This document shows positions 1 to 64,000 of a stretch of DNA of 64,000 nt, one piece after another. The DNA lies in IMG/VR virus record IMGVR_UViG_3300021440_000016. The stretch is one strand, 5' to 3'. The notes under the pieces are model-generated. The model saw only the letters and a program-made list of their open reading frames with translations, was not told the origin of the DNA and did no database searches. This DNA is from a virus (taxonomy: Duplodnaviria > Heunggongvirae > Uroviricota > Caudoviricetes). A program made the translations under genes and the position numbers. Numbering within the stretch: the stretch's first letter is position 1; each line of letters starts with the position of its first letter.

Positions 1-49
1 TTTCGAACTGCTTAAGCAGAGCGAGTTTCTTAGCTACTACGCCAAAGGC

Positions 50-421
50 TTGAATAAGTACGTTGAGTTGGAGATTGAATTTACAAGCTCACCGGCAGAG
101 GAGTTCTTTATTGATTACGTGCACGATAAGAATGCGTGGGTTCAGATTAATTCCGGTGCTCTGCCTTCTCGTATCTATAAGAGGATTAAGAACTACCTCG
201 CGCTGATCAATACGGACGGTACTTTCGACTGCGTACTTTCCCTTAACGGTAAGGAAGAGACTATTGAGACCCAGCTTGAATTTGATAACGAAGAAGAAAA
301 ACTTAATTACATAAGAGAGCTACTGGATAGTCGCCAGCTCTCAACTCTTGTAGTGGAGGTCGATAACTGGGGAACAGTCTCTAAGCTTGACGCAGTCCAT
401 CAAACGGAGTACGCTAGCTAA
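50..421 (+). CDS. hypothetical protein (123 aa)
   Basis: Intact ORF, no recognisable motif. A hairpin plus T-run follows at about 455-480. Confidence 0.4.
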   Translation: MNKYVELEIEFTSSPAEEFFIDYVHDKNAWVQINSGALPSRIYKRIKNYLALINTDGTFDCVLSLNGKEETIETQLEFDNEEEKLNYIRELLDSRQLSTLVVEVDNWGTVSKLDAVHQTEYAS

Positions 422-941
422 TATGTTGTAAAAATTAGTCCCAAGCTTTTCTTGCGCAAAAGTTAGGGCGGGTTTTTTTGAAAGAGTAATAAAGTAAATT
501 TAAGGAGAGTGTGTATGAAAAAAGAAAAAATGGTTGATTCTTGTGTAGATCTTGGATTCACTTCCTTTTACGCTTCTAATGCTATCAATAACGAGGACGT
601 AAAAAAAGCCTATGTCAACAACTCTAGGCTCCGTTTTATGACCGGAGTGGAGTTGTGATTCCCGGAATTTTTCAAAGCCTTACTTCGAAAGTCTAAAAAA
701 GGAGAATCTTTTGTTCGTATCGTAAAAAATAAGGATTGTTGGGCTTTATTCCCAGCAACAAAAGGGGAATACGAAATTAGTGTAAAAAATAGGGCATCAC
801 AGGAGGTGTTTAAAGTATCGAGAACTGCGTCACAACCCTTTGTGTCACCCTCGTCCTTATTGAAAATCTACTTTAAAAATAAGGAAATTAAAGGTTATTA
901 CAGCGTGAGTCAGTTGAGTTTTACAAAAGAAGGAGTCGCTC

Positions 942-1256
942 TTGTCATCAATTTCACAAAGAAAGTCTAATCCTGTTTTTATAAATAATCTGTCAAGTTT
1001 GACAGATTCACAAGGTATATACTTTCTATATAAGAACAGAGAACTTGTCTATATCGGACAGGCTTTAAATATTAGAAGAAGGATATTTCAACATGTAAAA
1101 GCTGGAGAAAAAATGTTTAACTGTGTAAGGATTAAGGTAACTAACTTGTCAAAAAATTCTCTAGATATGCTAGAGCAGATGGAACTGAACTTATTCCTTA
1201 AAGAAAAGGGTAAGTTGCCGATTTATAATAAAATAATGATAATAAAAGGAGCTTAA
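942..1256 (+). CDS. GIY-YIG nuclease domain protein (TTG start, start uncertain)
   Basis: GIYFLYKNRELVYIGQA matches GIY-x9-YIG; Arg-rich segment follows. 104 aa. Confidence 0.55.
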   Translation: MSSISQRKSNPVFINNLSSLTDSQGIYFLYKNRELVYIGQALNIRRRIFQHVKAGEKMFNCVRIKVTNLSKNSLDMLEQMELNLFLKEKGKLPIYNKIMIIKGA

Positions 1257-1261
1257 TTAAT

Positions 1262-1681
1262 ATGACCGAAGCAACCGTGATGGCTCTAATCGTCCTGTAT
1301 TCTCAGATGTTTGGATTTGATAGCCGAGTAGCCCTTGCTGTTGCTAAAGTTGAAAGTGGATATAAAGTCAACGCCGTATCTAAGGATACTAAAGACGTTG
1401 GAGTATTTCAACTCCGAACGACTTCCTACCCCGGATACACTCGCAAGGCTCTTATGAACCCTCGCATCAACATCATGCTCGGGATACTTCATCTTAAGCG
1501 TGTTAAGGATACGTGTGTACATAAGAAAAACTTAGACTATCTCACTTGTTTTAATATGGGAGAAGCTAAGGCTAAGCGAGTTAAGTACCCGCATTTATGG
1601 AAGTATGTCAAGAAAGTGAATGACGAGATGCAACGTAATAATTACCTTGCAATCGCCAGTATTAACGGCTATACTAATTAA
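1262..1681 (+). CDS. SLT-domain lytic transglycosylase (endolysin candidate)
   Basis: VESGYKVNAVSKDTKDVGVFQL matches the family-1 LT motif ES-x5-AxS...G-x-x-Q. Confidence 0.6.
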   Translation: MTEATVMALIVLYSQMFGFDSRVALAVAKVESGYKVNAVSKDTKDVGVFQLRTTSYPGYTRKALMNPRINIMLGILHLKRVKDTCVHKKNLDYLTCFNMGEAKAKRVKYPHLWKYVKKVNDEMQRNNYLAIASINGYTN

Positions 1682-1694
1682 TAAGAGGTAATAA

Positions 1695-1874
1695 ATGGCT
1701 AAGGATAAGATGTTTAATCTGGTTACTTATCAGTCGGAACTCAAGAGCAAGCTTACCAGCGCTGTGTCCGAAAAGCACAAGAATAACCCAGAAACCTATA
1801 AGGCGTTTCTGAACAACGAACTTCGTATCGTGAATAATAAGATTGAAGCTCTGAAACTGGCAGGTGGTAAGTGA
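1695..1874 (+). CDS. hypothetical small protein (59 aa)
   Basis: ATG after an AGGT RBS-like; below the ORF-track cutoff; read manually. Confidence 0.3.
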   Translation: MAKDKMFNLVTYQSELKSKLTSAVSEKHKNNPETYKAFLNNELRIVNNKIEALKLAGGK

Positions 1875-2014
1875 GTATCAAGTTCGGACTACTTGACCTT
1901 GTTTTTGTTCCTGCTTTTTACGTTCTTGGCGGTATCGCCTCAGTAGGAACTTATCTTTTTGTTAGAATTACTGTGGACGCTTGTATTCAATTAATCACCA
2001 ATAAGGAATAATAA

Positions 2015-2821
2015 ATGAAAGCTCTAATTTCTATTCTTTCTGTTTTTGTATTGTCTAGCTGCTCTGTGGTCGGACCGGGTGAGCGCGGCATTCGCTTTCA
2101 CTTTGGTAAAGCCTCAGACGAGGTTCAGTCTCCCGGTGCTTATGTGTATTTTCCGTTCTTTGCCGGAATGACTAAAGTCAACGTGCAGGTTCAGAAGTCA
2201 GAGGTTGAGGCTAGCGCTGCATCTAAGGATATGCAGGAGATTGTTACGCACGTTGCCGTTAACTGGTCTATTAGCCCTGATAAGGTTGTTACTATCTTTA
2301 AGAATGTGGGTAATGAGGACGATATCCTTAAACGCATCATCATTCCGGCTGTCAACGAAACCACGAAGCAAGCAGCCGCTCAACGGACGGCGGAAGACGC
2401 CCTCATTCATCGTCTTGATATGAAAAAGGATATTGACCTCGGACTTAAGGATCGACTTGCTGGTTACGGCATTACGTTGCATGATGTCTCTATTGTAAAC
2501 TTTAAGTTTTCCGATGAGTTTACTAAGGCGATTGAGCGTAAGCAGATCGCAGAACAGCGGGCCAAGGAGTCGGAGTATGAAGCTCAGCAGGCTATACAAA
2601 AGGCAAAAGCCGCTGCTAATTTAGCTAAAGGCGAAGCAGAAGCTACGCTGACTCGTGCCAAAGCCGAAGCGGAAGCGCAGAAGCTTCTTAAGATGAACCT
2701 TACAAAGGAAGTTCTTAACCTTGAATATCTCAAGAAATGGAACGGCGCACTTTCTACGGTGTTGACTGGTTCAGGTTCTGGTGTTATGCTTAACATGTCT
2801 GCCGCAAATAAAAAGGAGTAA
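2015..2821 (+). CDS. SPFH/band-7 (stomatin/prohibitin-like) lipoprotein
   Basis: N-terminal signal with lipobox LSSC; GERGIRFHFGKA SPFH core; C-terminal Ala/Glu-rich coiled coil. Confidence 0.65.
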   Translation: MKALISILSVFVLSSCSVVGPGERGIRFHFGKASDEVQSPGAYVYFPFFAGMTKVNVQVQKSEVEASAASKDMQEIVTHVAVNWSISPDKVVTIFKNVGNEDDILKRIIIPAVNETTKQAAAQRTAEDALIHRLDMKKDIDLGLKDRLAGYGITLHDVSIVNFKFSDEFTKAIERKQIAEQRAKESEYEAQQAIQKAKAAANLAKGEAEATLTRAKAEAEAQKLLKMNLTKEVLNLEYLKKWNGALSTVLTGSGSGVMLNMSAANKKE

Positions 2822-2823
2822 TT

Positions 2824-3081
2824 ATGACCCGCATTCGTTACGTTATTCAGGATACTAAGCTCGTTAGCAAGCCTATGCTTGCCGGTACTATGGTTATCAC
2901 TGCAGAAATTGATTCTGTGGCCAACAAGTACTCTATTGTAGATTCTTCTGGTAAGACTCTTGCCGCTGGTTCAGCGGTTGATCTTGCTGTAGCCAAGAAG
3001 ATGGTTAAAACCCTCGCCCAATCCCTTGGGGTGGTTTTTCAGGATGAGGTTCGCCGACGCAATGCCCAAACCTCAGTTTGA
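2824..3081 (+). CDS. hypothetical protein
   Basis: ORF immediately after the SPFH gene. Confidence 0.35.
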   Translation: MTRIRYVIQDTKLVSKPMLAGTMVITAEIDSVANKYSIVDSSGKTLAAGSAVDLAVAKKMVKTLAQSLGVVFQDEVRRRNAQTSV

Positions 3082-3234
3082 TCTACTAGACGAAGTTCCT
3101 ACGCCGGGTTCTATTGAAGCTATTGAACAAGGATGTTCATGTCCGGTTAGAAAGAATAATCATGGTAAAGGGATTAATAATAATCCAAACGCTTTTGAAG
3201 TAGGGCACGATTGCCCCCCTTCACGGCGAACTAG

Positions 3235-3555
3235 ATGAGTAAAACGTATTACAACCTCACCAAGGAGCTTGTTATCTGTATGGCTAAAAAGAAAAAGGCA
3301 GTTTATCCCGGAGTTGACATCTTCAGTACGTCTGCTTACGTTACTCTAGGTAAGGGCCTTGTAGGTACTATGGTCACTGCAGATAACAAGCTCTACCTCA
3401 TGTCTCTCATCAAACCTGTTAGAGTCGGAAGCTCTTGGAAAGATGAAAATCTCGGAGAAGAGACCGTCGTAATTGAATTTGACAATCTGAAGGGTTTGGA
3501 TATACTTATAGAGTCTCTTAAAGAAATTAAGAAGAGCATGGGTAAGAAGAGATGA
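3235..3555 (+). CDS. hypothetical protein
   Basis: MSK start; overlaps the next start (ATGA). Confidence 0.4.
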   Translation: MSKTYYNLTKELVICMAKKKKAVYPGVDIFSTSAYVTLGKGLVGTMVTADNKLYLMSLIKPVRVGSSWKDENLGEETVVIEFDNLKGLDILIESLKEIKKSMGKKR

Positions 3556-3818
3556 CCAAGCCTAATAAAAAGCAAGAAAAAATAAGCCCCACTAAAACTC
3601 TCTTTGAAACCGTCAGTACTGTGATCGCTACAATTGGGTTCACGTGCGGAGGAATGCTCGTAATTACCGCACTAGTCAACGGATATTACGCCCCAGAGCG
3701 CATTTTGAACATTAAGACCGCGATTGAGACTGATATCAAGCGCTTGGACGCTCAACACGAAGAGGACTTCCGATTGCTTAGAGATAAGATAGATTATCTT
3801 GAAAGGAAATGTCCATGA
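3552..3818 (+). CDS. small membrane protein
   Basis: One hydrophobic helix TVSTVIATIGFTCGGMLVITALV. Confidence 0.4.
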   Translation: MTKPNKKQEKISPTKTLFETVSTVIATIGFTCGGMLVITALVNGYYAPERILNIKTAIETDIKRLDAQHEEDFRLLRDKIDYLERKCP

Positions 3819-4024
3819 GTAAGTTCAAAGGAAAAACAGCTCTTCAAGCGGAGATTGCAAGCCTCGTTGGCTTTCTCGGATTTGCCGCCCTGTTCGCCGG
3901 GCTCGTGGTGGCCATTTCAGGCGCAATGGGTACAGCAATGCAGTTGGCTGTGTTGTTTGGCGTGCCCGTATTGGCTCTCGCCTTCGATTTGTGCCACTCC
4001 CCTTGTGGAGGTTCGGATGAGTAA
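3809..4024 (+). CDS. small two-helix membrane protein (GC-rich island)
   Basis: Two hydrophobic segments. Ends CGGSDE, overlapping the GGAGGTTCGGATGAGT junction. Confidence 0.4.
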   Translation: MSMSKFKGKTALQAEIASLVGFLGFAALFAGLVVAISGAMGTAMQLAVLFGVPVLALAFDLCHSPCGGSDE

Positions 4025-4175
4025 GTCCAAAGAGGCCGACGAAGAGCTGGCGTCCGTCCGCGAAGAGGCCCGCCTGCTTGCCGCCCCATACGACGACGCC
4101 TACAAGAAGGGAGTCGTCTCGTTCCATACGATGCAGCTCGCGATGCAGGCCTTGGAGCTCGTTCGTGGTCGCTAA
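4017..4175 (+). CDS. small acidic protein (52 aa)
   Basis: MSK start translationally coupled to the upstream gene; I chose the internal start of track ORF 3855..4175. Confidence 0.35.
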   Translation: MSKSKEADEELASVREEARLLAAPYDDAYKKGVVSFHTMQLAMQALELVRGR

Positions 4176-4301
4176 AGTTCTACAAGCTTTGATCAACTTG
4201 TGTTGTCGTCCTCGATTAATCGTTGATCGAGATGAGGCCTTGCGAGCGAACTGGGATGAGATCATGAAGATGAAGAGGCCGGCCACGGTAGGAAAAAAAG
4301 G

Positions 4302-4448
4302 ATGAGTAAGCGGGACGTGGTGCTTTTGGCGTTTAGTGCATTCGAGTTTGTCGGTTGCGGCGGGGCGCTTGAACGCGGCGAATTGAGTGCCTCAATTGTG
4401 ATGGGCCTTGCTGGTATATCTTTTATGGCTTTGGCGGTGCTGAAATGA
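4302..4448 (+). CDS. small membrane protein (48 aa)
   Basis: GGATGAGTAAG start; the stop overlaps the next ATG (AAATGA). Confidence 0.3.
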   Translation: MSKRDVVLLAFSAFEFVGCGGALERGELSASIVMGLAGISFMALAVLK

Positions 4449-4648
4449 CCAAGCTGACTGAGGCGGCGGAGAAGTTCGTAAGGGAAATGCCGGACGAGAT
4501 TGCGGTTACGGACATTTATAAGGCTGGCTACCGCGCGGCGCTGGAGTCGGTCGCTACAATGATGGAGTCGGAACGCTATCTGGGACACGAGCTGTGGGCG
4601 ATTGAAATGGCAATGCGTATCCGCGCCCTTGGAGGTTCCGATGAGTGA
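4445..4648 (+). CDS. small protein, paralog of 9723..9968
   Basis: Begins MTKLTEAAEKFV and ends IRALGGSDE, exactly as the paralog does. Confidence 0.45.
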   Translation: MTKLTEAAEKFVREMPDEIAVTDIYKAGYRAALESVATMMESERYLGHELWAIEMAMRIRALGGSDE

Positions 4649-4817
4649 CCGTATCGAAGAAATCCGAGAGCGCGTTGAGGTAGCTCGCTTTGTCGAATAC
4701 GTCGTCCCCGGCGGGTTCCAAGAACCAAACCGCATGAAGTGCGTCGCTAGGGTAAGGTCATGTCTTGAGGACGCCAACACCGCCGAAAAGGTGGATGCTT
4801 GCTTAAAATTTGAGTAA
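4641..4817 (+). CDS. small protein
   Basis: Starts at the conserved junction GGAGGTTCCGATGAGT. Confidence 0.35.
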   Translation: MSDRIEEIRERVEVARFVEYVVPGGFQEPNRMKCVARVRSCLEDANTAEKVDACLKFE

Positions 4818-4853
4818 CACTCGGCCCTTTAAATTAAAAGTCAAAGGATTAAT

Positions 4854-5447
4854 ATGGAATTAGCGGCATTTCTTATTCTACTACTGTTATCTTTGTCTTT
4901 TCAATTAGCAGTAGAGAGGTTGATAAGATCAAAGAAGAGCGATATGTTTAAAACAGTACTAGCCGTTGTGGGTTCCATACTTTTTATTTCATTAATTCTT
5001 ACCACTATGTTTACTTTATCCGCAAAAGCGGACGATATAGCTATCCGATATTCTGTAAACGCTATCGGGTCTCCTTCTGATGTCAAGTATGTATCTATAG
5101 GACATACGTTTGATCATTATTTTCTAGAAGGAAAGCTGGAAGCAGGGCTATTGTTAGATCAACGGGTTAAAAAAAGCTCCACTGGAGTAGGCATAGCGAG
5201 CCTAGGTGTGGCACCTAAAGCCGGTAACTTCTTTATGTCCTTCCACCAAGGCATAGCCCTACTAAGTAACCCAGATGATATCTATCTAAGCGGTAATCTG
5301 CAGTTCACCGAGGATTTAGGTGTAGGATTTAGGGGTAGCAACGGCACCGCTATTGTGTTAGGCTATAGGCACATGTCAAATGCAGGGATAGTAAATCCCA
5401 ACCTAGGAAAAGACATGTTTTATTTAGAAACGAGACTTCCTCAATGA
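4854..5447 (+). CDS. PagL-like outer-membrane lipid A deacylase (start possibly at Met31)
   Basis: Signal-like N-terminus; C-terminal RHMSNAGI...YLETR resembles the PagL His-x-Ser...Glu triad. Confidence 0.45.
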   Translation: MELAAFLILLLLSLSFQLAVERLIRSKKSDMFKTVLAVVGSILFISLILTTMFTLSAKADDIAIRYSVNAIGSPSDVKYVSIGHTFDHYFLEGKLEAGLLLDQRVKKSSTGVGIASLGVAPKAGNFFMSFHQGIALLSNPDDIYLSGNLQFTEDLGVGFRGSNGTAIVLGYRHMSNAGIVNPNLGKDMFYLETRLPQ

Positions 5448-5704
5448 CGCCAGAAAAAGTTCAAGGGATTGTTTATTATCTTATTAGCCATCAAGGTAGA
5501 ATTAAAGAAAAGCTGCGTCCTTTTACTGAGCAAAGGAATAAGCTTCTTATAAACAATAGTTTGTTTAGTGAAGAAATTGTAGAGCAATATAAAGACTTGG
5601 TAACTAAGACGATTACAGACGAGCTTACAAAAGACCTAGGCGTTACTACAGAGGAAGCACGGATTGTATTAGAAGATCTTAATATGGAAGAGTATTTAGC
5701 TTGA
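5444..5704 (+). CDS. hypothetical protein
   Basis: ORF coupled to the upstream gene (ATGA overlap). Confidence 0.35.
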   Translation: MTPEKVQGIVYYLISHQGRIKEKLRPFTEQRNKLLINNSLFSEEIVEQYKDLVTKTITDELTKDLGVTTEEARIVLEDLNMEEYLA

Positions 5705-5719
5705 TAATACCGTAGCTCT

Positions 5720-6571
5720 GTGGTAGGTTATACTGTACGGAGGCTGACCAGAGCTATGGGAACGGTAATCTATTTTTCTTTTTTTTGTCTTTTAATTTCA
5801 GTGTACGTTGCAGTGCGCAAGCTTTTAGCTAGTGCTGATACTTTTTTGGGTTATGCTGCTGGCCTAATAGGAGCTGTGTGCCTTATTTATCTGGCGCTAG
5901 TTCTATTTTTTAACTCTTTCGCTAGAGCGGCCGATGATCGTTCCCACATTGCAGTAGTGGATACCGGAGCAAATATCCCAGCTGGATATGCTCGGTATAT
6001 CTGCAACGACAACTCTCATCTAGACCTTACAAATCAAGGTCTTAACGACGTTAACGGGCACGGCACCAACATCGCCGGGATTTTAGCCAAAAGTATGAAT
6101 CCCACTAGACAATGTCTTCAAATAATTAAATGGTATCATAATCAGGAACACTACGAGAAGATGAGGAAACTCTATCTTCTCGAATACCTGTCATCTAGGT
6201 CGCTTAAACACGCACTGAAGTATAAGGCCAAATTTGTAAATCTCAGTTACGGAGGCCCGGAACCCTACCCCGAAGAGTACAGAGAACTCATGAATTTGTT
6301 AAACACGGGGGCAATTGTAGCAATTGCTGCTGGAAATGAAGCAGTAAATCTAGACAATGCTTGTAATTACTATCCAGCGTGCTATGCTATTGCAAAGAAG
6401 AACTTCCATGTTGTAGGTAATAAGGGCTCAGGATCAACTAACTACGGTAACCGTGTTACGGACTGGGCAAACGGTAATAATGTAGAAGGATTTGGAGTGG
6501 TTCTAACCGGAACTAGTCAAGCAACTGCTGTGTGGCTATCCGAGGAGATTAAACGTGCATATCGTAGGTAA
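5720..6571 (+). CDS. membrane-anchored subtilisin-like serine protease (S8)
   Basis: Two N-terminal TM helices. Catalytic motifs VVDTGAN (Asp), NGHGTNIAGI (His) and GTSQATA (Ser) in canonical order. Confidence 0.55.
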   Translation: MVGYTVRRLTRAMGTVIYFSFFCLLISVYVAVRKLLASADTFLGYAAGLIGAVCLIYLALVLFFNSFARAADDRSHIAVVDTGANIPAGYARYICNDNSHLDLTNQGLNDVNGHGTNIAGILAKSMNPTRQCLQIIKWYHNQEHYEKMRKLYLLEYLSSRSLKHALKYKAKFVNLSYGGPEPYPEEYRELMNLLNTGAIVAIAAGNEAVNLDNACNYYPACYAIAKKNFHVVGNKGSGSTNYGNRVTDWANGNNVEGFGVVLTGTSQATAVWLSEEIKRAYRR

Positions 6572-6824
6572 AACGGAAGACAATAAAGAAATTGTAGCTG
6601 GAGTGTTCAAGTTTTACGACACTTACGGCGTGCCTCTATCTTTTCTCTTTGACGCCCTGCAAGAGAATAATAAAGTGATTGATATCGTAGATTTCTATCA
6701 GTTCGCTAGACAAGCCGGGTGGAAGAAACAACGAGTACTGTCACTGCTTTCGGAACACCTAGCCGATAGCTATGGAAAAGATTACAGAAACGCAGTACTG
6801 ATCAAGCTAGAGGCACTAGAATGA
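6555..6824 (+). CDS. hypothetical protein
   Basis: ORF overlapping the 3' end of the subtilase gene. Confidence 0.35.
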   Translation: MHIVGKTEDNKEIVAGVFKFYDTYGVPLSFLFDALQENNKVIDIVDFYQFARQAGWKKQRVLSLLSEHLADSYGKDYRNAVLIKLEALE

Positions 6825-6996
6825 GTATGTATTCGGGGTCAATTATTGATATACTTTCTCCAGTGGACGAGTTAGCCGGTTGCACGTGCGGGGCTTACTC
6901 CGTCAATCCCAAGCTAGAAAAAAGTAGACACGCATACCACTGCGAGTTGCTCAAATCGGAAAAGAAAAAAGACGAAGACTACGATACATATGGGTT

Positions 6997-7284
6997 TTGA
7001 GTATGAAGCTACGTAATTTTTTAAGCTGGGTTTGGGACAATGGAGGCTTTGCCATACTGGGGCTAATTCTAGCGTATGGGACTGTTAAGCTAGTTAAAGC
7101 AGACGGCTACGGAAGATCCCCCTACTACTACAGCTATCAAACAGGCTGCTACAACGCCTACTATAATGAGTGTAGCTTTCATGAAAACGAAAGACAAAAA
7201 GAAGCTTGCTTTAACAGAGGTTTAGACTCGTGCGAAGCGCAGGCAAAGCAGTTTGCGGACTGGATAGTTAATGCAAGTGAATAA
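6997..7284 (+). CDS. small Cys-rich membrane/secreted protein
   Basis: N-terminal hydrophobic helix and six Cys. Confidence 0.35.
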   Translation: MSMKLRNFLSWVWDNGGFAILGLILAYGTVKLVKADGYGRSPYYYSYQTGCYNAYYNECSFHENERQKEACFNRGLDSCEAQAKQFADWIVNASE

Positions 7285-7483
7285 GCGGTATAAGCATAAT
7301 AACGCTCTAGATACAGCTTTTCATACCAGTCATTTAGTAGATGAGACCAATTCTACATTGACATTTGAGGGTGGATGGTTTAACATCAGCTACACACCTC
7401 ACTTCTTCATAGAAGTAGATACTATTACTATTAATAAGTCAGACTTAGACAACTGGAGACAGCTAGATGAACCAATCGAATAA
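7271..7483 (+). CDS. hypothetical protein
   Basis: ORF only. Confidence 0.3.
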   Translation: MQVNKRYKHNNALDTAFHTSHLVDETNSTLTFEGGWFNISYTPHFFIEVDTITINKSDLDNWRQLDEPIE

Positions 7484-9323
7484 GCTACTATCTGATATTG
7501 TAGCTTTCCGTACTTACGCAAAGTTCCTTCCCCACGCAGGTCGTCGAGAGATTTTAGAAGAGTCTATCAATCGAGAAATGATGATGCATCTCGATAAGTT
7601 CCCTAAGTTGTCTAGGGATATTGTCAAGGCATTTCGTAAGGTTCATGATCTAGAAGTCATGCCCTCAATGCGAGGGTTGCAGTTCGCCGGGGATGCAATC
7701 CTCAAGAATAATGCCCGTCAATACAACTGCTCCTTCACTCCTATCGATCACGTAAAAACTTTCTCAGAAGTATTATTTCTCCTACTATCTGGAGTTGGAG
7801 TAGGATTTTCCGTTCAACGCAGACATATTAACAATCTCCCCAAAGTCGGTACTCCTAGGGAAGAGGGTCGATTTATTATCCACGACTCTATTTTAGGATG
7901 GGCACAAGCTGTAGATGCTCTAATGGATGCCTATTTCAATAACTCAATCAAACCAGTATTTGATTACTCAGCAATTCGTCCTAAAGGATCTTACCTTGTC
8001 ACTACTGGTGCGAAAGCTCCCGGTACTGAACCGTTGAAGTATATGTTACAAGCAGTAGAAGCTAGGCTTAAAGAGGCCCAAGGTCGCAAGCTTAGGGCTA
8101 TTGAAGTACACGATATTGTCTGTCTTATTTCAGATTGCGTCCTAGCTGGTGGAATTAGACGAGCTGCCCTTCTATCCCTATTTGATCGCGACGATACTGA
8201 AATGCTTACGGCTAAGTCTGGTGAGTGGTGGGTAAAGCACCCCTACCGTGCAAGGGCAAATAACAGCGCTGTACTCCCACGAGCAGAAGTAACCAAAGAT
8301 GAATTCATGGAAATCTTTCGAACCTGCAAAGACAGCGGCGCGGGGGAACCGGGCTTTAGCTGGACGAATAATCCAGACTGGGGATTTAACCCCTGCCATG
8401 AGATCGCTCTTAACCCCAATCAGTTTTGTAACCTCTCTACTATCAACCAAACTGGCATTCGTAACGAGAAGGACTTCCTAGATCGAGTATACTCAGCTAC
8501 CCTCCTAGGCACCCTACAAGCAGCGTACACGGACTTCCCATTCCTACGGTCTAAGTGGAAAGAAACCACCGAAAGAGAAGCGTTAATCGGTGCGTCAATG
8601 ACCGGCATTGCGGACGCTGCCGGAATCGTTACCCCCGCTATGCTAGAGAAGGGCGCCAAGCTAGCGCTGGAAGTTAATGAGAAGTACGCAAAGAAGATAG
8701 GCATTAACCCTGCCGCTCGTCTTACCGCTATTAAGCCAGAAGGTACTAGTAGTACTGTACTAGGCTCATCTAGCGGCATCCACGCTCGTCATGCAGAGTA
8801 CTACTTACGACGCATTCGTATGAATAAGAATGACGCCCTAGCTACCTACCTTTCTTCAGTAGTACCAGAACTAGTTGAAGATGACGTTACCGCTTCTAAT
8901 GGCATCGTAGTTACTATCCCACAGGAGTCACCGGCTGGAGCTATTATCCGTGACGCTGAAACAGCTATGTCATTGTTCAATCGCTCAATGATGTATAATA
9001 AACACTGGGTTGAACCCGGACATCGTAGCGGGGATAATAAACACAATGTATCCTGTACTATTTCAGTAAAGGATAACGAGTGGGAAGAACTAGCCGAGGC
9101 CATGTGGAACGCTAGGCATGAATACTCAGGGATGTCTCTACTACCCTTCGACGGCGGTAGCTACCGTCAGGCCCCCTTTGAAGCTTGTACAAAAGAGAAA
9201 TATGAAGAACTATCTAAGCTTGTGAAGGAAATCGATCTAAAGCAAGTTAAGGAAGAAGAAGACAATACTAATCGAATGGAAAGTATTGCTTGCTCTGGCG
9301 GACTTTGTGAGTTACCATTATAA
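7467..9323 (+). CDS. ribonucleotide reductase, class II (B12-dependent)-like
   Basis: Active-site-like NPCHEIALNPNQFCNLS (N-x-C-x-E) and C-terminal CSGGLC redox pair. Confidence 0.55.
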   Translation: MNQSNKLLSDIVAFRTYAKFLPHAGRREILEESINREMMMHLDKFPKLSRDIVKAFRKVHDLEVMPSMRGLQFAGDAILKNNARQYNCSFTPIDHVKTFSEVLFLLLSGVGVGFSVQRRHINNLPKVGTPREEGRFIIHDSILGWAQAVDALMDAYFNNSIKPVFDYSAIRPKGSYLVTTGAKAPGTEPLKYMLQAVEARLKEAQGRKLRAIEVHDIVCLISDCVLAGGIRRAALLSLFDRDDTEMLTAKSGEWWVKHPYRARANNSAVLPRAEVTKDEFMEIFRTCKDSGAGEPGFSWTNNPDWGFNPCHEIALNPNQFCNLSTINQTGIRNEKDFLDRVYSATLLGTLQAAYTDFPFLRSKWKETTEREALIGASMTGIADAAGIVTPAMLEKGAKLALEVNEKYAKKIGINPAARLTAIKPEGTSSTVLGSSSGIHARHAEYYLRRIRMNKNDALATYLSSVVPELVEDDVTASNGIVVTIPQESPAGAIIRDAETAMSLFNRSMMYNKHWVEPGHRSGDNKHNVSCTISVKDNEWEELAEAMWNARHEYSGMSLLPFDGGSYRQAPFEACTKEKYEELSKLVKEIDLKQVKEEEDNTNRMESIACSGGLCELPL

Positions 9324-9534
9324 TAATATGAGGAATGCTTTGAGAAATCTAATTCTAATTGTTGGTTTACTGGCTCTCAGTGGATGTGGTAAGCGCGTGT
9401 GTGTCACTGAAACAATTTTCTCCGTTGGTGGTTGTAATAAAGATGGTCGCTGTGGAGTTTTAACCGAGAGTGGGGCTAGAACAGCTCACCTACCAGTTCC
9501 AGGAACAAAATATGAGTTCTGTCATTACGAATAA
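9286..9534 (+). CDS. small lipoprotein
   Basis: Signal LILIVGLLALSGC with lipobox; Cys-rich mature part. Confidence 0.45.
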   Translation: MLALADFVSYHYNNMRNALRNLILIVGLLALSGCGKRVCVTETIFSVGGCNKDGRCGVLTESGARTAHLPVPGTKYEFCHYE

Positions 9535-9722
9535 TCTATGTTCAAAATCATCTTCACCCTCATCGTAGCTACCTCAAACACCCACGTCACCTTAGAAGTG
9601 AAAGGTACTGGTGGACTTCCTGAATGTAATAAGGCAGCGAAGTACATACAGCAGAAGTTTGAGAAATTGGACTATGCAGTTACGTATGAGTGTGTTAAGA
9701 TAGATTGAGATGGAGCATAGCA

Positions 9723-9968
9723 ATGAGTAAGCTGACTGAGGCGGCGGAGAAGTACGTTCTGACCGAAATTGACCCAAGTGATTACGTCAATTCAGCACCG
9801 GATGAGCTGGCTAAGAGACTGTTTGAAGCCGGAGCCCGCTGGATGCTGGAGGAGGCGGCTAATTTAGCGCACGCTCGGTCAAGGAGAAGCATTGCCACAG
9901 AAGGAGCTATTGTTTGCGCGGAGGAGCTTGAAGCGGAAATCCGCGCCCTTGGAGGTTCCGATGAGTAA
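9723..9968 (+). CDS. small protein, paralog of 4445..4648
   Basis: MSKLTEAAEKYV...EIRALGGSDE; the 3' 25 nt are identical to the paralog. Confidence 0.45.
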   Translation: MSKLTEAAEKYVLTEIDPSDYVNSAPDELAKRLFEAGARWMLEEAANLAHARSRRSIATEGAIVCAEELEAEIRALGGSDE

Positions 9969-10221
9969 AGAGGTATTTGATTACATGATTGAACACTCTG
10001 GCGGCAGTTCCATTGATTTCAATGCGATGATTGCAGACATTAATCGAAGGGAAGCTGAACTCGCCAAGCTGCGTGCCCAGAATGAGGTGATGCGGGAGGC
10101 GCTGAAGGATTGGCTTGAATGGTATCCAGTCCACGACGGTAAAAGCTGCAACAACGACTGTCGTGTGTGCCGTGCTAAGAACGCCCTCACCCGCGTGAAG
10201 CAGATGGAGGATGGGAAATGA
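9961..10221 (+). CDS. hypothetical protein with CxxC pair
   Basis: Starts at the conserved junction; C-terminal CNNDCRVC. Confidence 0.4.
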   Translation: MSKEVFDYMIEHSGGSSIDFNAMIADINRREAELAKLRAQNEVMREALKDWLEWYPVHDGKSCNNDCRVCRAKNALTRVKQMEDGK

Positions 10222-10817
10222 GTAAGTGCAATTGCCTCGGCGTCGGTGTCCAAATCGACAACCTCGCCCCAAACACATCGAACATCCAACTGTGTACTTG
10301 TATCAAATCCGAAATGGCAGACCTCCGCGCCGAATTGCAGCGGGTAGAGCTGAAGCTGAAAGAAGTGGGGTCCAATAGGGATTACTTCAAGGGTGAGTTT
10401 CACTTTTATCATGCCGCTTGCTCCAATCAGGACAAAGAGATTGACCGCCTCCGAGAAGTGAACGAGAAGCTGAAGAGCAGTCTCTCTGAGAGACAAGGCC
10501 GCGTGCATGAGTTGAACGAAAAGTGCGACCGCCTCCAAGCCCGCTGCAATTCTCTGGAGCTATCCGCATCGGAGTGGAAGCAAGACGCCGACCGCCTCCG
10601 TGAGCAGCTTAGGTGCGTGATTCAAGCCGTGCAGGACCACGCGGAGTCCGGATGCATTGAGAACTCCCACGCGCTGTCTGAGAAGATTGAGGAAATCGAT
10701 CAACTCTGCGGGGACGGAGAGAATCCGTCGGTCCATATATGCCACGAAGCGCCGGAGCCAGAGACTCGCATTGAGCGCATGGCGGTGTGTCCGTTTTGCG
10801 GCGAGAAACTGAAGTAA
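10218..10817 (+). CDS. coiled-coil protein with C-terminal zinc ribbon
   Basis: Long heptad-like region ELKLKEVG...LREQL; CxxC...CPFCGEKLK. Confidence 0.45.
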   Translation: MSKCNCLGVGVQIDNLAPNTSNIQLCTCIKSEMADLRAELQRVELKLKEVGSNRDYFKGEFHFYHAACSNQDKEIDRLREVNEKLKSSLSERQGRVHELNEKCDRLQARCNSLELSASEWKQDADRLREQLRCVIQAVQDHAESGCIENSHALSEKIEEIDQLCGDGENPSVHICHEAPEPETRIERMAVCPFCGEKLK

Positions 10818-11151
10818 CGCCCACGGGCGGGGATGGGGCCTAGGCCGCACGCTTCCAGCTAACGCGCTTACGGTTCTTGTAGATAAAGGCAGGTGCTTAG
10901 ACTTTTGCTGGAGTTGGGTAAATGGGTGCTAAACAAAGCTAGAAATAGCCTCTACGGAAATAAACCCAGCCTGCTTTCCTTTATATTCTAGTAGTGTGGG
11001 GCATAGGCGGTAAAGACCGCCAGTTAATAAGGTTGTCTCGTCGGCGTGGAAGGACACGCCACGTGCTCGCTGTATTTCGAGGCGGGGTGCATCGCGCGGG
11101 TCATCGGATGAATTAGCCCAAGCCGGTATCAAGCCCGGCACGAGACAAAGG

Positions 11152-11226
11152 GCGGCGGGTGCTCAGTAGGAGTCTGAGTATAACAAGGGTTTTCGACCCG
11201 GTCCGCCGCTTTTTCTCTTTCTCTCC
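11152..11226 (+). terminator. extended hairpin followed by T/C-rich run
   Basis: GCGGCGG at 11152-11158 pairs with CCGCCGC at 11203-11209. Nested GCTCAG/CTGAGT stem. TTTTTCTCTTTCTCTCC follows. Confidence 0.35.
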
Positions 11227-11252
11227 TTTGTAATACGTGTTAAGCTGTACGT

Positions 11253-11705
11253 ATGAGACTTTGGACATTACACCCCTCTCTTCTCGACTCTAAAGGCCTT
11301 GTTGCTTTATGGCGAGAAGGGTTAGGCGCACAGGCTGCTCTTCATGAATTAACAAATGGCTATAGCAAGCACCCTCAGCTAAACCGCTGGCGAGGATATC
11401 TTGGCTCATTTTCTGTGTATATGAAATATGTGTATCGTGACTCTGCAGCTAGAGGGTACAATTTCCAGCAGTCTAAGCTTATTGACACTAAAGGGATGGG
11501 AGCCATTCCACTAATTGTGACAATAGGGCAGGTAAAATATGAACTGAAGCACTTGCTGACCAAATTGGAGCACAGAGATCCTAAACAATTTCATCTAATT
11601 ATAGAAATTCTGGCCAACTCTAAAGGCTCATATGATCTTCTAGTAAATCCCATTTTTGTAATTGACTATAACTGGGATAAAGTAGAGTCATGGGAAAAGG
11701 TATGA
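11253..11705 (+). CDS. denV: pyrimidine dimer DNA glycosylase (T4 endonuclease V / DenV family)
   Basis: N-terminus MRLWTLHPSLLDSKGLVALWRE aligns with T4 endoV [23 protein letters not shown], including the catalytic R-E. Confidence 0.65.
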   Translation: MRLWTLHPSLLDSKGLVALWREGLGAQAALHELTNGYSKHPQLNRWRGYLGSFSVYMKYVYRDSAARGYNFQQSKLIDTKGMGAIPLIVTIGQVKYELKHLLTKLEHRDPKQFHLIIEILANSKGSYDLLVNPIFVIDYNWDKVESWEKV

Positions 11706-11980
11706 AAAAGTATAAAGTAGAGTATTCACATAACAACTCTGGCGGGAGAGACTGGCTAACTAAAGATCATTGGGATAAACTTTTATCTTTAGGCTGGACT
11801 ATCTCCAGCGGATACGAATCATATATTTACAGTATTGAAAAGACATTCGAAGCTAAATCTGCAAGTAAAGCTGAAGATAAGGCTAGAGAAGAATGGAGCG
11901 AAATTACTGGACAATATGGTGATGAAGAAGGATGTAAATGCTGTGGACCTCCACATAGTTTTTACACAAGTGATGTATGA
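11690..11980 (+). CDS. hypothetical protein
   Basis: ORF; C-terminal CKCC. Confidence 0.35.
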   Translation: MGKGMKKYKVEYSHNNSGGRDWLTKDHWDKLLSLGWTISSGYESYIYSIEKTFEAKSASKAEDKAREEWSEITGQYGDEEGCKCCGPPHSFYTSDV

Positions 11981-12094
11981 AGTCATCGTTTAATATCTTT
12001 TTATCCCCCGAAGATGTTCGGTATAAACCCAGACTGATCCTGAAAGCCACAAAGAAACATAAGGATAAGAAAAAGTATTCAAGGAAAATAAAAC

Positions 12095-12295
12095 ATGAAG
12101 CGAAGCGTAATTATTGATATTATTATAAAGAATCTCCTAGCTAGAAACAACGGCCACTATAGCTATGACGAAAAAGAACATGCTGAACTAGTGCTGAACG
12201 CTATCGAAGACGCAGGAAGGCTTCCTCCAGTTGTTCCGTATCTTAATACTAAAACTAACCAGAGTGGCTACCTACACCAATGGGAGAATGAATAA
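12095..12295 (+). CDS. hypothetical protein
   Basis: ORF only. Confidence 0.3.
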   Translation: MKRSVIIDIIIKNLLARNNGHYSYDEKEHAELVLNAIEDAGRLPPVVPYLNTKTNQSGYLHQWENE

Positions 12296-12519
12296 TGTTC
12301 ATCACACTAACCGACATTATAAAGAATACTCAAATTCGAATTAACACTGCGCACATCATAGGCTATCAGCGTAACATGTCCGTTCATGATGGACAGGAGT
12401 ATACAGCAGTGTTTCTTACTGACAGAGAAGTTGGAGTAATTTTCGTAAACCAATCTCCTGAACAGATCGACAAGTTACTTGGAGAGTGCTTTATTACAGT
12501 AAAGCCCGAAATGACATGA
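12295..12519 (+). CDS. hypothetical small protein
   Basis: ORF only. Confidence 0.3.
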   Translation: MFITLTDIIKNTQIRINTAHIIGYQRNMSVHDGQEYTAVFLTDREVGVIFVNQSPEQIDKLLGECFITVKPEMT

Positions 12520-12713
12520 ATCAAGACGATTTTCAAAGCTTTATAAAGAGCAGAATCATCCCTGCTAAATGGCATATGTATGCAGCCATAGGGCAAACTC
12601 TATTTAATTTAAATATTATAGATGATAATAATTACCATATAGGCAGCGACACGAACAGTACCGCATATGTCGTAAAATGTATGATAAGAGACTATTGTGA
12701 AACTTATTGCTAG
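12486..12713 (+). CDS. small protein, FxDLxII-motif family
   Basis: Contains TLFNLNIIDDNNYHIG. Confidence 0.35.
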   Translation: MLYYSKARNDMNQDDFQSFIKSRIIPAKWHMYAAIGQTLFNLNIIDDNNYHIGSDTNSTAYVVKCMIRDYCETYC

Positions 12714-12936
12714 TTCGTATTATCCCCAATTACCAACGATAGAAGCCTTACTAAAGGCTCCACACAATGTAGGAAGACAACTTTCCGAGCTTGCGGCTGT
12801 TATTTCTGTTGCAACTGGCATTCCACTTGTGGCAATATGTATCATAGTGGAGAAGATTCAAGGTCAAAGCGAGGAGCTTACTCAGCAGAAACAGAGACTG
12901 ATTGAGTTTTACGGATATACCGAGATTATTGAATGA
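12697..12936 (+). CDS. hypothetical protein
   Basis: ORF only. Confidence 0.3.
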   Translation: MKLIASSYYPQLPTIEALLKAPHNVGRQLSELAAVISVATGIPLVAICIIVEKIQGQSEELTQQKQRLIEFYGYTEIIE

Positions 12937-13202
12937 GTACTTTTTATTATACAGAAGAGGAAGCAAAACAAGTATTTGTTATCCTCAGACAGTTAAAGGT
13001 GCATAATAAACGTATTCATAGTTTTGTGGAATTAAACTATTTAGAACCTATTTATGATTCTTTGTCTGATCTTTTCAAAGCCACATACGGCGAGGGTATC
13101 CTAGACACATTAAAATACGGAACCGCCTTCACCGCAACATACAAAGGCACTTGGAATTCAATTTCAACTCCTATTGCTTTGTGTCCCGATAACGAGGAAT
13201 AA
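12933..13202 (+). CDS. hypothetical protein
   Basis: ORF only. Confidence 0.3.
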   Translation: MSTFYYTEEEAKQVFVILRQLKVHNKRIHSFVELNYLEPIYDSLSDLFKATYGEGILDTLKYGTAFTATYKGTWNSISTPIALCPDNEE

Positions 13203-14312
13203 ATGAGTAAGTCACTTAAGCTAAGTCACTCAGCTACTAGAATGTATTCTCAATGTAGCCGTAAGTATCAGCTACATTATCAAAAGCGGTTTCGCTCAAA
13301 GCTCACATCAGGCGCCCTGCTATTCGGTAGCTCCATGGACCATGCCCTTAATGATCTCTTAGAGCATCGTAATCTAGACCAAGCGCTAAAGCTATTTGAC
13401 AAGAGCTTTCGCTTTAACTTCATTAACAAAGTAGGTACTTATCTCCCTGAAACTACTCTTGTAACCTACGCTAAATCAGATTTTGACACAGACTTACTGA
13501 CTGAAGAGGACATTAAAAAATTTAATGAAAAACAATATGAATGGAATGTTTACCTTTCTAAGTCGATTGGAGAAGTCGTTTCTGTTCTACAGGCTAAGAA
13601 AGCTGAATCGGGCTTTAATTCTCTTTCTGAAGAAGAGAAAAAGGCCCTGAACCTTGCAAACTGGCTATGCCTTAACCGCAAAGGCCAGATCATGATCAAA
13701 AGCTACTACGAAAAGGCTCTACCTAAGATCAAAAACGTACTAGCTATTCAAAAACAAGTAGAAGTGGGCAATCAAGAAGGCGACAAGCTCATTGGTTATA
13801 TCGATCTTATTGTAGAAACTCAGGACGGCAAGCGATACGTGATGGATAATAAGACTTCTTCTATTGAGTATGAAGCTAATTCCGCACAACGAAGTCAGCA
13901 GCTTATTCTGTACTATCACATTACTAAACAAGAGTATAAGCTAGACGGCGCCGGTTTTATTGTGATGATGAAGCACATACTTAAGAACAAGGTTAAAACC
14001 TGCTCCAAGTGCCAGTACGATGGATCTGGTGGAAGACATAAGACCTGCGCCAATGAGATTGACGGTAAACGTTGCGGAGGGGAATGGATTGAAGTCATTA
14101 ACCCTGAAGCTCGTATTGAGTGGATTACTAATGAGGTGCCAGAAGCGGCAGAAAATCTAGTAATGGAAACTTTCGATGAAGCTAACTGGGGCATTAAGAA
14201 TAACATCTTTGGTCCAAACCTCGGAGCCTGCTTCAATGGCCCTATTGTGTGTGAGTTTGCTAAATACTGCTGGGAAGGTTCCAAGGAAGATCTAGTAGAG
14301 TTGCATGATTAA
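13203..14312 (+). CDS. PD-(D/E)XK nuclease with Fe-S cluster (Cas4/RecB-like phage exonuclease)
   Basis: GYIDLIVETQDGKRYVMDNKTSS is a D...ExK motif. One N-terminal Cys plus C-terminal CSKC...C...C cysteines. Confidence 0.6.
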   Translation: MSKSLKLSHSATRMYSQCSRKYQLHYQKRFRSKLTSGALLFGSSMDHALNDLLEHRNLDQALKLFDKSFRFNFINKVGTYLPETTLVTYAKSDFDTDLLTEEDIKKFNEKQYEWNVYLSKSIGEVVSVLQAKKAESGFNSLSEEEKKALNLANWLCLNRKGQIMIKSYYEKALPKIKNVLAIQKQVEVGNQEGDKLIGYIDLIVETQDGKRYVMDNKTSSIEYEANSAQRSQQLILYYHITKQEYKLDGAGFIVMMKHILKNKVKTCSKCQYDGSGGRHKTCANEIDGKRCGGEWIEVINPEARIEWITNEVPEAAENLVMETFDEANWGIKNNIFGPNLGACFNGPIVCEFAKYCWEGSKEDLVELHD

Positions 14313-14517
14313 CACTTTAAAGAATTTTTTTGCTCGTTGGCTAAAAAAAGACAATGATATGTCTGTTAAAGTAATTCTTGCGCTAGAAGCTTACCACAGA
14401 ACCCAACTACCCCTTGAGGCTCGACTGTGGATAGAGTGCAGCACACTTGGTATGTCGTATGGGATTATTACCGGATTTGACTACATCCGGACGGCTGAAA
14501 ATTTAGATATTCTATAA
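14305..14517 (+). CDS. small protein, possible motif-family member
   Basis: Contains LGMSYGIITGFDYI. Confidence 0.3.
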   Translation: MINTLKNFFARWLKKDNDMSVKVILALEAYHRTQLPLEARLWIECSTLGMSYGIITGFDYIRTAENLDIL

Positions 14518-14586
14518 ACTACGCTAAAACCCAAATATGGGAGATTTGTGCTTGTTTTTATTGTTAAGGTATTATAGACTATACAC

Positions 14587-14859
14587 ATGAAAGTGAAAAT
14601 GAAAACCGTAGAAGTTAGCTGTAACGAATACCGCGAGAGATTTAAAAAAAATTGGGAGTTCTACGCCCTTGCTGGCGATTCTTATCTCAATGGATTTAAA
14701 GACGCGGTGGATATGCTCACCGAAATGTTAGCTCACGATAATAATGCTCTTACCGCGCTCTATCATGTGGGTCAACAGGTTGTAGAAATTGAATTCAATA
14801 ATGGAAGTCACCAGATTGGAGCTAAAATGAGCGACAAGGTGCAGGAGACTACCGCTTGA
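14587..14859 (+). CDS. hypothetical protein
   Basis: ORF only. Confidence 0.35.
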   Translation: MKVKMKTVEVSCNEYRERFKKNWEFYALAGDSYLNGFKDAVDMLTEMLAHDNNALTALYHVGQQVVEIEFNNGSHQIGAKMSDKVQETTA

Positions 14860-15542
14860 GTCAGATCCAAGTTGAATTACAGGAATCGATGGGTAGCGAC
14901 CGCCGAATTGCCGAATCTGCTTGGACCTCCAGCAGTACGCATGACACCAAACTTACTAAGACCGACCAACAGGTGGCTGACTTAGTAAACCGACTAGCTA
15001 ACGAAGGCCATGCTACACCGTTTGAAGCAGTAGTACTGCGCTTCTGGATTAAAATGCCTATTGCAACAGATCGTCAGCACATGACACATCGAATTGCTTC
15101 CCATAACGGAATGTCTGGACGTTATAGAACCATGCCTAGCGAATTTCTAGCAATGCCAGATGAAATTGTATCTATTCTTGATAAGTGTATGCACTCTGAC
15201 AAAGTAAAACAAGACTATGAAGACTTGTGCCTTAACGCTAATATGTGGTACTCTCAAGTAATGGCAATGGTTAAGGCTAACTATTCTACGGGTAACTTTA
15301 CCAATCCAGAGTACAAGCGAATTAGGGAGTTCCTAAGAGGGGTACTTCCCCAGCACAACATGACCGAGCGGGTTACCGTGATGAATCTTCGTAGCTTTGC
15401 GAACTATCAGCGTTTACGCAATTCGGAGCACGCTCAACCGGAAATTAGAGAAGTATCAAGGTTAATGCTAGAAGCAGTTAAGGCGGCTAACGTTTGTCCA
15501 ATTGCTCTAGCTGCACTAGAGCGCCTTGGTTGGCAGATCTAG
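14856..15542 (+). CDS. thyX: FAD-dependent thymidylate synthase ThyX
   Basis: THRIASHNGMSGRY matches the ThyX signature RHR-x7-S...RY. Confidence 0.65.
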   Translation: MSQIQVELQESMGSDRRIAESAWTSSSTHDTKLTKTDQQVADLVNRLANEGHATPFEAVVLRFWIKMPIATDRQHMTHRIASHNGMSGRYRTMPSEFLAMPDEIVSILDKCMHSDKVKQDYEDLCLNANMWYSQVMAMVKANYSTGNFTNPEYKRIREFLRGVLPQHNMTERVTVMNLRSFANYQRLRNSEHAQPEIREVSRLMLEAVKAANVCPIALAALERLGWQI

Positions 15543-15551
15543 GCTGGTAAT

Positions 15552-15767
15552 ATGATTAGATTTCCTGACGAGGGCTGTACTGTAGACGGCTATCCAAAAT
15601 CAGAACGAGTTTTAGAAGATGTGTTGTATTGTGAACTTGTTTTTATATTTTTCAATTTACAAATAGCAGAAAATAAATTATGCTGGATTAACAACTGTAC
15701 TGGAAAAGAAGCAAAGCTTAAAGACGCCTTATGGGGTTATAGTTATGACAAAACGAATGAAGAATGA
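15552..15767 (+). CDS. small protein, motif-family-like
   Basis: Contains FIFFNLQIAENKL. Confidence 0.3.
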   Translation: MIRFPDEGCTVDGYPKSERVLEDVLYCELVFIFFNLQIAENKLCWINNCTGKEAKLKDALWGYSYDKTNEE

Positions 15768-15984
15768 ACATGTAGGGGAATCTGTAGTTACACCAGATCT
15801 TACTCATACCGCACTAGGAGTTTACAAAGACGAAGAAACGGGTAAGTGGCAGATCGCTAAGATGAAGTTTAATCCAGAAACTGGCTCTGTAGGTGAGTTT
15901 GAGCGGATTATTAGCGATGAAGGCAGCAAAGAAGCCGTAATTTATAAATTTAAGATTCAAGCCGCGATGGACGTTCTTAAGTAA
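15745..15984 (+). CDS. hypothetical protein
   Basis: ORF only. Confidence 0.35.
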   Translation: MTKRMKNEHVGESVVTPDLTHTALGVYKDEETGKWQIAKMKFNPETGSVGEFERIISDEGSKEAVIYKFKIQAAMDVLK

Positions 15985-15996
15985 TAAGGAGAAACA

Positions 15997-16587
15997 ATGA
16001 AAACTAGCGAATCAATCAAACAGTTAGCCGCAGCTATAAATCGGGCTCAGAAGAAGATCGGGGCAGCGGTTAAAGGCAATAGCAATCCTTTCTTCAAGAG
16101 CAAGTACGCCGACCTTGGAGCGGTAATGGAGGCTTGTAAAGAACACCTTAACGCAGAAGGTATCACTGTTCTTCAACCCGTACACTCGGATGAAACTGGA
16201 GATTATGTAGAAACTGTGCTCCTTCATGACTCTGGTGAATTCATGTCATCTCGCATGCGAATGCTTCCGAGTAAGAACATGCAGGAACTGGGTAGTGCAA
16301 CTAGCTACGCTCGTCGCTACGGGCTACAGAGCATGGTATTCATTCCAGCAGAAGATGATGATGGAAATCACAGCACCTTCGGTAAAGCTGCTCCTGAAAA
16401 GACGGCTCCTAAGCCCGCAGCTAAGCAGGAAGTCAAAGCAGAGCCCGCTACGGCTGCATTGGCAGCCTTCGCAGCTGCTACCCCGGCATCTCCTTCTGCT
16501 CAAGAAGCACCTAAGCGCTCTAGCTTCAGGAAGCCAGCAGCTCCGGCGGCAGCTCAACCGGTAACGTCAGACGATGGCTGGGAATAA
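15997..16587 (+). CDS. ERF-family single-strand annealing protein
   Basis: NPFFKSKYADLGAV is the ERF core; Ala/Pro-rich linker; acidic C-terminal SDDGWE tail. Confidence 0.6.
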   Translation: MKTSESIKQLAAAINRAQKKIGAAVKGNSNPFFKSKYADLGAVMEACKEHLNAEGITVLQPVHSDETGDYVETVLLHDSGEFMSSRMRMLPSKNMQELGSATSYARRYGLQSMVFIPAEDDDGNHSTFGKAAPEKTAPKPAAKQEVKAEPATAALAAFAAATPASPSAQEAPKRSSFRKPAAPAAAQPVTSDDGWE

Positions 16588-16589
16588 GT

Positions 16590-16847
16590 ATGAATGAAAC
16601 CCTAACGGCCCTAACTGGCATATCCGATGCTACTACCAGTACTTCCAACTCCTCACTAATTGGTTCAATCAGTACCATTGGATATCCATACACCACAGCA
16701 TACGATAATTCTACTTATCAATTCCAGATTCGTAGAGTAGCCAATGGTTGGATTGTAAAGAACCATAATACTGAGTATGTATTTACTACCGTAAACCAGT
16801 TAACTGGCTTTATTGAAAAAACTCTAACAGAAGAGAAAAAGAAATGA
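16590..16847 (+). CDS. hypothetical protein
   Basis: ORF only. Confidence 0.35.
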   Translation: MNETLTALTGISDATTSTSNSSLIGSISTIGYPYTTAYDNSTYQFQIRRVANGWIVKNHNTEYVFTTVNQLTGFIEKTLTEEKKK

Positions 16848-17272
16848 CTTATACAGCAGAAGAAACTCAAGCACTAATGGAAGCTCAAAGTGCACCAGTA
16901 GCTCAAGAAGAGAAGCTGACAGCTCCAGAACCAGCTCCTGCTGGAAATGCTGCTACGCCGGAAGATATCGCGAGCAGCTTCTACACGCTATTTCATGCTA
17001 AGGTAGCACAAGGCGTTCAGCACCTCTCCAACAAGGATCTACGCCGCGTACTAATGGCACTAGTCGAAGTGCCACATCTTCGATCAGAGCATGGAATTAC
17101 GGACGAAGCTGCTAAGAATGTGTATTTATGGACCGATCAGCTACTGAAGAGTAAGATCATGATGGAACTTAGCGTTCTTTATGCTTCGGGGGTTCTAGAT
17201 CAGATTCCAGAAACTATTGACAATCCAGTAGAAGTAAGTCATACTGAAGAAAAGGAAGTAAACAATGTCTGA
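16844..17272 (+). CDS. hypothetical protein
   Basis: ORF only. Confidence 0.4.
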   Translation: MTYTAEETQALMEAQSAPVAQEEKLTAPEPAPAGNAATPEDIASSFYTLFHAKVAQGVQHLSNKDLRRVLMALVEVPHLRSEHGITDEAAKNVYLWTDQLLKSKIMMELSVLYASGVLDQIPETIDNPVEVSHTEEKEVNNV

Positions 17273-17540
17273 AAAGAAGAAAACTAAGCGTCGTGTTATT
17301 GGCTCTGTGCTAGCTAGCAAGGATAACCCAAAGGAAACTTACATTAAGATTCGAGAAGACATAACCCTATCAAAGGGAGTTACTCTCCGACTTGAAAGTA
17401 AGAGGAGCCAGCTAGAGAGCGTAGAAGCCGCTATGGCTGCTGGCAAGCTTTCAGAGGAAATGGGAGAAAAGATCAAAGAACGCATTTCAAAGATCCCGGA
17501 TTGGGTTAAGTTTGAAATTGTTCAATTTCTTAGCGAGTAA
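17265..17540 (+). CDS. hypothetical basic protein
   Basis: ORF only. Confidence 0.4.
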   Translation: MSEKKKTKRRVIGSVLASKDNPKETYIKIREDITLSKGVTLRLESKRSQLESVEAAMAAGKLSEEMGEKIKERISKIPDWVKFEIVQFLSE

Positions 17541-17588
17541 TCCCTAGAGAGCCGTCCTCCTCCGGCATTCCCCCTTTCTCTAGGTGTT

Positions 17589-17629
17589 GGGCGTAGATTG
17601 ATCCTTTCCGGTCTACGCCCTCTTATTTT
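17589..17629 (+). terminator. intrinsic terminator
   Basis: Perfect 9-bp stem GGGCGTAGA/TCTACGCCC with a 14-nt loop, followed by TCTTATTTT. Confidence 0.6.
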
Positions 17630-17637
17630 AAGGACTT

Positions 17638-17865
17638 ATGAATTTATTTAAACAGCCAGAAGATATTGTGGGCATGAGGCAGTGGTTTGAAAGTCACGGA
17701 TACCTGACGCCACATAATGCATATTATCCTTATGTCCTTGAGATTTTTTATAATTTAGCTATAGTTGAAACCGATCTTTTTACAGTTGGGGAAGGAACCA
17801 AGCAGGATAAGAGAATAAAAGAGAGCATCAGCAGTAGGCATAATAAGATTCATAAAGAACAGTAA
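17638..17865 (+). CDS. small protein, FxDLxII-motif family
   Basis: Contains IFYNLAIVETDLFTVG. Confidence 0.35.
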   Translation: MNLFKQPEDIVGMRQWFESHGYLTPHNAYYPYVLEIFYNLAIVETDLFTVGEGTKQDKRIKESISSRHNKIHKEQ

Positions 17866-17874
17866 CTAAGTCCA

Positions 17875-18087
17875 ATGATGAAGTACAAAGGCTTTCAAAA
17901 ATACGTTAGAGAGACCTTCTCATCGGATTTATGGTATTTTGCGGATACCTGTGTTATTTTATATAATTTGAGTATCCTGCAGGAAGATGCACCGCAGCTG
18001 GGTTGCCAAATCTGTGAAAAGATTAGCGAAGAACATTCTAAGTTTGTAAGACAGTATCGTCTTCTTGACTTACAAACCGTAATCTGA
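17875..18087 (+). CDS. small protein, FxDLxII-motif family
   Basis: Contains ILYNLSILQEDAPQLG. Confidence 0.35.
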   Translation: MMKYKGFQKYVRETFSSDLWYFADTCVILYNLSILQEDAPQLGCQICEKISEEHSKFVRQYRLLDLQTVI

Positions 18088-18113
18088 TAAGTTAATAGCA
18101 ACGAGGAGAACCA

Positions 18114-20057
18114 ATGCTATACCAAGCCCTTCGAGAAACAGTTAAGTCCAAAGGCCAGCTCATCCCTTATGGCGCCGATCTTCACCAGTACATGAAGTCC
18201 AATAAGGACTATTATGTTAGCTTATACCAATATACTGAAGAACAAAAAAGGCATTTTGACGAGAGTGGGTCAGTTGCTGGTATCCGCAATACCACTACTG
18301 ATAAACTCTATTTTGATTTTGATTCTAAGGAAGACCTCAATAGAGCCAAGACAGACGCCATTTCCCTTGCGTTAGAGCTGGTCAACACATATGGAATCCC
18401 TGATGAGGCTGTTCAAGCTTATTTCAGTGGCAGTAAGGGGTTTGCTTTAGAAGTTAAGCTCAATGACAGGATTACCCCGGAGCATGTCCGACACATAATT
18501 CATCTACTGTCCAAGGATAGGCCTACTCTTGATACTCAAATCGTAGACCCTAATCGCATTATCCGAGTAGTGAACACAGTTCATCCTTCTAGCGGTCTTT
18601 ATAAGATTGCACTTCAGCTTTGGGAACTAGACGAACTAACGGTCGCCCAAATTCAAGAGAAAGCAAAGGAGCCAAGGTTGGACGTAATCCCCACGCTTAC
18701 GTCTGTACCTCTTCCAAAGGCACTTAATTATGTCCCCAAATCCGAAAAGAAGCCGGCCGCTTTGTCCGGAGATTCCGACGTTCTGGACTTCTCCAAAAAG
18801 CCCAAATTCCTTACCAACTGCCGGTGGGCACTACAGAATGGCTACTTCAGTGAAGGCAGTCGCTCAACAGCCTTTCTCTGTCTCGCCTCCACGTATAAAA
18901 ACCTAGGCTTTGATCTTGAACATGTCTATAGAATGCTCAAGGGCACAGCAGAGCTACAAGCCCAACGAAATTCTGCGGATCGGTTCCCAGACGAAGAGCT
19001 TTATAATAATATCGTGACCCAAGTGTTTTCTCCAAATTGGCATGGAGGTCAGTATTCATGCCGAGAAGAAGGCAGTTGGCTCCACGGTTATTGTCAAGGG
19101 CTAGGTTCCAATGCCTGTAAGCATAAAGAGGAGATGGAAGTAAGCAGCCTAACAGCTTTCTCAAGCAAATTTAAGAATTTCGCAGCCAATATTGAACAGA
19201 ACACGATTAAGTTCGGCATCAAAGCCATCGATGATCGAGTTATGATTACCACTAGTATGCTAGTAGGCCTACTTGGAGCCCCCTCAGCCGGGAAGACCCA
19301 AACGGTCTATGAAATTCTGAATAAAACGTCGAACCAAGGACTTGACTCCATGTTCTTTAGCATGGACATGGGCTTACCTCTAGTCTATACCCGCCTGATT
19401 CAGAAACATTTTGCCTACAATCGGGACAAGGTGTATTCTATCTATAAGACAGAACCGCAGGCTGAGGCAAAGACTGACCAAACCCTACAAGATCAATATA
19501 AAAACGTCAATTTCTGTTTTAAGTCTGGCTTGACAGTCCCACAGATCAAAGATATTGTAGTGGATTATGAAAAGAATACGGGTAAAAAGCTAAAGCTTAT
19601 TGTAATCGATTACTTGGAGTGCTTAAGTTCTCAGTTTGCAGACGCTACCGCAAGTACTGCCTTGATTGCACAGCAATTGAAAGATTTAGCAAACGAAACT
19701 AACACGTGTGTTCTAGTACTTCTTCAGACGCAGAAAGCCTCCGGTGATCCATCAGAACCGCTTCTCAGTATGAGAAAGATTAAGGGTGCCTCTTCAATTG
19801 AACAGGCATGTTCTGTAATCTTTACAATCAGCCGCCCCGGATTTAGCGCTAAGAACCCTCAGGACGATAAGTTCATTACTATCAGCACCGTCAAGGACCG
19901 CATGGGCAGCCTAATGTCAGTAGATTGTGGGTTCGAAGGCCTTACAGGTAAAATCACTTATCCTCTCTCGGACGAAGATTATGAGCTTCTCAAGGAAGTT
20001 AGAGAACGAAAGAGGATGGAAAAAGAAATGGAAGGCGGCGGGGATGGCTGGGGGTAA
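18114..20057 (+). CDS. primase-polymerase (AEP-like) fused to SF4/DnaB-like helicase
   Basis: N-terminal LYFDFDSKED (DxD), SGSKGFAL and RVVNTVH resemble AEP motifs I-III. C-terminal Walker A GAPSAGKT and DnaB-like ILVLLQTQK. Confidence 0.55.
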   Translation: MLYQALRETVKSKGQLIPYGADLHQYMKSNKDYYVSLYQYTEEQKRHFDESGSVAGIRNTTTDKLYFDFDSKEDLNRAKTDAISLALELVNTYGIPDEAVQAYFSGSKGFALEVKLNDRITPEHVRHIIHLLSKDRPTLDTQIVDPNRIIRVVNTVHPSSGLYKIALQLWELDELTVAQIQEKAKEPRLDVIPTLTSVPLPKALNYVPKSEKKPAALSGDSDVLDFSKKPKFLTNCRWALQNGYFSEGSRSTAFLCLASTYKNLGFDLEHVYRMLKGTAELQAQRNSADRFPDEELYNNIVTQVFSPNWHGGQYSCREEGSWLHGYCQGLGSNACKHKEEMEVSSLTAFSSKFKNFAANIEQNTIKFGIKAIDDRVMITTSMLVGLLGAPSAGKTQTVYEILNKTSNQGLDSMFFSMDMGLPLVYTRLIQKHFAYNRDKVYSIYKTEPQAEAKTDQTLQDQYKNVNFCFKSGLTVPQIKDIVVDYEKNTGKKLKLIVIDYLECLSSQFADATASTALIAQQLKDLANETNTCVLVLLQTQKASGDPSEPLLSMRKIKGASSIEQACSVIFTISRPGFSAKNPQDDKFITISTVKDRMGSLMSVDCGFEGLTGKITYPLSDEDYELLKEVRERKRMEKEMEGGGDGWG

Positions 20058-20131
20058 GCCGGAGTTTGAAAAGTATGGTAGAGAGCTGCTGACGCCACCA
20101 TTCATACCGCTTGCTTATGTTCTTTATTTGC

Positions 20132-20160
20132 TGGACATTTACGACTATATGGGGTACAAT
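20132..20160 (+). promoter_or_regulatory. sigma70-like promoter TGGACA-17-TACAAT
   Basis: -35 TGGACA, 17-nt spacer, -10 TACAAT. The spacer contains TTACGACTATAT, a variant of the late motif. Confidence 0.4.
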
Positions 20161-20295
20161 TTACCCCCCTGAGCAAGAATTTAGCTTTATTCTCCGCGAT
20201 CCCGTCAGACAGGCAATGCATTCTCATTATTATCAAGGATATCTATGGTAAAGAAACTACTTTCTAAATAAAAGTCAAGTAAAACCGGCAATCGA

Positions 20296-20574
20296 GTGTT
20301 CGATACTTTCGCTGGAGTTCATGTACAAGTATTCACTAAATCCTCTATCAGCGAGATCCTCTCCTCCGAAGAGGGATCTGTGCAGCAGAGTCTTCCTTTA
20401 ACCCTTACCGGTTATTTGATTGACTATGACGACAAGTTCTATTACCTAGGAGATACGCCGTATGAGGCTGACTCTGTTGTATCTGTAGATCAGGTAGTAA
20501 TCATCAAGGAAATCAAACAAATTGATGAACTTGACGTGCTTATGGACATGAAGGGTCCTCCTTCTGTAAACTAA
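20296..20574 (+). CDS. hypothetical protein
   Basis: ORF only. Confidence 0.35.
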   Translation: MFDTFAGVHVQVFTKSSISEILSSEEGSVQQSLPLTLTGYLIDYDDKFYYLGDTPYEADSVVSVDQVVIIKEIKQIDELDVLMDMKGPPSVN

Positions 20575-20765
20575 TGACGTTTGAAGAGGCCAATAAGGTC
20601 ATTCTTGCTGCTAAATCCATTGATAACCCGCTTTTAAAGGATTTGAGTATAACTAAAATTTTTGCGGCCGTCGGTATTTTCGCTGCTGAGTGGTTTCCAG
20701 ACAACTCCCACGGAGATGAACCGCAAGTGAGAATGACTATTTGGTTATATTCTAAACATATTTGA
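20574..20765 (+). CDS. small protein, motif-family-like
   Basis: Contains KIFAAVGIFAAEWFPD. Confidence 0.3.
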   Translation: MTFEEANKVILAAKSIDNPLLKDLSITKIFAAVGIFAAEWFPDNSHGDEPQVRMTIWLYSKHI

Positions 20766-20989
20766 CTTTAACTGAAGCTCGTGAGCATGTGCGCGGAGAT
20801 AATTACCTAGAGATGGATTTTCTGATCACAGATGTACTTTCAAACGTCGGGATAATTGAAAACTGCTGGTTTAATGATTTAAATATTATTACCGAGGATT
20901 TGGGAGAGACAGAAATAGTGGTCAGAACAAGAATTTGGAACTTCGTCGCTCACGACCTACTTCTAACGGTACCTAGGACCTTCTATTAG
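20762..20989 (+). CDS. small protein, FxDLxII-motif family
   Basis: Contains VLSNVGIIENCWFNDLNII. Confidence 0.35.
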   Translation: MTLTEAREHVRGDNYLEMDFLITDVLSNVGIIENCWFNDLNIITEDLGETEIVVRTRIWNFVAHDLLLTVPRTFY

Positions 20990-20990
20990 T

Positions 20991-21236
20991 ATGTATAAAT
21001 TTGGAAATATCCCGGAGTGGGTTTTACAGATAGACGTAAACGGCGATACGCTAAGAGAACTATTGAGTTCTTTGGCGGTGCAGAACATTAAACACGCAGA
21101 CTATATCATTCGTAATCACGAGGATTCTGGGTTACCTTATTTCGAAACCTTTCGAGCCACGTCTGGGAAGCGTGTGATTTTTTTAATTAATACTCCCTAT
21201 GGGCAGCAGATGGTAACTACATGCAATCAGACGTAG
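20991..21236 (+). CDS. hypothetical protein
   Basis: ORF only. Confidence 0.3.
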   Translation: MYKFGNIPEWVLQIDVNGDTLRELLSSLAVQNIKHADYIIRNHEDSGLPYFETFRATSGKRVIFLINTPYGQQMVTTCNQT

Positions 21237-21481
21237 CTTCTATTGAGAGTACCCTATCGGTATACCTTAGGCCGCATTTCCTTGCTGTAAGCACAGAAGA
21301 GGATGTAATAAATATAGTGGTGTCTCACCCTAGATTTCTCTTGCAGCGAATGTCGGAAAGGGTCTCGTCAGTATTCCAGCTAATTAAAACGCATTGTCCA
21401 GAAATACTTACCCGCAGAACGGTCGTAGTACAGCCCTTCTCCGCAAGTGAAATCAACGATTTATTTGAGTATTGGATATGA
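21221..21481 (+). CDS. hypothetical protein
   Basis: ORF only. Confidence 0.3.
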   Translation: MQSDVASIESTLSVYLRPHFLAVSTEEDVINIVVSHPRFLLQRMSERVSSVFQLIKTHCPEILTRRTVVVQPFSASEINDLFEYWI

Positions 21482-21696
21482 AGCCTACTATTCATGAAAT
21501 GGCAAGAGAGTGTCTTAAAAAAAACTACCCTTTAGTTGACTACGTTGACATATTTACCCTTTTAACTTTTTATGAACTCCGTATCATAGACGAGGCTGGT
21601 TATTTCATAGGAAACTTTAAACGAGCACAAAATAAAAATATAGCTAATATAGTTTTCGACTATGCTCAGCTTTTTCTGGAACATGAGCAACCTTGA
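21472..21696 (+). CDS. small protein, FxDLxII-motif family
   Basis: Contains TFYELRIIDEAGYFIG. Confidence 0.35.
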   Translation: MDMKPTIHEMARECLKKNYPLVDYVDIFTLLTFYELRIIDEAGYFIGNFKRAQNKNIANIVFDYAQLFLEHEQP

Positions 21697-21765
21697 CACA
21701 TTAACGAAGCAATGGTAGAATAAAGAAGACTAAGAGGTTCTTAGAAAAATTGGAGACTTCACATA

Positions 21766-24015
21766 GTGCTCTCACAATCACATCAAGCTAAGATTAAGAT
21801 TATATCTTCTGTAGCCGGTCTTCGCTCTTTATTTGAGGTCACTGCTCAGCAGAGCGACGAATTTGTAACAATCGATACCGAAACTGACAGCGTAAATGAA
21901 AAGATCGCTAGACTATACGGAATCGGTTTGTGCTTTAATGAAAAAGAAGCGTTCTACATTCCCATTCGCAGGCAGGACGGTAATTTGTTCTGGTCTGAAA
22001 AAACCATTTCAAAGTTATCTCAAGAGCTTCTTAAGCTAAGCACTCACAAAAAGCTCCTAGGTCATAATATTATTTATGACGTTCTTGTTCTAAAAAATAA
22101 TCTCGGAATCGATCTTACTTCTCATATTTTTGCAGACACCATTCTTCTTAAACATTGCATCGACGAGGAGCCGCCTTTCGGACTTAAAGAAACTGCCGTT
22201 AAGTACTTAGGTCCTTGGGCAGATAAAGCCCAGCAAGCTCTCTATGATAATATCAAAAAGAATGGTGGCAAGACTACCAAAGAAAACATGGAGATGTACA
22301 AAGCCGACACCGAGGTATTAGCAGAGTATTGCGGCTATGACGTTGTACTGACTTACATGCTTTTTCAGTATTTCAGCCCTAAACTTCATGAACAGGAGCT
22401 AGACAAGCTCTTCTATGAAGACGAGATTATGCCTCTCTATAGGGAGTGCGTTATTCCGATGAAAGATAACGGATTTCCTATCGACATTGAGTATTTTCAC
22501 CAACTGAAGAAAGACATTCAAGAAGATATTCTTAAGCTAGAAGGTGAGATTCATCAAGATATTAAAGAACATACAGATGAGTTTGCCTCTAAAGAGCTTA
22601 ATGAGGAGTTCCCAGTGAAGCGCACCGGTAACTTCCCCAAAGAACTAGCTTTACTCATGGGAGTTACTTCTCCTGTCACAAAAGCTGCGATTAAAAAGTT
22701 TGAACCTTTTTCTCATGAAGCGTTTCAGTTTAAAGATTGGTTTCTAGAATCTACAGAAGAAATCAATCCCGTTCTTATCGCGCAGGCTCAGAGAAATCTC
22801 TGGCATAAGCGCTACCCAGAAGATCGTTATATCTTTAATCTCAATAGCAATAAGCATTTGTCGTGGCTATTTTTTGAACAACTAGGAATGCAACCAAAAG
22901 ATCGCACCGACACCGGAGCGCCAAAGCTTGACGCGGCTACGTTAGAAGATATGGCCGGGGAGCACCCCTTTTGCGATAAGATCATCGAGTACAAAAAACT
23001 ACAGAAGATTGCTGGCACGTACATTGACGGTATTCTTGATCGCCAGTATCAGGGTGTTGTGTACGGCAGCTTCTTAATGTTTGGAACTACTTCTGGGCGA
23101 TTCTCTAGCCGCGACCCCAACATGCAGAATCTTCCTCGCGTAAAGGACGAAGATTCAAAGCTATCCCCTCTTGTGCTTAAGTATGTTAACGCCATTAAGC
23201 GCGGCTTTGTAGCAGGTGAGGGCTATAAGCTCGTCAACGCTGACTTCTCTGCTCTAGAGCCTTGCGCATTTGCCAGCGCCTGCGGCGACAAAAAACTACA
23301 GCAGATTTTTAAAAACAAATGGGACCTATACTCTTCTATTGCCATCGAGGCTGAAAATCTTCAGGACAAGTATAGCGCAGATAAGAAGGCTGAGAACTAT
23401 CTAGGGAAGCAGGCTAAAGAACTTAGACAGAAGTATAAAGCCGTAGCACTAGCAGTTGTATACGGAGCAGAGTCAGGTCGTATTAGTCAGGTCATTGGAT
23501 GTAGTCAAAACGAAGCTCAAGTCATTATTGACAATTATCTAGATGCTTACCCTGGGCTTGTTCAGTATATGAACGACTGCGATAAACAAGTAGCTACTCA
23601 AGGGTTTATCCGCAATAAGTTTGGACGTATTCGCCACTTGCCGGAAGCAAAGCGCCTAGCTGCAACGTACGGCAGAACCCTACTAGATCGCCACTGGGCG
23701 CGTAAAAACGGATTATCAGAAGCCCGTTACCAACTTAAGAACTATTTAAATAACGGCAAGAATTTCCCTATTCAATCTACTGCTGCTCACATCGTTAACA
23801 GAGCCATGCTAAAAGCCACTAGACTTCTAAAAGAGAACAACATCGAGGGGCAAATAATAGCTCAGGTTCACGACGAACTAACTCTCATAGTCAAAGAAGA
23901 ACAAGCGGAAGCCGCTGCAAAGCTACTTAAAGAAGCAATGGAAAATACAACTAGGATTGAAGTACCTCTAGTAGCTGACCCGGTAATTGGGAATAACTGG
24001 GCAGAAGTTAAATAA
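21766..24015 (+). CDS. DNA polymerase, family A, with 3'-5' exonuclease domain
   Basis: Exo I TIDTETDS; motif A DFSALE; motif B RQKYKAVALAVVYG; motif C VHDE. Confidence 0.8.
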   Translation: MLSQSHQAKIKIISSVAGLRSLFEVTAQQSDEFVTIDTETDSVNEKIARLYGIGLCFNEKEAFYIPIRRQDGNLFWSEKTISKLSQELLKLSTHKKLLGHNIIYDVLVLKNNLGIDLTSHIFADTILLKHCIDEEPPFGLKETAVKYLGPWADKAQQALYDNIKKNGGKTTKENMEMYKADTEVLAEYCGYDVVLTYMLFQYFSPKLHEQELDKLFYEDEIMPLYRECVIPMKDNGFPIDIEYFHQLKKDIQEDILKLEGEIHQDIKEHTDEFASKELNEEFPVKRTGNFPKELALLMGVTSPVTKAAIKKFEPFSHEAFQFKDWFLESTEEINPVLIAQAQRNLWHKRYPEDRYIFNLNSNKHLSWLFFEQLGMQPKDRTDTGAPKLDAATLEDMAGEHPFCDKIIEYKKLQKIAGTYIDGILDRQYQGVVYGSFLMFGTTSGRFSSRDPNMQNLPRVKDEDSKLSPLVLKYVNAIKRGFVAGEGYKLVNADFSALEPCAFASACGDKKLQQIFKNKWDLYSSIAIEAENLQDKYSADKKAENYLGKQAKELRQKYKAVALAVVYGAESGRISQVIGCSQNEAQVIIDNYLDAYPGLVQYMNDCDKQVATQGFIRNKFGRIRHLPEAKRLAATYGRTLLDRHWARKNGLSEARYQLKNYLNNGKNFPIQSTAAHIVNRAMLKATRLLKENNIEGQIIAQVHDELTLIVKEEQAEAAAKLLKEAMENTTRIEVPLVADPVIGNNWAEVK

Positions 24016-24184
24016 AATGAATGATTATCGCCTCTCTTCCTTTGAGCTAGATCTAATCTACAAATACTTTCAAGATCTAAGTATTATTCCAAGTACCCTA
24101 TCAATAGAAGAATGGGATAAGCTACCAACCAGAGAAATACCAGAAGGGTATAGATGCTTCGAAGATCTCTTCTGGACTTATTAA
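23987..24184 (+). CDS. small protein, FxDLxII-motif family
   Basis: Contains YFQDLSIIPSTLSIEEWD. Confidence 0.3.
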   Translation: MGITGQKLNKMNDYRLSSFELDLIYKYFQDLSIIPSTLSIEEWDKLPTREIPEGYRCFEDLFWTY

Positions 24185-24246
24185 CTTCGCTATTGCACAT
24201 AACCTCCGTTAACAACGACACAGTGTAGGTGATTCCTAATTTTAGT

Positions 24247-24262
24247 TTTAACAACTATAGTC
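24247..24262 (+). promoter_or_regulatory. TTAACAACTATAGT copy of the conserved late motif
   Basis: Exact TAACAACTATA core 12 nt upstream of the HNH start, followed by AAGGAG RBS. Confidence 0.4.
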
Positions 24263-24274
24263 AAGGAGCTATTT

Positions 24275-25123
24275 ATGTTAAATAAGAAATTTGGAAGATG
24301 GACTGTGATTGAAGAGGGTAAACACAAAGATTATAAGGTTTTATGTAGATGCGATTGTGGAAAAGAAAGGAGAGTTAGAACAGATGGTCTTAAAAATGGC
24401 TCATCTGTTTCCTGTGGATGTTTCCATAAAGAGGTAACAAAAAGACTTGCTTTTAAAAATAGATTAAAAATTGGAGATAAGTTTAATAAATTAACAGTGA
24501 TTGGTTTAATAAAGAATGAGAAGCAAAGAACCTATTATTATAATCTAATTTGTGATTGTGGGGATTCTCCAAAACCAACAAGAGCAGAGGCGCTGATAAA
24601 AGGTAAAGTTAAATCGTGTGGATGTCTAGCGAGGGAACGAACTAGAGAAATGGGAAGACGACCAAAACCAAAGAAACCGATAGACGTAAGAATTTTATAC
24701 GCTATTAGAAATCACTGTAAAAACAATGCAAAAGCTAGAGGCATATACTTCAATTTAACAATAGAAGACGTAAATAGTGTAATATATAATAACTGTATAT
24801 ACTGTAACAGAGAACCCTCTAATGTATATACCATTAAATATCGAAATGAATCTAAAAAGTATTCTGGAATAGATAGATTAGATAATAATTTAGGATACGA
24901 AATAGGTAATTGTGTACCATGTTGTCAGTCATGTAATTCATTAAAAAATGGTATTACTCCTAATATGGTGCATATACTATATAACTTATATCTTGAAACT
25001 GGCGTATTTTCCAGGTACAATATAAGTAATGAAAATGAGATTCTTTCAGATCGCAAAGAAAGCAACAACCCTTTCCACTCATCCTCAACACCGAGTAGGG
25101 GTTGTGATAACAAGGAAGAGTAG
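24275..25123 (+). CDS. HNH homing endonuclease
   Basis: Repeated GRWTV...CxCDCG / CGC zinc modules; C-terminal IDRLDNNLGYEIGNCVPCCQSCN HNH-like core. Confidence 0.55.
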   Translation: MLNKKFGRWTVIEEGKHKDYKVLCRCDCGKERRVRTDGLKNGSSVSCGCFHKEVTKRLAFKNRLKIGDKFNKLTVIGLIKNEKQRTYYYNLICDCGDSPKPTRAEALIKGKVKSCGCLARERTREMGRRPKPKKPIDVRILYAIRNHCKNNAKARGIYFNLTIEDVNSVIYNNCIYCNREPSNVYTIKYRNESKKYSGIDRLDNNLGYEIGNCVPCCQSCNSLKNGITPNMVHILYNLYLETGVFSRYNISNENEILSDRKESNNPFHSSSTPSRGCDNKEE

Positions 25124-25388
25124 AGTAATATCCACAGGGTATAACCTACTAAAGACTCATCCCCGCAGCCCTCATGGGTATAAATCACAGCACGCGGAAT
25201 TCCGTGCTATCTGGGGCTTAGATCCTCGCGATCTTAAGGGCGCAACAATCTACGTATACCGACAGAGTCGCGATGGATCTCTTGCACTTTCAAAACCCTG
25301 TCCTAGCTGTCTTAACCTCATTAAATCGGTAGGGATAAAGACTATCTACTACACAGATTATAATTCCTACACAACGGAGAACTTGTGA
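25029..25388 (+). CDS. dCMP/cytidine deaminase
   Basis: HAEFRAI...(28 aa)...PCPSC zinc-binding signature. Overlaps the HNH 3' end in another frame. Confidence 0.55.
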   Translation: MKMRFFQIAKKATTLSTHPQHRVGVVITRKSRVISTGYNLLKTHPRSPHGYKSQHAEFRAIWGLDPRDLKGATIYVYRQSRDGSLALSKPCPSCLNLIKSVGIKTIYYTDYNSYTTENL

Positions 25389-25594
25389 GTACGTCTAACT
25401 TCTATCGAAGGTACTTAGAGTTCTGTAAAATAATAGGAAATCTACATAATTATAACGATTATATCAATTATAACTTAACTATGTCTTACTTTATAGAATT
25501 AGGTATCACAAATTACGATAATCCTAACACGTTTGAAAATAAGTTATCTCAAATTGCTTATAAATATTTCGTTCCTAGAGGGTTTAATTGGTAA
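25385..25594 (+). CDS. small protein, FxDLxII-motif family
   Basis: Contains SYFIELGITNYDNP. Confidence 0.3.
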   Translation: MSTSNFYRRYLEFCKIIGNLHNYNDYINYNLTMSYFIELGITNYDNPNTFENKLSQIAYKYFVPRGFNW

Positions 25595-25785
25595 TGAAAT
25601 ACACAACATGGGGAGAATTTGCAGAGTTACATAGACTTGAGAATGACCTGTATTGGTCAGATATGAACCTCATTATGCAATACTTCGTTGACTTAAATAT
25701 AGATAGACCTCCAACAAACCCAGAAAATTTTAGTAATACGAGACTATCTATTTACGTATTTAGTAACTATGAAGAAGACACTTGA
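25588..25785 (+). CDS. small protein, FxDLxII-motif family
   Basis: Contains QYFVDLNIDRPPTNPENF. Confidence 0.3.
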   Translation: MVMKYTTWGEFAELHRLENDLYWSDMNLIMQYFVDLNIDRPPTNPENFSNTRLSIYVFSNYEEDT

Positions 25786-25817
25786 AGAGTTTGACAATGC
25801 GTTAGCCTGCTCGTCTT

Positions 25818-26039
25818 ATGAAATTTAAAGAAACAAATAGATTACACATACCCTGTAAATCAGAGCTTCTTTACTATGATATAACTCTATTATTATTTGA
25901 ACTGAACATTTTAAGGGTAGATCATTATAGTACATCGTCACATCTTCCCTATGGACTAAAGAATAATGATAAAGAGATAGAAATTAAAGTTAAGCACCAA
26001 GTAAATCTGTATACAAATAAAGCTTGCAAAGAAAACTGA
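25818..26039 (+). CDS. small protein, FxDLxII-motif family
   Basis: Contains LLFELNILRVDHYS. Confidence 0.3.
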   Translation: MKFKETNRLHIPCKSELLYYDITLLLFELNILRVDHYSTSSHLPYGLKNNDKEIEIKVKHQVNLYTNKACKEN

Positions 26040-26078
26040 CCTATAGTAATCTAGAAACATAATCGAGGAGAAAACTAA

Positions 26079-27155
26079 ATGAAACCGACCCATATTCATG
26101 AAATTCTGAATCTTACCCGTCAGGCCCGCAGTCTTGGACATAAATTCAATCCACTTTTTGTCGGACCTCCCGGCATTGGTAAGTCTGAAATTATTCAGCA
26201 GTGGTGCAATAAACATAATATTCCCTTTATCGATCTTCGGGCAGCCTATCTTGAAGCCCCAGACGTTATCGGCTTTCCTCAGATTAAGGAGGTAGATGGT
26301 CGCGCCCGCACCATTCACGCTCTCCCCGAATTCTGGCCCGCTGACCCTAATTGGGAAGGCGTCATTCTGCTTGAAGAACCCAATCGAGGCACTACCTCTG
26401 TCATGAACACGTTTATGCAGATGCTCACTGATCTGCAAGTCCACCTCTACAAGCTCCCTAAGCGGGCTATGATTGTTGGAGCAATCAATCCTGAAAACGA
26501 AGAGTACGATGTTAACACCATGGATGCGGCTCTTAAGAATCGCTTTGAGATGTTCCATGTTGACTACGACGCTGAAAGCTTCATCAAGTTTATGCGGGAC
26601 GATGAATGGGACGAACGAGTTGTTGACTTCGTCCGAGGTAATTTCTGGACTTACGTTAAGCCGGAAGATGTAGCGAATAATCCCGGAGCTAAGTATATTT
26701 CTCCTCGTTCTCTCAGTAAGCTTAACTCAGCTCTTAAAGCTGGCGTCACTGAAATGGACATGGCTGTGCAGATGATGGTTTTTGAGTCCGTACTCGGAAA
26801 GAACTACGCCATCCAATTTTTTAATTTCATCTCCAAGGAGCGTCCGGTCTTTGTACGCGATCTCCTTGAGAATAAGGATGAAGCCATCAGCCGTCTTGCG
26901 CAGTTCGCTAATCCTGACAACTACAAGAACGGTCACATCTCTATGTTTATCGAGGATCTTAAGAGTTCACATGAACAGGTAAGCAACGCCGTGCTCGCGG
27001 AAGTTCTTGTAACTCTTCCTGCCGACCAATCTATCAACCTTATTCGGGAGCTTGAGTACCTCAAGAAAGTCAAAACCGGAAGCCTTGCCAAGGAGCTTGC
27101 AAAGGATTACCCCGAAGTGAAGAAATACTTTGCAAAGCATCTCAAGAAGAGCTAA
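26079..27155 (+). CDS. AAA_5 (MoxR/CbbQ-like) ATPase
   Basis: Walker A GPPGIGKSE; Walker B ILLEEPNR; compact AAA_5-like length. Confidence 0.55.
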   Translation: MKPTHIHEILNLTRQARSLGHKFNPLFVGPPGIGKSEIIQQWCNKHNIPFIDLRAAYLEAPDVIGFPQIKEVDGRARTIHALPEFWPADPNWEGVILLEEPNRGTTSVMNTFMQMLTDLQVHLYKLPKRAMIVGAINPENEEYDVNTMDAALKNRFEMFHVDYDAESFIKFMRDDEWDERVVDFVRGNFWTYVKPEDVANNPGAKYISPRSLSKLNSALKAGVTEMDMAVQMMVFESVLGKNYAIQFFNFISKERPVFVRDLLENKDEAISRLAQFANPDNYKNGHISMFIEDLKSSHEQVSNAVLAEVLVTLPADQSINLIRELEYLKKVKTGSLAKELAKDYPEVKKYFAKHLKKS

Positions 27156-27268
27156 TATAGAACAGTAGTCTATTATGAAGGATGTCTGGACAAGTGTTGA
27201 GTTAGAAGCCGCGTGTAACGCTCTTATTTGTCTGGACATCTTTTCTAAAGAGAAAGGCAACGAATTAT

Positions 27269-28588
27269 ATGACTGGCTCTTATGTGCTAAAAGCAATCGA
27301 CACTCCCTCTTCACCCGCTTCTTCGCAAACATCACCTACGACAAGCTTATCCGCGAGTGAAAAGAAGAGTAATCTAGAGCGGGCTCTTTATGATTTCGCT
27401 ACGGCCAATGCTTTTTTTGCCGCATTTTTGCAGGAAATCAATATTTCACATGACGAGCAGCTACCAACTGCTGCCATCGGCTACGACAAAAAGCAGAATG
27501 AGTTTCGGGTCATGGTCAATCCAAACTACTTTGGTAGTCTCACTGGGGAGCAACGCGTAGCCGTTTTGTTCCACGAGGTTCTTCACTTCACGCACGGCCA
27601 TCTTATTCGTATGGGTCTTACTGACGTAGACCTCGATAAGATGACGGCTGAAGAAAAGGTTCAGTTTAAGAACGAAACCATGATTAAGAATCTAGCCGCT
27701 GACCTTGCCATCAATCAGTACATCAAGAATCTACCGGACGGATGTATTACGTTAGATACGTTTAAAGATGAACATGGAAACCGCTTCCCGGCTTACCAGA
27801 CCTATGAGGTTTACTATGACCTCATTAATAAAAATAAAGATAATCAGCATAATAAGGACAAGTTCCAAGAAGCGGAAACCCTTGTCCTAGATGACCACTT
27901 GTGGGAGCAGCTCACGGACGAAGAAAAGGCCAACATGCTTAAGAAGGCCAAGGAAGTCACCGAGCGTACTATTGAGAAGACTTCTCGCGAATATGGCAGT
28001 GGCAAGGATCACGTAAAGGATCTTATGCAGATGCTAGAAACCGAGATGAATCGTATTAATTATAAACAGCTTCTCAAGATGGCAATCCGTCGTACTGTAA
28101 CTAAGCATAACAGAGACAGCACGTGGACTAAACCAAACCGCCGCTACGATGTCTATGCTCCCGGTACCCGAGAAGGTCAAGTACCGATGCTGAACATCTA
28201 CATTGATACATCAGGTAGTATTTCTCACACCGAACTAAACCGTTTTCTTAAGTTTATTCAGGGGTGCCTTAAGGCTGGATCAAATACGTGCAATATTGGT
28301 CTTTGGTCAGACTCCCTGTATCATGTAGAAAAGTTTACTAAGAACACTAAGGCCGAGAATCTACCGATTGAGTCGGGAGGTACTTGCGTAGACACCACTC
28401 TAGAACACATTAACAAGAATAATCCAGACTTGGCTATCATTCTTACCGACGGGTATTACCCGGAATCTAAAATCCCGTTTAAGTATAAGAATATTATTTG
28501 GGTTATTTCTGACTCCTCGGGCGTAAGCTCTCATCCACACAAAAGTATAGGTAAGACTATCACTCTTAAGGGAGTTATTGGTGGCTGA
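27269..28588 (+). CDS. VWA-like domain protein with N-terminal putative HExxH metallopeptidase-like domain
   Basis: VLFHEVLHFTHGH (HExxH) and IYIDTSGSIS MIDAS-like DxSGS motif. This is the usual partner of AAA_5 ATPases. Confidence 0.5.
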   Translation: MTGSYVLKAIDTPSSPASSQTSPTTSLSASEKKSNLERALYDFATANAFFAAFLQEINISHDEQLPTAAIGYDKKQNEFRVMVNPNYFGSLTGEQRVAVLFHEVLHFTHGHLIRMGLTDVDLDKMTAEEKVQFKNETMIKNLAADLAINQYIKNLPDGCITLDTFKDEHGNRFPAYQTYEVYYDLINKNKDNQHNKDKFQEAETLVLDDHLWEQLTDEEKANMLKKAKEVTERTIEKTSREYGSGKDHVKDLMQMLETEMNRINYKQLLKMAIRRTVTKHNRDSTWTKPNRRYDVYAPGTREGQVPMLNIYIDTSGSISHTELNRFLKFIQGCLKAGSNTCNIGLWSDSLYHVEKFTKNTKAENLPIESGGTCVDTTLEHINKNNPDLAIILTDGYYPESKIPFKYKNIIWVISDSSGVSSHPHKSIGKTITLKGVIGG

Positions 28589-28802
28589 TAATATAGAAAC
28601 GTTATGGGTGGTAAGCTCGTGCGGACTATATAAGTTCTGTATTATGCAGAGCTTTATTAAAAAATACGGCGATATTGTGAGGACGGAAGATGTTTATCGA
28701 TTAATGACTCACTATAGACTAGATATGTACTTGCATAATGACAGCGGTTCTGCTATTTTATATCTAGAGCCAGGAAAAGAGAACATAAAGGCTTTTTTTT
28801 AA
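28578..28802 (+). CDS. hypothetical small protein
   Basis: ORF only. Confidence 0.3.
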   Translation: MVADNIETLWVVSSCGLYKFCIMQSFIKKYGDIVRTEDVYRLMTHYRLDMYLHNDSGSAILYLEPGKENIKAFF

Positions 28803-28900
28803 ATGGTAAACAAGTGACTGAGGAAGAAATTCCAAAGTTGAAGCATAACAAGGACTTCAAAAAAGAAACTGAAGACCTTTTCGGTATTTAAGGAGATAGT

Positions 28901-29257
28901 ATGGATATGGAAAAGAAGCTTATGGACACTGCTCTTGACAGCACGGTTACCTTTCAGGTAAAAGGTAAGCTCAGTAAGGATGAGAAGCTGTTCAATTACG
29001 AGGTAACTGTGAAGTCTGGATTTTTTCGCCAAGAAAAAAAGCCTGATTTGACTAAGAATACCATTCAAGAACTCATTACCGATTTTAATATTCTTCCGTT
29101 CCTTCATAATCCGGTAGGTCCTAGTATCACCAACACGGATACTGGCGAACGCGGGTACTTCATCAATGGTCATCCCCTTACCCCAGAAGAGGGCGCCAAG
29201 CTCCAGCATAACGTAGACTTTAAAACTGAGGCTGAGGAAGTCTTTGGCATTAAATAA
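28901..29257 (+). CDS. hypothetical protein
   Basis: ORF with GGAGA RBS. Confidence 0.4.
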   Translation: MDMEKKLMDTALDSTVTFQVKGKLSKDEKLFNYEVTVKSGFFRQEKKPDLTKNTIQELITDFNILPFLHNPVGPSITNTDTGERGYFINGHPLTPEEGAKLQHNVDFKTEAEEVFGIK

Positions 29258-29419
29258 GTTCTTGATGACCACAGATGAGGCTTACCTAGCCTTCGATATT
29301 CTCAAAAAATTGCAAGTAATTACAAACATCAGAACTGGCACAATAGAACAGCTTCATTTTCTTTGGGCTGTTTGTGACAATTCTGATTATTGGTATGGAC
29401 TTCTTAGGAAGGAATTATA

Positions 29420-30583
29420 ATGTTTTTGGAAGAATCACTAACTTATGCTGACGTACTAATCAAACCTGCTTTTTCTATGATTAGGTCCCGTAAGGAAGTT
29501 ACGCTAGACACTACCTTCTTGGGTGTTAATATTGGTCTACCTCTTATCTCGTCTAATATGGACACTGTGACTTCTCCTCAGATGGCCGCAGCAATGTCTA
29601 AGGCTGGAGGGCTTGCTGCGCTTCATAGGTTTCAAACTATCGAGCAGAATGTTGATCAATTTTACGCATCAGTAGACCTTTCCGCTAATTCTCTTCACTC
29701 ATCAAAGTACACTAAGAAACCTATTGGTAGTTTTGGAATCGGCGATATGGAGTACGAACGAGCGTTGGCCCTATATGACGCAGGGACTGAGATTCTTCTA
29801 CTGGACGTAGCGCATGGTGCAGCTATTCACGTAGTTGAGCAATATGACCGGGTACGGTCCAGAGTTGGGAATAATTGTGCTATTATCGTGGGTAATTTTG
29901 ATAACTATGATTCTGTTAATGCTTTTATTGGTCATCTGAAGTCCAGCCGTAAACCAGACGCTCTGAAAATCGGCGTAGGTAACGGAGCCGCGTGTATCAC
30001 TCGCGTAGTCACTGGTTGTGGAGGTGGCATGATTTCCGCCCTGCTGGACTGCTCTCTATCTGGAATTCCTCTGATTGCCGATGGTGGTACCAAGAATAGC
30101 GGGGATATCGCAAAGGCTCTAGCGGCTGGCGCTAGTATGGTAATGGCTGGAAGTATGCTTGCTGGAACGGAGGAATCTCCCGGTGAGCTGGTTTATTTTA
30201 ATTCTCTTAATCAGCAAGTAACAAAGGATGAGCTTTTCCGTAAAATCTATTCTGAGAAATCTGATTCTTTCGAATATGTTATTCATAGTCCAGAAGAGTC
30301 TTTTTACAGCATTAAAAAGAAATACCGTGGCTCAGCTTCTCAAGAGTCATACGAAGTGCAAGGAAAGGTAGACAACCATCGCACCCCTGAAGGTGAGGCA
30401 ATGCTTCTACCGTATAAGGGTCCGGTGGCCCCTATTCTAGAGTCTAATGCCGCTGGCCTTAAGTCTACCCTTGCATACGTAGGGGCAAAGAGCTTGACAG
30501 AATTTAGAGACAATGTTAAGCTAGTAAAAGTCAGCACCTCAACGTTAGCAGAAAATGGCGCCCACGGAAAGCATAGGACATAA
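29420..30583 (+). CDS. IMP dehydrogenase / GMP reductase family enzyme
   Basis: LISSNMDTVTSPQMAAAMSKAGGLAALHRF and catalytic-loop-like KIGVGNGAACITRVVTGCGGG. No CBS insert; GMP-reductase-like length. Confidence 0.5.
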   Translation: MFLEESLTYADVLIKPAFSMIRSRKEVTLDTTFLGVNIGLPLISSNMDTVTSPQMAAAMSKAGGLAALHRFQTIEQNVDQFYASVDLSANSLHSSKYTKKPIGSFGIGDMEYERALALYDAGTEILLLDVAHGAAIHVVEQYDRVRSRVGNNCAIIVGNFDNYDSVNAFIGHLKSSRKPDALKIGVGNGAACITRVVTGCGGGMISALLDCSLSGIPLIADGGTKNSGDIAKALAAGASMVMAGSMLAGTEESPGELVYFNSLNQQVTKDELFRKIYSEKSDSFEYVIHSPEESFYSIKKKYRGSASQESYEVQGKVDNHRTPEGEAMLLPYKGPVAPILESNAAGLKSTLAYVGAKSLTEFRDNVKLVKVSTSTLAENGAHGKHRT

Positions 30584-30586
30584 AAA

Positions 30587-31564
30587 ATGGGATTTTTTAA
30601 ACTTCGCTCTGTAATCTCCCTCAACGATATTCAAGCCGGAGCTGCTCTCGATATACAGGAGTCAGATTTTAGCCTACAGACCTCCGATGATAAGTTCCTC
30701 CAATTTGAATATGTTGAGGAAGAGCGAAAGCTTTCTCCTTACCCAGTAAAGCCCGGAGTATTCACTATAACTAAAACCATGACTGGGATGGATCTAATTC
30801 CCACTACCTTTACGCAGGATAAGATCCTAAAAGATCTTCTATCCACTAAAAACGTAACCGAGCGTATTGATAAGTTTTTTGACCGGCTACATGTTTATTA
30901 CGAAGAGGGAATCGAAATCCCCAAACGAGGAGCACTCCTCTACGGTCCAGCTGGTACGGGTAAGTCCTCTAGCATCTCCACTATTGTTGAAAAGTACGCA
31001 GGTGATAATAAGACTATTATTATTAGCTGGAGCACCGATACGTTTGAAGCGTCAGATGTTAAGCGTTTTTTTAAGTCGTTTGACTACCAAGGCGTAGAAC
31101 GCATGATCCTAATTGCGGAGGATATTGGTGGAATAGAAAATGACCAAGCTACTATTAGGTCTGACTCTTCTCTTCTTTCTTTGCTCGATAATAAGGAAAA
31201 AACTTTTAAAGTTCCTATTTACATCCTCGCCACCACTAACTTTCCTCAAAATCTAATGGGCAACTTAACTAATCGCCCAGATCGATTCGACGATAAAATT
31301 GAAGTAGGATACCCTCCAGCAATAGCGAGAGTAGAACTTCTAAAGTTTTATCTTAAAGACTCGGCTACGGAAGAAGCTATTAAGCTCATTGAATCTAAAA
31401 AGTGTGATGAATTCACTCCCGCACATATTAGAGAAATTAGAATTCGCTCTAAAATTCACGATAAAGCGGTGGAAGAAGTCATTAAGGAAATTTCACAAGA
31501 AATCGAAATGTATAAAAAAGCCTTCTCCAAACAGCGTTCGATGAGCATGGGGTTTGTGGATTGA
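30587..31564 (+). CDS. AAA+ ATPase
   Basis: Walker A GPAGTGKSS, Walker B ILIAEDIGG, sensor/Arg-finger region PDRFDDKIEVGYP. Confidence 0.55.
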   Translation: MGFFKLRSVISLNDIQAGAALDIQESDFSLQTSDDKFLQFEYVEEERKLSPYPVKPGVFTITKTMTGMDLIPTTFTQDKILKDLLSTKNVTERIDKFFDRLHVYYEEGIEIPKRGALLYGPAGTGKSSSISTIVEKYAGDNKTIIISWSTDTFEASDVKRFFKSFDYQGVERMILIAEDIGGIENDQATIRSDSSLLSLLDNKEKTFKVPIYILATTNFPQNLMGNLTNRPDRFDDKIEVGYPPAIARVELLKFYLKDSATEEAIKLIESKKCDEFTPAHIREIRIRSKIHDKAVEEVIKEISQEIEMYKKAFSKQRSMSMGFVD

Positions 31565-31860
31565 GCAAGAACTGCACCGATAAACGCAGAGTTAATCATA
31601 ATAGATATGTTGGCAGACGAACATATCGTACTGGTAGAGATAAAGATACCAACTCATGGGAGTTTATGATTAATTCGCTGGAATTTTTGGTGGACAATAA
31701 ACGCCATCTTATTCACCGCAATACTTCCGCTAAGCGAGAAGCTCGTATAGAAGAACAATTTAAGAAAATCTTGGATTCTGTAGAGATTCAAAGTTCTTCT
31801 GTAGCTGAGGCGTTTGGAGAGCTATTAGAAGAACACGATATAGATAGCTCACATGAATAA
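31561..31860 (+). CDS. hypothetical basic protein (non-ATG start)
   Basis: ORF only. Confidence 0.3.
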   Translation: MSKNCTDKRRVNHNRYVGRRTYRTGRDKDTNSWEFMINSLEFLVDNKRHLIHRNTSAKREARIEEQFKKILDSVEIQSSSVAEAFGELLEEHDIDSSHE

Positions 31861-32089
31861 TATAACCGATATTAAAAAATTTAAAGCTTCTAAGAAAGCC
31901 AAGGTCGTTTATGCCGAGCTTCAGCAGGTAATAAAGATCTTCGACCTAACCACGACAGCGCTTAGATACTTTAGTAAATATAGTATTGTTATGGAAGTTA
32001 TCAGCGTTCTTCAATCTAATCGTACTTTATTGGAAATTCATTGCAAAAAGTATGAAAAAATGATAAAGTCGGAGAAAGACCATGAGTAA
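31853..32089 (+). CDS. hypothetical protein
   Basis: ORF only. Confidence 0.3.
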   Translation: MNNITDIKKFKASKKAKVVYAELQQVIKIFDLTTTALRYFSKYSIVMEVISVLQSNRTLLEIHCKKYEKMIKSEKDHE

Positions 32090-32402
32090 AAGAATAGACT
32101 ATAAAGCGTTAGCTAAGAATATTCCACATAACGTTCAGGTCGCTAATAAGCGGGCCTACGAAGTTCTTTACTCGGACACCATCAAGTTTGATAATAACAT
32201 CATGGGCGAAACTCGCTTTGACCCCCCTCAAATCGTTCTTCAAACGGGACAGTCTAGTAGAGAAATGGTTTTAACGTACTGGCATGAATTCCTCCATGCC
32301 ATATCGGAGGAGCACGAAGTCCCTCTTACTGAATCCGAAGTGCGGAGGCTGGAGCGCTCCTTTACTTACTTCTATAAGTTTTTTGATACCCTCAAAGGAT
32401 AA
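32082..32402 (+). CDS. small protein with HExxH motif
   Basis: WHEFLHAISEEHE contains HEFLH; possible mini zinc-metallopeptidase. Confidence 0.3.
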   Translation: MSKRIDYKALAKNIPHNVQVANKRAYEVLYSDTIKFDNNIMGETRFDPPQIVLQTGQSSREMVLTYWHEFLHAISEEHEVPLTESEVRRLERSFTYFYKFFDTLKG

Positions 32403-32405
32403 TCC

Positions 32406-33191
32406 ATGAGCAAAAAGAATAGGCCAAAGGTTCTTCTACTAGACATCGAAATAAGCCCGTTACTCGCCTCAGTGTGGGCTTTGTTTGATCAAAACGTAGG
32501 CCTTAATCAAATTCAAAGAGATACTTTCATACTCTCATTCAGTGCCAAGTGGCTAGATAGCGATAAGGTCATTTATATGGACCAGAGTCGCGCAAAGGAC
32601 ATCGAGGACGACTCAACCCTACTAAAGGCTGTGTGGAAGTTACTAGACGAGGCTGACATCGTGATTGGTCAGAACTCAAAACGTTTTGATATTAAGAGAT
32701 TAAATGCTCGATTCATAATTAATGGCATGCAGCCACCTTCTAGTTTCAAGCAAGTAGACACCCTAGAATTAGCTAAACGAAATTTTGCTTTTACCTCCAA
32801 TAAACTAGAGTATCTCAGCAGTAAGCTGTGCACTAAACACAAGAAGCTTACTAAGCGGAAATACGCCGGATTTGAACTTTGGAAGGAATGTCTAAAGGGC
32901 AATAAGGCCGCTTGGAAAGAAATGCGAGAGTATAATACTTTAGACGTATTATCTCTACAAGAGCTATATGAGAAACTAGCACCATGGGGATCACCAGTTA
33001 ACTTTGAACTTTACTCTGATGAAGTTTCTACCAAGTGTAACTGTGGCTCTGAAGAGTTTACGAAGAACGGATTTAAGTATACATCTTCTGGAAAGTTCCA
33101 ACGATTCAAATGTATTAGCTGTGGAGCTGAGCACCGCGATAAGAAGAACTTATTCACGAGAGAAAAACGAGCTTCTTTAGGTGTGAAGTAA
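32406..33191 (+). CDS. DnaQ-like (DEDD) 3'-5' exonuclease with C-terminal zinc ribbon (tentative)
   Basis: LLLDIEISPL (exo I-like D-x-E), FDIKRLNARF, YNTLDVLSLQELY (exo III-like), CNCG...CISCG. Confidence 0.35.
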   Translation: MSKKNRPKVLLLDIEISPLLASVWALFDQNVGLNQIQRDTFILSFSAKWLDSDKVIYMDQSRAKDIEDDSTLLKAVWKLLDEADIVIGQNSKRFDIKRLNARFIINGMQPPSSFKQVDTLELAKRNFAFTSNKLEYLSSKLCTKHKKLTKRKYAGFELWKECLKGNKAAWKEMREYNTLDVLSLQELYEKLAPWGSPVNFELYSDEVSTKCNCGSEEFTKNGFKYTSSGKFQRFKCISCGAEHRDKKNLFTREKRASLGVK

Positions 33192-33415
33192 TGGATAAAT
33201 ATAATACACGCTTGAGTAATCTAAACCCAACAAACTACATAAACAATCATGTTCTTACGCTTGAGTATAACTATAGGAAGGCATTCTTTGATTTAAATAT
33301 TATTACAAATGAACCTTGGTTGCTCGTACTTCAATATGAAACAGATTATGCTGTATCAGGAAAGGTGATTGATTATGTTGAAAAATGCTTCAGGGATCAA
33401 ATACGACGCAGGTAA
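33191..33415 (+). CDS. small protein, FxDLxII-motif family
   Basis: Contains AFFDLNIITNEPWLLV. Confidence 0.3.
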   Translation: MDKYNTRLSNLNPTNYINNHVLTLEYNYRKAFFDLNIITNEPWLLVLQYETDYAVSGKVIDYVEKCFRDQIRRR

Positions 33416-33683
33416 GCCCAAGCTCTCATACCTTCCCTATGACGCTTTAGTGGAAGTCGCTAAGGTAATGGAATTCGGCGCTCAGAAATACGATAAGCAC
33501 AATTATAAGAAGGGTATGGAATATACCAGACTTATAGATGCGGCCTTCAGACACCTACACCAATTTAACGACGGTCAAGATTTAGACGAAGAATCCCATC
33601 TAAATCACATCTCACATTGTATCTCTAATCTTCTTATGCTATTGTGGATGGTAAAACATAAGCCCGAGATGGATAATCGATAA
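33369..33683 (+). CDS. MazG-like dATP/dGTP pyrophosphohydrolase N-terminal-domain protein (tentative)
   Basis: GKPKLSYLPYDALVEVAKVMEFGAQKYDKHNY resembles phage nucleotide-pyrophosphohydrolase domains. Confidence 0.35.
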   Translation: MIMLKNASGIKYDAGKPKLSYLPYDALVEVAKVMEFGAQKYDKHNYKKGMEYTRLIDAAFRHLHQFNDGQDLDEESHLNHISHCISNLLMLLWMVKHKPEMDNR

Positions 33684-34129
33684 TGCTAAAACTAGAAGTA
33701 TTTAAGTTAGATAAAACCGCAACAACCCCTACCCGGAATAATCCTAATGACGCTGGAGTGGATATTTACTCTAACGCTGATGTCTTTATTCCTGTAGGTA
33801 AGACTGTGAAAGTACCTACCGGCGTAGCTATGCGCGTAGCTAATGGATATGTCGGTAAGATTGAGGATCGTAGCTCTATGGGAGCTAGGGGTATTCGTAC
33901 TGGAGCTGGGATCATAGATGCCGGGTTCAGTGGAGAAGTATCAATTGTTCTGCATAATCTTAATAATACTGAATCAGAAGCTAATGGAGTTCGTGGCTAT
34001 ATGGTACGAAAGGGAGATAAAATCGCCCAGATGCTGGTGGTGCATGTGTACACTCCAGTAGTAGCCGAGGTGGACTCCTTGTGGATTTCAGAGCGAGGAA
34101 ATAATGGTTTCGGCAGCTCGGGTCGGTAA
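33683..34129 (+). CDS. dut: dUTP diphosphatase
   Basis: All five dUTPase motifs present: DAGVDIY, RSSMGARG, GIIDAGFSGEV, KIAQML, GNNGFGSSGR. Confidence 0.8.
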   Translation: MLKLEVFKLDKTATTPTRNNPNDAGVDIYSNADVFIPVGKTVKVPTGVAMRVANGYVGKIEDRSSMGARGIRTGAGIIDAGFSGEVSIVLHNLNNTESEANGVRGYMVRKGDKIAQMLVVHVYTPVVAEVDSLWISERGNNGFGSSGR

Positions 34130-34377
34130 TGGGTAGAATCAGTGATCCTAATCCGCCGCTACACGTAAGGAAACTATTACTTATTTATCCTAATTTGCTA
34201 TTAGATTATAAAATTAACCATTTACTTTTTTCTTTAACAGTGTTAGAATCGGATCAGTGGGCTTTGCTGCCTGATTTAGCTCCTCTACCGGAGGATAGGC
34301 GAGCACTAGATCACTGGGAGAATGAGATAAAGCGCGTCATTGAGGAATATGCAAAAAAACTCTCGAAAGAAACGTAA
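34129..34377 (+). CDS. hypothetical protein
   Basis: ORF only. Confidence 0.3.
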   Translation: MGRISDPNPPLHVRKLLLIYPNLLLDYKINHLLFSLTVLESDQWALLPDLAPLPEDRRALDHWENEIKRVIEEYAKKLSKET

Positions 34378-34663
34378 GCCAAGAGATTCCGATGAAGAGA
34401 CAATCGAAAGACTACAACAGGAGCTTAGAGAGCTAAAAGCATTGAACCGCAGCTTAATGAAGCGTCTGAAGAAAGTAGACAGAGAATACCATAAAGCTTT
34501 TGACGAAGAAGAAGTGTACGAAGCTAAACATAAAAAACAGAATGAGTTCGATTGCCCTCAGTGCGGTAAGGGTCATTTAAAAGACAACACCGGAATTCCG
34601 GGCAGATTATTCAGAACCTGCACATCTTGCGACTACAAAAGTAAGATCGAGAGGCTACGATAG
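34340..34663 (+). CDS. basic coiled-coil protein with zinc ribbon
   Basis: CPQCG...CTSCD; Lys/Arg-rich. Confidence 0.35.
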   Translation: MRNMQKNSRKKRKPRDSDEETIERLQQELRELKALNRSLMKRLKKVDREYHKAFDEEEVYEAKHKKQNEFDCPQCGKGHLKDNTGIPGRLFRTCTSCDYKSKIERLR

Positions 34664-34864
34664 ATGACTTATAAAGAATGTCTTGAAGAAGTTAAAATGT
34701 TAGGCTATCCTTTTTATTACATTAGAGTCAATACAATGGATGCCCTTATTGGCTCATGCCTAAGTGACCTCGGAATTATTGATGATGATGCAGACCTCGG
34801 CAAGGGTGAAAACCGTGTTAAGTTCCAGATTTGGAAACATGCTTATAACGAAGTTCACAAATAG
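34664..34864 (+). CDS. small protein, FxDLxII-motif family
   Basis: Contains CLSDLGIIDDDADLG. Confidence 0.3.
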   Translation: MTYKECLEEVKMLGYPFYYIRVNTMDALIGSCLSDLGIIDDDADLGKGENRVKFQIWKHAYNEVHK

Positions 34865-34892
34865 GCACAGTAGTAAATACTAGCAGGTGTAG

Positions 34893-35297
34893 ATGCCAAA
34901 ACAACAATCGTTTGATAAAAAACTAAAATCATTTGTTACCTCTACCTTAAGGCGAGCCTCACTACGTTGGCCCGCTAGATCTGAAGCCCTCAGAAATGCT
35001 AGAACTTCTAGGGGTTTATATCAATGTTCTATGTGTGGCGGTCAGTTCAAAGCCAAAGAAATAGATATTGACCATACGGTTCCAGTAGTGAGTACCGCCT
35101 CGGGGTTTACTAACTGGGATGATTTCATCAATCGACTATTTGTCCCAGCAGAGAAGCTTTCCGCTTTATGCAAGCCCTGCCATCTTAGCAAAACTCTCTT
35201 AGAGGATAGAACTAGGGCGAATATTAACGCCATAAAAAAAGGCGAGCAAGCGGAGATTATCAAGGCCGCTAAAAAAAGCAATAAAGATGATAAATAG
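34893..35297 (+). CDS. HNH endonuclease
   Basis: CSMCGG...IDIDHTVPV...CKPCHLSK: CxxC/H/CxxCH HNH core. Confidence 0.55.
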   Translation: MPKQQSFDKKLKSFVTSTLRRASLRWPARSEALRNARTSRGLYQCSMCGGQFKAKEIDIDHTVPVVSTASGFTNWDDFINRLFVPAEKLSALCKPCHLSKTLLEDRTRANINAIKKGEQAEIIKAAKKSNKDDK

Positions 35298-35502
35298 ATA
35301 CCCTCTGTGTTCCTATGAAGAGATCCTCCATACCTGTTACGACGAAGAATCGCGCCTAGAAGCGCACACCTGTCAAACTCTACTGAAGCTAGATATTATA
35401 GAACGAAATGAATATCTATTAGTTAATCATGAGCTTGGGATGGAGTATAGAGTAAAGAACGAAGTAGCTACTTATGCAAATGAGTCAAGTAACCGAATTT
35501 AA
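35287..35502 (+). CDS. small protein, FxDLxII-motif family
   Basis: Contains TLLKLDIIERNEYLLVNHELG. Confidence 0.3.
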   Translation: MINRYPLCSYEEILHTCYDEESRLEAHTCQTLLKLDIIERNEYLLVNHELGMEYRVKNEVATYANESSNRI

Positions 35503-35829
35503 TTGTTGACAAATCTTAAGGAGTATATTAATATGAATTTAGTAGAAAAGTTTAAAGAAGCGGCACGTTGGATGAATGAGCATGGCGTGCCCCTCCCCAT
35601 GTTGCGCGACCCGAAAACTGGGGTTTCGTCTGTATCTTTGACCATGATGTTCATTGCTTTTAATGTTGTACTAGTTGGTCTAGTAGGTAAGTGGGCTAAG
35701 CGCTTAGAAGGAATTGACGTTCAGCAAGCTATTTACTGGTTTCTTATCACAGCCTCCCTCTACTTCGGTAGAACCCTAACCTACGGTGGAAAGACCGTAT
35801 CAAACGAAGAAAGCGAAAAGAAAGAATGA
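35503..35829 (+). CDS. two-helix membrane protein
   Basis: Two hydrophobic helices. Coupled to the downstream protease (ATGA overlap). Confidence 0.4.
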   Translation: MLTNLKEYINMNLVEKFKEAARWMNEHGVPLPMLRDPKTGVSSVSLTMMFIAFNVVLVGLVGKWAKRLEGIDVQQAIYWFLITASLYFGRTLTYGGKTVSNEESEKKE

Positions 35830-36626
35830 AGCGTACCCTATTATTTTTAACTGGATTCGCCCTAGCTGGCGTTGTTGTTTATAACCTTAATCGGCCTGCT
35901 ACTCCCGTAGAGCCCATTTCTACTACAGTGGACCAAGAGGCCTCTGTAACCGCTGCTGCTGCTCCTCAGTCAGACACGCCGTTGACTGGTGCTGCGAAGC
36001 ACCGAGGAGTTACCAAAAAGATCCTAGTCATTAAGCCTAACTCAGATCGAGTGCTACGTCTTTACGGCGAAGTTAACGAGATGTCTCTTCTTGTAGCGGA
36101 TCAGATTAAGGTTCTAAGTGCTCAAAGTAAAGAACCTATCTACCTGCTCATTAATTCGCCCGGCGGTTCAGTACTAGATGGTGCTCAGATTGTTTCCGCG
36201 ATCGAAGGTTCCGTGGCCCCTGTTTACACTGTTTGTGAGCAGCTCTGTGCTTCTATGGCAGCGATTATCCACCAGTACGGCAAGGAGCGCTTAATGTATG
36301 ATCGCTCTATTCTCATGTTCCACAACGCCGCCGGTGGCGCTCAAGGCTACGTTCCTCAGATGCTTTCTCGCCTTAATGTGATCAATCGTTATGTCAATAA
36401 GATGCAAGCGCATATCGCAGCTCGCGCTGGCGTTGATCTTACCACGTGGCTAAATCGCATGGGTGATGAAATCTGGATCGACGCAGAGGATGCGACGGCT
36501 TCTAATCTTAACGATAAGATTGTTAACGTTATTCCCGAAGCTAAAGCCGGCAGTGCTCTAATCCCTTCTGGCCCTCCAGCTAACAAGGCTAAGGCAAAGA
36601 TCGATCTTAACTGGTCTGGAGAATAA
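35826..36626 (+). CDS. membrane-anchored ClpP/SppA-fold serine protease (NfeD-like)
   Basis: N-terminal TM; LINSPGGSVLDG, catalytic-Ser context EQLCASMAA, His context LMFHNAAGG. Confidence 0.55.
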   Translation: MKRTLLFLTGFALAGVVVYNLNRPATPVEPISTTVDQEASVTAAAAPQSDTPLTGAAKHRGVTKKILVIKPNSDRVLRLYGEVNEMSLLVADQIKVLSAQSKEPIYLLINSPGGSVLDGAQIVSAIEGSVAPVYTVCEQLCASMAAIIHQYGKERLMYDRSILMFHNAAGGAQGYVPQMLSRLNVINRYVNKMQAHIAARAGVDLTTWLNRMGDEIWIDAEDATASNLNDKIVNVIPEAKAGSALIPSGPPANKAKAKIDLNWSGE

Positions 36627-36627
36627 T

Positions 36628-36873
36628 ATGAATAATAAGCTATGTTACCCTGTAACTGTAGTCGGTTCGGAAGGACCTTCAGCTAGGATACCAGTTCTTA
36701 GAATTCTTTATTCTTCTAATACAAATCAAGTAGCTCTAATTCTAGCCGAAAGTGAGTCGTCGGCCGCTCCCTTCCTAACCCACAGCGAACTATCTAAGCT
36801 AGAAAAAGAGCAAGAACAACTGCTTATCCTTCCAACAGTGGAAGAACTTAGAGCACAAAAGCTAGGACAGTAA
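36628..36873 (+). CDS. hypothetical protein
   Basis: ORF only. Confidence 0.3.
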   Translation: MNNKLCYPVTVVGSEGPSARIPVLRILYSSNTNQVALILAESESSAAPFLTHSELSKLEKEQEQLLILPTVEELRAQKLGQ

Positions 36874-36874
36874 T

Positions 36875-37120
36875 ATGCAATATCTACTAGGGCTCATCGC
36901 ACTTCTCGGTCTAGGATTCCTCTTCAAATCAAAACAAGCTTCTACTGCCGAAGCTCTACTAGATAATCAGAAAGCCAAGGAAGGCTTAAATAAAGTAGAT
37001 CAAATTATTTCAAAAAACACCGACCTACTAGAAGCCGAAGACCAAAAACGTAAGGAGATTACCAATGTATCCTCGCAAGAGCTTATCGATTTTGTTAATA
37101 ATCTCAAGTCTGATAAGTAA
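36875..37120 (+). CDS. small membrane protein (N-terminal TM, charged C-terminus)
   Basis: LLGLIALLGLGFLF helix then a K/E-rich region. Confidence 0.35.
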   Translation: MQYLLGLIALLGLGFLFKSKQASTAEALLDNQKAKEGLNKVDQIISKNTDLLEAEDQKRKEITNVSSQELIDFVNNLKSDK

Positions 37121-37442
37121 TCTCTCCTTCGCGGAGGAGGCTGTTCTCCTTTCTAAAGGAGAGGCAGCCCCCTACTCAGGTGCTCTTCTCCCAGTGGACA
37201 AGCTCCAAGAACTGCGTAAAGCTTATTTAGAAAAAGATTCATTAAGCAGATCGATTGAGCTTTACAAATCTAACGAATTACTGTACACTAAAAAAGTAGA
37301 CGTATTATCTGAACAGAATGACAGGTTAGCTAAAACCGCTTACGAAGAGCGCAACATGTCTACACTGGAAAAAATTGGATATTTCGGACTCGGAGCTATA
37401 CTAACGGGGCTAGTTGCATATGGAATATACAGGACAAAGTGA
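37065..37442 (+). CDS. membrane protein with N-terminal signal and C-terminal TM; overlaps the previous gene out of frame
   Basis: Signal-like N-terminus, cleavage-like SFA-EE; C-terminal GYFGLGAILTGLVAYGIY helix. Confidence 0.35.
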   Translation: MYPRKSLSILLIISSLISNLSFAEEAVLLSKGEAAPYSGALLPVDKLQELRKAYLEKDSLSRSIELYKSNELLYTKKVDVLSEQNDRLAKTAYEERNMSTLEKIGYFGLGAILTGLVAYGIYRTK

Positions 37443-37603
37443 GCCTTACACCTACGATAATCTATTAAATAGTGGGACTGGCAAGGCCGACTGCATGGAA
37501 GCCACTATTGGAAATTGTCTTTATAAGCTAGAAATTAGCGGTAATGTAATACATCAGTACACCCCTCCTCTTATTAGAACTGTAGAATTCGCAGTCTACA
37601 TGT

Positions 37604-38311
37604 ATGCCCAAAAATACACATTCTAATAAAAGACTACCAGCTAATTTAACTGTCGAAGATCTTCTCGACTCACTCGAACAAGAAGACGACGCAGAAGCAA
37701 CGCCATCCGTCAATGACGACGTGCTGAGCTTTCTGTTAGCCTTTGACATTAAAGCTGGTACAGAACCTGTATCTCCTCGACTCCTACGCGAATTGTTTAA
37801 TAAGTGGACCCCAAACACTCTGGATGCCGCAACGTTTCACTACAGGATTACCAAGTATTTACCTAAACGCCGCATTGGTCAACAGTATTTAGTATCAGTA
37901 GATAAGGCTTCTTGGAAAATCTCAGAAGAGATACAGAAGCTAATTTTAAGCAACACCAGAGATAAAACTAAGTCCAGAGCCTATAAACGGCATTTTGACA
38001 ACTTTTTAAAGAAATACAATATCAAACCCGGAACCTTCTTCGTAGAAAGCTATATATTATACTACTTATACGATAAGTGGGTATACGGAATTAGGAAAAC
38101 TAACGGGTTGGGCGAAAAACAATTTATTAATTTCTGTAAACTCTACTTTAAAGTTAAACGAAACTCAAAAAGCAGAGTCATGTGGTTCGGGATAGATAAA
38201 GATTCTATCCTAAAGGTCATTAGTATAAATAAAATGTACTCTATTAGAAAAGCTAGGAAACGACGCTATGGCATCAAAGCCAATAAAAAGAAACAAGAGA
38301 AGCAAATCTAG
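37604..38311 (+). CDS. hypothetical basic protein
   Basis: ORF; Lys/Arg-rich C-terminus. Confidence 0.35.
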   Translation: MPKNTHSNKRLPANLTVEDLLDSLEQEDDAEATPSVNDDVLSFLLAFDIKAGTEPVSPRLLRELFNKWTPNTLDAATFHYRITKYLPKRRIGQQYLVSVDKASWKISEEIQKLILSNTRDKTKSRAYKRHFDNFLKKYNIKPGTFFVESYILYYLYDKWVYGIRKTNGLGEKQFINFCKLYFKVKRNSKSRVMWFGIDKDSILKVISINKMYSIRKARKRRYGIKANKKKQEKQI

Positions 38312-38795
38312 GTATCCTGCGGTAGATCCTCAGCTGAACCTAAAAACTAGGTATGAAGAAATTGAGGATATCGCTTCTTATTTTAAGACTTTGCCAGATA
38401 CCGCTAAGGACTTCATGCATTCCTTCGTAGAAGAGTACGTGAATGCGAAGTTCGATCACAAGGGTAAGAAGATTTATAGGAAAAAGGTAGATAAGAGGGC
38501 GATCTATAATCGCAATAACGCCAGAAACCGCGATGTACTAACCAAAGCTAAAGCCTGCGGTCAGCATGTTGACTTAGACAGTACTCAGCTAAAGAAGAGT
38601 AGTAAGGCCGAGAACTTAACTTGGGGTATGGATGCTTTGCCAGCGATTAAAGAGAAACGAACCTCAGAACTTAGGCACATTCTAAGTCTGATGGAGGACG
38701 TGGCGGGGGAAGACAAATTGACTATTAAGCTTCAGATAGAAGAGGAACTAAAGAAGCGAAAGTTTTTATTTAAGAGATCGAGAAAAGCTCGATAA
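38268..38795 (+). CDS. hypothetical basic protein
   Basis: ORF; last + strand gene before the convergent junction. Confidence 0.35.
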   Translation: MASKPIKRNKRSKSRYPAVDPQLNLKTRYEEIEDIASYFKTLPDTAKDFMHSFVEEYVNAKFDHKGKKIYRKKVDKRAIYNRNNARNRDVLTKAKACGQHVDLDSTQLKKSSKAENLTWGMDALPAIKEKRTSELRHILSLMEDVAGEDKLTIKLQIEEELKKRKFLFKRSRKAR

Positions 38796-39051
38796 GAACG
38801 CGAGCGATAGCAGCGATAGAAGCTACTATACCGATTGCCTTTACTACGCCGCTTACGGCAGCAACATGGCTTTGAATAGGTTTAAAGTCCTTGCGAAGAA
38901 TGTCTAAACTCTCTTCTAGCATATCGGACCTTTTCATATGAGCCTTGAGATTTTCTTCTTGCTTTGCAACAATTACATTTAGTTTTGAATGGCTTTCAGC
39001 TAGCCGCTCAACTTTATCGTAAATCCTCTCAAGCATATCTTTATCAGCCAT
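38770..39051 (-). CDS. hypothetical protein (last gene of late block)
   Basis: ORF; C-terminal hydrophobic stretch. Confidence 0.35.
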   Translation of the reverse strand: MADKDMLERIYDKVERLAESHSKLNVIVAKQEENLKAHMKRSDMLEESLDILRKDFKPIQSHVAAVSGVVKAIGIVASIAAIARVLIELFSIS

Positions 39052-39060
39052 AACTACCTC

Positions 39061-40821
39061 TTATTCTGCAATCAGACCTCTTTCCTTGAGCAATCTACGA
39101 GTATCGGGTTGAGATGCAAGGACGAATAGTGCTGCGTTTCTAGCTGCCATATCCTTATTGGCTAGAGCGCGTTGAAGAGCACTTCCGTAATGCTCATATC
39201 CTTTTTCTTGATTTAATGTATCCGCTACAGATGAAAGCTGATCATCGGACATTGAATATAGGTTTTTACTATCCCCAGCTGGACCTCTCGCTGGAGAATT
39301 ACTCTCCGCCTGAGGGTCTTTCTTAGAACTGAAGGGGTTGAATTCTTGAACAACTTCTTGACTTTCAGGAGAAGCTATGGTTTTTTTAGTAATGGCTGAG
39401 AGAGCTTGTGCTGGTTTTTCACCCACAGTAGAGCCTAGGGTCTTGGACATATCCCCCATCGCATTGGCTTTTGCCACAGCTAGGTCTTCTGAACCTAAGT
39501 TCTTAATTACATCCTTTACTATCGCCCACTTAGGGTTATAGACATGCTCAGCCCCGCTAGAAAGCTTGATACCTTGATCACCCTTAATAAGCTTCGCTCC
39601 TAGAGCCCTTGAAGCGGCGATTAGACCGCCGGCTTGCCGATTGTTTTGCGCAATTTGAGTACCAAGTCCGGGGTCAGCTAAATTAGCCAAGTCTTCGATA
39701 TGAGTTTTGATAGTTTCTCCGATATCGGCGGCCATTCTTTCCCAGCTTTGAATACTTCTGGGAGGAATCTGATTAGCTCTCTTATAAGCTACAATTTCTG
39801 CGTAGATATCAGACGCTTGCTGATAAGCCGCTCTTTTAATCTGGTTTAGACGTACGGGGTCATTTCCCGCTGCCTTAAGCTTTAGAATATAATCTTGTAC
39901 TTTTGGGGCAATATCTGAAGAAAACTCGTTAGTTACGTCGCTAGACATATCCGACATTTTGTCTAATGCGTCTTGAAGAAGCTTATAAACCTTATCACCG
40001 GCATCTCCGCCAACAGATTGTGCTACTTCTTCGGGGTTCATCTCTTGTAGAACGTTACCGGCTTTAGCTAGCATTGGCTGTAGATTTTTTTCTGCCTCCG
40101 CCGCTGCTTCTCGAATACGATTAAAGCCTTGTTCTGATACGCCTTCTTTCAATGAACCAGACTTTAGTAGAGCTTCGCCGATCTTTTGGCGATTTGATTC
40201 CATGCCCTTTGCCCCAGCGGCATAAGCCAGCGACTGTTCCGCTTCTTTTTTAAGAGCAGAAGGGGATAGAGCGTTGCCAATCGTCTTGGCTACTCCGTGT
40301 CCTACTGCGCCTAGGCCTGCGCCTAGAAGAGCATTGGAGGCATCTCCAGCGACACTGTCAGCTTCGGAGGTACCGAGCCCTGCAGCGGCTCCTAGGGTCA
40401 TTGCGCCCTTTACATTAGTAGGAGAGAAAAACTTAGCGAGGGCTCCTGCTTTGCTGATTGCCCCAACTTCCCCAAGTCCCGGAATGACCAAGCCACCTGC
40501 AACGTTTCCCGCAAAGTAACTCTTGGGATTGGCCTGCTCGGCCATGGCGTTTTTGGTACGCTCCATGTCCCTGTACTTCTCGTATAACTCTTTTAGCTTG
40601 CCTAGCTTATCATCAGAGGATAGGATCGCTCCGGGACTGGTAGCTGCTCCCAAAGCTCCAGCGATTTCATCTGAAGTACCTAAGGTAAGCCCCTGAACAC
40701 CACCACGAGCGGCTGACTCTAGCTCAGAAATATCTGAATTAACAGGAGAAGTCGCCTCCTCCATAGGAAGAGTTTCATTATAATCTACTGGAGAGGTATC
40801 TTCGTATTTAGGTGTGTCCAT
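39061..40821 (-). CDS. Ala/Gly-rich virion protein (internal/ejection candidate)
   Basis: Low-complexity A/G-rich 586 aa; position in the late block. Confidence 0.35.
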   Translation of the reverse strand: MDTPKYEDTSPVDYNETLPMEEATSPVNSDISELESAARGGVQGLTLGTSDEIAGALGAATSPGAILSSDDKLGKLKELYEKYRDMERTKNAMAEQANPKSYFAGNVAGGLVIPGLGEVGAISKAGALAKFFSPTNVKGAMTLGAAAGLGTSEADSVAGDASNALLGAGLGAVGHGVAKTIGNALSPSALKKEAEQSLAYAAGAKGMESNRQKIGEALLKSGSLKEGVSEQGFNRIREAAAEAEKNLQPMLAKAGNVLQEMNPEEVAQSVGGDAGDKVYKLLQDALDKMSDMSSDVTNEFSSDIAPKVQDYILKLKAAGNDPVRLNQIKRAAYQQASDIYAEIVAYKRANQIPPRSIQSWERMAADIGETIKTHIEDLANLADPGLGTQIAQNNRQAGGLIAASRALGAKLIKGDQGIKLSSGAEHVYNPKWAIVKDVIKNLGSEDLAVAKANAMGDMSKTLGSTVGEKPAQALSAITKKTIASPESQEVVQEFNPFSSKKDPQAESNSPARGPAGDSKNLYSMSDDQLSSVADTLNQEKGYEHYGSALQRALANKDMAARNAALFVLASQPDTRRLLKERGLIAE

Positions 40822-40822
40822 A

Positions 40823-42985
40823 TTACTCGTACCTTAGGAACTTTTTAGAATTACGATCAAATACTGCGATCCTGCCATCCTTGGTTTTACGACGCTCTTC
40901 GTTCGAAGCCGGAGCCGTTTTAGCAGAGGAAGTGGAAGTCTGCGCAGGTTTCTGATGTGCATCACCATACTGCTTCTTAGCATCTACGTAAACGTTTAAT
41001 GCACGCTTAACGTGGTCATTATCAGTTGACTTTAGGCGAGTTTCTGCTAGGTCTGCTTTACGTATAACCTCATCAGCCTCAAAACCCTTATTCATCTGAC
41101 TCATAATACGAGTTACGTAATCGAGAACTTCTGGGCTAGACTTACGTAGATCCTGAATCTTGCCAGTAAACTTCTGTTTATACTTATCCATCATGATTTT
41201 AGCAGTCTGGATGTCCGTATCTTTTACGAAAGACTGAGCAACAGTAGTGGTTCCGGTCATACCAGCAGCCATTTCGCGCATGATATCCTTGAAGATTTCT
41301 GGAGAAATAGGTTCGCCGCTCTGAAGCATCTGAAGACCGCGCTGTAGAGATTGCTTACGTTGAATGGTGCGCTGAACCACTGGATCTTTTTCAATAGCGT
41401 TAATGGTTCGCTCGCGTAACCCTTCACTACGAATGGCTCTATTAAGATCTTGGCTGGAGTTGCGAGTTTTAGCGTTCTCTTCCGCGATCAACTTCCGCAT
41501 AGCAGCGCTTTCACGAGCCTGAAGGAGCTTTTCAACTACTGGGAATTGTTCTTTAAGTTGCTGAGCAGAAACATTCGCTGGAATATCAATATTAAGAGTC
41601 TTCTTGATAAATTCACGAGAAGATACGGAAACGTCGCTATTGGGATCTAGGCGAGCCATCTCCATCTTTTGCTTGAATTGTTCTGGAATCTGCTGAGCTA
41701 CCGCGATATTGGTATCGAAAATCTTATCGTGAAGCTCCGTTGGTTTTACAACGCCTTGTGTTGCTGTAATGCCAGAGCCAATTAAGGACCCAGCTTTACC
41801 GAGCTGAGCATTAAGAATGCCCTCATTAGCGCCATGCTGAGCTTGGGCGAACTGTTGCATAATGCTAGCTTCTGGATTAGTAGGAGCAGTCGAGACAGCA
41901 GGGGTCCGGCCGGGCGCAGTGGCGGCTGCCTTAGATGGAAGTCCAGAACCTAGTCCAGAAGAGGGAGGAGTCTCTTCATCAACTGGCTCCACAGGGGTTT
42001 CTTGTTGAGTAGCCTGCTGATATGGGAGCATACCAGCGGCTTTTTTAGCAGCAAGACCCTGAGCAAATTTATCTATAGCAGCTTGTTCTTCTGGGCTTAG
42101 CCGTTCCCGTAAGCGCTTAGACACGGATTCTTCTGAATCTTCCCCCGGTCCTACAGAGATAGGAGTCGGATCTAGGAAGGCAGAGGTAGCTGCGACAGGA
42201 GTACTAAGAGCTAATCTGCCGGCGCTCATTCCTAGTTTTCCCAGACCGGATAGTGCAGCATCTCCGCCGGCTAAGGCTCCCTTGGAGGCGCCAGAGGCTA
42301 GCTTGGCTGTGTCCACGCCGCTTACGCCTAGGAATCTATTGGATTTTACGGCACTGCCAAGATCTTCAGCAGCTTCTGCCATCGTAGGAGCTTCGATTTT
42401 ATGGGAGAAAAGTTCTTTAATCTTTTCAACAGGAAGTCTAGAAGCTAAGTTATCAAGCCAACTTTTTGGTGTACTATCAACAGCGGCCTGCATCGCACTA
42501 GAGGCAGAGCTTGGATTTATTTCAGACATGGCCTTTTGCGCAACTGACGTTGCTTTATTCGTCGGCAACTGAGCTAGCTCTTCTGGAGAAGCCATGCGCT
42601 CAAAACCAGAAGAAGAAGGCACGTTAGTAATCAAATCATCCCCAACAGTTCCTTTTGCCGCTCGGCTCAGCTTCTCAATAGCCTCAAATCTACGAAGTGG
42701 AGGAGTATTAGAGATAACCCCTTCCCCTACAGAACCCTTAGCGGCGTTAGTAAGCTTCTCTGCGGCTGCTTCGCGCGCCTTAACAGCGGGAGCCTTTAAG
42801 TCTTCGGGACTAATGACATCCCCTAATTTCGCGATAGGCTTATTTGCTTGGGAGGCTAGCTCCGCATTGCGGTCAGCAATGTCTTTGCTAGCGGTATCCA
42901 TAGCCTCTGAAGCGCCAGTCTCGCCCTTAGCCCACTTTAGATATTCTTTTAATTGTTCGGGAGTGAAATCGCTTAGATCGGCCAT
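40823..42985 (-). CDS. virion internal protein candidate (720 aa)
   Basis: Low-complexity A/S/K-rich; coupled to neighbouring genes. Confidence 0.35.
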   Translation of the reverse strand: MADLSDFTPEQLKEYLKWAKGETGASEAMDTASKDIADRNAELASQANKPIAKLGDVISPEDLKAPAVKAREAAAEKLTNAAKGSVGEGVISNTPPLRRFEAIEKLSRAAKGTVGDDLITNVPSSSGFERMASPEELAQLPTNKATSVAQKAMSEINPSSASSAMQAAVDSTPKSWLDNLASRLPVEKIKELFSHKIEAPTMAEAAEDLGSAVKSNRFLGVSGVDTAKLASGASKGALAGGDAALSGLGKLGMSAGRLALSTPVAATSAFLDPTPISVGPGEDSEESVSKRLRERLSPEEQAAIDKFAQGLAAKKAAGMLPYQQATQQETPVEPVDEETPPSSGLGSGLPSKAAATAPGRTPAVSTAPTNPEASIMQQFAQAQHGANEGILNAQLGKAGSLIGSGITATQGVVKPTELHDKIFDTNIAVAQQIPEQFKQKMEMARLDPNSDVSVSSREFIKKTLNIDIPANVSAQQLKEQFPVVEKLLQARESAAMRKLIAEENAKTRNSSQDLNRAIRSEGLRERTINAIEKDPVVQRTIQRKQSLQRGLQMLQSGEPISPEIFKDIMREMAAGMTGTTTVAQSFVKDTDIQTAKIMMDKYKQKFTGKIQDLRKSSPEVLDYVTRIMSQMNKGFEADEVIRKADLAETRLKSTDNDHVKRALNVYVDAKKQYGDAHQKPAQTSTSSAKTAPASNEERRKTKDGRIAVFDRNSKKFLRYE

Positions 42986-42993
42986 ATATCCCC

Positions 42994-44160
42994 TTACGAA
43001 CGAGCAGAAATTGGACTACCATCAGCCTGCATAGGGCCAATTGCTACGTTTTTATTATCTGGATAAAGACGCTTCATCATTTGCTGCCAGTTAGACTGTT
43101 GTTGTTCCGCTTGGGTCTTTTTAAACTGGAAATCTCTATCTAAATTAGTCTGGGTTTGATCCGCCGCCGCCTTTTGCATTTGTGCAGTCTTTTCGGCGTT
43201 CATGTAATTGTTGATTCCACCAAGGCCAGCAGCCACACCCTGTCCGATGTTAGACCAACCTTGAGCAATCCCCTGAGCATTCTGCGTATGGGTTTGAGCC
43301 TGTTGATTAGCGGAATTAGCCTTCATACCGGCAAGAGCGGCTGCGTTTTGGAAGTTCTGTTGCTCACCTTGCCGTTGGCGATAAAGTTCAGAGTTAGCGT
43401 TAGAAACGTTTTGATTCGAGAGAGCCTGCTGATTCATAACGTCATACTGCGCTGCTTGATTAGTGGCGGCGGTATTACGTTGCTGCTGAGCAACTTGGTT
43501 CTGTACGTCAAACATCTTAAAGGCATCAGCAGCCTGAGCCTTAGCAGCCTCATTAGAAAAGTCCTGAGAGCGCACTGAGCCAGCCATTTGACCAAGTTGG
43601 CCAAGAGCAGACATGCGAGCGGCTTCCTGTTCAGAAGCAATACGGTCGGCAGCTTCAGCTTCGCTTTGGGCGCCTCCCTGAGAGGCGGAGAGGGCTGCCG
43701 CTAATTCAGTACCGCTACCAGCCTGACCACGCGCTTGCATGGACTGCATAAGCTGTTGACGCTTAGCTTCGGCGTCTTGCTGGGCTTGAGCGCGAGCTTT
43801 ATTAAACTCAGCACGACCAGTGGCAGTTAGGCCAGTGTCCGCGATACCCTGAAGAGCATTGAGCGTAGCCATCTGCTTTTGGCGAAGAGCAGGATCTTCT
43901 TGAACCTGAGACATCTTAGAAATGCCAGCATCGATGTGCTGTTCCATTTCCGGTTTCCAAACGCCCGCAGATTTAAGTTTCTGAATAATAATAGGGCGAG
44001 CTTGATCGGGAGGGAGCTGGAGGGAGTTAATCTGATCCTGAGCAGCCTGAAGAGCTTGGGAAGCCTTTGCACGCTCATCACCGGACGCAAGTAAGCCACC
44101 GATACCGCCAGCGATACCGGAGACTGCACTACCAATTGCTAAAGCTGTTCCTAATGCCAT
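42994..44160 (-). CDS. Gln/Ala-rich virion protein
   Basis: N-terminal Gly-rich hydrophobic helix then a Q/A-rich coiled region. Confidence 0.35.
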   Translation of the reverse strand: MALGTALAIGSAVSGIAGGIGGLLASGDERAKASQALQAAQDQINSLQLPPDQARPIIIQKLKSAGVWKPEMEQHIDAGISKMSQVQEDPALRQKQMATLNALQGIADTGLTATGRAEFNKARAQAQQDAEAKRQQLMQSMQARGQAGSGTELAAALSASQGGAQSEAEAADRIASEQEAARMSALGQLGQMAGSVRSQDFSNEAAKAQAADAFKMFDVQNQVAQQQRNTAATNQAAQYDVMNQQALSNQNVSNANSELYRQRQGEQQNFQNAAALAGMKANSANQQAQTHTQNAQGIAQGWSNIGQGVAAGLGGINNYMNAEKTAQMQKAAADQTQTNLDRDFQFKKTQAEQQQSNWQQMMKRLYPDNKNVAIGPMQADGSPISARS

Positions 44161-44540
44161 TAGTCGATCCTCTTAACCAAATTCGTCATGCTTGTATCAG
44201 TAACTACAAAACCATGATCTTTATATCTTTCAATAAGGCCTTTATGCGTAGCTGAGGTAAAAATAGCCTTAAATCCTAACTCTTTAGCTCTACTATATAG
44301 TTGTTCAATTAACAAATCTAGAGCTTTATTTCTTTCTAGTTTTTCTGATCTCGGATTAGAAATTATAAACTCTAACCATGCGATTTTACTATCTGTTTTG
44401 TATAGAAATCCGGCACAAATATTATTAATAATAAAACCGTGTTCTGGCAGCATATCTTGATCTGGAGCCATCCAGCCATGACCAGCCCACCACGAACAAA
44501 GTTCCCAATAATCTAACCGATTATATGGTTTAATTTCCAT
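44160..44540 (-). CDS. AT-rich inserted ORF, possible GNAT-like acetyltransferase
   Basis: About 33% GC versus about 48% in the flanks. Weak GNAT-like pattern AWLEFIIS...ALDLLIEQL...GFKAI. Confidence 0.25.
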   Translation of the reverse strand: MEIKPYNRLDYWELCSWWAGHGWMAPDQDMLPEHGFIINNICAGFLYKTDSKIAWLEFIISNPRSEKLERNKALDLLIEQLYSRAKELGFKAIFTSATHKGLIERYKDHGFVVTDTSMTNLVKRID

Positions 44541-46051
44541 TAACCACCAAATTTCTGACCAATCTTATACTTCTGCTTAAGCGCTTCAAGAGCAGCTTTT
44601 TGAGCTTCCGATTGATTATACGCGGAAACGAAAGAATCACGTAACTGGGAGTTTTGCAACGGGTTTACGTTATAAGTTTTTGCTGCTCCGTTGATTGACG
44701 AATTATTAGAGAGGGGGTTATATCCGGGGTTCTCAACCTGAAAACCAAACTCTCCAGATTCACGCATTACTTTTTGCTGTTCTGGACTTAGAGAAGCATA
44801 CCGTTCGGTTAGCTTCTGTGCAATCAATGCATTTTTAGCTGTCCAATTACTTGGATCTCCGCTATAACCTAAAGACTTAGCTAGTAAATCTCTTTCTGCT
44901 CCGCCCATGCTTTGGATGGAGTTAGTAATTGCATTCTGGGCTGCGTTTAGTTGGCTCTGGGCTCCGCCAGACTCCCGCTCATACTCAGCTTTCTGAGCAT
45001 TAACCATTGCGTTAATGCGATCCTTATCCACATTAAACTTATTCTTAGCGAAGGACCCAGCTTTAGTTTCATCACCAAAAGCCTCAGTGCCGCCTAACTT
45101 AGCTAGAGCATTGAGCTTAGCTACCTGATCCTGAGAGGCTACCCCCAAAGCAGTAGCATCTTCGCCCTTAGTAAGATCATTGCTTAAATCTGCGCCGTAA
45201 GTTTCTTGCCCAGCTAGGTCACCAAGGCCGAGAGAATCAAGCTCTTCCTTGGACACCCTACCAGAAGCTAAGTCTTGTTGATACTTAGCAAGATCTTGAT
45301 CCCGTTGCGCGTTAGCCGCTTTAGCCGCATCGGTAAGTTGTTGGGTAAGGGGGTCGCGTTGCCCTGAAATCTGGCTTTCGGTATAGTCTTTTAGGCCCTG
45401 AGCCTTAGCCTGTAGCTCCTGCGCTTGTGCTCCGGCAGCTTGACTAGCAGAATCTAATTGTCCCTGAAGACCTAAGGTAGACTGTCTCGCCTGCCGTAGT
45501 CCTTGCGTTCCAGTTTGACCTAATAGAGCCGAATCTAGTCGAGACTGGCCAGACGTATAGCCTTGGTTTGGCTTCGCTGCAAAACGTTGTAGGAGGGCTA
45601 AACGGCCTCCAGCAGATTGCGTGCTTTGTCCAAGTTGTTGTGCCTGCTGGGTTTGCGCAGCGAGCTGATCGGCATTCTGTAGCCCCTGAGGACCAGCGTA
45701 TTGCCCCGACCGATATTGAGCAAACTTTTGAACATCCGCATCAGCAGCTTTCGTAGGATCTTGTACTAATTGACCAATAGCAGCTCTATTAGCCTCTGTA
45801 TCTAAGTTTGAGGCTTGCGCTTGCTGCTGGAACTGCTGCTGTCCGGCGCCAATAGCTTGACGGGCTTGTTGACCAACCTGCTGAACACCTTGGCCAACTG
45901 TCTGACCTAGCCGATTACCTTGATTAGCTTGTGTAATCCGTCCGATATTCGTATAACCGGAGCCTTGCTGAATGGGCTGTTGGCCCTGAGCTGGCGTTTG
46001 GCCGGGCTGAACTGCTTTAGCTCTGTTATCGGGTTTAATGGTAATAGCCAT
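44540..46051 (-). CDS. Gln-rich virion protein (503 aa)
   Basis: Q/G/A-rich low complexity; preceded by a late motif copy and a GAGGAA RBS. Confidence 0.35.
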   Translation of the reverse strand: MAITIKPDNRAKAVQPGQTPAQGQQPIQQGSGYTNIGRITQANQGNRLGQTVGQGVQQVGQQARQAIGAGQQQFQQQAQASNLDTEANRAAIGQLVQDPTKAADADVQKFAQYRSGQYAGPQGLQNADQLAAQTQQAQQLGQSTQSAGGRLALLQRFAAKPNQGYTSGQSRLDSALLGQTGTQGLRQARQSTLGLQGQLDSASQAAGAQAQELQAKAQGLKDYTESQISGQRDPLTQQLTDAAKAANAQRDQDLAKYQQDLASGRVSKEELDSLGLGDLAGQETYGADLSNDLTKGEDATALGVASQDQVAKLNALAKLGGTEAFGDETKAGSFAKNKFNVDKDRINAMVNAQKAEYERESGGAQSQLNAAQNAITNSIQSMGGAERDLLAKSLGYSGDPSNWTAKNALIAQKLTERYASLSPEQQKVMRESGEFGFQVENPGYNPLSNNSSINGAAKTYNVNPLQNSQLRDSFVSAYNQSEAQKAALEALKQKYKIGQKFGG

Positions 46052-46063
46052 AGTTCCTCAATA

Positions 46064-46077
46064 TTATAGTTGTTAAA
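46064..46077 (-). promoter_or_regulatory. TTAACAACTATAAT late motif copy
   Basis: Exact core. 14 nt upstream of the ATG of 44540..46051. Confidence 0.45.
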
Positions 46078-46085
46078 TCAGTAGC

Positions 46086-46499
46086 TTAAGCTCCAAAAGC
46101 CACGATTTTAAGTCTGTAAGTCTGCTCAGACTGTAACCCAGTAATATTGTTAATTAAAATACCAGTTTGGGTTTGTGTCCATGAAATAAAAATGCCGCTA
46201 GTCGGATACATAGAGGAAGTGGTTTGATTTAGAGCGCTTATAACCACTATCCCGTCTAATCTATTAGAGATATCCATTTGAAACTGGGTAGTAGTTGAAG
46301 GGGTACCCGCCTCGTCTACTTTGACATCAATTTCTTTAACGGTGCAGGCGATATTATCTCGGAGGGTTAATTTCCGATTTAAAGCGTCATAGATGTTCTC
46401 TATTCCGACGTTAATAGATACGGAAAGCTGATCAACAAGAGCTTGAAACTCTTGCTTAAAATCCGTACGTATTAATCGTTTGAATGAGGGTAGACGCAT
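46086..46499 (-). CDS. hypothetical virion protein
   Basis: ORF only. Confidence 0.35.
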   Translation of the reverse strand: MRLPSFKRLIRTDFKQEFQALVDQLSVSINVGIENIYDALNRKLTLRDNIACTVKEIDVKVDEAGTPSTTTQFQMDISNRLDGIVVISALNQTTSSMYPTSGIFISWTQTQTGILINNITGLQSEQTYRLKIVAFGA

Positions 46500-46500
46500 A

Positions 46501-47190
46501 TTACTTAATAAATTTGCCTAGGGCTTTTAGTTTCGTAGCTTTTGAAGCAATGCCAGAAGGAGAAATAAAATCAATAGGATCTATAGCTGGTTCCTCTAGC
46601 GGTTTGTCTTCCGCTTCCAATTCCTTACCTCTCGCTAACATCGCTGGAGATAAGCCCATAGGATTAGGCTCTGCAGCTTGTGCTGGAGAAGCGGTCAAGG
46701 CTTGTTTTGCTTTTTCTGCGGCTAGAGCTTTAATTCCACCGAGTGCGTCGTCTGTAGCTCCCTCAACGAAGCCGCTCTTAGGGCCAGCGTTGATCGGAGC
46801 TTGCTTAGCAGCAGCCATAGCCTCTGCCGTTCGCTCAGCCTGACCTTCTTTACGAGAAATAATATTTGCAAGTTGTTTCATGCGATCGTCTGCATGGCTT
46901 GCACCCTGATTCGCATACTCTTGATAAAGCTGTTTTAGATTACTCACATCCATTTCATGAGTACCTAGGTCACTAATCTTTGGAGGACGAAAGGAGGCAG
47001 AGATGTCCTGACCGGGAATGGCTCTAGGAGAGCGCTTAGCCAGCATTTTTTCTACGTAATCTTCGCCTGCACCAAGAAGTTTGCCTAATGATTGAAGTTT
47101 ACTCATAATATTACCTATAAGCTCTAATAGAATATGATTCGCCAGTGATAGATACCCCTGTAACTCCATACTGTTCTCGCGCGACCGCAT
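46501..47190 (-). CDS. hypothetical protein
   Basis: ORF; its start overlaps the 3' end of the 1550-aa gene. Confidence 0.3.
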   Translation of the reverse strand: MRSRENSMELQGYLSLANHILLELIGNIMSKLQSLGKLLGAGEDYVEKMLAKRSPRAIPGQDISASFRPPKISDLGTHEMDVSNLKQLYQEYANQGASHADDRMKQLANIISRKEGQAERTAEAMAAAKQAPINAGPKSGFVEGATDDALGGIKALAAEKAKQALTASPAQAAEPNPMGLSPAMLARGKELEAEDKPLEEPAIDPIDFISPSGIASKATKLKALGKFIK

Positions 47191-50100
47191 GTTCGAACTG
47201 AATTACTAGATATCTGGCGCGTTGACAAGGACGAGGAACATACGTACGGAATGGAACGGCATGAGAAGCTCCGCCAAAAAAGCCTTCTCCGAATCCTGTA
47301 TAACCAAAAATACCATTACCATCACCATTAAAGGGTATCTCTAATAGCTGAGGTAGTAGGTCGCTGGCCACTCTTACTTTAGCAGAAGTAAAGGCCTTTG
47401 ACAAGAACATAATAGTTAGCTCTCTAAAATGCTTGAAGCTCACAGGATCGCCAAAATGATCAGGGGCGTAGGTAAACCTAGACACAATTGCCTCATAGCT
47501 TTTTAAAGCGCCTACGATGAAGGGAAGTTCAAGATTAAGAGTGACATACCGAGTGGTATAGTTCACATCTACTACTATGGCTTCGATAAGCGTCGTATTC
47601 GTGATGGGAGTGTAATTAGAAAAAGCTGGACCCGCGTCCGCATTTAGCTTACTAATAATCTCATTGTAACAGGTACGCATATCCTCAAAGTTATTATCCA
47701 CAGTCACCCAAGTTCCAGTAGTGCCTACAGAAATCACTGAAACAGGTACACTAAAGGTATCCGCATCAATAACCGTAACTGTTTTTGCTCCATCGATTGA
47801 AGGAGAGGTGTCACTAGAACTGATCTGAATAACTCTACCAGAGATAAGGCCGTGGTTTACCGAAGTAATAACGCAGGGATCGGCCGCTGAGACTCCGGTT
47901 ATAGCTCCACTCTTAGTGCCTATTGAACTAGCAAAATCACTGGCAACAACGTTCGCATCGTTATCTAGTTTAGTGGCTAATGATACTAGCTTGGTTCTCA
48001 TGCTGTCACCGGAAACGGCCTTTAGCGTGGCTTCATAATCATGGTCAGCATTACCCGGATCTAAGTCAAGTTTTTTGAGTAGACTGTTAAAGGAATAAAG
48101 AGTAACCGTTTGCTCTTGAGTAATAACATCTCCGACTGAGATATTGGATACGTCAAGAAGTTTTAAACGGGTCTGGAAATAATTATTGGCTTCTAGCGTG
48201 GCTGCGAACTCGCGATCAGCATAATCTTCGCGTGTAAAGGTCTTACGCTCTTGCTCAATATTATTTATGTCTGACGCTCCGAGATACACCTTATCATCTG
48301 ATAGATTCACTACACCGCAAGTCTTAGATTGATTGAAAGTAGTCCAAGTGTTGGTTAAGTTGCTGTATCTATAAGCGATAGTTGCAAAATTATCTGCAGG
48401 GTTCTTTACGGTGTAAACCGTGTAGGAGTTATCGGAATCATATCCTATGCCCCAAGTAGAAGTTTTGAATCCCGTATATCCTGAAGAAGAAACCTTAAGG
48501 ATTTCAGTGTCAATGGGTCTTGAAATCGTCTGTACTCCGGATTCTGTGATAGTAGAAATTCCTTGAGTAGTCCATGCATAGATGTTATTATTGGCGACAG
48601 ACACGGAATCTGGAGCAACAAGGATACAAGAGCTGTCAAAGAGGGATAGGGTAAAGGGAGCAACTTCCCCTGAGATGCGGTATAATCCGTCTTCTTTTAA
48701 TACGAAAAGAGTGTCGCGTAGAGGGAAGATGCGAAGGATTGCCTTATCCTTAGCGCCAACGTCGAAATAGTTTACAGAAGGCACAGCTTCTGGCTCTTGG
48801 AGCTTTGAGTAAAAAACCCGATTAGGTTTGTCATCATTCTCCGTAACTACAGCAGAGTTTACAGGGATCAGCGCTCCGGTGTTGCCAGAAACGGTTATAT
48901 ACTCTACCACTCGGAACTGAGTGGAGTTTACGTAAGTGATCTGATGATATCCGTCAATAGAAGCTTCGCTGTTAGTGGCAGTGATGATTACTTTATCTAG
49001 ATTACGAAGACCATGAGGGGTAGAGGTGGTTACCAGCATGGTGCTAGGATTGCCAGTACTTATGCTGCTGATGGTCAGAGTTGGAGATAGGTCAGGATTA
49101 AAGGATAGCCCCGTATTGGAGTTATTGCCAACGATATAGAACGCAGGGGTATTTAGCTGCCTCGCCTCGATGTACATCTTTCCGGGCACGTCTGAGGCTC
49201 CAGAAAGATAATAGGCGTATACTCCCTCTGTTCTGTTTTTGTTAATAATCCGGATAAAACTTCTAGAAGTCTCGTCTACGGCTTGAGCAGAAGATACTGC
49301 ATCGGAAAGAAGAACGTCAAGAGCACCCAACTGGGAAGTCGCCACAGAGAAGCCCGTTGTTCCAGCTCCAGTATTTATAGCAGGACCAAAGCCTACGTTA
49401 GTAATTATAATGGAAGAAGTATCCAATTCTACACTAAAGTCATCTAAAGCGCCGACGGCCGTACCCGTAGCAGTAGCTACGGAAGTGGCAGTGGCGTTAG
49501 TTAGAATGTCAACTCTAATCCCCGTCTTGTTAGTTAGAGCGGGATCTGATCCGACACCGCTAACGCGGTACCATACATAGTATTGAGTTTGATCAAACGC
49601 ATTACTTAGGGTAAAATAAGTGCCAGCTAGACTTCCACCCACATCAGCTACAAAATCAACAGTAGAGGTCTGCTGAGTAACCCGCTCGCCAACACCGGCC
49701 GAGGTAGTTGCAAAAGTAAAGGCGGTATCGACATCCGTGGTGGCGATGGTGTAGCCTACGGACATGTTCTCTACCGTAACTACATTACCAGAGACATCCA
49801 CCAAAAAGTCTTGCGGATACTGAGAGAGTTTGTCAGCTAGTTTAGTTGCTACAATAGACGCACCATCATTTGTAGTAAGTTGAACCTCAATTCCAGTTTT
49901 ACCAGCAACAGCGGGATCAACTCCAGCACTTGTTTTAAACCAAACATAATATTCAGTGTCATTATTTGCAGAATTAATATAAAAATATTTACCATCTAGA
50001 CTGTCTGAGACATCCCCGATAGTAGTAATATCGGTAACTTGGGCTACCCCTTTGACGAAAGAGTAAGTATTAAATGAGCCGTCAGCGTTGGTGATGGTTA

Positions 50101-51763
50101 CCTTTGGAGTAGTGCCGGCGTCGTAGTCGCTGATCATGTTAGTAACACCAAGAAGATTGATCAACTTTTTGTGTTTTGTTCTGGTGTTTGCATAAAAAGC
50201 CACATTTTTAAAGACGTTTATATCTTTAGCAAAAGGTGGAATGTCGTTAGATTGGAGTATCCCTTGACCGGACTGAGCGTTAGTGTAGAGATTAGCTCCC
50301 CGGAAAGTATCCGGAGTATTGTCTATGACAACCATTTCGAGAGCAGCAAGCTCCGCAGCCGTGGGGTAGGCCTCATATACTTGCTGCATTTCGTCACCGG
50401 GAGCAACGTCCGTAGAAAGAACCGAGGTGCCAGTGGCAGGAGCTACCGCTGTACGGTAAAGTTGTAGAAAGTAATTGCTATTGACATCTTCTGGGATAGT
50501 GAGAACTAGCTTTACAGAGGAAGAAGTAGTTACGTCTAGAACTGAAATGTACTGAGTCTGCTCAGGAGTAGGAATAATATTTGAATTTTCAGCTTGTAAT
50601 TCAGAAATAATGGAGCTAAGATATGATTGAAGAGCCACTAACTGAGCATTAGTTGCTGGAGTTGAGGGCACTCCGGGCTGGGTGATCGATTTATAACTAT
50701 CGTCATTGATCGAGGCCCCAGTAACGGTAGCTGCTCCACCCGCCGTAGTAGTGAAGGTGATAGTAGTTGAGGTTACAGAGCTTACCGTTTGAACACCGTT
50801 AAGTGAGCCGGTAGCAGAACTAAAGCCTGCCAAAGAGATTTTTTGGCCAGAAACAAAGTAATTACTAGCAGCTCCAGCAGAAAAAGTAACCGTGCAAAGT
50901 CCGGCAGAAATAGAGGCCGACCCAATAGTTAGAGGTGCTCCAGTGCCCGTATCATTGGCAAGAAGTAGATCAGTATCTATCTTTGCTGCAAGAGCCAAAA
51001 GATTTGTACGAAGTTCTACAGCAGAAGCACTTAAAGGGAGTTTAAGCGTAGAAACATAATTGCCGTCGCTGATTAAAGAACCAGAACCAGCTAAGGAGTC
51101 TAGCGCACCAAGAACGGCAATAAAATCCTGCACAAGTAAGGTTTGTAGGGAATTAAAAACTTCAGTTCTCTGGCTAGGAGTTCCTAGGATAAGATTATTA
51201 TTTTTATCCTTGGTAGCCCATACTGCGCGATAAGCCACAGCTGAGTCTTCATCCATAAAACCAGTTTGGTTACCTGCTAGGTACTGCGGAGTGGCCGTAA
51301 AGTCAATAGCTTTAATACCTCCGGCTTGCGTAACAAAACCTGCTGTCGTGGTGAAGTCAGAGGCACTCGTTGCAGAAATCTTTTTAATGCCTTCAGAGGT
51401 AGTGAAGTAGAAGTTACCATTAGCCTCTATGCTTTTAATACGTAGACCTGTTTGAGTTTCTGAAAAAGAGTCTGCGAAGTTCTTAAAGATGGCTAGATTA
51501 GCCTCTGTCGTTTCTCCGCTGTCGTAGGCTAGGGTATTTCCATAGTGAGCAAGAATACGCTGTTTATACACAGCGAGTTGCTTCGCTCTGTCGCCAGAGG
51601 AACCAATTCCAGAGTCATAAACCTTGTATCCACGACGAGATTCCACAATATCGTCACGACGAATGACAACATCGCTAGCTTCAGTCATGCTGCCAGCAGG
51701 AACCTCAATTGGATTTGGGCTAAAGTTAAGACCTAGAGCTTTTAGAGTTGGTCCAGTAGGCAT
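47111..51763 (-). CDS. large virion structural protein (1550 aa; tail/injection component candidate)
   Basis: Long Thr/Ser/Gly-rich beta-type sequence. No polymerase or ATPase motifs. Lies between the fibre genes and the ejection-like proteins. Confidence 0.4.
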   Translation of the reverse strand: MPTGPTLKALGLNFSPNPIEVPAGSMTEASDVVIRRDDIVESRRGYKVYDSGIGSSGDRAKQLAVYKQRILAHYGNTLAYDSGETTEANLAIFKNFADSFSETQTGLRIKSIEANGNFYFTTSEGIKKISATSASDFTTTAGFVTQAGGIKAIDFTATPQYLAGNQTGFMDEDSAVAYRAVWATKDKNNNLILGTPSQRTEVFNSLQTLLVQDFIAVLGALDSLAGSGSLISDGNYVSTLKLPLSASAVELRTNLLALAAKIDTDLLLANDTGTGAPLTIGSASISAGLCTVTFSAGAASNYFVSGQKISLAGFSSATGSLNGVQTVSSVTSTTITFTTTAGGAATVTGASINDDSYKSITQPGVPSTPATNAQLVALQSYLSSIISELQAENSNIIPTPEQTQYISVLDVTTSSSVKLVLTIPEDVNSNYFLQLYRTAVAPATGTSVLSTDVAPGDEMQQVYEAYPTAAELAALEMVVIDNTPDTFRGANLYTNAQSGQGILQSNDIPPFAKDINVFKNVAFYANTRTKHKKLINLLGVTNMISDYDAGTTPKVTITNADGSFNTYSFVKGVAQVTDITTIGDVSDSLDGKYFYINSANNDTEYYVWFKTSAGVDPAVAGKTGIEVQLTTNDGASIVATKLADKLSQYPQDFLVDVSGNVVTVENMSVGYTIATTDVDTAFTFATTSAGVGERVTQQTSTVDFVADVGGSLAGTYFTLSNAFDQTQYYVWYRVSGVGSDPALTNKTGIRVDILTNATATSVATATGTAVGALDDFSVELDTSSIIITNVGFGPAINTGAGTTGFSVATSQLGALDVLLSDAVSSAQAVDETSRSFIRIINKNRTEGVYAYYLSGASDVPGKMYIEARQLNTPAFYIVGNNSNTGLSFNPDLSPTLTISSISTGNPSTMLVTTSTPHGLRNLDKVIITATNSEASIDGYHQITYVNSTQFRVVEYITVSGNTGALIPVNSAVVTENDDKPNRVFYSKLQEPEAVPSVNYFDVGAKDKAILRIFPLRDTLFVLKEDGLYRISGEVAPFTLSLFDSSCILVAPDSVSVANNNIYAWTTQGISTITESGVQTISRPIDTEILKVSSSGYTGFKTSTWGIGYDSDNSYTVYTVKNPADNFATIAYRYSNLTNTWTTFNQSKTCGVVNLSDDKVYLGASDINNIEQERKTFTREDYADREFAATLEANNYFQTRLKLLDVSNISVGDVITQEQTVTLYSFNSLLKKLDLDPGNADHDYEATLKAVSGDSMRTKLVSLATKLDNDANVVASDFASSIGTKSGAITGVSAADPCVITSVNHGLISGRVIQISSSDTSPSIDGAKTVTVIDADTFSVPVSVISVGTTGTWVTVDNNFEDMRTCYNEIISKLNADAGPAFSNYTPITNTTLIEAIVVDVNYTTRYVTLNLELPFIVGALKSYEAIVSRFTYAPDHFGDPVSFKHFRELTIMFLSKAFTSAKVRVASDLLPQLLEIPFNGDGNGIFGYTGFGEGFFGGASHAVPFRTYVPRPCQRARYLVIQFEHAVAREQYGVTGVSITGESYSIRAYR

Positions 51764-52992
51764 TAGAACCTCCTGCGAGTACCGAGGCGACCCCAGCGTA
51801 GTAAAGAGTATTTAGCAGTGATCTTACGAGGTGAACCATCAACTCGGTTATCGAGTAAGGTCCCTTCACTTTTATTGATTTCTTCGATCTTGGCGCTCGA
51901 CATCTGTAGACCAGCAACATCGCCCATGGCGGCTAAAATACGCGCAGCAGCCCTTTCGGCCAACCCGTTGTGTAGTTCGGGCGGAAGCTGAGGGATAATG
52001 CATTCATTAGCAGTACAAACATAATCGCCGACAACTAGATCTTCTGGCACCTCGCTTGCCCGGAAAGAAATAGAGCTACTAGACACGCCGTTAATCGGAA
52101 TAAGCACATCGTAAGTACGAATTTTATGTCCGGGTTTGGTCTGCAAGAAGTCAACATAACTAGACGAGGTAATATTCGAAGGAATACTATTGAATACAAT
52201 CCCTTGAGTAGCTTGAATAGTTAGAGCGGCCGTATTGGAAGAAGTCAAAGTAGTGTCTAGTTCTTGATAGGATACCGTTACGACAGACGTAGAGGGGGAG
52301 CCGTTGTTAGCGGACACTTCTCCGACCGTATTAATGGCTTGAGCTAGGCTGGTAGCCGTGGCAATATCCGATGCGCCAATCTGAAATTGGAGAACAGAAG
52401 GGGAACCGGACACTGCAGTAAAGACGGAGCTACCGACAGTGACGGTATCTCCAGCAACTAGACTAGCGTTATTGACAGTAATGGTCTTTGAGAAGCCAGA
52501 AATAATGGCTGCTCTTTCGTCCTTTACGAGTTGATTCGGACGTAGAAAGAAACAGAAAACAAGGTACCCTGTAGCATCGCCCGAAACGGAAGGGGAAAGC
52601 ACTACATCGTTGTTTTCAATGTAGTATTTATGTACAGCTTGATTAGCCCCAATGCTTCGTTGAAAGAAAGCCTTATCCTCTTCAGTAATTTGAGACATAC
52701 CGAAAAGGTTACCGGAAGAGTCCTGCCAGAACAAATCACGAAGCTTCATCCCGATCGCACGATCAGGAATAGCGTATCGAGACTTATTTGAACGCAGAGG
52801 AACAGTCTTAGTATAAACTAAATACTCTTCGTGATACTGCATTACCGCAGGGATCTGCGAAATAGCCACTTCTTCGTTGACAAAGCGAAGAATGTCGTCT
52901 TCTGTCATCAACGTTTGCGCTATTGGCATCGAAATCTTACGTTTAATAGATTCGATGATGCCGGAACTAGTGAGCCAAGGAGTAGCTGCCAT
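51763..52992 (-). CDS. virion structural protein (409 aa)
   Basis: ORF coupled (ATGA) to the 1550-aa gene. Confidence 0.35.
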   Translation of the reverse strand: MAATPWLTSSGIIESIKRKISMPIAQTLMTEDDILRFVNEEVAISQIPAVMQYHEEYLVYTKTVPLRSNKSRYAIPDRAIGMKLRDLFWQDSSGNLFGMSQITEEDKAFFQRSIGANQAVHKYYIENNDVVLSPSVSGDATGYLVFCFFLRPNQLVKDERAAIISGFSKTITVNNASLVAGDTVTVGSSVFTAVSGSPSVLQFQIGASDIATATSLAQAINTVGEVSANNGSPSTSVVTVSYQELDTTLTSSNTAALTIQATQGIVFNSIPSNITSSSYVDFLQTKPGHKIRTYDVLIPINGVSSSSISFRASEVPEDLVVGDYVCTANECIIPQLPPELHNGLAERAAARILAAMGDVAGLQMSSAKIEEINKSEGTLLDNRVDGSPRKITAKYSLLRWGRLGTRRRF

Positions 52993-53019
52993 AATGATTC
53001 CCCTTTTAATGAGAACTGA

Positions 53020-53511
53020 TTATAGACGCTTCTTAGCCTGCATTCTTTCTTTTAGCTTCATAAGATGAGAAAGCTTCGCGTCTAGTTGGGATTCGTCTAG
53101 ATCTTCGCCTTCTTCCATTGGCTCAATATCGAGACCTTTTGGCTTAATGGCTTCCATTTCTAGACCGTCATGAGACTTCATGGTTTCTCCATGTTCAGCG
53201 GCTTCGTAATCAGGAGATTCCTGTGATTCATGCTCTGGACCTTCTTCATCGCCAGTAGCTTCTTCTTCCTTGCCTTCTTCACGAGCGGTCATCATGTCCT
53301 TGGCCTTCTGTAGACCATCTTCTAGACCTTCTTTGGAGTCTGAAGCGACGGTGACCTTCTTCATGCCATCCTGTAGACGGCCTTTCATCATGTCCTGAGC
53401 CATATCCTTAACATGCTGAAGGACTGACATCTTCGCATCACGCTCGGTATCACCCATTTCAGACTTCTTATCTTTCATCTTCTTAGCAAGAAGCTTGTCA
53501 AATTTTTCCAT
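53020..53511 (-). CDS. highly acidic protein (163 aa)
   Basis: About 35% Asp+Glu; chaperone-, scaffold- or mimic-like composition. Confidence 0.35.
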   Translation of the reverse strand: MEKFDKLLAKKMKDKKSEMGDTERDAKMSVLQHVKDMAQDMMKGRLQDGMKKVTVASDSKEGLEDGLQKAKDMMTAREEGKEEEATGDEEGPEHESQESPDYEAAEHGETMKSHDGLEMEAIKPKGLDIEPMEEGEDLDESQLDAKLSHLMKLKERMQAKKRL

Positions 53512-53524
53512 TGTGTTTCTCCAA

Positions 53525-54010
53525 TTATTTCATTAACATTAGTTTTATCAACATCCCAAGCAAGGCTAGCGCCTGAAATGCTTGGAAAACTGTGGACCAG
53601 CTATTCTCTTTTTCGCGCTCAACGGCTACGGGTTTATAGAGATAGACTGGCTTTTCAATTTCTTTAATTACAATCTTTTCTACTACAGTAGGAACCTCAA
53701 TCTTTTCGATCCTGACAACTTCCTGTGTAACTACAACAGGTTTTTCTATCTCAATGATCTTGGGTTCTATAACAATCTTAGGTACTTCGATTACCTTAAT
53801 TTCCGGAACAGAGGAGCTAGCCTGTTGGTAGACTGGAGCTTCGATTTTAATGTCCTTAATGGCGGTCGTTAGCGCTTCCATGTCCAACTTAGGCTCTATT
53901 ACCAAGCTATCCATACCGACAAGGGTAACACGCTGAGCGTTAGCACCCTCATCATAGGTGTAGCGCACAATCTGGTCACCATCATAATCTGATAAACGCT
54001 TGTCTGCCAT
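53525..54010 (-). CDS. tandem-repeat protein with C-terminal TM helix
   Basis: Repeats EVPKIVIEPKIIEIEKPVVV / IEKIEVPTVVEKIVIKEIEKPV; C-terminal ALALLGMLIKLML. Confidence 0.35.
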   Translation of the reverse strand: MADKRLSDYDGDQIVRYTYDEGANAQRVTLVGMDSLVIEPKLDMEALTTAIKDIKIEAPVYQQASSSVPEIKVIEVPKIVIEPKIIEIEKPVVVTQEVVRIEKIEVPTVVEKIVIKEIEKPVYLYKPVAVEREKENSWSTVFQAFQALALLGMLIKLMLMK

Positions 54011-54011
54011 A

Positions 54012-54027
54012 TAATATAGTTGTTATT
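54012..54027 (-). promoter_or_regulatory. AATAACAACTATATTAT late motif copy
   Basis: Core TAACAACTATA directly abuts the ATG of 53525..54010. Confidence 0.35.
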
Positions 54028-55995
54028 TTAAACAGTTAGCGTAGAAGCCCTGAATTTAATTGTGGCAGAAGATCCAGTAGACGAAGAAACATACTGAATT
54101 TGTCCTAAACTCGTGATACTAAAGGAGATTCCGCAAGTATCCCCAACGAAATCTTCAGAAAGCTCCCAGTTAGAAGCCTTCTGAATGCCCATTAACCTGT
54201 AAACAGCAAAAGTACTACCCCTGACAATACTGACTTGAGCCTCAAAAGAACGAACAGTGGCGTTAGCAAACGAAAATCCGGTAATATTGGCTGCAGATAC
54301 TTGGTTGTCGGCCGCAGTAAAGCTAGTCTCAGCAATATCTCCAGTAGATTTTACTGATTTTGAGTCTAATTGTGCCTGAATTCCAGAAGTTACGCCTGAA
54401 ACGTAGCCTAATTCTGTGGCGGTTACGGTAGATTCAACAATAGCTCCGCCGGTAGATACCATTACCTTACCATTGGTAAGTGCCGCAGAGCTATTAGTTC
54501 CGCCATTGGCAATAGCCACTACACCGGAAACGTTATTGGCTATCCCGTTTAGAGTTGCTGTAATCGTGCCAGCTGAGAAATTACCACTTGCATCACGCTT
54601 AACGATCGTACCAGAGGTATTCGAAGTCGTCGCAGCATTAGCCGCTAACTCTGCAGAGTGGATATTAGAGGCGCTTGAGCCACCTACGCTATTAACAGTA
54701 GAAGAAACAGCTCCCGGTCCAGAAGCCATTACATCGCCGGTTAGGCCGGTGATATAATTACCTGTGGGCTGCTTGGTGGCGAGCCCTAGGTCCACGTATT
54801 TTTTAGTGGTCACTTCTTCATCAAGGAAAGGGGTTGTAGGGTTTCCACCACGGGTAATCTTTATTTGGCCGTCAGTAAGCTCGATTAATGAGGGAGTGGC
54901 GCCATTGCTTACGCTGACATAACCGGGGGATACCTGAGCACTATCTCCGCTATTGGTGTCAGAAATAGAGATGTTTGAGCCCGGATCGATGGTGATTGTC
55001 TGAGTTCCATCACCAACATCAAGGTTAATCTCCGAACCAGTCACGAACATACCAGCAGTGGAGGTGATAAGACTGGTAAAAGTCTTTTCTCCGCCTAGAG
55101 TTTGAGCATCTGCGGTCACTAAACCGGGGTTGGTACCGTCAGCAGGCTGTAAAGTAATTTGTTGATTAGAGAGAGAAAGGCCACTAGCATTAGGGCTACT
55201 TCCTACTGAGGTAATACTAATAGGGTCATGAGAAGATTGATTAAGTGTAATACCCCCAGAACCGGGAGTAACAGTAGCAATTCCTGCGGTATTAGGGGCC
55301 TTAAGTACGAAGCTATTGCGGTCACCTGACGTTTTAACATAACCTGTAGCTGATCCTGCTTCTTCTAATTCAAAACCGGCGCCTGCGGCTGATCCCGCGC
55401 CGCCGCCATCGTTAAGAGTGATTAGAGCATCGGTAACATTAAGATTTGTAACCTGATTATTGTTTACTGAGCCTACAATATTAACAGTAGAACTTGCCGT
55501 GCCGATGTTAATAACAGAAGCATTAGTAGAACCGATAGATAAAGTACCACCCAACGTCGAAACATCTAGGCCTCCATTAGCATAGGTCGCGGCAGTGGCA
55601 GTAATATTCCCGGTAACATTGACGTTGTTAGAGAAGGTTTTGTCACCTGCGAAAGATTGAGCCCCGGTAGACACGGCACCGGGATGAGAGGCGTCGGCGG
55701 GCTGAATAGTTAACGTATTCCGCACGATAGCGCCAGAGGTATCTTTATTTAGAGTGTATCCCTGAGTGTTCGGACTAGAGCCAAAAGCTACAGAGGTCAA
55801 CCCAGTGTCTACCCACTTGCTGGTAGTGCCATCATAAACGTAGACGTGGTCGGTAGAGCGAACTACCACTAGCATTCCATCTGCACCAGAAGGTAGAGAA
55901 GACTCATCGGCTACTGGATTAGCGAAGTTGGGATTCGAGGAGCCAGAACCTACTAAATCGAACTGGCCGGTTAGGGCATTAAAAGAAAAACCCAT
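54028..55995 (-). CDS. tail fibre protein
   Basis: Thr/Ser/Gly/Asn-rich beta-repeat protein. Shares IVKRDASGNFSAGTITA...VAIANGGT module with 56492..59122. Confidence 0.55.
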   Translation of the reverse strand: MGFSFNALTGQFDLVGSGSSNPNFANPVADESSLPSGADGMLVVVRSTDHVYVYDGTTSKWVDTGLTSVAFGSSPNTQGYTLNKDTSGAIVRNTLTIQPADASHPGAVSTGAQSFAGDKTFSNNVNVTGNITATAATYANGGLDVSTLGGTLSIGSTNASVINIGTASSTVNIVGSVNNNQVTNLNVTDALITLNDGGGAGSAAGAGFELEEAGSATGYVKTSGDRNSFVLKAPNTAGIATVTPGSGGITLNQSSHDPISITSVGSSPNASGLSLSNQQITLQPADGTNPGLVTADAQTLGGEKTFTSLITSTAGMFVTGSEINLDVGDGTQTITIDPGSNISISDTNSGDSAQVSPGYVSVSNGATPSLIELTDGQIKITRGGNPTTPFLDEEVTTKKYVDLGLATKQPTGNYITGLTGDVMASGPGAVSSTVNSVGGSSASNIHSAELAANAATTSNTSGTIVKRDASGNFSAGTITATLNGIANNVSGVVAIANGGTNSSAALTNGKVMVSTGGAIVESTVTATELGYVSGVTSGIQAQLDSKSVKSTGDIAETSFTAADNQVSAANITGFSFANATVRSFEAQVSIVRGSTFAVYRLMGIQKASNWELSEDFVGDTCGISFSITSLGQIQYVSSSTGSSATIKFRASTLTV

Positions 55996-56006
55996 AAGTC
56001 ACCTTA

Positions 56007-56276
56007 TTAGGAGATGCGTTCAGCGGAAATCATTGTAGCATACGTATTATCCGTGTAGATAACTTGTATAGCGTATAGTACCGTAGCTCCGTCGAAATAC
56101 GTGAAAGTTAAAGTATCGTTGGGACTTGTAGTCGTAGACGCTGCTTGCGTAATCTTATGTCCAACTTTCCCAGTAAGAAATCCTGAGGTTTGGACAGACT
56201 TATCTACGTCGTTGAAAGCGAATCGAGTAGCTTGGTTTGCATCCCGCTCTGAGATAGGCTTACTGGATTGTGACAT
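56007..56276 (-). CDS. hypothetical small protein
   Basis: ORF between the fibre genes. Confidence 0.3.
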   Translation of the reverse strand: MSQSSKPISERDANQATRFAFNDVDKSVQTSGFLTGKVGHKITQAASTTTSPNDTLTFTYFDGATVLYAIQVIYTDNTYATMISAERIS

Positions 56277-56277
56277 A

Positions 56278-56511
56278 TTACATCCTCGATTTCTTGATTT
56301 TCATCATCTGCTGAATTCTGGGAAGCTTTGGCATAGCTGGAAGTTCCGGAGCAGAATCAGGACTTTGAGGTTCTGGTAGTTTTGGTAACTTGAGATTAGG
56401 AGCGGCCGTCATACCCTGTTTAGCGGCTGCCGCCTTACCTGCAAAAAAAGCTCTACGACTGTTAGCTGATTTAAATGCCATAAAGTATTCCTTAGTTCCC
56501 GATACGATCAA
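56278..56511 (-). CDS. hypothetical small basic protein
   Basis: ORF only. Confidence 0.3.
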   Translation of the reverse strand: MIVSGTKEYFMAFKSANSRRAFFAGKAAAAKQGMTAAPNLKLPKLPEPQSPDSAPELPAMPKLPRIQQMMKIKKSRM

Positions 56512-59122
56512 TGCTGATCCAGTTGCGCGACGGCACGGATCCGGCGTTCGTGATCGTCGCTCCGCTATTGTGGAACATATTAATGGAGATAAAATCTCCG
56601 GCCTGGAGACGCAGAGTTCCGCTGCCGTGGACGTACGAATTCATCCCCGGTGACGCCACTGAGAAATTCTCCAACATCAAAGATTCGCCACCAAATGTAT
56701 TTTTTGCGCCTACGCGGAACTGAATCGTATTTGCAGTCGGGCCTTGCAGCGCAAACATACCCTGAATCAAGTAAATCCCAGAGACCGGAGCAACGAACTT
56801 CCAGTTAGAACCGGTCGTGACGGCGCTGTGCGTGTCCCATTCACGAGCATCAAAGTCTAGAGTGGTTGTAGTGCCGTCTCCGAATGAGTAGCTATTTGAA
56901 GTGCTATATTTAACACTGACGGTTTCGCTTGCGGCAACCTGGCTGGGCCCTGAGACACGTGCGATAGTGAAGAAACTATTGTCGGTCCCCCCACCGTAGG
57001 TACCAGCTCCGTCGGAATACCCGTAAACGCGAACTTGATCGCCAGCGTTGAGGTACTCAGCAGGAGAAGACACCTTCGGGAACGCTTGGTTCTTTGTCCC
57101 GGCGGAGCGCTCGTAACCGGCAATGCGGGAAGAGCCATTCACGTAGACCGCAACGAGGGCAGTATCGTTAGCATTGAAGGATGCGCTGGTAATTGCCAGT
57201 TCAGCTGAAATCGCGTAATAGCCGCTAACCGGAACAGTATATACGCCGCCACTAAAGCCCGCGTGAGTATCGCTAATGACTGATCCCCAGCTGACAGGGT
57301 TCATGCTGCCATTAAGAGTTCCGCTAGGAGTAATGGCTTTAAATGCGACTACCCTGGTTTCGGCATCGCTGGACATCTGGGCGTTCGAAGACCAGCCAGC
57401 AACAGCGATGTCGGTAGTGTAGACAGAGAAGACTTCTCCGGGGGCCAGACTGCTGCTGCCATTAACAGCAAAGAGGTCGCCTACAGATCCGGTCTGAATC
57501 GCCAGGAACAGAGAAGACGGGTCCGCGGCCTGAGTAATAACGGCATGCTGCTCGCTGTTGCCGTAGAGACGCGCGTACGAGCCTACCTTGGTGGTTTGGC
57601 TGAATTTCAAAATATTAATGTTCATCCCAGCCGGAAGGCTGAACGAAGCGGGACCAGCCGCAGGGCTACCAGCAGTCGCCGTACCCTTAATCTGAATGCT
57701 ATCCCCCATTCGGCGGTAGAAGAATGTTACGCCGGTGACGCTGCCAAGATTGCTGAAAGTCGGGGTATACGCGGTCCAGTCGGTAACCGGAGTGCCCTGC
57801 GCGATAACCTGCGGAGAGATGCTGAAGTTATCGAGCTTTAGGCTGTAAGCTGAAGCGGAAGTTGAAGCAACGTGTAGGATTAAACGGTAAGACGTGCTGT
57901 TGGAGTTAGTCTGGAATGTAGCTTTTTGCTGCATAGAACCAGAAACAACATTCTCAATTTGATATCCAGCAGGTTGAATTACCTGTGAATTCGTGATATC
58001 GTAGAGGTATACTGCCATATCGCCAGTGGCGTACGTGCCTGAGTCCACGGCGTAGTCAAAACTTACAGTAAGAACCTTGGCCTTATCCGCTGAGTCTATG
58101 GTAAAGTCATAGCTAACGCCTTCACCTTGACGATCTGCAGCATCTTTAGAGAAGAGGAAGCTCGCAGACCCACGGAGAGGGTCGGACGTAGTCCGAGTAA
58201 AGGTAACAGTGGGAGATCCACCCGTTCCGTTTACAGGTTGAGCCCCAGCCGCATCAGCATAAGTGACATACCCTGACGTGTCAGCTTCGGCGTCAGGATT
58301 AGCGGACATGTAATTAATACCGCCGGAGAAACTTGAAAACGTAGGAGTTCCGCCTAGAACCTTTAGAACTTGTCCAGAGGAGCCAATAGGAAGACGGACA
58401 TTGTTGGTACCGTCATTATAAATCATGTCACCAGCAGTGGTAGTGGGAGAAAGAGCGTCAAAAGCAGTCTGCTTGGTAGTCTGTCCAGTACCTCCGTTTG
58501 CAATAGCGACGGTGCCGGAAACGTTAGTGGCAGTGGTAGCGGTGGTGGCATTACCGGATAAAGCAGCGGTGATGGTACCAGCTGAGAAATTACCACTTGC
58601 ATCACGCTTAACAATAGTGGATACTACATTGGAGCTAGTGGCATCTTGAGTGTCGGCTACAGACTGAGCTACTTCGGTAGAGGTTTTTCCGCCGACGGCG
58701 TCTACGGAAGTAGTTGATTGTGTACCAGAAACGTCACCAGAGAGGGAGCCCGTGAAGTCAGTGGCGGTATCTGCATTACCAGTAACGTCACCAGTGACAT
58801 TCCCGGTTAGGTTAGCGGAGATTGTTCCAGCTGAAAAGTTACCTGAGCTATCCCGAGCTACAATCGCGGAGGGAGTGTTAACCGCTGTGGCCGTAGTTGC
58901 TGAGTTAGGAATATTAGAAAGAGTATTGGTAGAGCCGGAAATTGACTTATTCGTTAGTGTAGCAGCTTTTGCTTCCTGAACGACGCTATCCGCACTCACG
59001 CCATCGTGGATGGAAAGCTTACCAAGGTCGGAACGATACTCCATTTCGCCCTGAGCCGAGATATTCTGTGAGCTATTTGGAACAAGTCCGATGGCTTTAA
59101 GGAATTTTCTGATGTTTAACAT
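56492..59122 (-). CDS. tail fibre protein (876 aa)
   Basis: Internal repeats VARDSSGNFSAGTISANLTGN / IVKRDASGNFSAGTITAALSGN. A 35-nt stretch is identical to the other fibre gene. Confidence 0.55.
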   Translation of the reverse strand: MLNIRKFLKAIGLVPNSSQNISAQGEMEYRSDLGKLSIHDGVSADSVVQEAKAATLTNKSISGSTNTLSNIPNSATTATAVNTPSAIVARDSSGNFSAGTISANLTGNVTGDVTGNADTATDFTGSLSGDVSGTQSTTSVDAVGGKTSTEVAQSVADTQDATSSNVVSTIVKRDASGNFSAGTITAALSGNATTATTATNVSGTVAIANGGTGQTTKQTAFDALSPTTTAGDMIYNDGTNNVRLPIGSSGQVLKVLGGTPTFSSFSGGINYMSANPDAEADTSGYVTYADAAGAQPVNGTGGSPTVTFTRTTSDPLRGSASFLFSKDAADRQGEGVSYDFTIDSADKAKVLTVSFDYAVDSGTYATGDMAVYLYDITNSQVIQPAGYQIENVVSGSMQQKATFQTNSNSTSYRLILHVASTSASAYSLKLDNFSISPQVIAQGTPVTDWTAYTPTFSNLGSVTGVTFFYRRMGDSIQIKGTATAGSPAAGPASFSLPAGMNINILKFSQTTKVGSYARLYGNSEQHAVITQAADPSSLFLAIQTGSVGDLFAVNGSSSLAPGEVFSVYTTDIAVAGWSSNAQMSSDAETRVVAFKAITPSGTLNGSMNPVSWGSVISDTHAGFSGGVYTVPVSGYYAISAELAITSASFNANDTALVAVYVNGSSRIAGYERSAGTKNQAFPKVSSPAEYLNAGDQVRVYGYSDGAGTYGGGTDNSFFTIARVSGPSQVAASETVSVKYSTSNSYSFGDGTTTTLDFDAREWDTHSAVTTGSNWKFVAPVSGIYLIQGMFALQGPTANTIQFRVGAKNTFGGESLMLENFSVASPGMNSYVHGSGTLRLQAGDFISINMFHNSGATITNAGSVPSRNWISIDRIGN

Positions 59123-59138
59123 TAGTAATTTCTCCTAA

Positions 59139-59618
59139 TTACTGAGATAAAGACTGTGCGACGTAAGTAATCTTACCCACGTGATTAAGCCCACTTAGAG
59201 CTGAGGTAGTTAGTAACATTTGACCAGTATCGTCGATTGACAACTCAATAGAGGCGCTGCCGGAGCGCTGCTGGATGATTTCCCATTTCGTTCCAACCGG
59301 ATTCGTAGGATTATAAACTACAATAAGATCCCCAGCTTCGGTCACTGTAGTGCTAGTAGTATTTCTGTATACAGAATAGCGAATAAAGGCCGCACGCACC
59401 GCTGAGGTAGCAAAAGAAAGGTTAGGTATGGCGATATTAGATCCGGGGTTATAGGCGTCTATAGAAAAGGATTGAGGCGCCACGTCAAAAGAACCTACTA
59501 CGGAGGATAGAGCATCCTCTACGGCTTTAGCGAATTGAATAACGGCTTCAGACCAGTTAGGGGAAGCCGCAGAATCTGGAAAATCTATTACTGTGCCAGA
59601 AATGGTAATAAGGGGCAT
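59139..59618 (-). CDS. virion protein (159 aa)
   Basis: First gene after the capsid terminator and late motif; AGAGG RBS. Confidence 0.35.
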   Translation of the reverse strand: MPLITISGTVIDFPDSAASPNWSEAVIQFAKAVEDALSSVVGSFDVAPQSFSIDAYNPGSNIAIPNLSFATSAVRAAFIRYSVYRNTTSTTVTEAGDLIVVYNPTNPVGTKWEIIQQRSGSASIELSIDDTGQMLLTTSALSGLNHVGKITYVAQSLSQ

Positions 59619-59651
59619 AGGTTAACCTCTATAAATAGCAGAATTCGCTAA

Positions 59652-59664
59652 ATATAGTTGTTAA
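59652..59664 (-). promoter_or_regulatory. TTAACAACTATAT late motif copy
   Basis: Exact core. 37 nt upstream of the ATG of 59139..59618, downstream of the capsid-gene terminator. Confidence 0.45.
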
Positions 59665-59696
59665 TCCAGCAGAATTAGCTGGATAATTTAATAAAT

Positions 59697-59737
59697 TCTG
59701 CGTATTATATAAAAAAGAAAGGGACGATGAACTTAAC
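59697..59737 (-). terminator. intrinsic terminator after capsid gene
   Basis: On the - strand: GGGACG-loop-CGTCCC stem followed by TTTCTTTTTTAT. Confidence 0.5.
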
Positions 59738-59775
59738 CACCGTCCCCATCTTAATTACTGAAACAAATCACTATC

Positions 59776-61023
59776 TTAGGCGCTATTGACAACGCTGGTG
59801 ATAATGACGTTACGAGCTGGCGCGGCGCAGAATACAGCCTGATCGCTGTATAGGCGGAGTTCGTAAGCGGCAGAGTTCTCTAGATCGCGGAAGAACTCTT
59901 CGCCCTGACCGGGGCGCTTGAAGGTCATGTCGGTTGAACCAACACGGAACCAACCTTCGATATCGAGGAGGTAGCAATAACCTTCCTTGACATAGATTGA
60001 AGGCTCGATTTCAATTTCGCCGTTCTGTGAGTGGAAAAGGATACCCTTTGAACCCACTTCGGTCTTATCCTTGCTGTAGCTGTCGTCATAACGACGGAGA
60101 GCAGCTTGGTCGTTGAGCATGTTCGCCCAGCCACGAGGATTGACTAGAGCGAGGAGCTTGCCGTCGAGACCCTTTTCAACCGCGCGAGCAGCAGCCTGAT
60201 TGATCTTGCTGAAGCTTAGCGCAGCGGAACCAGCAGAGTACTGGTTACCACGGAAGAGGTTGTACGTGCCAACGTTGATGTTGAAGAGCGTGCCGGAAGA
60301 AATCGTGAGAATCTTGTGGATTCCGGGGAATTCGTTGCCGTAAGCGCCCTTGTGCCAAATAACGTCACCAGCGCTGAGTGAGAGCGTGGAAACGTTGAGG
60401 GTGATGGTGCGAGCATCCATGTCAACAGACTGAACCGTGGCTTCGCCGCGTGACGTAGCGCCGGTTGAGTCGCGGACTTCGATTGGCATGCCTTCAGCGC
60501 CGGCCCAAATGCCGGGCGCCCACTCAGCCGTGGTGATGGTGATGACCGCGCCGCTCTGTGAAGCGACCGTGCCATAGCCCATCTGGCCGTAAAGCATTTC
60601 AATCTCAAGCTTCTTCGCCATAGAGCGAAGCATGTTGGCTACTAGGAACTTAGTAGCGTCCATGAACGCCTTAGAGCCGCCCTGAGCAGCGCGTGAAGCA
60701 GCGACATAGCCGAGGAGTGAGCGGAGGACAACGGGGTTACCCTTGACCTGAGCGTCCTTGATCTGACCGGCGACTGGAGCATTAAGATTGAAGGCATCTT
60801 CGTCGCTTGACGCGAAGGTGACGCCGTGTTCTAGACCGAGGATTACAGGCTGGTGATAGAGGTTACCGGGCTGCTTGTCCTTGGACATGAACTTGATCTT
60901 GTTTAGAAGCTTAACGCCATCAGGGATTAGCTCAGCGAGCTTGTCCGCGTAGGCTTCTTTGAAAAGGCCGTTGAGCGTGCCAACGGTACCTGCTGGATTA
61001 CCAAAAGTATTAGTAGTAGCCAT
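59776..61023 (-). CDS. major capsid protein (putative)
   Basis: 415 aa downstream of scaffold-like and small decoration-like genes. Elevated GC. Own terminator. Strong AAGGAG RBS. Confidence 0.5.
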   Translation of the reverse strand: MATTNTFGNPAGTVGTLNGLFKEAYADKLAELIPDGVKLLNKIKFMSKDKQPGNLYHQPVILGLEHGVTFASSDEDAFNLNAPVAGQIKDAQVKGNPVVLRSLLGYVAASRAAQGGSKAFMDATKFLVANMLRSMAKKLEIEMLYGQMGYGTVASQSGAVITITTAEWAPGIWAGAEGMPIEVRDSTGATSRGEATVQSVDMDARTITLNVSTLSLSAGDVIWHKGAYGNEFPGIHKILTISSGTLFNINVGTYNLFRGNQYSAGSAALSFSKINQAAARAVEKGLDGKLLALVNPRGWANMLNDQAALRRYDDSYSKDKTEVGSKGILFHSQNGEIEIEPSIYVKEGYCYLLDIEGWFRVGSTDMTFKRPGQGEEFFRDLENSAAYELRLYSDQAVFCAAPARNVIITSVVNSA

Positions 61024-61048
61024 TTGAATTTACTCCTTAAGTAATTGA

Positions 61049-61348
61049 TTAGGCTTCGTCGATAACGTATTGAAGCTCAATAGCGTCAGCGGCGGCGAGA
61101 GCGGCAGAGAGGGTTAGGGTTACAGCGGTACCAGAAATTGACTGTGAAGCAGCCGCAACTGGAGCGATAGTCCCAGCTGAGTCGTCCATAAAGAGGGCCA
61201 TGCGGACTTCTTTAATCGTTTCTTTAACGTCGATAGTAGCAGTTGAGCCACTGACGGATACCATGTGTTTATCAGCGAGTTTTACGACAACCTTCTGGAC
61301 CTTGAGTTGATTATCAAGGACGAGGCTATCTTTTGATTGGAATGCCAT
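61049..61348 (-). CDS. small head protein (decoration candidate)
   Basis: 99-aa ORF between the scaffold and capsid genes, preceded by the late motif. Confidence 0.3.
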   Translation of the reverse strand: MAFQSKDSLVLDNQLKVQKVVVKLADKHMVSVSGSTATIDVKETIKEVRMALFMDDSAGTIAPVAAASQSISGTAVTLTLSAALAAADAIELQYVIDEA

Positions 61349-61474
61349 ATTTTATCCTTTGTTTAAGACAAATAAGTTAATAGATAGTTATTGTATGTGT
61401 CGCCCTTGATTATTCGGTGTCCTTACTCGCTTTTAACGGTTATAAGGAGTCAAATAACTACAGACACTTACAGA

Positions 61475-61487
61475 TATAGTTGTTAAT
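61475..61487 (-). promoter_or_regulatory. TTAACAACTATAT late motif copy
   Basis: Exact core about 125 nt upstream of 61049..61348. A degenerate second copy CAATAACTATCT lies at about 61396-61407. Confidence 0.4.
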
Positions 61488-61504
61488 ACTCTTTAATATT
61501 CTTA

Positions 61505-62491
61505 TTAAATATTAAAGAAATCTTTAAACGTTTGTTTTTGCTTAGGTTTTTCGTCTGACTTAGAGCTTGACCCCGTGTCTACAGCCGCTTTCGCAGCCGT
61601 GGGGGGAGTCTTAGCAGCTTTAACCGCAGCGATGTTCTTTTTACGTACGCGAGTAAAGACATCCTTACCAATAATAGCTTCGATGACTTCTTCTGGCATT
61701 ACGCGGAACATATCCTTAAGTTCGGACTGAATTTCATCGCGAATAAGAGGGAGAACGTCTTCAGGAGATACGTCAATACCTTCCTGTAGCCCCATGAGCA
61801 TATAATCAGCCATCTTTTTAACTACATAAGGGCTCTTAGGGAGGTCCGATTTGTCTAGAGCCTGCGTAATAAGCATGTCATACCGCTCGAAGGACTCTTG
61901 CTGGATGCGTTCAAAGTCGCGCTTCTTAGCTTCTTCCTTTTCCCGCTCACGTTCTTCCTTGATAGCCTTAAGTTCAGACTCAAGCTTTTCTTTTTCGATC
62001 TGTTCCGGACTTTTTTGAGAGTTAGCGATCTCTTCCTCAATCAAATCAGCGGCCATTTTCTTAACGTCAATCCCGATAGAAGGGTCGGCGAGAACCTTAC
62101 GGGGGTTTTTGCGTAGCTCGTCGATAAAGCTTTTTACTTCTTTTTCGAGCTGGGAGTATTCTTGAGCGCGTTTCTGCCCCATTTTGGACATCTGAAGATT
62201 GCGCTTCATGAATTCAATAGATTCTTCGTCGTCTGGAATCTCAAACGGAAGACGTTCTTCGACTTCACGACCGTCGATCTTTAATTTTAGGCTTTTTAAC
62301 ATCTTCTTCGCAGCTTTTTGCTCAGAAGGGGTGCCCTTAGCAGCTAATTCCTGTAGATTTTCTACAGATTGACCTTCGGCAGAAGCGTCAAGCGCTGAAT
62401 TTTCTTGATTTGGGAAGGGACTTTCGTTAGAATTAGAAGAAGAAGGGGCTGATTCTTGCGCAACTGGCGCACTAGCATTAATTTCAGACAT
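61505..62491 (-). CDS. scaffolding protein (putative)
   Basis: Highly charged E/K-rich helical protein immediately upstream of the capsid operon. Confidence 0.5.
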   Translation of the reverse strand: MSEINASAPVAQESAPSSSNSNESPFPNQENSALDASAEGQSVENLQELAAKGTPSEQKAAKKMLKSLKLKIDGREVEERLPFEIPDDEESIEFMKRNLQMSKMGQKRAQEYSQLEKEVKSFIDELRKNPRKVLADPSIGIDVKKMAADLIEEEIANSQKSPEQIEKEKLESELKAIKEEREREKEEAKKRDFERIQQESFERYDMLITQALDKSDLPKSPYVVKKMADYMLMGLQEGIDVSPEDVLPLIRDEIQSELKDMFRVMPEEVIEAIIGKDVFTRVRKKNIAAVKAAKTPPTAAKAAVDTGSSSKSDEKPKQKQTFKDFFNI

Positions 62492-62553
62492 ATAATATCC
62501 TTTATTCGCCCTAAAGAGGGTAGATTAAGTTCGCTGGTCCTTATGGATACAGC

Positions 62554-62568
62554 AATTATAGTTGTTAA
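62554..62568 (-). promoter_or_regulatory. GTTAACAACTATAAT late motif copy
   Basis: Exact core about 60 nt upstream of the scaffold ATG with an AAAGGA RBS. Confidence 0.45.
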
Positions 62569-62575
62569 CGAGTGA

Positions 62576-63487
62576 TTATAACTCGTCCTTATCTGTTTTG
62601 TTTTTATTTAATAGAGCTTTTAAACCAGCTAATGTGCTCACGCCGCCTAAACCTGCTGAAATATTAGAACTGTGTGATTTACTTGGATCAAAGTTTGCAA
62701 ATCTCGATCTAATGGCTGTGGGGTCAAATACAATGGTGTGCTTTCCATCCCGGATGCCTGTAAATAAATCTCCTGCAGCGCGAACGGCCTCATCAATCGT
62801 GCCATGATTTTGCTGTAACCGCCCGATGGCTTTATTATAATGCTCCAATAAGCCTTTATCGTTATACCATTCTGGTTTATGCTTTACATCTGGCGCACTA
62901 ATTCCTAAAGCGTTTAATAGATCTATGGTGTCCTCGGTGCTATCTCTGTCGTAGTATCGGCCTTTTGCATAGACCGGCATAACTGTAGGAGTTCCGGTAT
63001 CTCCTGTATTGCTTCTGAGTGCGTATTTAGACGCCTCTTCGGCATCCTCTGTTAAATAAACGCCTTTGCCATGCATTCCTGTTTCTGAGGGATTAAATCT
63101 TTTGATATCTCCAGCGGGCGTACCGTGATATAGCGGTCTAGATAAGTCGTAGCCCTGTTCAGAAATTCGCTCTGCTTCTTGTTTTGGAAATTGAAATTCT
63201 TTTTTTCCAATAGTAAGTTGACCAGTTTCATCACCTAAAAGTCTTCCAAGATGAGGTAGAACTTTAGGTACTAGTTTTTTAGCTGCTATTATGCTTCCGG
63301 CAGTAGCTAATGTTGCTAGGTCATCTGGTTGTACAGTGGAGTTCCTAATAGAATCATCACCCGGAGGGGCAGGGTCATCTCCGATCGTTTCTTGTAAAAA
63401 AGAAGGCGAGCCCTTAGCAGCAGAAGCTAAGCCAACGCTAGCGTTAAGTTCAGATAGTTTTTTAAGAATATCTGAGTAGTCTGCCAT
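62576..63487 (-). CDS. head-module protein with possible ADP-ribosyltransferase-like segment
   Basis: Segment LYHGTPAGDIKRF...GKGVYLTEDAEEA recalls the H-Y-E ART pattern. Position resembles minor head proteins. Confidence 0.3.
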   Translation of the reverse strand: MADYSDILKKLSELNASVGLASAAKGSPSFLQETIGDDPAPPGDDSIRNSTVQPDDLATLATAGSIIAAKKLVPKVLPHLGRLLGDETGQLTIGKKEFQFPKQEAERISEQGYDLSRPLYHGTPAGDIKRFNPSETGMHGKGVYLTEDAEEASKYALRSNTGDTGTPTVMPVYAKGRYYDRDSTEDTIDLLNALGISAPDVKHKPEWYNDKGLLEHYNKAIGRLQQNHGTIDEAVRAAGDLFTGIRDGKHTIVFDPTAIRSRFANFDPSKSHSSNISAGLGGVSTLAGLKALLNKNKTDKDEL

Positions 63488-63488
63488 A

Positions 63489-64000
63489 TTATCTCTTGAT
63501 TAGCTTTTTAAGCATTGGAAGGGCTTCTTCAGGAGGAATAATTTGACTAGCCGCCATAGGTGCAGTGCTTTCAAGGGCCTCTTCACTTGCTTGTCTGCTA
63601 CCAGCACCTAACCCGAGAAGCTCTAAAGACTTTTGCATCTCGTAGTTACCGGGATAATCAGCATGGTGATTTCTTGTTATGTGTTCTAGGTAACCCATAG
63701 GGTTTTCTTTAAGTGTTTGTCGTAGAAAAGGAGCATATTCTCTATGAATAACACCTAAAACTTCTTTGCCTTGGTCACCGGGTAGATTCCTTGCAAAAGA
63801 CACAAGCTTTCGTAAAGAAGTCATATCTTTTACTTTTAGGTGTTCGGGAAGATTTAAAGAAAAATTAAGAGTATCAAAGTAACGTTGAGCTGCCTCAGGG
63901 TCTATGCGTTTAATATTGATATCTGTTAAGCTGCCTTTAAAATTGTAAGGTTTTCCGACCAGCCCGTCGTTTTTTAGCGCTTCTGCAATATGTTGATACT
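63489..64000 (-). CDS. partial CDS, 5' end beyond window (portal or head morphogenesis candidate)
   Basis: Reading frame stays open from 63824 to the window edge, so the track ORF 63489..63824 is only the C-terminal part. Confidence 0.4.
   Translation of the reverse strand, partial: YQHIAEALKNDGLVGKPYNFKGSLTDINIKRIDPEAAQRYFDTLNFSLNLPEHLKVKDMTSLRKLVSFARNLPGDQGKEVLGVIHREYAPFLRQTLKENPMGYLEHITRNHHADYPGNYEMQKSLELLGLGAGSRQASEEALESTAPMAASQIIPPEEALPMLKKLIKR

Follow-up and report, generated by a model that had tools for sequence, protein, structure and literature searches.

Several phages redirect the RNA polymerase of their host with reprogramming factors, such as gp55/gp33 of T4, gp36/gp79 of phiEco32 and the sigma factors of SPO1, which have taught us how promoters are recognized and have provided parts for orthogonal expression. 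Proteins of the gp55 type are notoriously divergent and hard to recognize by sequence. In T7 and SP6 the promoter consensus carries ACTATA at positions -6 to -1, P2/P4-type phages have small zinc-finger late activators, and the epsilon element of T7 gene 10 (UUAACUUUA), a translational enhancer, contains UUAAC. The promoters recognized by phiEco32 gp36 consist of an 11-mer (tAATGTATAtA) located 6-8 nt upstream of the transcription start, with AATGTA centred at -11.5 (PMC4281155, PMC12276001).

We analysed a stretch of 64,000 nucleotides (the window) of a phage genome in which an 11-nt word, TAACAACTATA, is repeated upstream of late genes. Its statistics, placement and conservation indicate that this word is almost certainly the late-gene promoter proper to this group of phages. 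It resembles the gp36 promoters in being a single conserved 11-bp element without a -35 and in its outer letters (TAA-NNNN-TATA, 7/11 when the two 11-mers are aligned end to end). The resemblance probably extends to position, TAACAA lying by our estimate at -14 to -9, where phiEco32 has AATGTA; judged from the spacing peak and leader stems described below, the gp36-type geometry (an element of ~9-11 bp near -11.5 and no -35) would apply here too. In phiEco32 and SU10, as in this genome, a late structural strand converges on a replication strand, and the portal and adaptor proteins give Pfam matches to SU10 (kuravirus). The core, however, is AACAAC instead of AATGTA, so that the tAATGTATAtA consensus is absent, homologues of gp36 and gp79 are not detectable, and the genes in common at the BLAST level are only thymidylate synthase and an HNH protein. 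Promoter copies per genome are also many more here than in phiEco32, and leaderless late genes are frequent.

The original prediction had likened the motif to the T4 late promoter (TATAAATA). This was right in spirit, as in both cases short, invariant promoters confined to the -10 region precede late genes and homing-endonuclease genes stand under late promoters, and as the T4 reader, gp55, which works with gp33 and the sliding clamp, is a minimal and highly divergent sigma; the phiEco32 gp36 promoter is nevertheless the closer analogue. Sequence and length differ from those of T4, whose element at about -13 to -6 is not found here, and the core would lie 2-3 nt further upstream. No ORF matched a sigma-like or late-transcription family, gp55, gp33, a sliding clamp or a clamp loader in PHROGs, Pfam or NCBIfam, although a gp55-like protein may be too divergent for such a match.

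The motif in the genome and its relatives

The window is part of a genome of ~85,350 bp that assembles as a circle, closed via a terminal overlap of 141 nt. The 21 kb beyond it encode terminase, portal, tail-like proteins, a peptidase and small ORFs, and also two SAM-lyase-like genes, a short recombinase and a receiver domain. When 49 kb of the window were compared with 50,697 phage records by megablast, no match was found, nor did the M15 peptidase give one as a query against IMG/VR and JGI contigs; ARAGORN found no tRNA genes that would hint at the host, and in the literature the word and its complement turned up only in unrelated primers. The clade comprises more than 1,300 terminase clusters of uncultured phages of 85-95 kb. 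Its sole isolate relative, an extrachromosomal phage of Silvanigrella whose capsid, portal and terminase proteins are ~29% identical, lacks the motif. For comparison we used 83 metagenomic loci (1.05 Mb) with terminases 44-68% identical.

The window contains six exact copies of TAACAACTATA, against 0.05 expected, and none of 100 shuffles reached six. All lie where the original prediction had placed them, at distances to the ATG close to those it gave (Table 1), and the case is stronger than first claimed. The closed genome holds eight exact copies, all outside long ORFs and in the same direction as the downstream gene, one of the two beyond the window standing before the portal gene and the other before a 114-aa late gene, and no other 10/11-mer of the genome is so strongly over-represented. 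Copies with one mismatch precede the terminase operon, the M15 peptidase region and a GIY-YIG-like gene. The early/middle genes (~47 kb) are devoid of the motif, except before the homing-endonuclease (HNH) gene, which directly follows the DNA polymerase gene and has the only exact copy on that strand. A further sequence, TTACGACTATAT at 20139-20150, is present but finds no support as a diverged copy, since matches with two mismatches occur at chance level (32 vs 25.8 expected) and since it lacks the core TTAACAA found clade-wide.

Table 1. Motif copies and associated features in the window
Feature	Position	Strand	Context
One-mismatch copy, TAACAACTgTA	15689..15699	+	Within a 71-aa ORF, 45 nt before ORF 15745; possibly a weak or internal promoter (uncertain)
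Exact copy	24249..24259	+	15 nt before ATG 24275, 282-aa HNH endonuclease gene (phrog_374)
235-aa protein	37604..38311	+	Clade-conserved; two predicted winged-helix-like domains; no preceding motif
175-aa basic protein	38268..38795	+	Final gene of the early/middle strand; synteny with the 235-aa gene holds clade-wide
One-mismatch copy, gAACAACTATA	44296..44306	-	Within 126-aa ORF 44160-44540; uncertain, either a match by chance or a possible internal promoter
Exact copy	46065..46075	-	13 nt before ATG 46051, 503-aa late protein
Exact copy	54015..54025	-	4 nt before ATG 54010, 161-aa repeat-containing late protein
Exact copy	59653..59663	-	34 nt before ATG 59618, 159-aa gene
Intrinsic terminator	59720..59747	-	11-bp stem with 6 G-C pairs and a T run, just past the capsid stop
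Leader of the 99-aa/capsid operon	61349..61474	-	126 nt; long hairpin from 3 nt after the motif
Exact copy	61475..61485	-	126 nt before ATG 61348, 99-aa gene
Exact copy	62557..62567	-	65 nt before ATG 62491, 328-aa gene

The same bias is seen across the relatives. On the late strand of the 83 loci AACAACTA occurs 229 times against ~38 expected, and 130 of the 136 unique late-strand TAACAACTA sites fall outside long ORFs and six inside, whereas 64% of random positions would fall inside. At 59-68% terminase identity the placement is orthologous, the motif being found before the terminase operon and before scaffold-like, capsid-operon and tail genes, and in one relative (L010) also before the gene that follows the portal. 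Placement, strand bias and conservation in the clade therefore all support the proposal of a phage-specific late promoter at the starts of transcription units.

What the relatives conserve is TTAACAAC(TA), followed by a variable 3' end (TACT, TAAT and TAGT in L010; ATAT, GTA and GTT in more distant relatives). More distant lineages keep the core TTAACAA with 3' ends of their own, giving variants such as TTAACAAATAT, TTAACAAGTA/T and TAATAACTATA, and the consensus of the clade is an a/t-rich stretch followed by TTAACAACTAT. Lineage-specific differences fall at defined positions: C, A or G stands at position 8 of TTAACAANTA, and T replaces C at position 5 of TTAACAAC, the fourth base of the 11-mer. 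In an alignment of 193 unique late-strand sites the information content is confined to ~11 bp, the upstream sequence being merely A/T-rich, and no second conserved element was found within 50 nt on either side of the motif.

Contexts of the motif and the probable start site

Several copies occur in contexts that bear directly on their function. The 159-aa gene, followed by an 876-aa gene, heads the post-capsid operon, and the copy before it lies 57 nt downstream of the terminator after the capsid gene, itself noted in the original prediction, the two forming a terminator-then-promoter module; this copy and the one at 15689-15699 have the upstream sequence GCTGGAT in common. The 99-aa gene precedes the major capsid gene (59776-61023, phrog_14242 major head protein), and the 328-aa gene, which lies upstream of both, is scaffold-like by its position only. 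In this genome and in two relatives (L009 and L010), divergent copies stand back to back between the terminase operon and the opposite peptidase gene. Since no upstream transcript could feed both directions, these divergent copies require a promoter.

The distance from the motif to the ATG ranges overall from 3 to ~135 nt, but it is not evenly distributed: among 270 unique sites, 23 stand exactly 3 nt and six 4 nt from an ATG that has no ribosome-binding site, and only two lie at 0-2 nt. This sharp peak at 3 nt points to leaderless mRNAs and to a start ~4-5 nt after the word. In the window, a GAGG ribosome-binding site fits between the 46-kb copy and the ATG of the 503-aa protein, whereas the 54-kb copy, before a gene whose product has a C-terminal hydrophobic segment, leaves no space for one, so that its mRNA would be leaderless or nearly so. 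Conserved stems in 5' leaders begin 3-5 nt after the motif, and the leader of the 99-aa/capsid operon folds into its hairpin with -26.8 kcal/mol (z = -3.0). Taken together, the spacing peak and the beginnings of the leader stems would place the start ~4-5 nt after the 11-mer and TAACAA at about -14 to -9. The bases that follow the motif are mostly A/T and often pyrimidines.

Alternative readings of the motif

It seems unlikely that these promoters are read by the unmodified holoenzyme of the host, with its primary or an alternative sigma and no phage factor, timing being set by other means. Such a reading would agree with the outcome of searches of the complete genome with Pfam, PHROGs and NCBIfam, in which neither a T7-like or multisubunit RNA polymerase nor a sigma-like protein could be recognized, extending to the closed genome what had been noted for the 64 kb. 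It would agree also with the TATAAT or TATATT in which the motif often ends in this genome, and which had been taken as a -10. That assignment does not stand. TATA(A/T)T is seen in this genome only and is replaced in the relatives (by TACT, TAAT, TAGT, ATAT or GTA), the sixth position of the hexamer is almost uninformative clade-wide, and a -10 at TATAAT would put the start inside those ORFs whose ATG follows the motif by 3-4 nt. The features of a sigma-70 -10 (TATAAT with A at -11 and T at -7, 6-8 nt before the start) are accordingly missing, and the 193 unique late-strand sites confirm the lack of a canonical -35 (TTGACA-like, 16-18 bp upstream of the -10). Eleven identical bases at eight sites, maintained at 44-68% terminase identity, are atypical of host promoters, and the absence of the motif from all but one site among the early/middle genes likewise speaks against a host reader. 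So does the binning of distant relatives with the core under different phyla (Bacteroidia, Proteobacteria), but this is weak evidence because the binning of phage contigs is unreliable. Matches of the sigma-70 type are enriched neither in the late region (30 vs 27.8 expected) nor in the early regions, and so give no grounds for assigning early genes to host promoters and late genes to phage promoters.

We consider it improbable that a highly divergent phage RNA polymerase, of the single-subunit or the two-barrel type, is hidden in one of the large proteins of 1550, 876, 720, 655 or 586 aa. In its favour, the 3' half of the word, ACTATA, is identical to -6 to -1 of the T7/SP6 promoters, the upstream flank is A/T-rich as it is there, the word is likewise repeated for each late operon, and several of the large proteins match no family; for the 1550-aa protein, the largest, neither PDB nor Pfam nor PHROGs gave a match, and a PDB sequence search with the 876-aa protein gave none either. 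All the large unannotated proteins, however, are encoded on the late/structural strand with the motif upstream of them, and would be made only once late transcription has begun, whereas every early/middle ORF above 250 aa carries an annotation other than RNA polymerase. The large proteins lack a metal motif of the DxDGD type, the only match being DYDGD at the N-terminus of the 161-aa repeat protein, which we judged coincidental. A polymerase gene in the quarter of the genome outside the window was ruled out by closing the genome. In promoters of the T7 type, conservation covers ~19-23 bases (~17-23 bp, -17 to +3/+6) and runs through +1, while here 9-11 bases are conserved, some five unconserved ones precede the probable start, and the mostly A/T bases after the motif include no G-rich initiation region. 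The single-subunit polymerase offered as an alternative in the original prediction is therefore disfavoured. Virion polymerases of the N4-like or crAss-like kind fit no better, as the 1550-aa protein has neither matches nor DxDGD, and as the promoters there are hairpin-type or early while the motif here precedes late genes.

About equally improbable is that the motif is the site of a regulator (an activator, a repressor or the loading of an antiterminator) beside a degenerate core promoter that escaped recognition. The clade encodes two proteins that could play such a role, the conserved 235-aa protein with its two predicted winged-helix-like domains and a conserved 62-aa zinc-ribbon protein, the latter recalling the P2/P4-type activators. 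The lack of a second conserved element around the motif speaks against it, as do the many ORFs that start 3-17 nt after the motif, leaving no space for a core promoter downstream; furthermore, a P2 Ogr-type activator would be expected to bind at about -55 and not near -10. Finally, an action in RNA, whether as a site of endonuclease processing or as an enhancer of translation in polycistronic late mRNA, comparable to the T7 epsilon element, with which the motif shares UUAAC, would suit its strand specificity and its location just upstream of ribosome-binding sites at several sites, but is very improbable given that divergent copies cannot both sit on a pre-existing transcript, that one copy comes after a strong terminator, and that the distance to the ATG varies so widely and peaks at 3 nt, too short for a ribosome-binding site.

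Candidate readers and significance

We are thus left with a late core promoter that is probably read by the host RNA polymerase together with a phage specificity factor made earlier in infection. With gp36 and gp79 as queries, phmmer and BLAST found no credible homologue among all ORFs of the genome and 4,820 ORFs of the relatives, the only sub-threshold match (BLASTP E = 0.003) being to the low-complexity 161-aa late protein; a concatenated PDB search of the small ORFs was swamped by an AAA ATPase. As readers, the conserved 62-aa zinc-ribbon and 174-aa GIY-YIG-like genes upstream of the terminase were rejected, since several relatives have the motif at 3-nt spacing before these genes too and drive them from it, which makes them late-class genes and unlikely primary readers.

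By position, the best candidates for a novel factor are the syntenic 175-aa and 235-aa genes that end the middle genes. The 175-aa protein belongs to a large uncharacterized family (465 representative clusters) with the conserved pattern KYPAL..NLKTR..EEYVNA..NNARNRD ('NNARNR'); its predicted structure is a confident all-helical model with no meaningful fold match, and it is a candidate reader only. For the 235-aa protein, a candidate DNA-binding regulator, structure prediction gave only weak winged-helix matches. Neither model resembles sigma domains, and hhalign of two candidate families against gp36 gave probabilities below 1%. It is conceivable, although less likely than not, that the promoters are read through a factor family new to transcription, with no detectable relationship in sequence or fold to sigma-70, gp55 or gp36, which would bring the host RNA polymerase to TTAACAA at -15 to -9 and give rise to many leaderless late mRNAs.

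In the mechanism that we propose, a single element without a -35 would serve a late class comprising packaging, head, tail, lysis and homing-endonuclease-like genes, the late timing being suggested by the functions of these genes. Transcription would start ~4-5 nt after the 11-mer, with the core TAACAA at about -14 to -9, and would yield leaderless mRNAs, mRNAs with short leaders and a ribosome-binding site, or mRNAs with structured leaders of ~100-130 nt. The reader would most likely be the multisubunit RNA polymerase of the host, redirected by this phage factor, which would do the work of phiEco32 gp36 or T4 gp55 while being so divergent or so novel that it escapes recognition.

The single-element late promoter is a kind already known in phages, and the word described here would be a variant of its own. 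As the promoter of a clade that is widespread in the environment it is unusually clean and strongly conserved, with a well constrained start site and lineage variants, and the combination of these variants with the constrained start makes the search for its reader directly testable. For annotators, the motif offers a simple marker of late-operon starts and of leaderless genes throughout the clade.

A closed, divergent genome

Megablast against 50,697 phage records found no nucleotide-level relatives of the window. Exact-protein look-ups showed that it makes up three quarters of a genome of ~85,350 bp that assembles as a circle, closed with an ENA contig of 85,491 bp (141-nt terminal overlap) and by reassembly from four loci; positions given below on L004 and L005 lie outside the window. 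The + strand, from 1 to ~38.8 kb, carries replication genes (primase-helicase, family A DNA polymerase with a separate exonuclease subunit, Erf, PD-(D/E)XK nuclease), MoxR/VWA proteins and a nucleotide-metabolism set: class II ribonucleotide reductase, PF18909 dATP/dGTP diphosphohydrolase beside dUTPase, and thymidylate-synthase-like and IMPDH/GMP-reductase-like genes. Taken together, the enzymes of this set hint that the DNA precursors are modified or biased. The - strand at ~39-64 kb carries very divergent structural genes; beyond the major capsid protein, a weak match to the SU10 adaptor is all that is recognisable. The quarter beyond the window adds the terminase, an SU10/P22-type portal and more virion proteins, an M15 peptidase with a row of small ORFs, ~1 kb of non-coding DNA, and early genes for two SAM-lyase-like proteins, a short tyrosine recombinase and a receiver domain; it contains no RNA polymerase.

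Several features were recorded along the way. The non-coding DNA, which has long tracts rich in G or in C and separates divergent late- and early-strand genes, may be the site of genome ends, an origin or an early control region. The recombinase is a 186-aa catalytic domain, followed by a stand-alone 113-aa CheY-like receiver domain, in an apparently lytic phage. Two tRNA-like elements score above the Rfam gathering score (33.8 and 47.5 bits) and receive no call from ARAGORN; the repeated word AAAATTAGTCCC adjoins each. A 303-aa late protein with an ART-PolyVal (ADP-ribosyltransferase) domain may be an injected host-modifying enzyme, and near its gene the late operon encodes an Mtd_N-domain protein of 398 aa that is rich in Gly. 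Finally, at least 15 ORFs of ~50-80 aa share the motif [FY]x(L/D)L(N/S/G/D)(I/V)(I/L)(D/E/T/N), as in FNLNIIDD, YELRIIDE, FDLNIITNE and SDLGIIDDD, and look like an expanded paralogous family, of unassigned function, spread among early/middle genes.

Features of the genome (window positions unless a locus is named)
Feature	Position	Strand	Remark
TAACAACTATA copy	24249-24259	+	15 nt to ATG
TAACAACTATA copy	46065-46075	-	13 nt to ATG
TAACAACTATA copy	54015-54025	-	4 nt to ATG
TAACAACTATA copy	59653-59663	-	34 nt to ATG
TAACAACTATA copy	61475-61485	-	126 nt to ATG
TAACAACTATA copy	62557-62567	-	65 nt to ATG
TAACAACTATA copy	outside window		17 nt upstream of portal gene
TAACAACTATA copy	outside window		16 nt upstream of 114-aa late gene
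Intrinsic terminator	59747-59720	-	57 nt upstream of 59.6-kb copy
HNH gene	24275-25123	+	insertion behind DNA polymerase gene
GIY-YIG-like gene	L005 2247-2771	-	
Zinc-ribbon gene	L005 861-1049	-	59 related loci
Second word, array	L005 1217-2950	-	relatives L008, L012, L040, L044, L051, L072, L079, L091
Second word, single copy	26050-26059	+	ahead of MoxR-like ATPase gene
Structured leader	L004 about 90-205		relatives in alignment A5
Nucleotide-metabolism set	29420-30583, 33369-33683, 33683-34129, 14856-15542, 7467-9323	+	
Non-coding DNA	L005 2870-3880		
Recombinase and receiver	L005 8693-9869	+	
tRNA-like elements	L005 7398-7474, 9337-9401	+	
AAAATTAGTCCC, further copy	431		
ART-PolyVal gene	62576-63487	-	
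Mtd_N-domain gene	L004 6793-7989		
Small ORFs	12486-12713, 17638-18087, 20762-20989, 21472-21696, 23987-24184, 25385-26039, 29244-29420, 33191-33415, 34129-34377, 34664-34864, 35287-35502	+	
Small ORFs	L005 712-864, 1448-1609, 1968-2156	-	

A conserved motif ahead of late genes

The six exact copies of TAACAACTATA in the window lie exactly where the original prediction had placed them, all outside long ORFs and oriented toward the following gene (0.05 expected; 0/100 shuffles reach six). The closed genome holds eight, making the 11-mer its top over-represented 10/11-mer, and copies with one mismatch precede the terminase operon, the M15 peptidase region and a GIY-YIG-like gene. Since matches with two mismatches occur at chance level in the window (32 vs 25.8 expected), no weight attaches to the 'diverged copy' proposed at 20139-20150. 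The intrinsic terminator predicted behind the capsid gene is borne out. Both endonuclease-like genes found under a late promoter, HNH and GIY-YIG-like, resemble in this respect the T4 homing endonucleases.

The terminase has >1,300 homologous metagenome clusters, many on 85-95 kb contigs, and we compared 83 loci (three around terminase plus 80 from IMG/VR; 1.05 Mb; terminase identity 44-68%). On the late-gene strand AACAACTA occurs 229 times vs ~38 expected, and on the opposite strand 67 times vs ~34. Only 6/136 unique late-strand sites of TAACAACTA fall inside long ORFs, vs 64% of random positions, and 0/28 on the other strand. The pattern that was to refute the original prediction, with copies just as common within genes or on the opposite strand, is thus clearly not seen. 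Across the clade the consensus reads a/t-rich-TTAACAACTAT(a), with the variant TAATAACTATA in one lineage. More distant relatives, found in metagenome-assembled genomes from Bacteroidia, Proteobacteria and Bacteroidales bins, carry TTAACAAATAT, TTAACAAGTA and TTAACAAGTT at the same positions ahead of late genes; the deep core is thus TTAACAA and the 3' part lineage-specific. In the related locus L010 the final bases vary (TACT, TAAT, TAGT, TATT); the TATAAT-like end is therefore not the conserved part, and its reading as a -10 element was wrong.

Probable transcription start and leaders

Three contexts call for transcription initiation rather than an RNA-level signal: divergent back-to-back copies in the intergenic stretch from which the terminase operon and the peptidase gene run in opposite directions (in this genome, L010 and a further related locus, L009), a copy immediately downstream of a strong terminator in the window, and motif-to-start-codon distances from 3 to ~135 nt. 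Of the 270 unique sites, 23 precede an ORF-opening ATG by exactly 3 nt and six by 4 nt (the 54-kb copy of the window included), with no room for a ribosome-binding site, and just two fall at 0-2 nt. Fixed spacing of this kind is what a leaderless mRNA starting at the A of AUG requires. The stems of the terminase-operon leader begin 3-5 nt past the motif, and ribosome-binding sites, if any, start at least 5 nt past it. Combined, these sequence constraints would place the start ~4-5 nt past the 11-mer, and hence TAACAA at roughly -14 to -9, with ~5 poorly conserved A/T-rich bases after it. Such geometry is that of a -10-region element for a multisubunit polymerase with a sigma-like factor.

The leader that separates the late promoter from the first terminase-operon gene (~90-130 nt, nested stems plus one or two hairpins) shows an identical nested three-stem architecture in ~24/27 genomes, counted by eye on independent minimum-energy folds. 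The inner stem shows compensatory changes by RNAalifold (one pair is G-C 9, A-U 9, U-A 3 and C-G 2) and Rfam gives no match; the leader may be a new RNA with a cis-regulatory or stabilising role. The 126-nt capsid-operon leader in the window has a long 5' hairpin (z = -3.0).

Candidate readers of the proposed promoter

The complete genome was searched, and no ORF matches an RNA polymerase, sigma domain or known phage transcription factor in Pfam, PHROGs or NCBIfam; the central claim of a late promoter specific to the phage, with neither polymerase nor sigma recognisable, is right, and the observation behind it is confirmed and generalised. Each early/middle ORF >250 aa is assigned to something else, the DxDGD motif is absent from all large proteins, and the 1550-aa and 876-aa proteins have no PDB match by sequence. 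A single-subunit polymerase, also suggested originally, is unlikely given the lack of any RNA polymerase match and a geometry differing from T7-type promoters, which are conserved through +1.

Two positional candidates were tested and stay no more than candidates: the products of a 235-aa and a 175-aa gene, which form a pair at the 3' edge of the middle cluster, show clade-wide synteny and lack the motif upstream. The 235-aa protein model (pLDDT 74) has two predicted winged-helix-like domains and matches winged-helix DNA binders only weakly. The 175-aa protein, with a confident helical model for its N-terminal domain, is one of a large family that is uncharacterised (465 representative clusters; conserved KYPAL..NLKTR..EEYVNA..NNARNRD); it has no match in PDB, Pfam or cultured phages. 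Neither resembles sigma or gp36. The conserved zinc-ribbon and degenerate GIY-YIG-like genes upstream of terminase are motif-driven in relatives and thus late-class, so their products are unlikely to be the primary reader.

The zinc-ribbon protein (62 aa, four cysteines, basic tail) is conserved across the clade, its gene lying in the interval that separates the GIY-YIG-like gene from the terminase operon; some relatives have the motif directly ahead of it at 3-nt spacing. In and around the ~175-aa GIY-YIG-like gene, whose product is probably inactive, clusters a second clade-wide word, T(C/A)TAG(A/T)AAC(A), in 5-10 same-orientation copies, some within coding sequence in different frames, with letters shifting from one lineage to another. 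Such an arrangement resembles iterons, or a binding array for packaging or for a regulator.

Among known systems phiEco32/SU10 comes closest: its middle and late promoters, recognised by the phage sigma gp36 together with gp79, consist of a single 11-mer, tAATGTATAtA, that precedes the start by 6-8 nt and has AATGTA centred at -11.5 (PMC4281155, PMC12276001). The motif described here equals it in length, inferred position and outer letters (TAA....TATA), and its portal and adaptor are likewise SU10-type. Yet neither this genome nor 4,820 ORFs of its relatives hold a credible homologue of gp36 or gp79, and the two genomes share almost nothing at BLAST level. The kind of element is already known, a phage late promoter made of one element, of the phiEco32 gp36 / T4 gp55 type; the promoter sequence and the clade are new, and probably the reader too, whose identity the lineage-specific motif variants make a testable question.
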